Source: Narcine bancroftii (Eukaryota). From it: 64,000 nucleotides of DNA. Below are positions 1 through 64,000 of this stretch, piece after piece; positions within the stretch are counted from its first letter, which is position 1, and each line of letters opens with the position of its first letter. The notes under the pieces were generated by a model. The model made no database searches and was not told the DNA's origin. It worked only from the letters and a program-made list of their open reading frames with translations. The stretch spans positions 4,898,001 through 4,962,000 of the forward strand of contig NC_091477.1 in assembly GCF_036971445.1 (NCBI RefSeq), read 5' to 3'. The translations under genes and the position numbers were made by a program.

Positions 1-60
1 GCGGTCGTTGCTGCCTCCCATTGTGGCGTTCTCTACCAATAAGAAACGATGACGTCGCAA
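1..60 (+). promoter_or_regulatory. Divergent CSE-like Pcdh promoter (TTGTGGCGTTCTCTACCAATAAG) plus CRE-like TGACGTCG
   Basis: 21-43 aligns with TTGTGTCGCTGTCTACCAATAAG of the downstream paralogs; lies ~220 nt upstream of the ATG at 255. Confidence 0.7.
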
Positions 61-254
61 GGGATCTACCCACACCATAATTATCAAACACAGTCCAGAA
101 TCTCCGACAAAGAGACGATGTGACTGGGCTAACAACATGAGACAAGCGAAGTCCTGTTTGTTTGATGAGTTGATTTACACCCTTGGTCGGGTCGAACGAG
201 GTAAACGAATCGAGTGCTTCTGAATAGGATGCAGATACATTGTATATTCAAGCA

Positions 255-2654
255 ATGGCGAATGCGCATTGCACCGAAGCATATTTGTTATATTCAATTT
301 TTCTCGCCAGCTTGGTTCTTGGACAAATAAATTACTCCATTCCCGAGGAATCGGAAATCGGATCCTTTACCGGAAACATTGCTGAAGATTTGGGGATAAA
401 GCTTCGTGAACTATCCGACCGAAGGCCGCAACTGCTCCAACGTGAGACGAATCATTATTTCGAGTTCAATATGCAAAACGGAATTCTATTTGTCAGCAAA
501 AGAATCGACAGGGAAATGCTTTGCTTGGAGGTCTCTATCTGTTCTATATCGTTAGATATTGTGCTGGAAAACCCATATGAAATATTTCCCCTTGAAGTGG
601 AGATATTAGATATAAATGACAACTCACCGATTTTCCCAACCGACGTTATTTCTTTGCAGCTCCCTGAAATACTTGCTCCGGGAGTCCGCTTCCCTCTCGA
701 GAGCGCGCATGACCGAGATGTTGGTTCATACTCCATCGCCAGTTACCATCTTAGTCATAATGAATTTTTCAGCCTTCAAATTCAGGAAAGAAAAGATGGA
801 AGAAAAATCGCTGAACTGCTTTTGGAGAAATCCTTAGACCGCGAAAAGAATCCGTCTTTTGAATTAATATTGACGGCTGAAGATGGTGGGATCCCATCAA
901 ATTCCGGTACGAGTAAGATTTTTATTACTGTTACAGACATAAATGATAACGCACCTGTTTTCGATCAAGACATTTATAAGTTAAGCGTGTTAGAAAATGC
1001 ACGACTTGGTATGTTACTGATCACATTAAACGCTATTGATTTAGACGAAGGCCCAAACGCCGAGTTTAAATATTCCTTCAGTAATTATGCCTCTCAAAAG
1101 GTACGGGAGCTATTCCATTTGGATGCTAAAACAGGAGAGGTCAAAGTTCAAGGTTTACTAGATTTTGAAACTGCACACGATTATGAGCTTGATGTCCAGG
1201 CTATGGACAACCTTCCAAATGTGGGACATGCAAAGGTTCTGGTGAGCATAGTTGACGTGAATGATAATGCTCCCGACATTAAGCTGGCGTCAGTAATGAA
1301 ATCGATTCCAGAAGATGCAGCAGAAGGTATTGTCGTTGCTATTTTCGGAGTAACTGACAGGGATTCTGGAGAAAATGGGCTCGTTCGCTGTCAGATTCCT
1401 ATGGATATGCCATTTAAGCTGGAAACGACTTTTTCTAATCATTATAAGATAACGACCAGCAAGAAACTTGATCGCGAAACAATTTCACAGTACAACATAT
1501 CCATTTCGGCATACGATGCTGGAATGCCCTCTCTCACTACAATTGAAACGATCACCGTTTCAGTTTCGGACGTAAATGACAACATTCCGCAGTTTGCCCA
1601 GTCCACGTATGATGTATATCTGATGGAGAACAATGCCCCAGGCGGATCTGTTTTCTCTGTTTCCGCGTTGGATCCTGACTTAGAAAAGAATGGGGATGTC
1701 ACCTACTCTATTTTGGATAACATGCCGCAAAACCAGCTTCAGCCATCTTATTTTGCAATTAACTCGAAAAGCGGCAACATATTTGCTCTGCGTTCCTTTG
1801 ACTATGAACAATTGAAGAAGTTCCGCTTCACAATTTTAGCTCAGGATGCCGGGTCCCCGTCGCTAAGCACCACTGCTGTTGTGAGGATTATTATTTTGGA
1901 TCAAAATGACAACCCACCATTCATAATATCTCCGTCTACGTGGAACAGTTCAGCGTCATTCGCAATGGTGCCGCGTTCAATACCCCCCAGCTACTTAGTC
2001 GCCAAGGTTATTGCAAATGACGAAGACTCCGGGCAAAACGCACGACTTTCCTTTGAGATTATTGATGCCTCCGATATCAATCTTTTCACCGTGGGGCAAC
2101 ACACTGGGGAAATCAGAACTACTCGGACTTTAACGAAAGACGACTCTGCAACACAAAAATTGGTGGTCCTGGTAAAAGATAATGGTCAACCAAGTCTCTC
2201 AAGTACAGTTACAATCCATGTCTCATTCACAGAGAACGGCACAGGAAATCCATCAGAGCGTTCAGAAAATCAGAAAAATGTGGACTATTACCCAGATCTT
2301 AATATATATTTAATTTTAATTTTTGGATCAACTAGCCTCATATTTCTCCTTATAATCATCTTATTGGTTGTCATAAAGTGCAAGCAAGATAGAAGCAGGA
2401 ATATTTACCATAGATCGTCAACTTATTGTTGTTGTAAACGAAGTAATTCCAATCCCGTCCTTCATAGAAGACCTGTCATAAATGAGTCCCAAAATTATTA
2501 TGCAGGTGGCCAGATGTTGGCTAAATCAGACCCTTATCATTATACTGTTCGATTATCGCCGGCTTCATCCAAGAGCGATTTTCTATTTCTGTCGAATTGC
2601 CAGCCAACACTAACGTTGAATGATATTAGCACTGACAACTCAGTTGGCAAATAG
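255..2654 (+). CDS. Clustered protocadherin variable exon 1 (distinct paralog class; no canonical donor at end)
   Basis: Signal peptide, YSIPEE start of EC1, six cadherin repeats (DRE, DxNDNxP, AxDxG), TM segment, cytoplasmic YHYTVRLSPASSKSDFLFL; first ATG at 255 (ORF track starts on TTG at 240). Confidence 0.95.
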   Translation: MANAHCTEAYLLYSIFLASLVLGQINYSIPEESEIGSFTGNIAEDLGIKLRELSDRRPQLLQRETNHYFEFNMQNGILFVSKRIDREMLCLEVSICSISLDIVLENPYEIFPLEVEILDINDNSPIFPTDVISLQLPEILAPGVRFPLESAHDRDVGSYSIASYHLSHNEFFSLQIQERKDGRKIAELLLEKSLDREKNPSFELILTAEDGGIPSNSGTSKIFITVTDINDNAPVFDQDIYKLSVLENARLGMLLITLNAIDLDEGPNAEFKYSFSNYASQKVRELFHLDAKTGEVKVQGLLDFETAHDYELDVQAMDNLPNVGHAKVLVSIVDVNDNAPDIKLASVMKSIPEDAAEGIVVAIFGVTDRDSGENGLVRCQIPMDMPFKLETTFSNHYKITTSKKLDRETISQYNISISAYDAGMPSLTTIETITVSVSDVNDNIPQFAQSTYDVYLMENNAPGGSVFSVSALDPDLEKNGDVTYSILDNMPQNQLQPSYFAINSKSGNIFALRSFDYEQLKKFRFTILAQDAGSPSLSTTAVVRIIILDQNDNPPFIISPSTWNSSASFAMVPRSIPPSYLVAKVIANDEDSGQNARLSFEIIDASDINLFTVGQHTGEIRTTRTLTKDDSATQKLVVLVKDNGQPSLSSTVTIHVSFTENGTGNPSERSENQKNVDYYPDLNIYLILIFGSTSLIFLLIIILLVVIKCKQDRSRNIYHRSSTYCCCKRSNSNPVLHRRPVINESQNYYAGGQMLAKSDPYHYTVRLSPASSKSDFLFLSNCQPTLTLNDISTDNSVGK

Positions 2655-3420
2655 AAAGCTGGCATTAAATTTGACTCTGTGATCGATATGTGAATTTGTG
2701 AGCTGATAAAATGCATAAAATCATTCATTGGATTATTTTGTATATTGCAAATTTTAGTTTTACGTGGAAGGCATAGCTTTCCATCCTAATTAATAACTAT
2801 TCTTTCTTGACATCTCGCTTGCTTCTTGCTTCTTTGATATTAGGATTTGAAAGCTTAATTTTTATGGTAGCGTTTATCATAGTTAGTTACGGAATGAACG
2901 TTTTTCACGTGTGAACTCAGAGACCAATATATTCTAGATGACCTAACAAAGAAAGTTTGGAAAACCCACCTCCGAGAGTTTGGGGGAGTTAGTAAAGACT
3001 GAAAAATCTGTCATGTGAAAACTTAGATAAGATATGAGTAAATTTTCCCTGAACCAGATCAACGTTATCATGGATGACACTTGACATGAAATTGCTCCTC
3101 TCTCTCCTCCTAACTCGTAATGAGAAATTGTATCTAGAAATCTATCTTTATCCGTAGCTATGCGTGGTAGTGAACGTCCGAGATCCCCATTCTACTGTTG
3201 AAAATATTTCTCCCCATTGTTGTCTGAGTCGAGCCATTTCTCACAACGGAAGGTTTGGTTTGTGCTTTCCGAGTAAATAACGCCAAACAATATTTAAATA
3301 TATCTGTAGCGATGCTATGTTCACATGCTTTGAATTTAAGTAATCTATTCTGCTAAATTGAGTGTCAGTGGCCAACCCATTTTAAATTATGGTAATTAAT
3401 GGAATAATTAATTGAATAAT

Positions 3421-3647
3421 GAGGCCCTAGTTATAACAGGCTAGAATGGTTCAGCTAAGAGAACCTAATTCGACATAGAGAGACCACCTCAGAACCATGA
3501 GCTATGAAATGGAATTAGCCAGTCTAAGTTTGCAGAGGCCCTAGTTATAACAGGCTAGAATGGTTCAGCTAAGAGAACCTAATTCGACATAGAGAGACCA
3601 CCTCTGAACCATGAGCTATGAAATGGAATTAGCCAATCTAAGTTTGC
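3421..3647. repeat. Direct tandem duplication of a 114-bp unit
   Basis: GAGGCCCTAGTTATAACAGG... starts at 3421 and again at 3535; about 2 mismatches. Confidence 0.9.
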
Positions 3648-5426
3648 TCAGTGTGGATGGGATTGGTACTGCAGCAAATCTGGACATGTATAATGCTGTT
3701 TGTAAAATACTTATTTTAAAGTATAAGGAAGAGTATACGTTTTACTTTGCCTTACAATACTATTTGCTATTCCAAGTAAAGAAACGTTGTGTGCAGAGGA
3801 ATGTTAATTGAAGTTGAAAATAAAATCCTGAGGAGGTAAACATGTTTGAGTAATTTTTCGCTCGTGTGCACAAGTCAAAACATTTCTTAGGATCTAACTA
3901 ATTACTGGGATGTGTGTCTGCTGGATGAGATGAGGGTTTCTTCTTGGGTCAGTTTAAAAAGATGCGACAACAATAAAAGTAAACCTGTTTAGCTGTGGCA
4001 AGAAGTGACGTTCATTGGAAACTAAAATTGAAATTTTGCATCGACAGGAAGAGAAAGGAAATTGGCAGAATCTATGGCAGCAGAATGTTAGAAATGGGCA
4101 TTTTAATCAGAAAAATTGTGGGGAAAGAGCCAATGGTGTATTTAAGAAGTATTCGAATGGAAGAATATGATCAATTAGACTGCAATGTCAGAAGTAAACA
4201 AAACTTTATTCTCTCTCATAATAGATATTTTATTGAACCACATGTCTACATTCAACTGAATATCTCTAGTCTGACTGTTAAGGCAGTGTTGAGGAAGCAT
4301 TCAACGCCTTTGCACGATTTTAAAAATAACATCAGCAGATTTGGAAGCACTGTTTCAAAATAGACGGGAAATAAATCGAAATGCATAAAAGCAGCATCTT
4401 GGTGCAATGAGGCTAAAGGTTGAGATACAAACATGCCGATATTGTGCCTTTCCTTTCCACAATGGTCCCAATTGGTTAAAGGAAGCGTGACATCACATTG
4501 GAGTGGGAAGACAAGGAGATCAACCAGGATATTGCATGGACTGGAGAATTTCTGCAATAAATTTAAATTAATTGCTTGTTTTCAGCAGATTCCTGAATAA
4601 AAATGATATGAGAAGAAGGGACGTATGGGAGCATGAAAGTAACATAGACCTATGAGGTAAAGTGAGGGACTACAAGGGAGAGTTAACAGTAATAGGACAT
4701 ATGAATATTGATATCGCCTGATGGAGACTGTTGAGAAGAATTATAATGTATTGTTCCTCCAAGGTGTAGGTGGGCTCAAATTGGAAATGGAATTGGAACA
4801 GACATATCAGTGTATTAATGATACGTGGAATTGAATTGGTTTTCCATGGGAATATTCTGGGGATTATTCATATTTTCTCATTTATTTCTGACAATTGATT
4901 TATTTTCTGTCTTTCAGAGAAGAATATTGGAAAGTATTTGTTTAATTCGTCTTTATTTTCCATATTTACCATTATGAATTCCCTGTGTCTTGCTGAAAGC
5001 GAAGATACTTTGCCCTTCAGCTAAGCCAAATATTACTTCAAAACCTAACTCTGCCATTTCTAGGAAAGGAAATCATGGCTTACAATAAAGGTGAGTAGGT
5101 GTGGACGGAGGTAATGAAGGCGTGGGCCCAATCAGTGGTATTTTCCAGTGAGACTGATAAATATGCAGTAATTAGAATAAGAAAAAAAACATAATAATCG
5201 TTTTCCAAAGTCTCACTATCTAATTCCCTAACGCTACCTCAATCATTATTTTGTACACACAATTGGACACGGAGGCAGCCTGCTTCCTTAGGTTTCTCAT
5301 CTGTTTATTCTTAGATTTACTTTATGTTCTAACATGATTTCATTGCACGATCACTGATCATTTCGGTCATTTCGTGCGAAATCTTACCATATTTACTATG
5401 TTTGTTTGGTAGAACTGTATTTTATA

Positions 5427-5958
5427 NNNNNNNNNNNNNNNNNNNNNNNNNNNNNNNNNNNNNNNNNNNNNNNNNNNNNNNNNNNNNNNNNNNNNNNNNN
5501 NNNNNNNNNNNNNNNNNNNNNNNNNNNNNNNNNNNNNNNNNNNNNNNNNNNNNNNNNNNNNNNNNNNNNNNNNNNNNNNNNNNNNNNNNNNNNNNNNNNN
5601 NNNNNNNNNNNNNNNNNNNNNNNNNNNTAGCCATTCAACCATCAATATAATCATCCGTCCACCCACCCATCCATCCATCCATCTGCCCATCCATTAATCC
5701 ACCCATCCACAGAACCACAATCTCTCTATCTCTCTCACAATCTACGCATCCATCTACCTATCTATTAATTGTCCGTNNNNNNNNNNNNNNNNNNNNNNNN
5801 NNNNNNNNNNNNNNNNNNNNNNNNNNNNNNNNNNNNNNNNNNNNNNNNNNNNNNNNNNNNNNNNNNNNNNNNNNNNNNNNNNNNNNNNNNNNNNNNNNNN
5901 NNNNNNNNNNNNNNNNNNNNNNNNNNNNNNNNNNNNNNNNNNNNNNNNNNNNNNNNNN
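5427..5958. other. Two assembly gaps (N runs) flanking (CCAT)n simple sequence; further gaps near 12.5, 30.0 and 39.5 kb
   Basis: N runs visible in the sequence. Confidence 0.95.
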
Positions 5959-6349
5959 AAAATAATTGTTATTTCTTTACATATCAAACATTACTTCAGT
6001 ATGTTTCCTAAGACATAATATTTAATGTAATTTTCCAATCAACCATAGCAAATCCAAGCTTCGTATCCTGATTATTTGTTCCTCAGTTTCTATAGCAACA
6101 TCACAATACGGCAGTATTTTAGGACTTTTCTCCTGTTAACTCAATCAAATATGAAGAAGTTTAGGACAACCAATGCGAATACAACACAATTTTATTAGCT
6201 TTGCAAAGTAGGTTCTCCGTTACATGAGAAGACCTGTTATAACCTGTTGTAACCTTCAGGAAAGCCAACAAGCGTCATTCTATGGAACAGAACATATCTA
6301 AACAATAGGTAAGGAAAGAAAACTACATTTGCTGGAACGTCCTATTCTT

Positions 6350-6465
6350 ACTCTTCTCTCACCCAACCCCGTGCGCTCTCTCCATCTCTCCTTACCTCCC
6401 TCCATCAGCCTCTCTCTCTCTCTCCCTCCCTCCATCACCCACCCTCTCTCTCTCCCTCCCCCTCA

Positions 6466-6528
<63 letters not shown>

Positions 6529-6545
6529 GCTCTTCTCTCTCTCTA
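6350..6545. repeat. (CT)n / pyrimidine-rich microsatellite
   Basis: Direct inspection. Confidence 0.9.
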
Positions 6546-6990
6546 TGATGTTTGGTGATGACGCTGTTGAAATTTACACATATGCTTGTTATAAGTTTTC
6601 TGGCACAAAGAGATCAAAGGCACAATAGAGTACACGATAGATTCAAATTCAAAAAGGAAAATTCCAATAATCAGCAGGTCAGAATTCATTTGTTTTGAAG
6701 CACATAAAATTATACCTTCTCTAAGAATTCGTGGCGAAATTTAAAAAGAGTGAGATACACAATAAATTTTACACTATTGCAATTGCAGGAAGTCCAGGCG
6801 AATGTCATTAGATTAGAATGTTTTGTGTTGAGATGGACATTAGAAGAGATTTGTGATGAACAACATATCTTTCGTGTTTTGTACTACATCTTCTGTGCTG
6901 AAATTATCTTTTATCCATTACTTCAGTTCTGTTGTCTCTGTTTCAATAGAACTATGGGACTTTTAGTTCATGATGTGTGATTTAACTTTC

Positions 6991-7800
6991 GAGCATAGAA
7001 CATTAGAGCACAATACTGGGTCTTCGGCCCACGATTTTGTGCCTATCTATATAAACCAAACCCTGCCCTATCTCATACCCATAATACTCTATTTTCCTTA
7101 CAGTCATGTCCGAGCTGGGTATCTTTTTAATGTTCCAAATGTAACAGACTCCACCACTAACCTGGTGGTGCATTTTACTCTGTGTGGAAAAAAAACATCC
7201 CGGGCATCTCCCCTGAACTTTGCCCTCTGCTGTTTATTGGTGCCACACATCCCGTAGAAAATATGCTGGGTGTCCATCTTTTTTGTGCCTCTCATAATTT
7301 TGTACAGTGCATTAAGTCTACTCATATCTTTCTTCACTCCAAAGAGAAAGCCTGAGCAGTCAACTTTGACTCTTAGGACAAGTCCTTCAAAATCTAGGCA
7401 ATATCCTGGAAAATCCCCTCTTCATCCTCTCAAAACCTAGCACATTCTTCTACTGAGATAACCAAAACTGAACACAATATTCTGTGTGACCTAAACAAAG
7501 TTTTATAGATGTACAACATTACTCCACTGCTCTTGAATACCCCCCCCCCTCCACTAATGAAGGCTTGCATATCATAAAACTTCTTAACTACCCTATGAAC
7601 CTGCACAGACCCAGGAATTTGGACGCCATGGTCTCTTTATTCTTTCACACTGTTAAAAATCCTACCATTAACCATGTAATCCACCTTCAAGTTCGACTTT
7701 TAAAAATGCATCACTTCACACTTAGCCAGATTGAATTCCATCTGCCACAACTCAGCCAAACACTACATCCTGTCTCTATTCTATTGTAATCTAAGACAAC
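6991..7800 (-). mobile_element. Degenerate CR1-clade LINE 3' fragment
   Basis: Tail (CATAGAA) and GGGTCTTCGGCCC 3' end; minus-strand translation YKIMRG..RGDARDVFF resembles the CR1 ORF2 C-terminus. Confidence 0.65.
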
Positions 7801-7805
7801 CATCG

Positions 7806-8038
7806 GTGTAGGTCATTTCACAGATACTTAGAGTTCACATCTTATTTCAAATGCAAGAGGTTTGCTGAAGCCAGACATTCAGGCACCAGTGGCTTTGCAA
7901 ATAACAATGGAAATGCTTTGGAAAAAATTTCAAAAGCAGGTGCAAATGGAGAAGGCACGGCTCAAGTGCTGATAAAGATCATTCAAGGATTGGGTTTGGA
8001 GCCTTGGGTAAGGGGTTTTACGAGGAGAGAGAGAGAGT

Positions 8039-8088
<50 letters not shown>

Positions 8089-8799
8089 AGAAATTAAAAC
8101 AACAGGATTTCTCTTAGAGGGAGAGAGACTTTAGTTCTACAGTGGTTTTTTGAGGCTGGAACATGGCAATCTGGCAGGCTTGTTGAAAACCCCATTTTGA
8201 AGATGGGTTGTAAGTTCTATGTTCAACCTGTTCAAACCTTTGTTGTCCTTACAAGAGGAAATGGCTGGCAAGGGTGTTTCTCCTGAAATAAGGGAAACAA
8301 GAGGAACTCCGTGGTGACCTGGAAGAAGAGGTTATCATTTTGAAACCAATGATGGGGCAAATTTCTTTAGCACATCACAGAAGTGATTGATCGGAGGAAA
8401 TCTGCTTGTGTGTGTACAAGGAGCAACAAAAATTTATCTGAAAACAACAAGAACCTTCCTGAGCGGTAACCATTTACCGCTCATCAGCAGCAGAGCCTGA
8501 TGAAAATTCATAAATGTTAAATTCTGTGCACATTGTAAGAGTTGCCTGGTACTGGTGAACTTGATGAAGTGAGAAGTGAATTATTGGAAAGAACTTTCCT
8601 GAACATATACACATTACCTACACGTGTGCTTAAATTAGAAGGGAGTAAAATGATGTTAAGTTAAGTTAATAGTAATAAGTTGAAGTTTGATCCTGTTTTT
8701 ATGTTTAAACAAAATTAAAAGCAACTTTTGTTTAAGTAACCATTTGTCTTGATGAATTTCTATTGCTGCTGGGTTTTAGGATCCTCTGGATTCATAACT
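7806..8799 (+). mobile_element. Solo LTR (5'-truncated, Gypsy-like), containing a (GA)n tract
   Basis: Reverse-complement homology to the elements at 25155-25925 and 26948-27953 (e.g. TTGTTTAAGTAACCATTTGTC, GCTGCTGGGTTTT..CCTCTG..TCATAAC end). Confidence 0.7.
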
Positions 8800-8826
8800 A
8801 AATATATATATTTAACATTCTGCAAT

Positions 8827-10310
8827 TCTTTTTCTTTGGCTTGGCTTCGCGGACGAAGATTTATGGAGGGGGTAAAAAGTCCACGTCAGCTGCAGGCTCG
8901 TTTGTGGCTGACCAGTCCAATGCGGGACAGGCAGACACGATTGCAGCGGTTGCAAGGGAAAATTGGTTGGTTGGGGTTGGGTGTTGGGTTTTTCCTCCTT
9001 TGCCTTTTGTCAGTGAGGTGGGCTCTGCGGTCTTCTTCAAAGGAGGCTGCTGCCCGCCAAACTGTGAGGCGCCAAGATGCACGGTTTGAGGCGTTATCAG
9101 CCCACTGGCGGTGGTCAATGTGGCAGGCACCAAGAGATTTCTTTAGGCAGTCCTTGTACCTTTTCTTTGGTGCACCTCTGTCACGGTGGCCAGTGGAGAG
9201 CTCGCCATATAATACGATCTTGGGAAGGCGATGGTCCTCCATTCTGGAGACGTGACCCATCCAGCGCAGCTGGATCTTCAGCAGCGTGGACTCGATGCTG
9301 TCGACCTCTGCCATCTCGAGTACCTCGACGTTAGGGGTGTGAGCGCTCCAATGGATGTTGAGGATGGAGCGGAGACAACGCTGGTGGAAGCGTTCTAGGA
9401 GCCGTAGGTGGTGCCGGTAGAGGACCCATGATTCGGAGCCGAACAGGAGTGTGGGTATGACAACGGCTCTGTATACGCTTATCTTTGTGAGGTTTTTCAG
9501 TTGGTTGTTTTTCCAGACTCTTTTGTGTAGTCTTCCAAAGGCGCTATTTGCCTTGGCGAGTCTGTTGTCTATCTCATTGTCGATCCTTGCATCTGATGAA
9601 ATGGTGCAGCCGAGATAGGTAAACTGGTTGACCGTTTTGAGTTTTGTGTGCCCGATGGAGATGTGGGGGGGCTGGTAGTCATGGTGGGGAGCTGGCTGAT
9701 GGAGGACCTCAGTTTTCTTCAGGCTGACTTCCAGGCCAAACATTTTGGCAGTTTCCGCAAAGCAGGACGTCAAGCGCTGAAGAGCTGGCTCTGAGTGGGC
9801 AACTAAAGCGGCATCATCTGCAAAGAGTAGTTCACGGACAAGTTTCTCTTGTGTCTTGGTGTGAGCTTGCAGGCGCCTCAGATTGAAGAGACTGCCATCC
9901 GTGCGGTACCGGATGTAAACAGCGTCTTCATTGTTGGGGTCTTTCATGGCTTGGTTCAGCATCATGCTGAAGAAGATTGAAAAGAGGGTTGGTGCGAGAA
10001 CACAGCCTTGCTTCACGCCATTGTTAATGGAGAAGGGTTCAGAGAGCTCATTGCTGTATCTGACCCGACCTTGTTGGTTTTCGTGCAGTTGGATAATCAT
10101 GTTGAGGAACTTTGGGGGACATCCGATGCGCTCTAGTATTTGCCAAAGCCCTTTCCTGCTCACGGTGTCGAAGGCTTTGGTGAGGTCAACAAAGGTGATG
10201 TAGAGTCCTTTGTTTTGTTCTCTACACTTTTCTTGGAGCTGTCTGAGGGCAAAGACCATGTCAGTGGTTCCTCTGTTAGCGCGAAAGCCGCACTGTGATT
10301 CTGGGAGAAT
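8827..10310 (-). mobile_element. Young 5'-truncated RTE-clade LINE (RT domain plus C-terminal Cys/His finger)
   Basis: Uninterrupted 477-aa ORF 8886-10319 with QCGFR, FVDLTKAFD, GVKQGC, LLFADD, YLG and CNRC..SHKRAC; (AAAGA) tail; 10-bp TSD ATTCTGCAAT at 8817-8826 and 10311-10320. Confidence 0.95.
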
Positions 10311-10460
10311 ATTCTGCAATATAATTAGGTTAAATCATAATTGGAAAGAAACGGTATTGATACATTTAAATAAAAGAAATTGACGAGCTCTCAGTAGAAA
10401 GCAAGGTTCATTTATTGATTTTGGTTAATATTTGGAAGGAAGTCAAAATTTATTGTGATC

Positions 10461-10520
10461 TCACTGCAGTTTTCGATGGGACACTCTGAGTTGCTGTCCA
10501 CCAATATGGTGCTGAAAGCC
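10461..10520 (+). promoter_or_regulatory. Decayed CSE-type promoter of the Pcdh pseudogene
   Basis: TCACTGCAGTTTTCGATGGGACACTCTGAGTTGCTGTCCACCAATATGGTGCTGAAA aligns with the intact promoters; CGCT is mutated to TGCT. Confidence 0.75.
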
Positions 10521-10719
10521 AGTCAGAGATCTATCACACATTCTTCCACTCCAACATGAGGACGCAGACATGGAAAAAGGGCCATTCTCCCTTCACTTTT
10601 TTCGGTATCCTGAGTTATTTGATTTATTTACAGATAATCTGAAATATTAATCGAAATGAAGCATTTCCATCATATAAAAATTCATCCCACTGTGCAAATA
10701 TCACAATCAGTGAGCAGAG

Positions 10720-11810
10720 GAATTCTGGACAAGTTTTTATCCTTTGTTCCTGGATCTTTGTGTTGGGTCATGGTCGTTACATATTTTCTTAAGAGTAAAA
10801 ACATTCAACTATCTTTGGAAAAATCACAGAAGGTTTAGGTCTAACCGTGTAGCAACTACTGCGCTGTAGCTTTCGACTTGTTCCTGATCCACGAATACAG
10901 CATTTTGATATCAATCTGATGAATGATTTGTAAATAAAATGATTGACTGGGAAGAACTCCACGCCTAAAGCATGATCTGTTTGCTGCGTTTAGACTTCAA
11001 TTGCAAAACCAGTGGAATAATGTCAGGTGCTCAAATAGCGATATTGAATATAAGCTACAATACCCCTACATTTACACTTAGTACAAAACTTTATATCGAA
11101 TAGAAAGACGATACAATATACTGAAAGTTTGCTGCAGCATATATGATCATGGTTAATTTCAAGAACCATGAGATATACTGGTTATTAAGAACAAAACATG
11201 TATTGTGCATATTTCAGGCATTAATTACGATGCCTTGAGATTCAAAATGAATTCATGCCCGTTTCATGTCATGGAAAAAGATCGTCCCATTTCCATTGGT
11301 AGAGTTACAGCCACAGATTCAGACATAAAAATAAACGACCAAATACGTTGCATCATTCCAGAGAGCGAGGTAAAGGGCGCCCATTAATTCCGAATCCCGT
11401 GTTATCTATTCGAATTGCGCATTTACTGATGTCCTTTTGGACGATTTCAACACAAAATTCAAGCAAGAGATAGTGGAGTTCCTTGACTTCCCAGGAATAT
11501 CGCGAATATCGTTATCCTTGAACAGAACAATAATCCTCCTGTAATTAAAACTCCCGAGTAATTGAAACACAGTATGGCAGTTTTTCTATTTGCAAGCCCA
11601 GGATACCAGCTCTCAAGATCATTGTTTCTAATGTGGACTCTGGTCAGAACGCACGCCTTTTTTTTAAATCAGAGCCCCAATGCAATCAATTCTGGCCTGT
11701 TTACAATCTCCTAAAATTCAGAAATTCGAATAACTCAATATTTAGAGAAAACGATGGAATTATACAAAAGATTATCTTACATTTGAGACACAATGGCTAT
11801 CTAATGTGAG
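10720..11810 (+). pseudogene. Protocadherin variable-exon pseudogene with stops, frameshifts and an EC2-EC4 deletion
   Basis: Fragments GHGRYIFS*E*KHSTIFGKITEGLGL (~GQIRYSIPEELKHG..G.IAKDLGL), FVNKMIDWEEL, ILNISYNTPTF, ISGINYDALRF..SIGRVTATDSD, QARDSGVP, ILEQNNNPPVI, VDSGQNARL, NGY; may extend further 3'. Confidence 0.85.
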
Positions 11811-13859
11811 ATCTCAGCATCTTTCGTGGAATAGCCCTGCCTTAATAATCAATTCATTGATAACCAGATTCACTCCACTATCAGTTGCCAGGTGTGCTAA
11901 TTGTAAATTATACAGCCTGCCGTTTACGACAGCATATCTCTGCCGCTAAAATGATTAAAGGTACAATAAACAACCGAATCCCTATTCCAATCCAAGTCAA
12001 ACGCTGAATGTATCATCTGGAATCTTTTGCTGGCTTTTCACACACACAAAAAATAACCATTGCACAATTTCGTGGAAGCATTCGCAGTCACTGGATCTAA
12101 ATGCTGAAATCCCCTTCATAATATAACGTTGGAGTCCCTTCATGAGAATGTCTGCTATGATACAGAAGGTATTTTAACATGAGCAATCGATGTTTTTGCA
12201 AAACGTTTTTTTTCTCGAGATGGAGAACATGAGAAGAGTAAAAGATTATCCAAAAATTTGATGTGGGTAAAGAGGGGTTTTCAATATTATGTCGAAAACC
12301 GAAAGAGAAATTCATAATCTCTGTTCTGATGGATATTAAATTGGAAATGATCCGAGTGGAGAGACATTGAGATTGCAGTTGCTGGAAACAAACTACGGAT
12401 TAAGTCTCATTTGTGGATGCAGGGAATGAATTGTTGAATGCATTTCAGTTCCTGATGCAGGGCCCGGACCCGACCCTTTCACCCGACCCCCNNNNNNNNN
12501 NNNNNNNNNNNNNNNNNNNNNNNNNNNNNNNNNNNNNNNNNNNNNNNNNNNNNNNNNNNNNNNNNNNNNNNNNNNNNNNNNNNNNNNNNNNNNNNNNNNN
12601 NNNNNNNNNNNNNNNNNNNNNNNNNNNNCGTTCACCAAAAGTTGTTTTGGATTTCTGGGTTGAATGTTTTGACTTCTTTGACTCTCATCATTTTGTCACT
12701 GTCTTGCTTAAGTAGGTTATTTCATTATTTGAGGAGCTTGCATGAGGAAGGCAAATTGCTTACGCATCCTCGCTGCGTACCATTCAAAAAAATGGATGGT
12801 ATGTATGATAGAAAAGAAAACATTATGTGGGAAGTGCCTCGGAAAACGTAACGGAACTGAAAAGCAACAAAGAACACCTGTTAATCATCCGAAATAAAAC
12901 GAAACCGTCTTCAGAGAGGACAGGCAACATCTGATTGGGAAAATACAGCTACGTTAAAATAGGAAGAAATATGTTGAGTGCAATTATGGAAGAAGCAATC
13001 CTTTTTTCATAAAAACTATATTTCTATATTTCCGTTTCAAACAAACTGTAAATATTTGAAGGTTATTTAATATTTCTTCATCCTCGTGGCGGAGAAGAGA
13101 TCCATTTGATCATTCCAGTCTTCACTGGTTAATAACTTGCTCACTTATTTCATACCCCCGTTAGCACCACCTTTCTGACTATTCTCCATCCAAAAACAAG
13201 AGGAGCATGTTCAGCAGCTCATTAACCTGCACGTCTTAGGATATAGAAAGATAAACCAGAGCACAGTAGTTTTAGTTTATGCCCGAATGCTTCTTTTCTG
13301 ATAACCATGTGTGAAATTCTCTTTGCAGAAATCATGTGAGAACATTGTTTATAATATAACCATATCAGTAAAATAATTGATATTTCTCTCAATACCTTGA
13401 AGAACATTGTGTGTCTGTTGCATTATGTATACAGAATGCCACTTTACTAAATAAACAATAATACATTTCCTCTACTTTACCTTGAAGCTTGTTACTAGTG
13501 CACCTTAGTGAACTGGTTTCTTTTCATATTTCATCAATAGGAAACAAAATTTCATCAAAGCTGTAAAATAATAGATTTGAGAGTTTGTTGCTGATGTTGG
13601 GGAATTTCAAGTCCGTCGAAATGGTATCGAATCTAAATCTAATCATATGAATCATCGAAAAACAAAACTGACGCACAAACCGGGAGTAGTAGCATCTTAA
13701 ACCTTTGAAACTGTTCTTAAACAAACTGTTCGCTTCCAAGTAGAAGGTTAGTCAAGTTTGGACTGCAGAGAAATGTATCAAACCCATGGCGTCATTGGCG
13801 TCTACACCCCCCCCCCCCCCACCCACGACCCCCGAAAGTTAGCGCCGTGACCGAAATAA

Positions 13860-14830
13860 AAGCTGCTCGTGCACATGCTCATGCCTCTCCACTATCCACT
13901 ATGCGGGGCTCCAGACAGTCGTTCAAAGAGAAGCAACACTTCACCTGCGAATCTTTGGGAGTTATGGAAAGCTGCTTGTGTGACCTTCTCTACACCGGGA
14001 TACGAGATACAGGTCGGTGCATCCCTTGATTGAGCGCCTTGACAATGTCCACTGCAAAGGCAAGTGACTCACAGTCGCCAGCCACCTCAATTCCACACCA
14101 TAATGCTGCAGTGACATGTCCGTAGCCTCATGTAGCTTTGAGTTGAGGCCATGCGTAAAATGAACAAATTTGACGGCACAGTTGGTGTTAACGCTATGCC
14201 TTTACAGCGCCAGCGATCGGGACCAGATAAGCATTCTAATACCGTTTTGCCTGTAAGACGTTTGTACGATTCCCCGTGTCTGCGTGGGTTTTCCATAGGG
14301 CTGCAGTTTCTTCTCACCATTCAAAACGTATCGGGAGTGCAGGTTAATAGAGTGCAAATTGGGCGGCACGGGCTCATGGGTCGAAATGGCAACATTCCAT
14401 GCTGTATATATGTCTAAATTTAAATACAAAAAATAAAAATCTTGTCAGTCTTCAATCGGCATCAATATCGTTCTCTTCAACTTCCGGTAAACACCCCGCC
14501 CCGTTCCCTTGCTTTCCTTTATCCTTCTGCATTCTTTCCTCCCTTCCCACTCTCTCTTGCCCATTACTCACACCTTCCTTCCTGGAGCTCCGCATCTTTT
14601 ACCTTCCTTTCTTCTATCAGAGCATATTTGTCAGTCCTCTGCCCCTTCCCATCACCTCCATTCTCTTCCACCTCCAAACACTATTTACCCATCACAGCTT
14701 CTTCTTCGTAGGTTGCTTTATTTTTGGCATTAATGATGAAGCATCCTTTTCCAATACTTTTACTGGTTGTTGTTGTACATGGATGCTGCGTGATCTGTTA
14801 TGTGTTCCATCACTTCTGTATATTCTTCGA
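13860..14830 (+). mobile_element. Penelope-like element 3' relic (GIY-YIG remnant plus pseudo-LTR), interrupted by a SINE
   Basis: KQHFTCESLGV..CDLLYTG resembles the PLE GIY-YIG region; resumes at ~14445, then a pyrimidine-rich tract and a TGATGAAG/GGATGCTGC pLTR relic. Confidence 0.6.
14174..14440 (+). mobile_element. tRNA-derived V-SINE/HE1-like SINE
   Basis: GGCACAGTTGG..CAGCGCCAGCGA head; central TTTGTACG..CCCCGTGTCTGCGTGGGTTT V-domain-like core; A-rich tail. Confidence 0.65.
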
Positions 14831-15371
14831 CGTATAAAGAAGAAAATACGTGTTTCTTATTTTACACGATGCAAAATTCAACAAAGCCGAGTATCATCAA
14901 AAAGGTTACATCATACGATTGAATGTCCAACCAAACTAAAATGTAAAACAGAACATATTTCTACCATAAAATTAACCTACTCCAATTTCAAAACAAATGA
15001 AAGGTTAAAATACGTCAAAGTGCAGAATATAAACCGTTTGTTTCACTTATTATTTGAAGAAACATATATTAGAAATCTAAACGCGAAGCAAGATGTAAAA
15101 TGCCTCATTATGTTTATCTTTGCTCTATAACGTACGTTGCTTGACCTGCTGGGAGACTCCAACAATGTGTTTTTAAACAACTTTAATTATTCAACGAAAT
15201 TTTCCATAACACACAATATAAGATGAAGAAAATCTTATCCCTTTCGTAATGGTAAATGAAGACGAATTCACGAATGAATTTTACCAGTCACACTTCAAAC
15301 TGCCTGGACAATTTCTGGATAAAACGATTTCATATTAAAGTTTCAGCTGGAGTTCAGATTTATTTACATTT

Positions 15372-15500
15372 TCACTGTAGTTATAGGCTGAGACTCTTTG
15401 TGTCGCTGTCTACCAATAAGGAGGTGAAATGCAGCTTGTGATCCACCACCCATCCCCCAATACTAGGGGAAGGAAGCAGAATAATGGCGGTGTGTGAGCG
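15372..15500 (+). promoter_or_regulatory. Pcdh promoter: CSE (GACTCTTTGTGTCGCTGTCTACCAAT from 15392), CCACCACCCATCCCCCAAT block, AATGGCGG (YY1-like)
   Basis: Near-identical block upstream of each intact paralog; contains the CGCT core known from clustered Pcdh promoters. Confidence 0.9.
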
Positions 15501-15639
15501 AACGCACAAAATCATCTCGCCAGATGAAATTAATTTTTCTGCTTACTTCCTTCATTGACTGTCTTATTTCAGATATGATCCAAAATAATATCAAGCATAA
15601 CAACTTTAGATGTTTGATATAATGGAATCTGGAAATGAA

Positions 15640-18087
15640 ATGACAAATGCAAGCATTTTCCGTGTGCTTAAACGGTCAGCCCTATCATCCATCTTGCTCC
15701 TTTGTGCGTGGAAACTGGTTTTCGGGCAGATTCGTTACTCCATTCCTGAAGAATTGGAGCACGGTGCGTTCGTCGGAAAAATCGGAAAAGACTTGGGCTT
15801 CAGCATAGAAGAGCTATCAAGCCGTAAATTCAGATTAATATCAGAAGCTTCAAAACAATATTTGGATGTAAATCGCTTGAATGGGATCTTATTTGTAAAT
15901 GCAAGAATCAACAGGGAACAGCTATGCGGCCAGAGTGATACCTGTGTGCTGCTCATGGAGGCGGTCGCTGAAAACCCAGTGGAGCAGTACCGTATAGAAA
16001 TTGTTATTTTGGATATAAATGATAATTCTCCAAGTTTTTCAAACAAAGAAATTCGTTTAGAGATTACAGAATCCACCATGCCTGGGGCTCGTTTTCTTTT
16101 AGAGCGTGCCCACGACCCAGATGGGGTAAACAATTCGATTCGAACATATCAGCTCACGCCAAATGAACATTTTACTTTAGACGTACTAAGTCGAGGAAAT
16201 TGGATATCACCCGAATTAATTGTAAACAACTTTCTTGACCGGGAAATACAAACGAAGCACCTTTTGTTGTTAACAGCTCTAGACGGCGGGACTCCTCAAA
16301 GATCAGGTACAATTCATATATCTATTATTATCTTGGACGCAAATGATAATCCACCTGTCTTCGACAAATCGTTGTACGTTGTTAACGTAAAGGAAAACGT
16401 GCCACTGAATACTTTATTGATCAAGTTAAACGCAACTGATATGGACGAGGGACAGAATGCAGAGATAGTTTATTCCTTCGGCAGTTACAATGAACCAAGA
16501 ATTAATGAAATATTTATGATTGATCCCACATCCGGAGAAATCAATCTCAAGGCAAGTTTGGATTTTGAGGAAGCAAATGTGTTTGATATTGATGTTCAAG
16601 CTAAAGATGGAAACTTGCAGCCGTTATTTGCGCACTGCAGCGTGCGTGTGCAGATCACAGATATCAATGACAATGCTCCAGATTTAGCTGTAAATTCTAT
16701 TGCTGATACGGTCCCTGAAGATACTCCGAAAGGAACTTTAATCGCGTTGATTAGTGTGACTGATTTGGATTCCAATAGCAATGGATTGATCGACTGTTCC
16801 ATCTCACATGATCTCCCCTTTGACCTGATAACTTCCTTTCAAAATTCTTACAGACTCGTCACGAATTCAATATTGGATCGAGAGAGTATTGTACAGCATA
16901 ATATAAATATAATTTGCAATGATCGTGGAATCCCACCATTATCTTCCAGCCGGAGAATTGTGGTCAATATCTCAGATATAAATGATAATATGCCACGCTT
17001 TACGCAGCCTTCGTTTATGGCCTATGTACCGGAAAACAATGACGTGGACAGTTCCATCGGGTCTGTGACGGCTTTGGATTTGGATATTGGCCGAAATTCA
17101 AAGTTGTCCTACAGTATTCTGGAAAACCACATTCAGCCAGTTCCGGCATTATCCCTTGTCTATATTAACTCAAACGATGGCAGCATCTACTCGAAAAGAT
17201 CGTTCGATTATGAGCAACTTAAAAGTTTTCAGTTTCACGTCCGAGCTCAGGATGCCGGATTACCATCACTTTCCAGCGATGTTCCTGTGCAGGTCATTGT
17301 CTTGGATCAAAACGACAATCCACCGGCAATAATATATTCCAAGAGAAACACCAATATTCGTGTTCCACGATCTGCCGATCCAGGATATTTGGTAACAAAG
17401 ATAGTTGCTTCCGATGCCGATTCTGGTAAGAATGCGCAACTTTTCTATCAACTAAATCATGCCAGTGTTCCAGGAATTTTTAAAATTTCACGGAGTTCAG
17501 GAGAAGTAAGGAGTGTTCGGCGTTTGAAGGATAGCGATGCGATCACACACAGACTAATTATCCAGGTGAAAGACAATGGATCCCCCGCTCTTTCTGTCAC
17601 GACTACCTTAACTTTGACAGTAATTAAGGAAGACACACCCTATCAACCAGATTTTAGCGAACCACACCAGGATTTAAAAGACACGCAAGAATTCAGTTTA
17701 TATCTAATTATTTCATTGGCGGTAACATCTCTTATTCTGCTAGTCATTATCATTGTCTTGGTGGTTGCAATTTGCCCAACAAGCAGCCCTGCTGTTTCAG
17801 GCGGCCTGTGTTCTTTTGCTCATTGCTGCTGCACCAAAGATTTGGAATATCAAAGTTCGATTGCTCAACAGCAACATAAGCCCGATCTCCACATCTTCCC
17901 AAGTGTGCTCCAAGTTCACGGCAATGGGTCCCTTTCAGACACATACCGTTATAAAATTCGGTCAGCACCCGAATCGGCTGCAATGTTTTTCACCGCATTA
18001 AGTCCACAGATGGGAAGGAGTTCAGGAATAGAAACCAGATATGAGCCACAGGACGAACCTGGGACGAGGAATATCTCATCAGACATG
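15640..18087 (+). CDS. Clustered protocadherin variable exon 2
   Basis: Six EC repeats, TM, Cys-rich juxtamembrane segment; phase-0 donor ATG/GTGAGT at 18088 (unspliced ORF 15610-18186; start could be 15610 or 15622). Confidence 0.95.
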
Positions 18088-18634
18088 GTGAGTAATGTCA
18101 GCAAGACCTACGACAGCAATGTTAAAATGTCTCAAAGGCAGACATGTTGTTTTGTACATTCGCCATTTGTTACTTTATCTATGTAGCATTTGAGATTCCT
18201 AAACTAATCGATCTGATTATCGTATTTTATGTAAATGTTCCATTCACTGACAGGCAATTAAAGGGGTAAGAAAAAAATATAGATTCTTCAAAACAGATAC
18301 TGCAGGTAAGTGTACCTCTCAGGTGTGCGCCTTCAGTCCCAGGGAGAGTGATTTCGGCGATGAATATTGGAGACGATCTTGGTAATAAAACATTAGACAT
18401 TGCTGAATACATTAATTAACGTATAAAACAAAAACCAGAATCTGATGTGCACGAAGAATATTTGCAACTTTTGCAGTATTTTTCATGACGGTGTAATCAT
18501 TTTGATTTGCTGTGGTTTTTCACTTCTTTAGAAACATTTTGGAACAGACTGAATGGAATTTCATCCGTTCCCAGTCACTCATAGATTCCCAAATCACCAA
18601 ACTACTATAAACAAGGAATGTGTGTTCTTAATAA

Positions 18635-18840
18635 AAACATGGAGATACTGGAGCAACTCAGCCGGTCTCGCAGCGTCCTTGGGAGGTAAAGATATATCGA
18701 CGTTTCAGGCCTGAGCCCTTCCTCAAGGTATGAAAAATTGAGGAAGGGCTCAGGCCAGAAACGTCACTAATATAGCTTTACCTCCTATGTCTGTCTTTTT
18801 ACTCCAATCACAAGGTCTGCAGGCGTTTGTATTTCACTCG
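18635..18840. mobile_element. Palindromic Penelope pseudo-LTR-derived element with hammerhead-like cores
   Basis: Inverted arms 18682-18726 and 18738-18785; each contains TTGAGGAAGGGCTCAGGCC(T/A)GAAACGTC. Confidence 0.65.
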
Positions 18841-20488
18841 AGATGTTCTTAAGTTGGCAAAATTGGTTGAAAGAAGATAAAATGAATCATTATGGTGTAG
18901 CTGGGGAAAAACGGATATGCATTGTGTATATAAATCACTTTCAAATAAAAGCATCAAATATCATATATTGTCGAACATAAAGTTAGTATCAAAGCTTTAA
19001 TTAATGGCGATAAACGTCGAATCATTGCATCTTTTTTCGTTGAATGTTTAAATAACACATTTGAAAAAAAAAAGCGGTTGATATTTTTACATACAGAGAT
19101 TTGCGTTTGCCATACTAATTGATAACCCATTTCAACGATCAAATAATCACAAATATTGGTATTTTAATATAACCTGGGCATGGCGTTTATTGCCTATCGC
19201 TTAATGGCTCTCGAAAAAAGACAGTCGTCCGCGTTTGTGAAAGTGCCGTCGCTGCACTACTGTTGGGAATTTCTGGATACTTATTTAACAAATAAATAGA
19301 TATAAATCAGAATTACTAGTTCATCAGTGGAAATGCCAGTGGTATTTCTCCTTGGATTTGTCCTCGTGCATAAATTTGGGAAATACTCGAAGCCCTTGCG
19401 GATTGATGACGTGCATCTGATCTACGTTTTGGATTATAATTTTGATAGCAAGCATTTGCAAAGAACAAACAACTCGAAGTATAGTCCAGCTGGAGGACAA
19501 TGCCTGTCATATCGTAAATCACTTTCCATTCATAAGTTTAACACTGTGCGCAGTAGAACATGCTCCTAACAAACCTGACCACATCCTCCGCCCTGCTAAA
19601 TATCCACCAGCTCAGCTTCACCACGGACTGCATGGAATCGTCAGCGATGTTTGTGTCCTTTCTCTTCTCTCGTTCCACTGAATTACAAACGATCCAAAGG
19701 TAATCTCCAAACACGTTAATCGCTTGTTCTCGACGAAGACCATCTTTAATATTGTTATGCTTTTGGATCCAAATAATCCTTCACGCAACTAACAGTGCAG
19801 ATGAGTAGTTTGAGTTTCAAATATTTTTTTTTTGCTTCCACCACCCCACTTTTCTCGCCTGAACGATCATTTCTTTTTATGCAGGTATGCCAAACAGGAC
19901 CATCAAATATTGTTATTTGCGGCGGTGCGTAACTATGTTGAAATTCTTCATGGATGTTCAATTAAGTCATTGGATCTCCTATCACTGTGTCGTACGACTG
20001 TTTATTCTCCACACATGTGTTGATTTGATAACTTTCAGACATTTTCCTGAAATGTATTGTCCCTCTGGTTTGGGATTCTTTCAGTGGTGTGAAGATTATG
20101 GGGCAGTTTCTCTGGTCACAATCTGTGTGTTTGGATTTGTTGATACCGATCTTTCCTGTCTGTAACATAACCCATTGCTCCCATCTATTTTTCCGATTTT
20201 GATGAGAGGACATAAATCTGAAATTAAGTAGCTGTTTCTATCTCTGAGTATTTGGAATATTTTCTGCATTCTGTGCAAATGTTCGCTATCAGCAAAACTA
20301 ATTATCCTTTTATCTGCTGACCGAAGTACAAGTTACCCTTCACAACGGACTCCTCGGCTTTTTTTAAGACATTGGATTGCAGTTGTTGATTGGATTACAG
20401 GAAAGTATCTATTTTCGAGCTCAACTAAAATTCTAGCAATGGCAACAAGCTACCTTTTGGCAGCAATTTGACGCATGCATCTTCCATT

Positions 20489-20936
20489 CATAACCATATA
20501 ACCATATAACCACTTACAGCACAGAACAGGCCAGTTCGGCCCTACCAGTCCATGCCGTAACAAATCCCCACCCTCCTAGCCCCACTGACCAGCACCCGGT
20601 CTATACCCCTCCAGTCCTCTCCTCTCCACGTAACTATCCAGTCTTTCCTTAAATGTAACCAACGATCTCGCCTCCACCACGTCTGCCGGAAGCTCAATCC
20701 ACATCCCTACCACCCTTTGCGTAAAGAAATTTCCCCTCATGTTCCCCTTATCATTTTACCCCTTCAATCTTAAACCATGCCCTCTAGTTTGAATCTCCCC
20801 CACTCTTAATTGAAAAAGCCTATCCACATTTACTCTGTCTGTCCCTTTTAAAATCTTAAACACCTCTATCAAGTCCCCCCTCAATCTTCTACTCTCCAGA
20901 GAAAAAAGCCCTAGTCTGCACAACCTTTCCCTGTAA
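20489..20936 (-). mobile_element. CR1-clade LINE 3' end
   Basis: (TAACCATA)n tail; RLGLFSLESRRLRGDLIEVFKILKG..TRGHGLRL; same family as 39680-41288. Confidence 0.85.
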
Positions 20937-21485
20937 CATAAAGCTCCCTTTCTTTTTGAAAATCCATGTGATAAATAGGAGGGATTCACAGATAATTGTT
21001 ACATTACTTTGGCGTGCAATTTAGCACAATCAAGTGTTTTCTCTTCAACTGATCATCTTCTCCAGCATTTTCCCAAACTGAACAGATCGTAAGGCGTCTG
21101 ATATTTCAGTAAAATGGTGAAGTGAGGCAAAAACGTAAAGACATTTTAAGGAAGCTTTCAATCAAAATGTCAACAATAAAGTTAAAATTTAAATAGATGT
21201 TTTTGAACCTCGTTAAAATTGACTATTTTGCAATGAACAATGTACATGGAAATGTAATTTTCATTTTCATCAGAGAAAATGCAAGATCTTCCTTTCCAAA
21301 AATCTCGCAAGGAATGTAAATGATGCCCTCAGATGAGTAGTATTTTATCCTAGACCTTGACCAAGTTACACGTGGGTGTGGTGAGCATAAGAATACCTTA
21401 GAAAACTCGTTAAAGTTCTTTGCTTATCTTTATGAAAATTGGTGCATCTTTAATTTTGTTCAGCTGGAATTCAGCATTAATATTC

Positions 21486-21615
21486 TCAGTGCAGTTATAG
21501 GCCGAGACTCTTTGTGTCGCTGTCTACCAATAAGGTGGTGAAATGCAGATGGTGATCCACCACCCATCCCCCAATCCTCGGGAAAAGAAGCAGAATAATG
21601 GCGGTGCGTGTGCGA
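21486..21615 (+). promoter_or_regulatory. Pcdh promoter with CSE (21506-21531)
   Basis: TCAGTGCAGTTATAGGCCGAGACTCTTTGTGTCGCTGTCTACCAATAAG...CCACCACCCATCCCCCAAT...AATGGCGG. Confidence 0.9.
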
Positions 21616-21712
21616 ACAAAGCGAACCTGCTTTTCAGGCAAATTCCTTTCTCCAAGTTATTTCCTACTTTGAAAAAAATTGCTTTGGTTAGCATTTTACT
21701 CTACTTAGGACA

Positions 21713-24163
21713 ATGACACAAACGTGTGGTTCCCGTGTGCTTGGGAAGTCAGCGATTTCATCCATTTTACTGCTTTGTGTGTGGAACCTGGTTTATGGAC
21801 AGATTCGTTACTCCATTCCCGAAGAAGTAGAAATCGGCACATTCGTCGGAAAAATCAGAGAAGATTTGGGTTTGAGCGTGAAGGAGCTATCAAGCCGTAA
21901 ATTCAGAATTGTGTCGATCGCGTCCAAACGATATTTGGATGTGAACCGCCTGAATGGAATTTTATTCGTGAGTGAAAGGATTGACCGGGAACAACTCTGT
22001 GGTCAGAGTGATAACTGCGTGTTGCTCGTGGAAGCGGTGGTCGAAGACCCTGTGGAGCAGTACCGTGTGGAAGTTGAGATTCTCGATGTTAATGATAATT
22101 CTCCGATTTTTCCGAACCGAGAAATTCGTTTGGAGATCCCGGAATCCGTGCTGCCTGGCGCACGCTTTCCCTTGGAGCGCGCACACGATCTGGACGGGAG
22201 AAATAATTCTGTTGGCTCATACCAGCTGGATGCAAACGAACATTTCACGTTGGACATACAGAGTTCGGGGAAGTGGAAATTACCCGAGTTAATACTGGAG
22301 AATATTATGGACCGAGAGAAGCAGTCGGTATACAATTTATCATTCACCGTTACTGACGGTGGTCACCCAGAAAGGTCAGGTACCGCTCATATAGTTATTA
22401 CTATCTTGGATGCGAATGATAATGCTCCTGTTTTCCAGAAATCTCTGTATAATGTTAATCTGAGTGAGGATTTGCCTTTAAATTCTTTGGTGATTAAGCT
22501 TAACGTTACCGACTTGGACGAGGGTACGAACAGCGAGATCGTTTATTCTTTCAGTAGTAACAATGAGCCAAGTTTAACGGAAATATTTATGATTAATCCG
22601 AACTCAGGAGAGATTCGTACAAAAGGAAGTTTGGATTTTGAACAGTCTAGCGTTTATCAGATTCACATTGAAGCGAAGGATCGAAGCCAGCATCCGCTCT
22701 CTGCGCACTGCAACGTGCGGGTGGAGATCACAGATGTGAATGACAATGCTCCTGAGTTGTCTTTAAATTCTATTTCCAGTAGAATCAGCGAAGATGTTCC
22801 GATTGGAACTTTAATCGCGTTGTTCAGTGTCACAGATCGGGATTCCAATAAAAATGGACAGATGGACTGTTCTATTTCTCCTAATGTCCCTTTTGATCTG
22901 AAATCTCCCTTTGCAAATTCTTATCGACTCGTCACAAGTGCAATACTGGACAGAGAAATCGCTGATCAACATGTAATAATGTTAACATGCAAAGACCGCG
23001 GGTCCCCTCCATTATTTTCCAACCGAAACATTATCGTTAACGTTTCGGATGTAAATGACAATGCGCCACAATTTACGCGCTCGTCCTACAGGGCCTACGT
23101 GGCGGAAAACAATGAACCAGGCAGTTTCGTTGGGTCAGTCACAGCTTTGGATTATGATATTGACCGAAATTCACAGCTAGTTTACACTCTTTTGGACAAC
23201 CCGATTCCTCCAGAACCAGTATCTTCTTATCTCTATGTTAACTCAACCGATGGCCGTATCTATTCGAAAATATCATTTGATTACGAGCAAATTAAGGCAC
23301 TTCGGTTCCACGTTCGGGTTCAAGATGCCGGATTCCCATCGCTTTCCAGTGATGCTGTGATACAGGTCATTGTTCTGGATAAAAATGACAATCCGCCCAC
23401 CATCCTAACACCGCAACCAAACAGGAATCCCACCTTAAAAGTCCCCCGATCTGCAGTTGCGGGGTATTTAGTAACGAAGATTACTGCTTCCGATGCAGAT
23501 TCTGGCAAGAATGCACAACTTTCTTATCATCTGAAACATTCCAGTGCTTCGAGTCTTTTCGTAGTTTCTCCTACTTCTGGTGAAGTAAGGAGCGTTAGGC
23601 GGATCAAGGATAGCGACGCCTCGACACAAAGACTCGTCATCAGGGTAAAAGACCATGGTTATCCTGCTCTCTCTGCTACCACCACGTTAACTTTGACAAT
23701 CGTTAAGGAAGACACAACTGATCCGCCGGAACTTAGTGGCCTTCATCATGAATTAAACGATGAAGAGCAATGGAGTTTTTATATAATAATTACTTTGGGA
23801 ACAACGTCTCTTCTTCTTCTGGTGATTATAATTGTTCTTGTCGTTCTGATATGCCCAATGGGTGAGGGTACTGCTTCAGCCAGTATTTGCCCTTGTGCTA
23901 ACTGCTGCACCAGGGAACTGGAATACCGGAACACTAATCACAATCTTCATATTTCTCGGGAATCTTATCTGCTTCCTAGTTTACTTGAGGTTCGTGGCAA
24001 CGGCTCCCTGACTGACACTTGCCGGTATAAAATTCAGTCAGCTCCTCAACCAGTCGAAATGTTTTTCACACCGTTCAATTCAGAGATGGCAGACGTTACT
24101 GTAAAAGATACGAGATATGCCCTACAGTACACCACAAAGGCAGCGAAGAACTGGTCAAATGAG
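21713..24163 (+). CDS. Clustered protocadherin variable exon 3
   Basis: Six EC repeats, TM; phase-0 donor GAG/GTAAGT at 24164. Confidence 0.95.
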
Positions 24164-24667
24164 GTAAGTCTTGGGAACCAAACATAACGCGTAAATTCTA
24201 CAATCTTACAAAATCCACAGTTGCTCTCTAGTTCCTGATTTTTTTTGGTAGCATATACTATTTCCTGAACGAGTCCATTGACAGCATTGATGTAATTCTG
24301 GATTGCCCAACTTTCGTTTTTGCCGTTTTGCAGTAACTATTTCCGCAAAATGAAATCGAGTTTTAAAGATGAACTTGTCCCCGTCTCTCTTACTGATGAC
24401 AATAGTTGGAATGCCGCTGTTGGGACAGCACAATGTAAATATGCCAAGAGTGCACTGGACAGCGGAATATTATTATTTTATTATTTAGCAGGTAATAAGA
24501 CCAAACATTAGACAATGATGAAATTTAGACGAGCGATAGAGTTACTTATTTCGGTTTGATGTTCCAGTTATTCTGATTTCCTTTGGAGCAATTTAAAATA
24601 CACCGAAATGAATGGCATCAAACCATTGCAACTAGTTATTTTCGAGGTCGTTGGTGAACCTATCGCG

Positions 24668-25075
24668 TTCAAGCTCAAGTTCGCTTATTGTCACATGTAT
24701 CGAAAATACAGTGATTGATTTTGTTTTGCGAGCGAATAAGTGTAAGGCGTAAGTCAGTATATTAGCATAAAAATGCTGAGTTACAGAGAATTATCAGTTG
24801 GTACACAACATAGTCAATTATGCGATACATCCAGGAGTCTGATAACTGCAGGAAAGAAACTGGTGCTACACGATCTCACAATCGTCAATCTTCTTCCTGA
24901 CGTGAGTGGGAGTGGTGCGGGGAGGGGAGGAGAGTGCGGTCAGTCTTCTAATATGTTATCTGCATTTACAATGCAGCGAGTGTTGTACATGGAGTCGATA
25001 GAGGGAAGGATGGATTGAATCCCGTGTCAACCCTCTGCGGTTTCATGAAATCTCTTACGGATCCGTTCCCCTTCA
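24668..25075 (-). mobile_element. Degenerate L2/Rex-like LINE 3' relic
   Basis: TCAAGTTC..TTATTGTCACATG tail and GGAAAGAAACTG..CTTCTTCCTGACG segment similar to 63430-64000. Confidence 0.4.
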
Positions 25076-25154
25076 TAGTTGAACTAGGGACCGGATATAA
25101 TTAACTGATCTCCCTCCCTGCTAGTGATTTCATACGGAATTCACTTATACCAGA

Positions 25155-25925
25155 TGTTACAGGGACTAGAGGACCCCAAAAAGCAGCAGCAATAGATATG
25201 CACCACCACACATGGTTACTTATACAAAAGTTATTTTTAATTATATTTGTACAAGAAAACAGAATTAAACTTTAACTTATTACTTAACCTACTTACTTAA
25301 CCTACCTAACTTACTTAATCCCCCCTCTAATACTAAGCGCAGGTGTGTGTAATGTATATTTAAGATTAGAAAAATTCTTTAGATCACAATCCAATCTTAC
25401 TGGTTGCAGGCAATTCTTGTACTGCGCATGGAAGTTAGCATTAACAAAGTTCCCCAGTCTTTGGTGCTTAACAGGCAAATGGTTGCCATTTAGGAGGGTT
25501 CTTGCTGGTTTTCAGAGAGAGATTCCGTTTCCAGGACATCTGCAACTGATTCCTTCTCAATCAGTCTTGCTGACGAAACATTCCCCCTTTAAGGTTCTCC
25601 AGATGATCCTCTTTCTTTCAAGTCACCTTTCACACCGCCAATCTTCTCCTTTGGCCAGGCAGCCTTCGAAAGTTTACCAGCTTGTCGCTCCAGAAGGGAT
25701 TTATGGCTCTCTCCTCTCTGTTTACCACCCTCCTCTCTGAGAGCAAAACTATTCTCCACTGCCTGCAAAGATCACATGCTCTCCTAGGCAAGCTTCTGTT
25801 GATACTTTGTTGGCTCTTGCAAAAAACACTCTGCAAAAGTCCTGCAATTATTCTGTGTTTAAAAATGTATGTGTGAAAGCTGCTCTAACAATTCCTCCCA
25901 AACCACCTCTCAATACTCTGTCACA
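25155..25925 (-). mobile_element. Solo LTR (Gypsy-like)
   Basis: TGTTAC...TGTCACA termini (TG..CA); near-perfect 4-bp TSD CAGA/TAGA; homologous to 26948-27953 and 7806-8799. Confidence 0.8.
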
Positions 25926-26229
25926 TAGAGCAGTCCGTTACAAGCCTTCACGTGTGCATGGCATCCTTAACCAGAATTCTTCCCACATTGCTTCTTGCAA
26001 GAATCCGATTTCATTCTCTGAATTGCTTGCTCAATCTTTGCACCTGTATTTCCGATATGTATATAATTTCACTCAATTCTGATTTTACTTCAACCCTCGA
26101 CATTCAGAAGACTTTTGTTCCATTTTCCTATACTTTTTTAACGTTTTATTTAAGAATTTTAAAACCACATTCATATTCAATAAAGATATATAAAACATAA
26201 AGTATACATGTGGTATAAAACCTCTAAAC

Positions 26230-26585
26230 CAGTGGTTCTCAATCTTTTTCTTTCCACTCACATACCACTTTATGCCATCGGTGCTCTGTGATTAGTAAGA
26301 GTTTGCTTAAGGTGATATGTGAGAGAGAAGGGAAAGTTGAGAATCACTGCTCTAGATCAATTGTTACTAAAATATTTTGCTTGAGAAAAATTGTCATTGG
26401 CCCATTTCCTTTTCACTTATAAAACCGTGCACATATTGAATCAATTAGGTCCGATTAAAACAGTAGCTTTCAACTTCTTTCCTTCCACCCACCTTAAGCA
26501 ATCCCTTACTAATCACTGAGCATCTATGGCATATGGATTACTTAAAGTGGTAGGTGAGTGGAAAGATAAAAATTGAGAATGACTG
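26230..26585. mobile_element. hAT/Charlie-type MITE made of two inverted TIR-bounded subunits
   Basis: CAGTGGTTCTCAA...TTGAGAATCACTG (26230-26349) flanked by CTCTAAAC/CTCTAGAT; inverted copy at 26461-26585. Confidence 0.75.
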
Positions 26586-26789
26586 CCTACACTCCCACCC
26601 ACTCCGACCCACCAAACCTAAACTAAATATAGAAAAAAGGGAGATAAAGGGAAAGAAACGGAGAATGTCAAAAGGAATGTCAAAATTCAAAATTCAAAAT
26701 GTCAAAACGGAGAATGTCAAAATTCACAGTACAAACAATAATGGGGTTAAGTGTTAATAGCACGGTAGGTGTTTAAGAGTCCCTACACC

Positions 26790-29725
26790 TTCAAACCAAC
26801 ATATTGTAAATATGGGCTCCATATTTTCAAAATAAAATGGTATTTAATGCATAGTTTATGTTATTCTTTCAAGTGAAACATGGAAAAGCATTTCCACATG
26901 CCACCTCTCCATCCATAACTTCATATCTGATTTCCAATTAATGCCCATTTTATGAGCCCAGAGGACCCCAAAACCTAGCAGTAATAGATATTCACCAGGA
27001 CAAATGGTTACTTAAACAAAAGTTGCTTTTAATTATCTTTAAACATGAAAACAGGATCACACTTCAGCTTATCTCTAGCCTAACTTAACCCCTTTCTAAT
27101 TATAAGCACATGTGTGTGTCAGTTCAGACAAGGTCTTTGGTTCACAGTCCAATCTCACTTCTCATACCTCCAAATTCACTGGTTGCAGGCAATTGTTATA
27201 CTGTGCACAGAATTTAATATTTATAAAGTTCATCAGGCTTTGGTGCTTGAAAGTTAAATGGTTACCACTCAGGAAGGTTCTTGTCGGTTTTCAGAGAGAG
27301 AGAGATGTTGTTCCAGGACACCCACAACTGATTCCTTTTAATCAGCCACTCCAGTGTCTTGCTGATGAAACTTGCTCACTCAGGGTTCTCCAGATGACAA
27401 CCTCATTCTTTCAGGTCACCACAGAGTCCCTTTGCTGTTTCTCCTATTTCAAGTGAAACATTCAACAGTCAGTCCTCCCTTCTTGCATGAACCACAAGGA
27501 CTTTGACCAGACTGAACCAAGCACTCACAACCCATCTTCTAAATGGGGTTTTCCACAAGTTTTCCAGCTTTTCCTGTTCCAGTCCCAGTTGCTATTGCTC
27601 ACTATAACACTGTAGAAGTGGCTCTGTCTCCCTCTCTCTCTCTGAGAGACAGCCTGTTTTAGCCTCTCTGCTTGCAAAACCATATGATCCTCTTAGAACA
27701 GCAAGATCCCTTAAGACTCTCTCCAGCTCGACATTCTCTTTTATTTGTTGCCTTTTTGTAAACACCAATCCATTAGTGAAGTCTTTTGGGCACTCTCCAA
27801 AGCTTTTGCAAAGGCTCCGAGACCCCGAAATGTCTAGCATAGGTAGAGCTCCAGTATTTTAAATAAAATCTATTTTAAAGTGTTTGTAGGTGACCTACAC
27901 TAACAAACCCTTCTGCAATTTTTCTCCCAAAAACATATATATATTCTGTCACGCCACGCACTTCCATGAAACAGCGAAACCCAATCATAAAAAAAATCAA
28001 TTTAATACATAGTTAATTGTAATTTAGGACTAACCACTTTAATATTACCTAAAAATATATCATTGGATCCTGTGGGAATTTAACTTGTAATATTTTCTCC
28101 AAAATTATTTTAGCCTCAAACCAAAAAGGTTTTTACTTTACAATACTCCCAAGTAGAATGAAAAAAGGAACCCAATTCCTGATCACATCTAAAACATAAA
28201 TCTGACAATGTTGGATTTAACTTTTATAATTTTTGGAGAGTTAAGTATAATTGATGTAAAAAATTATATTGAACCATTCTCTATCTAACATTAATAATTT
28301 TCATCATATTTTCTTTAGATATTTGCTTTTAGTATTTTCATCTATTTGTCTATTTAAATCAACCTCCCATCTTAATCTTGATTTATTAATTCCTAACTTG
28401 GGAACAAATTTTTGATGTAATCTCTGCATTTCTGAAATAAACTTATTAGTACCCCTTTTACTTATCAACATATCTGATTAATTCTGCCAAGGTAATATCA
28501 AATGATGACCTTACTTGTCAATCAAAAAAGATCTAACCTGTTGATAACAAAAAATTGTATTATTTAGGACATTGAATTTTTCTATTCTTTATAATACATT
28601 GACTAACTTCAAAAATACTCTAATTTCTTAATACCCAATTTATTACAAGTTTTCAAAAAATATTTATTCATAGAGAAAGGAAGAAGTCTACGTTGATACA
28701 AAAGCATTTTTCGAGAAATCAAACATTTTTGACCTATTTCATAATCTATTTTATCCATAATTCAATCAAATATCTCAAAATAGGCATATACCTCATTCGT
28801 TAACAATTTTGAATTTAATTTATAAATAAAGTCCTGCATAAAATCTTTTCATATTTCACTCGATTCTATTTTAACCCAAGCTGAGAGTTTATCCAATTCA
28901 AACACCCCATTAATAAATTTGCATTGATCTGCTCTATAATAATTCTTAAAATGGGGAAGTAGCAAACCTCCCAATCAGTTTTTCCAAACAAACTGTTGCC
29001 ATTAATCATTTCCACAAAACTTCCTAATACTTCAATTTAAATCCTTAAATTTATTTGAAGAATCTGAAAGGATTTTACCGAAATACATCTTGAAACCGTA
29101 GAAAAATATTCACTTTAATACAATTGACTCTGCCTACTAAAGTTATAGGCAAATAATTCCATCTATTTAAATCATTTTTAATTTTATTAAGTAAAGGTAA
29201 ATAATTCAATTAATATAAAGTATTTAAATCATTATCAACGTTAATCCTTAAATATTTAATTCCATCATCTGATCACTTAAATCTAGCAAATTCTCTACAC
29301 GAGTATAGTCCCATTTAACCAAGGGTATAATTTCCCTTTTGTTCCAATCATGATTTCCCGATATTTCACCATATTCTTATAATTTTATATCTTATTGCAA
29401 ATAGTTTATTGAATCTATGATATAATTTAACATATCATCTGAATATAAATTAATTGCATATTCCTCAAGACTAACTTTAATACCCTTAATTTTAGAATCT
29501 TGCCTTACTAACTCAGCTAAAGGTTCGATTGCTAAAACGAACAGGACAGGAGAATAAAGGATATCCTTGTCTATTTGATCTAGCAGAATAAATTTGTCCA
29601 TTAGTCACAACTTTAGCAGATGGATTTTATAAAAAAGTTTTTATCCAATTAATAGAAGTAGATCGAATACCAAATATTCCCAACATCTTAAATAAATAAT
29701 TCCATTCTAATCTATCAAAGGCCTA
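26790..29725 (-). mobile_element. Degenerate L1/Tx1-clade LINE ORF2 relic, interrupted by a solo LTR
   Basis: SPVLFVLAIEPLAELVRQDSKIKGIKV..INLYSDD, AKVVTNGQ, AFDRLEW-like motifs; C-terminal WKSD..LERIT segment left of the LTR; AT-rich. Confidence 0.75.
26948..27953 (-). mobile_element. Solo LTR nested in the L1 relic
   Basis: Homologous to 25155-25925 and to the reverse complement of 7806-8799; ends TGTCACG. Confidence 0.75.
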
Positions 29726-30337
29726 AAACTGTAACATTGCCAGCATTTCAAATAGGAACAGAAATTATATATTTCTACCTCATCAAGTAAGATATCAATA
29801 TTTACTTTATGCTATTTGAGGTTTCACAACATTTTGAGTTTGCGACATTTGACCAATCAATTTTAATCTAATTGTAAATATCATTCTTAATTTACTAAAT
29901 TCCTCTTGTCTTTGACATTTAAATTTTGTTCAGTGGTTTTCTCTAAATACCAGTGGAAAATAGCACATTAACGAATTTGGAAATATTTTCAAATTCTGNN
30001 NNNNNNNNNNNNNNNNNNNNNNNNNNNNNNNNNNNNNNNNNNNNNNNNNNNNNNNNNNNNNNNNNNNNNNNNNNNNNNNNNNNNNNNNNNNNNNNNNNNN
30101 NNNNNNNNNNNNNNNNNNNNNNNNNNNNNNNNNNNNNNNNNNNNNNNNNNNNNNNNNNNNNNNNNNNNNNNNNNNAATAACCGAATTCCTCCTGTCTTGA
30201 TAAAATTAAGGGAATGTTACATATTCATTTGCCTAATACCACATCCCCCTTTCGATTAATTATATTTAAAAGTTTTTGTTTAGTTTCGAAAATATTGCAT
30301 ATTTAATACTTTAAGTTGTTCAACATTAACAACATTC

Positions 30338-30465
30338 TCAGTGCAATTATAGGCTGAGACTCTTTGTGTCGCTGTCTACCAATAAGGAGTTGAAATGCAG
30401 CTAGTGATCCACCACCCATCCCCCAATATCCGAGAAAGGAAGCTGAATAATGGCGGAATGTGCAG
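30338..30465 (+). promoter_or_regulatory. Pcdh promoter with CSE (30358-30383)
   Basis: Same conserved block as at 15372 and 21486. Confidence 0.9.
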
Positions 30466-30601
30466 GAACTCGGCGAACCATCTCTTCAACCGATCATACT
30501 TCAACTCTATTGCCATATTGAAGGAATTATTTTGGGTGTCAGGAACGGTGATAACGATAAGAACAATTCCTGAGGTATTTGCAATCTACCCTAAAGACGT
30601 G

Positions 30602-33049
30602 ATGGTACAAATTAGCATTTTCCGTGTGCATGGGAAGGCAATGATATCATCAGTCTTTCTGCTTTGTGTGTGGAACCTGATTTCTGGGCAGATTCGTTAC
30701 TCCATTCCAGAAGAAATGGAACACGGCGCCTTCGTAGGAGATATCGGAAAAGATCTGGGTTTGAGTACAGATGAACTATCAAGCCGTAAATTTAGAATTG
30801 TATCAGCCGCTGCAAAACAATATTTTGATGTAAATGATAGGAATGGACATTTATTTGTCAGTGCAAGAATTGACAGGGAACAGCTGTGTGGTCAGAGTGA
30901 TGACTGTGTTTTGCTCGTGGAAGCGGTGGTTGAAAATCCCGTGGAACAGTATCGTGTGGAAATTGAGGTTTTGGATCTTAACGATAACTCTCCAATTTTT
31001 CCGAAGAGTAAAATTCGATTGGAAATTTCAGAATCCACGCTTCCAGGAGCGCGTTTACTGTTAGAGGGAGCACGCGATATTGACGGGAGAAATAATTCTG
31101 TTGTTGCTTACCATCTTATTGAAAATGATCATTTTACTTTAGATGTTCAGAGCCTTGGAAAGTGGATGTTACCACAACTGGTGTTGCAGAATGTTCTCGA
31201 CCGAGAGAAAGATTCAATATACAGTTTACTATTGACCGCTATTGACGGCGGTACTCCAAAAAGATCAGGTACCACTGAGATAACAATATTTGTCTTAGAT
31301 GTTAATGATAATACACCTGTTTTCGATAAATCGACATATAGCGTTAGTCTGAAGGAGAACGTCCCATTAAATTCTCTGGTGATTAAGCTTAACGCGAGTG
31401 ATTTGGATGAGGGTACAAATGGCGAAGTGGTTTATTCTTTCAGCAGTTACAATGAACCCAGAATAACTGAAATTTTTACGATTAATTCTAAATCCGGGCA
31501 GATCCATACTAAAGGCATTATAGATTTTGAAGAAGCCAATGTTTACCAGGTCTATGTTGAAGCTAAGGACAAAAGTGCCCAATCTTTAGCGACACACTGC
31601 AGCGTGCGTGTGGAGATCACAGATGTCAACGACAATGCTCCCGATTTAACGCTAAATTCATTTCCCCGTGCAATCAGTGAGGATGTTCCTCGTGGAACGT
31701 TGATCGCATTGATCAGCGTGACAGACAGGGATTCCAATGAAAATGGAAACGTTGACTGTTCTATCTCACCCAACTTACCATTTGACCTAAAATCCTCCTT
31801 TAGCAATTCGTACAGACTCGTCACAAATGCATTACTGGATCGAGAAACGACTCCCCAACATAAAATAGCGATAATTTGCAAAGACGGCGGAATCCCAAAC
31901 TTGTCTACCACTCGGAATGTTGTGGTAAATATCTCGGATGTAAATGATAATGCGCCACGTTTTACGCAGCCTTCGTACACAGCCTATGTAGCGGAAAACA
32001 ATGAAGCGGGCAGTTCCATTGGATCTGTGACAGGTTTGGATTCTGACTTTGATCGAAATTCACAGCTGTCTTACACTATTTTGGAGAACAAGATTCAGTC
32101 AATGCCGGTGTCTTACTACGTCTATATCAGCTCATACAATGGCAGTATCTACTCCAAAAAGTCGTTTGATTATGAACAACTTAAAAGCTTTCAGTTTCAT
32201 GTTCGAGCTCAGGATGCCGGAAATCCATCACTTTCAACGGATGTTCCTGTGAGGATTATTGTCTTGGATCAAAATGACAATCCGCCCGTTTTAATGTCAC
32301 CAGGAACATATAGCAATGGAAGTTTGCATGTGCCTCGATCTGCGGATGCGGGATACTTGATCACAAAGATATTTGCTTCCGACGCAGATTCTGGTAAAAA
32401 TGGACAACTTTCTTATCAACTTCTACAATCCAGTGATCCGGGGCTCTTTATTGTTTCGTATAGCTCAGGAGAAGTAAGGAGTGCTCGCCGATTTACAGAG
32501 AGTGATGCACCAGAACAAAGATTACTTATCCAGGTAAAAGACAACGGTTACCCTGCACTTTCGACCACGACCACCTTAAGTTTGTCAATAGTTGAGGAAC
32601 ACACGGACGTTCTTCTCGACTTAAGGGAAGCGCACCACGATGTTGAAGATACCCAAAGGGTATCATTATATATTATAATTTCTTTGGGAGCAACATCTTT
32701 TATTCTTTTAATTGTTATAATTATCCTTGTTGTGGTCATTTTCCCAATTGGTAGGAATTCTGCGCCTGGACGTCCTTGCACTTTTGCTAACTGCTGTTGC
32801 AGAGGAGAATTGGAATATCCGAACTCGAATGTAAACATGCAAATAGTATCTGATTCTGGCTTCATTCCTAGTCTACTTGAAGTTCATGGAAATGGATCCC
32901 TTTCAAAGACATGCCATTATAAAATTCGATCCATGCCTGAACCACCGGAAATATTTTTCTCACCATTAAGTGCACATGGAACTTTTGAAAAGTACACTAA
33001 GTATGTACCATCGGATAATATGAAAGTGACGAACTCTGCACCGTTCGAG
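30602..33049 (+). CDS. Clustered protocadherin variable exon 4
   Basis: Start MVQISIF chosen by alignment with paralog signal peptides; six EC repeats, TM; phase-0 donor GAG/GTGAGT at 33050. Confidence 0.93.
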
Positions 33050-35974
33050 GTGAGTGTTGATGAATATACGTAGTGTGTTTGTAATATTGTAAAGCACTTC
33101 ATAACATTTCACATACCGCTTCACGTTTATGCACGTCCAACTTATCGAGTACTTACTCTAAATATCAATTATTTGATATTTTAAACAGATCCCTTCACAA
33201 AATTCTTGGTTTCATGAGTGAAATAGTTTTACGTGGCTTAACCCAGCAAGAAACACCGAATCAAATTTTAAATTAACGTTTCATATCACACATCCTTCAA
33301 ATCACATGAACATTTAGAAAGTCATCTTTGCTTCGATTTTGCTTCTATGTTCGTTTACATGTCAACATTTGTTCCTTGAGGGTGATAAAATAGCAGGTAT
33401 GTGTTAAAACGTCGCTAAAAATGATAAATGCCACGTACAGTCAAGAATTGCTACTAAGCTAGATGTATGTGATCACGAGTCAAAGGTAGACCAAATATTT
33501 ACATGCTTTGTCATCAGTCGCGTCATCTAGTATTGAGAACGCATGCAGTAGACCGAACTCTCTGCAAACAAGAGATGAATGAATCACACTGGACTTCACA
33601 ACAGCACTTTGATAATTTAAAAAAGCAAGGCAGTTGGCATTGTGCTTTGTATTTATTCCAGAAAATTTGATTCCTGACATGAATGAACTTTGGCATAGCA
33701 TAAAGCCATTCTTGAAAGCAACGACTAAGACCTGTATAAAATCTCGTAAAGGACTTAAAAGCTATTTTTGCAATAATTCATAGGACCGGAATTAAGTCCT
33801 TTGATTCTGCCACGCTCGTCCATTGTGGCTTTTTAAACCCCATTCTGTAACATTTTTTGGGAAGCTTCCTGTGCTTCTTTGTAAGAACAGGCGCAAACAA
33901 GTTGAACAAGAAAATAGAAGACCACGACCTAATAGAAGACCATGAGCTATGCCAATCGAAATTATGATTTTACTCATTTCACAACTGGGCATTGTCTCGC
34001 TTATTTGGTTCATATAAAGAATTCAGATATCGTTATAAAGTGTTGCTGCTTTAATGATGGTTTTATTACAAATTATTTTCTGATTTACATGGCATATTAT
34101 ACTCTCCCTTCACAATACAACAGATTGTACTTCATCTATCAAGCCTCTATTCCTAACTGAAATATTTCGACCTAGCAATGGTTTAGAAATCCTCCTCTGC
34201 ACTCTGCACAGTGCTATCTTGATCTTCCAATCAACGTGACATCTAGAAGTGTTAGGCGTGGCCCAACGAAACTTTTATAAACGTGCCATTATTTCCAGAC
34301 CCTTGTTTCTTTGGTGTAGATAATGACGTCCAGTTTTCCATGTCACATGTAACATGTACCCCTCTGTGTCTCTCTGGAAGTGTGCACGATTTTCCCCTGA
34401 ATGTTATATCATTTGTTACATTTGTTCTTCTTCGTCTTCATAATATTGACTATGCAAACAAATAACTCTGGACAACATTTTTAAAAAAAAACATTTATTT
34501 CCTGAAAGAAAAACAGGCATTACGATGGACAACGTCAAGCTGAACACAAAGATAATTTCAGATTTGCTGTATCACGTGCAAAATGGAGAAACATTAAATT
34601 AACTTTTTTAAAGGTAGTATATTTAATCGCAAAATGATGTTGACATATTGCATTAGTTCAACTGACCAAAAATATTATGCCACAGATTTTCGTTTTAATT
34701 AGCATCTGATGTCTCTCCTGTCAGTATCTAACAATAGTCGCCCAGCATTGACAGATTTCATTTGCCCTGATATTGCTTTTCCAAGGTCACAATGTCCTGG
34801 TGAAGCGTTTCACCATTTTTCGCATTGACTGCAGCAAGATCGTCGAGGAAGAAGTCCAAATGCGAATGAAAATGAAACTTTAATGACATGTTGAACGTCA
34901 TGGCTCGAAGCATGTTAAAATATGGTAGTAAAATATGGTAGGATGTCGTAAAAATAGGTTATATATTATAAATAGTATGTGATAGAAAAATTCTCGTGTA
35001 TTTCCCGATCAGCATCCCCCAAATCCATAAAATACACCCAAAAGTCTTCAGCAGGCAAAATCTTCGTTGTCCACTGTAATCAATAGAGCAGAACTGAATG
35101 GAAACACTGGCTCAGTTTGGTAAATGAACATACCAGAAATAAAACTGCTGCAATTTCTTTGCTCCCTGGTGCAAAAGATAACTTATATTTGTTATAGTCA
35201 CCGATGTTGCTTTTAGGTGTATATTATGGCACTATTAATTTAGATAAGACGGTTGCACATAGTTTCTCATGCCAATGGTTGGTTTTCAGGAAAATGTTCT
35301 TCTAATATCAATAGGTTAAGCCATTCGTCTATTTTTTCCAATTGGATTTTCAAAACGTTTTTAATGAGGTCTTCCGCAAAGCGTATAAGACCTTGATGAG
35401 GCCCCATCTTGAATAGTGTGTGCTGCTTTGGTCTCCTATCTGAGTAAGCACGTTTTTGCTGTTGAGGTATTAATATAGGCCTTTAACTCCCTCTCCCGAA
35501 TTATCAGTCACTCTTCTTAACCTTCTCCCCTATCACTTCTCAGTTTCTGTCTCTTCTATCCTCTCACCTGTATTGTATCCACATATTACCTCTTACCAGT
35601 AAGCTTGTGCTCTACCCCTTCTTCTTCCCTCCTCTATACGTCTCCATAGCCCTTCCTTTATAGTCAGGCGCCTATCTGTTTTTCATTATTCCTGACGATG
35701 CATGCAGGCCTGAAATGCTGATTACTTTATACTTGCTATGCGACCTGCTGATTTTCTCTCTTGCTTTCTGCACTGGACCCTAGCATCTTCAGATTTCGTT
35801 GGAATGATTCAAGTTGTGTGGAAGCTATTCATTTTTTTTTACCAATTTACATTTCAAATAGGATTGACTAATTGTAGGACTCTGTTTATATTAGGCATAG
35901 GTTGAAAATATATATTTTGTTAATAGACAGAAAGCTGAGGCTCTCAAAACTCAAATCTGATTTTTATCCTGAAC

Positions 35975-36065
35975 TCAGTGTAGTTATAAACAAGGACTCT
36001 TTGTGTCGCTGTCTACCAATAAGGGAGAGAAATTTATCTGGAGATCCACCACCCATCCTCCAACG
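35975..36065 (+). promoter_or_regulatory. Pcdh promoter with CSE (35995-36020)
   Basis: TCAGTGTAGTTAT..GACTCTTTGTGTCGCTGTCTACCAATAAG..GATCCACCACCCATCCTCCAA. Confidence 0.9.
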
Positions 36066-36229
36066 AGGGGTGAAACCAGGCGATTTATTGACTGCGATTT
36101 ATCTCCTGAGATGGAATCTATCATTTTCATTCCTTTCACCTTCAATTTGTAATTTCACTAGGATGGAATGATTAACATTACAAGACATAGAGCATCGTGA
36201 CAGTTGAAAATACCATCCCTACAGAAGAA

Positions 36230-49850: not shown

Positions 49851-52285
49851 TCTTGGTTACCTTGCTCTGCTGTCAAATTTAATATTTAACAATTTGCTTC
49901 ATCACTATTTTTCACTCCCTTGTTTTTTTTTATATTACAATGGGTTGTTTACAGTAATACATTTGAAAGCAGTTAAATCTTAAAATACGTTTTATCACTC
50001 TTGCATTGAATGAAAAATCGTCGGATCCAGACAACATGCTATTTTGGATTGAATTTGTCATCGCGGTGCACTTTACAAGATTAAACAGGTGTTATCCCTT
50101 TAACTTAATCAAACAATAGCAGTCTAATAATCCAAATTTCATGATTTTTCACCAATGTTGCTGTCAACCAGTTATCTCGGAGTTCTTTTATGTGTGACTG
50201 CACAATTTATTAAATGAGCTCTGGGAGCATTTGAAAAGATATCTGAAAAACGTAAAAAACTGTTGAATGCTCGCCCCGATACGTACAATCATGCAAACAC
50301 TTGATACGAAACACTTCTTTTCAATTATTCCAGCACTTTAATTCAGTTGGATCGCTTGTGATAATATTTGATAAGAAAACGTGATTTATCCAGGAGTCTT
50401 TTGATCGAGACTGGCGCAACTGAGTTCAATATTACACAATGCCTATCAATTGGCTCTATGACTGAGACTCAGACTACGATAATTAAAGTTGACATTAATT
50501 TAGCTGCGACTGGATGACACCATGCTTGCCTCTGAACCAACAAATTGTTAGCTGAAGTCCCACTAAAGTCATGACAATACAGGAACAGCATTGCTGCGGA
50601 CCAGCACGATGTTTAGACCCCTGCAGTGCATATTAAAAGGGATCACCTTTCTTAAGAGGAGAACTACAAATACAATATGTGTGGAACCTGACCGTCTACA
50701 AATTTGGGCATTACTACAAATATCAAAATGTTTTAATTGCCTAAATACTTCTCTTTATCCATCCTTTAGTTTACCCTTCATTTTTCTTCTTTTGTTCTTG
50801 TTTGATTGATTTCTTTCTTGATTGATTGTTGGAATTTAGCCTTGAACATAACTTTCCAGGAATATTTGAAATTGTTTTCGGAGACGAATCAGAAAAGGCA
50901 TGCCTAAAATAAATATGTGCTTAACATTTTGGACTTGCAGCGGATTTAAACAATCAATTTAAACTCAAATTGTATTTTTTTTAAAAAATGCGTTCGCATT
51001 TTTTTTTCCTCTCTCGCGATATTAAATAAGAAGAGTCGAATATAATCATCAATTCCATCCCATCATCTGGAAGTGTCCACAAACTTCTCCACAGTTTTTC
51101 TTCGCGACCCGTCCACATCAAGGGCAATTTATACGTGCCACACAACCTATAAGCATTTAACTGGGATTTAGGAAGGAACCGAGTGGAGGCATCCCCTTGA
51201 AACTCACACGGTGACAGAAATAACGTGATAACTTCAGATACACAGCACCAAACGTCAGACACATGCTGATACATGCTCAATCATCGCAGAAACGGTTGAC
51301 GAATGAATATTCCCTGTGTCTGGGTATACGTTATTCACTCACAGGTTAAGGCTGATTGCACCCAATACCCGTAAAAAATTGATTGGGGTGGAGTGGGAAT
51401 ATTAAGTGATAAGCACTTGAAACTGTGGATAGTTGAACGAGAGCAAGTGTAGGAATGAAAAGTCAAGTCTTTAAGCAAATTCGAAAGATAATAAACGAAA
51501 ACAATTCTTATCATGAATGCACTGGCTTTATATTTCTATGTTAATCCGTTCAGAGTTAATTTGTAAAATGGAGACACGTCAAGTCCTTGTAACAATTGAT
51601 TGAAATAACTTATTTTTCAATGCCATTTGTAAGAATGAGAACAAAGTGAAAAGGGAAAGAGTAAATTAAATTTTAAAGTCTTACAAAACTTCTTGAACTC
51701 CATCAGTTTTCCACCCTAAGATTAAGTTACGTTTCTAATACAGTACCTTCCTCATCTCAGACGTAAAACTCCTGGTCTCGTTTTGCTGTGTAAAATTTGC
51801 ATTGCACCAATCCTCCTGTATTGTTCATATATTTTAACAGGTTCAAAAGATTTTCATCATTTGTACAAATTCTATCAGATCTTGGTCTACGACCAAGAAG
51901 TACGGTGTGTGGCTAATGTAAAGCAGAATGGAATATGTGGTACAAACAAACTTAGTTATGTTGATCTGTCCCTTCTTTATGCTCGTTTCATGTCTTTATG
52001 TGCTGTAAGGATAATATATGGAACCACATGGAATTCGATCCACATGAAATCAATTGAGATTGGAAGGTGCTCATTTTGAGGCATAACACGAGAATTGGTT
52101 GGTGATCCTTGGTCAACATGCGAGGAACTTCAGGGCGAGTCATTTATTTTTATACGTCCAAAGTTCCTCTTAGACATACTTTTATTTAGATTTCGTCGTC
52201 CTTTTGTTGTGTTTAGTTGGAAACATTGGAACAATGGCAAACACATATGCCTAACTTCCACACTTTGCATAAGCTTTAATAAGCG

Positions 52286-52375
52286 TCAGTGTAATTATTG
52301 GCAAAGACTCTCTGTGTCGCTGTCTACCAATGAGGCGCTAAAATGCTGCCAGTTATCAAACCCCCTCCCCCAATA
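52286..52375 (+). promoter_or_regulatory. Pcdh promoter with CSE (52306-52331)
   Basis: TCAGTGTAATTAT..GACTCTCTGTGTCGCTGTCTACCAATGAGG..CCCCTCCCCCAAT. Confidence 0.88.
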
Positions 52376-52588
52376 CTACGCATAATGCAGAAACAGAGAG
52401 GAAAACAGACTCTCACTGTTTGTAATTGTACATCGGAACCGTCGTTTTAGGTGCTCTGATTGTTGTGTACAAATGTGATATTGGTCAGCGTTTTGCTTGG
52501 CTCATCTTAGGCGTCAATAACTGCTTTTTTTAAGTGTATTTTTTAAAATATATATCACTGCGAATGCAAGGACGAATTCGGACAGATA

Positions 52589-55018
52589 ATGCAAGCATTG
52601 TTTATAGTTTTCCTGCTTTATATTTGGAATATCGTTTATGGTCAAATCCACTACGCTATTTATGAAGAATTGAACCATGGTGCCTTCGTTGGGAATATTG
52701 CTCAAGATCTAGGACTCGACCTGAGAGAGCTGTCTAATCGCAGACTCCGCATTATGTCTGCAGTAAAGAAAAGGTATTTCGAGGTTAATTTAGAGAATGG
52801 CGTTTTGTTTGTGAATGAAGTGATAGATAGGGAGCTTGCATGTGGACAAAGCCTTACTTGTTTTATGAATCTGGAGGTTGTTGTCGAAAACCCATTGGAA
52901 CTCTATCGTATTGAGGTGGAGATTTTAGACATAAATGACAATTCTCCCAGTTTTCCGAATGCCGAGATCCGTTTGGAAATCCTTGAATCGTCGCCACCAA
53001 GAACTCGATTCCTTCTTCAGAGTGCCCAAGATCCAGACCTGGGGGTCAATTCTGTCCGCATTTATTATCTCAGCCCGAATGAACACTTCGCATTAGAAGT
53101 GCAGAATAGCGGGGACGACAGCAAGTTTGTCCACTTGATGTTGGAGAATTACCTGGACCGGGAACAACAGGCCATTCATCATTTACTTTTGACCGCCGTT
53201 GATGGGGGTACGCCAGTACGAACCGGTACAGCCCAAGTTATCGTGTCTGTCCTCGATGTCAATGACAACTCCCCAGTATTTGGTCAGACCTTCTATAAAA
53301 CCAGTTTAATGGAAAATGTGCCAAAAGGCACCACAGTTATCAAATTGAATGCTACCGATCTGGATGAAAGCACAAACGCAGAGATAATGTACTCTCTCAG
53401 TGACCTTACTCCAAGCCAAGTCCGTGAACTATTCAGTATTAATCCGCAGACTGGTGAGATCGCAGTCAAGGGAACTATAGACTTTGAAGAAGCCAGAACT
53501 TATGAAATTATAGTGGAGGCTAAGGATAAAGGTCCATTTGCACTCCCCGTACACTGCACTATCTTCATTGACGTCAGTGACGTCAATGACAATGCCCCCG
53601 ACATGATTTTGATGTCAGTATCTAATTCAGTCCCCGAGGATGTGCATGTTGGAACGGTATTAGCTTTAATAAGCGTTAATGACCAAGATTCTGGGGACAA
53701 TGGATTAATTAGCTGTATGATACATCCCAACATACCGTTTGAACTTAAATCAACATTTAAAAATTCCTACACCGTAATTATCAAGCAGGTTCTTGACAGG
53801 GAAACCATATCTGAATACCAAATTGGAATCATTTGTCAGGACTCAGGATTACCTGCTCTATCCACAAATAAAACTATTCAGGTCCAAGTAACCGACGTAA
53901 ACGACAACCCGCCGCGTTTTGCGGATAAAATTCACACTGCATACGTAATGGAAAACAACGCTTTCGGGGCTTCCATCTGTTCAGTCTCGGCTTTTGACCC
54001 TGACTTGGGTCCCAATTCTCACCTGTCCTATTCTGTTCTCCATAGCCAGATTCAAGGCTTGCCCATCACGTCATACGTCTCCATCAATTCAGAGAAAGGG
54101 GTCATCTTTTCACAACGCCCTTTTGATTATGAACAACTCAAAAATTTTCAGATCCATGTTCACGTGCAGGATGCTGGATTGCCTCCACTCAGCTCTAACC
54201 ATACGGTGAACGTGGTCATCTTGGATCAAAATGACAACGCTCCTGTTATCGTTTTCCCGTTAACAAAGAATGGTTCAGAAGTCACCATTCCACGAGGCGC
54301 AGATCGTGATTATCTGGTGGTCAAGGTTATCGCTGTCGATGCAGATTCAGGGCAAAATGCACGATTGCTTTATGAGCTTGTCCGAGCCACCGACCGGAAT
54401 CTTTTCGCGATGAAGACTAATTCGGGAGAAGTGAGGACGATCCGTCAAATTAAGGAGAGAGATGTCACAACACAAATGATGATTATATCGGTAAAAGACA
54501 GTGGACATCCACCGTTGTCAACCACCACCACCATCACAGTCTCAATCGTAGACAGTACCGAGGACGTCGTTCACGCCGTGACATTTATGCCCAGAACCCC
54601 CGAATATCCCTCTAGTGCAGCCCTTTATATAATCATATCATTGGGTGCAATCACATTAACACTCATGCTCGCCTTGATTGCGCTTGTATTTACAGTCTGT
54701 CGCAGTGCAAATGTTGATGAAGAGTGGTGTTGGTGTATTGAACACAATGACGCAGATACAATGTATCGAAATCACAATCTTAATTTTCAAACAGTACCAG
54801 ACTCCAGTTTAATTAAAAATGTTATCGAAGTGCGTGGATCTGGCTCACTCGCTCAAACGTACTGCTATACACTTCGGACAGGTCAAGAATTATTTCAAAG
54901 CGATTCCAAGATTCTTCCACCCTCAAGTGCAACACCTGTCAGATACAGATCTGACGCGGCGAACAGTTGCTTTACCAACTGGAATGTAAAAGCTAACACC
55001 ACAATTCTCGCCACTGAA
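52589..55018 (+). CDS. Clustered protocadherin variable exon 7
   Basis: Short signal peptide, six EC repeats, TM; phase-0 donor GAA/GTAAGT at 55019. Confidence 0.95.
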
Positions 55019-55171
55019 GTAAGTGACGTGATAATGTCCGTACTTTCCAAAGATTCTTTGACCAATTCCTGGTTTCTTTTAATGAAATACTGAGAAATAT
55101 GTCATTTTGCACAATGCAAGGTAAACACCGAATATTGCAAATTATTCCAGATATGAAAAAGTGATTAGAAA

Positions 55172-55175
<4 letters not shown>

Positions 55176-55206
<31 letters not shown>

Positions 55207-55545
55207 GAGAGAGAGAGATGAGAGTGTAGAAAGATAGGCTGGTGCAAAAAGAGGGAACGTGGTGGAGAGAGGAGGACGGGAGAGAAGAGGGATGGTAGAG
55301 GGGTATAGAGGAGGAGAGAGAGGAAGGAGAGAGGGAGACAGGGGAGAGAGGAGTGAGAGGTGTATGAGAGAGTGAGGTGAGAAAGAGGGGGAGAGAGAGG
55401 GGTAGAGAGTGGGTGAGAAAGTGTGTGGAAGAAGGTGAGAAAAGTCAGGGAGGGAAAGTGGGAAGGAGAGTGCAAAGGGGAGTGGAGAGGGAGGGGGAAA
55501 GGCAGGGCCAGAGAGAAAGAGGGAAGAGAGAAGAGAGAGGGGGGA
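55176..55545. repeat. (GT)n followed by a GA-rich low-complexity tract
   Basis: Direct inspection. Confidence 0.9.
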
Positions 55546-55639
55546 TAATGTGCCAAGAAAAAAAATCAATTTTGCATGATAATCATTTTATTTAATTGGA
55601 GTTATTTTGTGATCAGAAATTGAAATTTGTGAATGCAAA

Positions 55640-56781
55640 ATCATGGATGTTGTCCACATGGTCTTTAGTAAGGCCTTTAACAAAATACTACATGGGAAGT
55701 TGGTCAGTATGGTTCAGTCCCTCAGTGTTCAGGTGAGATCATAAATTGGATTGGGCATTGTCATTACTGGAGAAGCCAGAGCATGGTATTGGATGACTGC
55801 CTCTCAGACAGGAGGCCTTTGACTAATAGCATACCTCAGGTATCAGTACTGGGACCATTGTTGTTTGTCATCTATATCAATGATCTGGATAATAATGTGG
55901 TAAATTGGATCAGCAACTTTACAAATGACACAAAGATTGGAGGTGTTGTGGACAGCAAGAAAGGCTTTCAAGGCCTGCAGAACAATTTAAACCAGCTGGA
56001 AAAATAGGCTGAAAATATCAGTTAACATTTAATGCAGCCATATGAGGTGCTGCACTTTGAAAGGCAAACCAAGGTAGAAGGTATATGGTAAACAGTAGGG
56101 CACTGAGTAGTGCAGTAACACAGAGGAATCTGGGAATATAGATACATAATTTCTTGAAAGTGGGGTTACAAAGGCAACTTTTGAAACATTTGGGTTCATT
56201 AATCAAAATATTGAGAATAGGAATTAGGATGTTATGGTGAAGTTGCATAAGATATTGGTGAGGCAAAATGTGGAGTATTGTGTGCAGTTCTGGTCACCTA
56301 ACTATAGGAAGAATATCATTAGGATTAAAACAGATTTACAAAGATGTTGCTGAGGCTTGAAGAACTAAGTTACAGGGAAAGGTTAAACAGGTTAGGACTT
56401 TATTCCCTAGAAGCAGAAGACTGAGGGGAAATTTGATAGAGCAATACAAAATGGCCATGGGTATGGAAGAGTAAATGAAAGCAGGCTTTTTCCACTGAGG
56501 AAAGGAGAGATAAAAACTAAAGGATATGGTTTAAGGGTGTAAGTGGGATAGTTGAAAGGGAACATTAGGGAGAACATTTTCACACAGAGAGTTGTGGGAA
56601 AGGACTGACATCTGAATTGGTAATTGCAAGGCCAATTTTGATATTTAAGAAAACATTGGACAGGTTTATAGATGGGTGGGATATGGAGGTATATGTTCCA
56701 GGTGCAGGTCAGTGGGACCAGGCAGAATAATAGTTTGGCATGGACTAGAAGGGCCAAAGGGCCTGTTTATGTGGTTCTATG
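55640..56781 (+). mobile_element. CR1 LINE RT/3' fragment
   Basis: IPQVSVLGPLLFVIYINDLD..SNFTNDTKIGG; GAGTATTGTGTGCAGTTCTGGTCACC; GGGCC..GGGCCTGTTT..GTTCTAT 3' end. Confidence 0.85.
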
Positions 56782-57602
56782 GCCTATTTAAGTTGTTATC
56801 TTTCCAGGAACTCAGAATTATGAACCAAAGGTTTCAGAAATCTCAGCAGTAGAGATAGGATTTCTGCAGAAAAATTGACCTTGCATCATAAATAACCAAA
56901 GTTAGAAAACAAGCCTGTATAAATTGCAGAGCAGGAGGAGCAATTTGAAGAACAAAAGGTTGTTGATAGAAATTAAGACAGATGTTGATCTAAGTAATGC
57001 AGATGCCAGATGGTAGGGCATTGTGAAGGGTGTTAATTCCAGAGGATTTATCTGGAAAATATGTAAGTATGAGATGAATGAGGACAAGGGAGAGAGCAGA
57101 CACCAACGCTGGATCTCTGAGATGCAGAAGAATGCAATTAAAAATACACGTGAATACATTCTGGGAAAGCACAGTAGATCTTGCCACAATTGTGGAGGAA
57201 TAAACGCTGAGTTAACAATATAGATTATTTTTTTTTAAATATAGGAATCAAATAGCTCAGATACAACCTAAAATTCCATTTATTTGAAAGTGTTGCCTTT
57301 AATGTCATGCCAAGGGTTGTAATATAAATATATAGTGGAGGTGCATTGCTACTTTCCTGACTGAAGTAACAATCCCAGAATCTATGGAAGTTTGAAAGAT
57401 ATAAACAGAAAAATTGGAATTTTATGTTAAATAAAAACTACATTGTAGGGAATAGGAATCCTTTCGCCTCTGCACCTCCATTGTCACATACTCTTGAGAA
57501 CTTTGGCTCTCAAGTATTTTTGACAGATTTTGAGTTGGGTCTTCTTCCATGAAAACAGACTCCAAGTGTAAAATTCTCAATAATTTCCTGAATCCCCTTT
57601 AT

Positions 57603-57845
57603 GGGGCAGCTCAGTTAGCAAAGCAGCTAGTACAATGCTGTTACATTGCCAGTGACCCAGGCGTGAATCTGGCACTGTGTAAGGAGTTTAAAACATTCTC
57701 CCTGTATTTGCATGGGTTTCCTCTGGGTGCTCTGGTTTCCTCTCAATCTTCAAAATGTATGGGGATCATAGGTTAATTGATGTATTTGGGTGGCACGGAC
57801 TGGAACTGCCAGTTACCATGCTGTGTGTCTAAAATTTAAAAAAAT
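57603..57845 (+). mobile_element. V-SINE/HE1-like SINE
   Basis: GGGGCAGCTCAGTTAGC head, CCAGTGACCCAGG, TTCTCCCTGT..GCATGGGTTTCCTCTGGGTGCTCTGGTTTCCTC core; homologous to 14174-14440. Confidence 0.7.
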
Positions 57846-58844
57846 TAATAAATTATCCTATACCTATCAAAATGATGTTTCCACTCACTGGTCTTATCCC
57901 TATTGCATAGGGATAAAACATCCTTTTTTATGTTTCTTATCCATTAACTCTCATGTTTGAGATTTCCTTTCTTATTCATTTCTTCGTTCCCCTTTTAAAT
58001 GCTTGAGTTCTAAAAGCTCCTTATCCTCAGGTCCAGTGGTGTTTGTGGAAACTTGGTAAATATCTTCCTTTAACTTAAAACAATCCATAATTTCTTTTCT
58101 TAGCCATAAATGGACTATTTCTTCAGTTGTCTGCTTTTGGGAATGTACACTTTTTGAAATCAATTGTTTTATCTTGAAATACTATTGACTCAAGTACATG
58201 CATGTAAAGCATATTCCTGATGAATACAGCCAATGTAGCCCTCATGTCGACTTAGATTTCTTTACTCATGGATATACACCTGTGTTGGATAAATTTGCAT
58301 CACTTTAAAACTCAAAGTCAAACAAATGGCCACTTTTCTTAAAGACCCCTTTGCAACAGGATTATCATTTAAATGCTGTTTAGATAAAAATTTGCTAGAT
58401 CCTTTCCACCAGCAAATTTTGGCAAATGATCCAGAAAAATATCCTGCACATATATTCCATGAATGTCTTCTGGTTTATTACCAATCTGACTGAACATTGA
58501 AATTCTCCATGATTACTGTATGATACATGGACCTCTGATCACTTTATTTGTACAATTATTATTTGTTTGTCTGTGAATAACACCCCTCAATAATGCTTGG
58601 CTGTACTGTATCTTACTCCACTCAAACTGACCATTATCTGCCACATAAATGTTATATCTCACAACTCTGCTGATCTCATCACTCATTCATAGAAGTGCAT
58701 CACCTACTTCTCCCTTATGCTAAATTCCAAATACCTTTGAAATTTCTATTTCCTCTATTTATCACCTCAGATTCATGTTTCTGTCATGCCATTTAGATCA
58801 TCCCATTTATTTCTAGTCGGTCCATGAATTCACCCACCTTGCTA

Positions 58845-59082
58845 AATTAAATTCAATTTAATTTAGACATGCAACATGGTAACAGCCCCTTTCGGTCCAT
58901 GAGCCAGTGCTGCCCAAATATCTTAATTTAATTTCAACACCTGTATGTTTTTGAAGGGTTGAAGGAAACTGGAGATCCAAGAGGAAAACAATGCAGGAGC
59001 ATTCAACCACCTTACAGACAGCACTGGATTTGGACCTAGGTCACTGGCACTGTAATAGCATTGCACTAAAAACCATGCGGCC
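58845..59082 (-). mobile_element. V-SINE/HE1-like SINE
   Basis: Reverse complement of the same family (GGAAACTGGAG..GAGGAAAAC, GGGTCACTGGCACTGTAA). Confidence 0.65.
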
Positions 59083-59473
59083 TATTTGTATAATTTTGCC
59101 CTTCAAGCATTTTCCATACTTTGATGATTTGTTGCTATGGCTTCTTTCTTTTGTCTATTTTATCTGACTTATTATTTTCCCACTTTCTGGCACGTTGCCC
59201 TCCAGCTTGACATCTCTTCAAGGTCTCTATCTTCCTATTGTCCTAAATCAAAATCTCTCCAACAGTCCCAATAAACAGTCCTGGGTGAGCATTCACCTCA
59301 GTCCAGCTGAAGCCTCACCTTGTTCTGAAATGGTTGTAATTCCTCAAAATGTAAAGCTTTCTCTCTTGTACCATTTCTCCAACCATGCTCTCATCCTCTT
59401 ATTTCTCTACTTATTAGTTGTGTCTCTAGAAGTATTTATAACATCATTAACTTTGATGTTCCATTTGTGGTGG

Positions 59474-60012
59474 AATTGAATTTAGGAGCTGAGAGGTAAT
59501 GTTGCAGCTCTATAGGACCCTGGTCAGACCCCATTTGAAGTACTGTGTGCAGTTCTGGTCACCTCACTACCGGAAGGATGTGGAAGCCATAGAAAGGGTG
59601 CAGAGGAGATTTACAAGGATGTTGCCTCGTTTAGGAAACATGCCTTATGAAAACAGGTTGAGTGAACTCGACCTTTTCTCCTTAGAGTGATGGAGGATGA
59701 GGGGTGACCTGATAGAGGCATACAAGATGATGAGAGGCATTTTCCCAGGGTTGAAAAGAACATGGGGTTCAGGTGCTGGGGAGTAGCTACAGAGGAGATG
59801 TCAGAGTTAATTTTTTTTATGCAGAGAATGGTGGGTGTGTGGAATGGGAAGCCATTAACAGTGGTGGTGGCGGATACAATAGGGTCTTTTAAGTGATTTT
59901 TGGATAGAGGGCTATGGGAAGCCTAGTAATTTCTAAAACAGGGACATGTTCAGCACAACTTTGTGGGCTAAAAGGCCTGAATTGTGCTGTAGGTTTTCTA
60001 TGTTTTTATGTT
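59474..60012 (+). mobile_element. CR1 LINE 3' fragment
   Basis: LYRTLVRPHLKYCVQFWSPHYRKDVEAIERVQRRFTRML; (TTTCTATG)-like tail. Confidence 0.88.
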
Positions 60013-60107
60013 TTTAATCCATACCTAATGAAGGTATTCATTACCTTCATAATCCTAGAACGTATTCATAATCCTAGAACCTTCATAATCCTAGAATGTA
60101 TTCATAA

Positions 60108-60691
60108 TCCTAGAACGCTTCCACCAGCGTTGTCTCCGCTCCATCCTCAACATCCATTGGAGCGCTCACACCCCTAACGTCGAGGTACTCGAGATGGCAG
60201 AGGTCGACAGCATCGAGTCCACGCTGCTGAAGATCCAGCTGCGCTGGATGGGTCACGTCTCCAGAATGGAGGACCATCGCCTTCCCAAGATCGTATTATA
60301 TGGCGAGCTCTCCACTGGCCACCGTGACAGAGGTGCACCAAAGAAAAGGTACAAGGACTGCCTAAAGAAATCTCTTGGTGCCTGCCACATTGACCACCGC
60401 CAGTGGGCTGATAACGCCTCAAACCGTGCATCTTGGCGCCTCACAGTTTGGCGGGCAGCAGCCTCCTTTGAAGAAGACCGCAGAGCCCACCTCACTGACA
60501 AAAGGCAAAGGAGGAAAAACCCAACACCCAACCCCAACCAACCAATTTTCCCTTGCAACCGCTGCAATCGTGTCTGCCTGTCCCGCATCGGACTGGTCAG
60601 CCACAAACGAGCCTGCAGCTGACGTGGACTTTTTACCCCCTCCATAAATCTTCGTCCGCGAAGTCAAGCCAAAGAAAAAAAAAAAAAAAAG
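60108..60691 (+). mobile_element. Young 5'-truncated RTE LINE, same family as 8827-10310
   Basis: 142-aa C-terminal translation identical to the first copy; A-rich tail; 8-bp TSD AATGAAGG at 60027-60034 and 60692-60699. Confidence 0.95.
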
Positions 60692-60804
60692 AATGAAGGG
60701 CCCAGGCCCGAACTGTTGGCTTCCCTTTTACTTCCTCTGGATGTTGTATGACCCATTGAGTTTCTACAGCAGTAAAACATGAAACTCTGCACACACTGTG
60801 GTTG

Positions 60805-61520
60805 AAGTAAAAACACAATGCTGGAGAAAGTCAGCTGTTGAAAAGGTATTCTTTATTCAGTAAAGATAAAGGTACAGAACCAATGCTTCAGGCTTGAGCC
60901 CTTAATCAAGGAATAAAAAATGTTGTCAGGAACGCAAACAAAATGGTGGGGTGGGCAGGGAAAGGGGGAGAAGCAAAGTACAAAAGGCAGGAGGTAATAG
61001 GTGGCTAAGGAAGGGAGGGCACACCAGCAAGCAGGAGAAGGAGGATGAGGGAATGGAGAGAGAAAGGATGGAGAGCTCGAGGAATGAAGACAAAGGGAAA
61101 GGAAATGGAGGGAGATCAGAGAGCATACTTTAGAAATTGATGTTAATCAAAGGAAAAGTTATTAAAGGTGAGAACAATTTTGGCCAGGCAGAGAAGGGTG
61201 GTCGTGGAAAGTGATTTGTTGTCTCTTGTCAAAAAACAAAGTGCTTCTGAGACTTTCTGTTTGGTAATTGGAGGTATTAAAGGATTGGACATCCATTGTA
61301 AAAATGAGGCTGTCAAGTTCAGAGAATTGGAAGTTATTGAAGAGATGGAGGGCATGTGATTGGACCAGTGTAGAAAAGATTGAGTCAAGGTAAGACGATA
61401 CTAGTTTGGTGGGGCAAGTGCAAGCGGGAACAATGGGTACACCCAGTTAATTGGGTTTATGTATCATGGGTAAGGGGTAGAACTAGACTTTTGATGAGTC
61501 AAAGGAGAAGTTATTAAGAG
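60805..61520 (-). mobile_element. Penelope-like element relic (RT fragment plus pseudo-LTR)
   Basis: Minus-strand TTTLLCLAKIVLTFNNFSFD and ATGGATGTCCAATCC (MDVQS) resemble PLE RT; pLTR with TTGATTAAGGGCTCAAGCCTGAAG. Confidence 0.7.
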
Positions 61521-63429
61521 TGATCACTCTGCTGAGTTTCTACAGCACATTTGTATATTGCCCTTAATTCCAGCATCAGCAGACATCTTGGTTAATTCTG
61601 CTCTTTAATCCACTTTCATTCTCTCTGATATCTTCTTAAAGAATCTTGTGTGATCAATGTTAATGTAATGCAGAGGCTGCACATTCACCCACCCTTTCAG
61701 GATACTCTTCATCCATTCAGTGACATTATAGATGCTGGACCCAGGGAAAGTATCAAAACATCCTGAAATGACATCTTCAGCCACCCATGTGCCTGTCTCC
61801 TTTTATTGACTCTCCTCTTGTGTTTGTTGCCTGACTCATGTTCCTACCCTTCTGTACTGCTGAATCCCTCAAAGTGATATGCTCCTGGTTGTGGTTGTAG
61901 TCCACTAAATACCACTATTTTCACCACTGCTTGAAAGGGAAAATTTATTTACGAACCTGCACAACCTGCCTGCTCTTTTTTTCTGCTCTTCAGTCATCGA
62001 ATCCCTTTCTGCCTGCACATTACTCAGCTTCAGTGTGACCTGGTGCCATGAGCATGAATACCTGCTCTCCATGAAATCTTCAGCCTCTGTAATGCACCAC
62101 AGATTGCATTTATTGAAATCTTGATAAAATCTCCCCTGAATATCATCCGTCTGATAATAACATTCATTCTCCATGTCCTAAATGCTTGTTGCTTGCATAA
62201 AGTGTGGCTCCTGAACTACTCAACCAATTCCTTTCAATATCATAAATCTTAATCAATGGCTAAATTACTGTATTCTAGGATTTGCAAAGCTGTACTGTAT
62301 TGTGCATTCATTTCTCCTCACAACCCCAGAATCTCCAATCCACTCTTTCAAATTGTAATTCATCAATTCTAAGGGTGTTTTTTCCCCCAGAAGTACACAG
62401 ATCATCCATATAAAGGACAATTAGCTTTATATCGCTCCACACCAGTTACAAAGACCAACATTCCAATAGCTATTTAATAACAATGTTATTGTACCTACAT
62501 TCTGTATTTTAGATTTTACTTGACATAGATTCTAAGTCTTTCCACTTCTGCTTGTTATAGGTTCTTACAGCTCAAATAATACTTGCATCTATTCCTTTCT
62601 CTCCGAACTTATTGTCCTATCACTTACCTACCTTGAAACCAAATGAGGACTCACATAATTATCTAATAATGATGATATCAATCTAACTTCTTAAAATGTC
62701 TAGACAGTATGCTGAAGAAATATTAAATAAAAAGTTAGTCAATATTTAGAAATGTTTTTATATATTCATGTTATATTGAGAATTGGTGAGATCACACCTC
62801 ATTAAAAGCACAGAACTACCAAACATGCCATGCAAGGATAATCAAACCTTGATGAGTTTTAGAGGAGGTACACTAATTGCTCTAAATGTAAAATGCATTG
62901 CCTATGACAGGTCATTACAAATCTAATTTTTATAAAATCATTAAAAATTAAGTGATTTAATTAAGAACCATGTTACATCTTACAAGAAAATAATAGTCCA
63001 CTGGAAGCAAAGTCAATGAGAATTAACCAATATGAATTATGAAAATGTTCTATTGCGAACAGTAGTAAAGTGTGAGCAGAAATAGTAATTCAAACATAGC
63101 CCTTAGCACTTGCAAATACAAATTAAATCAAGATTGGAAAATAATAGTACATTGGAGGTGATATCAAAAGTTTGTCATTAGCTTTTTTAAATTCTAAGGT
63201 GACATTTCAAATCTGAATCAAGAAGAAATTAAGAGCAGGGGAATTATATTTCATAATCTTAGAGGTGGCTTGACGTTGACATGGGACTAAATCCCCCCCC
63301 CCAAAAAAAATAAGCAGGTTGGAAAATTAATATGACAACCATTGAATTCTAACCCAAGCCAATGAGAAAGTTCTTGGGGAAACAAGGAAAGGCAAATTAC
63401 CAATTTAAACATATTGCTCAAAGAGAATT

Positions 63430-64000
63430 TTACAGCAGATTCAGAATCAGAATTTATTATCTTGACGTGTGTCATGAAATTTGTTGTTTGGCAGCAGCTT
63501 CACTGCAAGGTAGTGTCTGGGGTTCATTGTCCATTCAGAAATCTGATGGCGGACAGGAAGAAGCTGTTTTTGTACCATTGAGTGCTTGTCTTCAGGTTCC
63601 TGTACCTCCTTCCTGATGATAGCAGAGTGAAGAGGGCATAGCCAGGGTGGTGGGGGTGCTTGAGGATAAAGGAAGCTTACTTAAGACACTGATCTCATAG
63701 ATGTCCTTAATGGAATGGAGACTGATGCCCATTATGGCGTTGACTGAGTTCACAACTCACACTGGCAATTCCATAACAGACAGTGATACAACCAGACAGA
63801 ATATTGTCCACGGTGCACCTGTGGAAATTTGCAAGAGTCTTTGGTGACGTACCAAATCTCCTCAAACTCCTAATTAAGTATATCCACTAGTGAGCCTTCT
63901 TCATGACTGCATCGACATGGAGGCCCCAGGACAGATCTTCAGAGATGTTGACACCCAGGAATTTGAAGTTCTTTACCCTTTCTACTGCTGACCCTTCGAT
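63430..64000 (-). mobile_element. L2/Rex-like LINE fragment
   Basis: CACCCAGGAATTTGAAG (FKFLG on minus strand), GGAAGAAGCTGTT..CTGTACCTCCTTCCTGATG segments. Confidence 0.55.

Follow-up and report, generated by a model that had tools for sequence, protein, structure and literature searches.

An epsilon/mu protocadherin junction in the genome of the ray Narcine bancroftii

The stretch of 64,000 nucleotides from the ray Narcine bancroftii analysed here (contig NC_091477.1, positions 4,898,001 to 4,962,000; hereafter the window) very probably covers the junction at which the epsilon genes end and the mu variable exons begin in the clustered protocadherin (Pcdh) locus, which would work much as the mammalian cluster does. 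Both subclusters are known from the elephant shark (Yu et al. 2008, as cited in PMC2764143 and PMC4978886). A first-pass annotation of the same sequence, which recognised a cartilaginous-fish cluster, was right on this point. Its subcluster boundary between 2.7 and 10.4 kb is also real: since exon 1 falls with epsilon and exons 2-7 with mu in our tree, this boundary is the epsilon/mu junction published in 2008. The three sequence groups of the window are one epsilon gene and two branches of mu.

Exons and promoter elements of the array

An ORF scan of the window recovered seven plus-strand frames of 799-892 aa (255-2654, 15610-18186, 21713-24187, 30395-33073, 36230-38725, 42894-45296 and 52589-55093). 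These tandem same-strand exons each encode a signal peptide, six EC repeats, a TM segment and a variable cytoplasmic part, and the three scanned with Pfam (exons 1, 4 and 7) all show an N-terminal Cadherin_2 domain, five Cadherin repeats and Cadherin_C_2. The likely starts of exons 2 and 4 are at 15640 and 30602, the latter being the start of the public model P0127 as well. Phase-0 donors lie at 18088, 24164, 33050, 38708, 45282 and 55019 for exons 2-7. Searches with seven constant-region tails found no constant exon in the window, the 9 kb downstream of exon 7 hold no further variable exon, and Rfam gave no matches. A LINE reverse-transcriptase fragment occupies part of the epsilon/mu interval on the minus strand (8826-10334, RVT_1, E=1e-29), with 575 bp that are 99.5% identical to 60108-60682.

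A 26-nt promoter element (CSE) precedes all eight units, that is, the seven exons and a pseudogene, always on the plus strand. For exons 2-7 it lies at 15392-15417, 21506-21531, 30358-30383, 35995-36020, 42614-42639 and 52306-52331, with 0, 0, 0, 0, 1 and 1 mismatches to the mu element; the relic in front of the pseudogene (10480-10505) has 5, and the epsilon-type variant of exon 1 (15-40), where CCAAT follows the core, has 7. Because five Markov controls gave no match under 7 mismatches and one at 7, the case for the exon 1 element depends in part on where it lies, 228 bp before the ATG. The core reads CGCT in six of the eight units (exons 2-7), CGTT in exon 1 and TGCT in the relic. No CSE matched a CTCF consensus with up to two mismatches, and the two matches in the window are both outside exons. 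Neither a second CSE-like site nor a run of conserved synonymous sites pointed to an exonic CTCF site of the alpha type; only 2 of the 67 fourfold sites shared by exons 2-7 are invariant.

The first-pass annotation had described seven intact same-strand variable exons plus a pseudogene, each with its promoter element, and six phase-0 donors, all of which the ORF, promoter and donor scans confirmed. Its patterns of EC3/EC4 cysteines, EC2 loops and short signal peptides are as described on inspection, and exon 1 does stand apart in promoter core (CGTT versus CGCT) and in lacking a donor within its ORF.

One epsilon gene and two branches of mu

Judged by its sequence, exon 1 (255-2654, plus strand, 799 aa) is an epsilon ortholog of the single-exon type, the last epsilon gene, with an ORF that ends without constant exons. 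It is 54% identical to epsilon9 and epsilon2 and 73% to the last epsilon exon of the fused skate model P0387, and in a 44-row tree it nests among the named elephant-shark epsilon2, 3, 5, 9 and 13 with 100/100 support; an AU test rejected the joining of its group to mu (p=0.0001). The ORF has no internal donor, the sole donor-like site being after the stop and out of phase. A constant region is absent from all 16 epsilon-like tails listed, that of exon 1 included, and no epsilon-clade protein among those compared carries the mu constant region. In PMC2764143, the subclusters listed with constant exons are alpha, gamma, delta, mu and nu; epsilon is not among them.

Exons 2-7 follow directly after the epsilon gene and group with the named mu3-mu7 (99/97) in the same tree, in which named mu1, mu2, delta and nu are absent; database searches returned no protein named delta or nu. 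All are on the plus strand. Exons 2-5 are placed with mu5 (100/99), but they could sit nearer mu1 or mu2, given that these two are missing from the tree. They comprise exon 2 (15640-18087), exon 3 (21713-24163), exon 4 (30602-33049) and exon 5 (36230-38707), the last forming a separate elasmobranch branch of the mu5 lineage. Exon 6 (42894-45281) is the ortholog of mu6 (61% identity, 100/100), and exon 7 (52589-55018), that of mu7 (63%, 100/100), is the best conserved of the set and probably ends the series of mu variable exons. Exons 2-4 stem from a batoid triplication within the mu5 lineage. At fourfold sites these three differ by 0.40-0.67 in 17 of 18 domain comparisons, the exception being EC5 of exons 2 and 4 (9/36, too few sites to call), and there is no sign in this comparison of strong EC5/EC6 homogenisation.

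Database models attach the mu constant region to exon 4 and to orthologs of exons 2, 5, 6 and 7; for exon 3, no spliced ortholog occurs among the proteins compared. Model P0127, identical to exon 4 over 817 aa (100%), is joined to this region by database annotation, and for the same exon P0290 and P0291 likewise run on into it. Orthologs P0142 and P0161 of exon 5 also carry it. A loose pattern for the constant start found 21 matches over 312 proteins, 20 of them the true mu start, all in the mu clade, and one false. In three runs presumed to be RNA (X1-X3), exon 4 is covered by low-depth contigs; over 14600-34500, the repeat-dominated contigs listed showed neither a joint nor a loose end at the donors of exons 2-4. 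Fused skate models keep the arrangement of the window: P0387 crosses the boundary in the same order (epsilon, exon-1 ortholog, mu), P0372 contains orthologs of exons 2, 3, 4 (three copies) and 5, and P0295 has those of exons 4, 4, 5, 6 and 7 followed by the constant region.

Where the first-pass annotation counted at least three paralog groups, there are two subclusters, as relatives of exons 2-5 and of exons 6-7 join the same mu constant region. One might still take exons 2-5 and 6-7 as separate subclusters with different constant exons, so that the window would span three, one of them undescribed. They do fall on separate branches (99/97 and 98/97), share only 46-49% identity, and differ in EC2 loop and signal peptide. 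Yet the elephant-shark genes mu3-mu7 sit on both branches and have a single identical constant region in common, a single skate species has orthologs of exons 2, 5, 6 and 7 (P0371, P0161, P0294 and P0209) that are all annotated with the mu constant region, and exons 5 and 6 have no constant exon between them; we regard a third subcluster as highly improbable. Just as improbable is the reading of the exons as plain orthologs of alpha, beta or gamma genes, in spite of automatic database names such as “alpha-C2-like” or “gamma-C5-like” and of a mu constant region that matches Cadherin_tail (Pfam) and aligns loosely with gamma tails. Alpha and gamma rows fall outside in the tree (97/94, with two rows per bony group from possibly chimeric gene models and no reliable beta row), and AU tests rejected mu with gamma (p=0.006), the rejection of mu with alpha being borderline (p=0.0499). 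At the cis interface, L555 is kept in all seven exons and the R560 of EC6 that marks Pcdh-alpha occurs in none, although surface delivery is not predictable from cis-interface residues alone (PMC12337331). The first-pass view that these are not simple alpha/beta/gamma orthologs thus stands for alpha and gamma, and for beta the tree offers no reliable row. Its further idea of a lineage-specific system gives way to one common to cartilaginous fishes: the elephant shark has the same subclusters, and the tree makes the exons clear orthologs of the characterised epsilon, mu5, mu6 and mu7, an outcome that the annotation itself had named as counting against its view.

A different doubt is whether the mu exons form a uniform stochastic set, or whether exon 7 is constitutive or specially deployed, like mammalian C-type exons, with exons 2-6 as the alternate isoforms. 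Its ectodomain is 88-89% identical to those of skates and 84% to those of sharks, versus 72-78% and 68-73% for exons 2-6, and in skate P0295 no other variable exon stands between its ortholog and the constant region, nor does one appear in the 9 kb that follow exon 7 here. Nevertheless, it has kept a near-perfect CGCT element, which is absent from alphaC2, gammaC4 and gammaC5 according to PMC7811963, and it is sister to mu6 and not to the C-like rows of bony vertebrates. We hold such a role for exon 7 to be possible but doubtful, and prefer to see it as one of the alternative mu exons.

A relic promoter at the subcluster border

The first mu exon (10680-11800, plus strand) has decayed, with frameshifts, stops and most of EC2-EC4 missing. 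It comes closest to the skate exon at the corresponding place (50, 40 and 39% in the three main pieces) and to the shark clade-mate of that exon, P0159, and is likely the ortholog of the intact skate exon. On the minus strand, the relic CSE is overlapped at 10494-10516 by a sequence that fits the non-canonical NRSE/RE1 consensus of PMC2926608 (8-bp spacer) without a mismatch; it is the sole match in the window, where 0.055 were expected, and the canonical NRSE has no exact match there. Read on its opposite strand, the mu CSE already comes close in sequence to an RE1 site with an 8-bp spacer, and in the relic the CpG is lost and the match is exact. It is tempting, but rather a long shot, to imagine that at the epsilon/mu border the dead first mu promoter has become a REST silencer, kept to silence the neighbouring protocadherins outside neurons, and that throughout the mu promoters a single element is read by CTCF on one strand and by REST on the other. 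No paper on a CSE/RE1 overlap appeared by title or abstract start in the literature searched; the tables of PMC2926608 lie outside that search, and the overlap may already be in print.

Proposed working and relation to known clusters

We propose that exon 1, like a Pcdh-beta gene, would encode an entire receptor in a single exon, and that the choice of a mu promoter would be followed by splicing of its exon to mu constant exons, shared by all and situated downstream of the window, so that the isoforms would differ in ectodomain and have their tail in common. By analogy with mammalian work, a stochastic choice may result from binding of CTCF to the CSE and from methylation of the CpG in it, and homophilic self-recognition from EC1-4 trans together with EC5-6 cis contacts (PMC7811963 and PMC8901172). 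The alternative exons probably equip each neuron with a surface identity tag distinct from those of others.

As the system and both subclusters were described in the elephant shark in 2008, the core finding adds another species. Its comparative value is modest: the epsilon/mu order, mu6 and mu7 are conserved between chimaeras and rays, while the mu5 lineage shows both an expansion and the loss of a member, and the names of these genes in databases mislead. A constitutive mu7 would show how the alternate/constitutive split was achieved in a cluster independent of alpha/beta/gamma, and a working REST site in the relic promoter would show how neuron-restricted expression was solved, again independently. 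In the literature searched, with subscription journals mostly outside it, no publication on the protocadherin cluster of a shark or ray was found.

With mammalian Pcdh alpha, beta and gamma, the ray array shares the variable exon layout, a CGCT element about 200-270 bp upstream, phase-0 donors with annotated splicing to a common tail (gamma-like), single-exon genes (beta-like) and gamma-like cis-interface residues. Unlike the mammalian clusters, its exons are not orthologous by the tree and show no sign of an alpha-type exonic CTCF site or of strong EC5/EC6 homogenisation. With Pcdh-epsilon of the elephant shark, exon 1 has in common the clade of epsilon2-13, the same cytoplasmic end motif, the lack of EC3/EC4 cysteines and the lack of a constant region, but it groups with genes of Mobula, skate and Heptranchias in an elasmobranch branch, for which none of the named epsilon genes compared is a one-to-one partner. 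The ray mu exons resemble those of the elephant shark in one-to-one mu6 and mu7 in the same order and in annotated constant region, cysteines and signal-peptide types; they differ in that the window has no ortholog of mu3 or mu4 between epsilon and mu5, and in that the mu5 lineage has grown to four intact exons and a relic.

A known epsilon/mu junction in a ray

Seven large protocadherin-type ORFs occur on the + strand of the window (exons 1-7, at positions 255-2654, 15640-18087, 21713-24163, 30602-33049, 36230-38707, 42894-45281 and 52589-55018), together with an eighth copy, now decayed, at about 10.68-11.80 kb. The domain layout of clustered protocadherins was recovered with Pfam in the three exons scanned (1, 4 and 7). 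The delta, epsilon, mu and nu organisation of elephant shark is credited to Yu et al. 2008 in PMC2764143, PMC4978886 and PMC7811963, and the locus studied here is an ordinary ortholog of this known cluster.

Protein searches with exons 1, 3 and 7 gave ray and skate proteins as the closest full-length relatives, and a cluster look-up supplied further ones. Among all these relatives, the named elephant-shark proteins comprised 10 epsilon and 5 mu (mu3-mu7), with no protein bearing the name delta, nu, mu1 or mu2. The best named match was epsilon9 for exon 1 (54%), mu5 for exons 2-5 (55-58%), mu6 for exon 6 (61%) and mu7 for exon 7 (63%). From 285 ectodomain segments, 107 entered a FastTree overview and 44 an IQ-TREE LG+G4 tree, once near-duplicate rows, excess teleost rows and segments likely to be chimeric had been excluded; some of the bony-vertebrate segments kept may be chimeric. 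In the 44-row tree, exon 1 falls within the epsilon2-13 clade (support 100/100) and exons 2-7 group with mu3-mu7 (99/97), where exons 6 and 7 pair with mu6 and mu7 (100/100 each) and exons 2-5 sit inside the mu5 clade (100/99); there, exons 2-4 make up a group exclusive to batoids (100/100), with single shark genes as its sister. In AU tests, on groups named post hoc from the tree and with only two rows for each bony group, a union of mu with exon 1's group was rejected (p=0.0001), as was one of mu with gamma (p=0.006), and mu plus alpha was borderline (p=0.0499). The subcluster boundary placed at 2.7-10.4 kb by the first-pass annotation is thus real, although it is the published epsilon/mu junction and not a new one, and its three or more paralog groups reduce in the tree to one epsilon gene and two mu branches.

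In elephant shark, epsilon1 falls not with epsilon2-13 but beside a conserved gene of ray-finned fishes (AU p=0.013 for a group named post hoc), to whose Amia protein it is 72% identical. This fish gene may be delta, and epsilon1 itself may belong with delta. The group includes, besides the fish gene, which is spliced, the unnamed protein model P0112; comparing models P0273/P0244 with P0231 and P0240, epsilon1 terminates in a donor-like read-through.

Promoters, donors and the constant region

A 26-nt promoter element (CSE), whose CGCT core was already noted in elephant shark (PMC2926608), lies upstream of all eight units, with 195-271 bp from core to likely ATG. Mismatches to it number 0-1 in exons 2-7, 5 in the relic and 7 in exon 1; five Markov control sequences gave nothing below 7 and one match at 7. 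The promoters of exons 2-4 (15342-15503, 21459-21617 and 30332-30500) share 82-85% pairwise identity versus 71-73% for coding sequence. A CRE-like TGACGTC, not found in the mu promoters, stands at 50-56, immediately 3′ of the exon 1 element. Phase-0 donors close exons 2-7 (18088, 24164, 33050, 38708, 45282 and 55019), and no in-frame donor was found in exon 1. ORF, Pfam, element and donor scans bear out the exons, relic, promoters and donors first described, and the cysteine, loop and signal-peptide differences reported with them are all present in the alignment. Exon 6 carries another phase-0 GTGAGT at 45120, 162 bp 5′ of its main donor and a possible alternative to it, and is missing the cytoplasmic cysteine cluster of mu6.

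Constant exons were not found in the window and fall outside it. Exon 4 runs on into a stretch that matches the elephant-shark mu constant region in the public models P0127 (identical to exon 4 across 817 aa), P0290 and P0291. The mu constant start was present in 20 of the 312 proteins compared, all of the mu clade (a 21st pattern match was false), and missing from all 16 epsilon-like tails listed. In PMC2764143 the subclusters given constant exons are alpha, gamma, delta, mu and nu, without epsilon, which is consistent with single-exon epsilon genes. P0127 and P0290 leave the mu constant region midway and end in alternative tails. Three presumed-RNA runs gave low-depth contigs over the beginning of exon 3 and some portions of exon 4, with no donor joint among those listed, a result that is weak in either direction.

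The decayed copy and its surroundings

Three fused skate models keep the window's exon order: P0387 has three epsilon exons, the exon 1 ortholog and a mu5-lineage exon; P0372, orthologs of exons 2, 3, 4, 4, 4 and 5; and P0295, those of exons 4, 4, 5, 6 and 7 followed by the constant region. Since the top two matches of the pseudogene among 36 candidates are the same-slot skate exon (the mu5-lineage one of P0387) and a clade-mate of that exon from a shark, its sequence likely represents a decayed first mu exon.

The relic promoter contains, at 10494-10516 (-), an exact match to the non-canonical NRSE/RE1 consensus of PMC2926608 with an 8-bp spacer, a spacing reported there for two fugu promoters. 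It is the sole match in the window, where 0.055 were expected (200 Markov controls). That figure makes the match look more surprising than it is: intact mu CSEs stand only a few changes short of this motif on the same strand, and drift could have produced it.

Two inverted LINE copies (8826-9400 and 60108-60682), 99.5% identical over 575 bp, mark a recent insertion, and one of them lies in the epsilon/mu interval shortly 5′ of the relic promoter. Another reverse-transcriptase fragment (40323-41314, -) and interspersed repeats at 20.5-21.2 and 25.2-28 kb attract very deep contig cover.

Predicted function and comparison with known clusters

Exon 1 would encode a beta-like single-exon receptor, and the mu exons would be expressed through promoter choice followed by splicing onto a common tail. 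Mammalian CSEs are bound by CTCF and silenced by CpG methylation (PMC7811963), and mammalian isoforms make trans and cis contacts (PMC8901172); by analogy, both forms of control may operate at the CSEs described here, and both contacts may be made by their proteins. L555 is kept in all seven exons and position 560 is V, I, T or F, not the alpha-type R (gammaB7 numbering, mapped by motif), which suggests that these protocadherins need no carrier. However, cis-interface residues alone do not decide surface delivery (PMC12337331). Exon 5 has an arginine at the equivalent of gammaC3 R558, in the cis interface.

Within the literature accessible to search, we found no published study of a shark or ray protocadherin cluster, and the elasmobranch detail may be undescribed in print. 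Synonymous divergence gave no sign of strong gene conversion, in line with what is reported for elephant shark. Exon 7 is 88-89% identical to skates and 84% to sharks, versus 72-78% and 68-73% for exons 2-6, and its rate of change among elasmobranchs is roughly half that of the neighbouring exons. Such strong conservation resembles the behaviour of C-type genes, with the difference that exon 7 retains its CSE.
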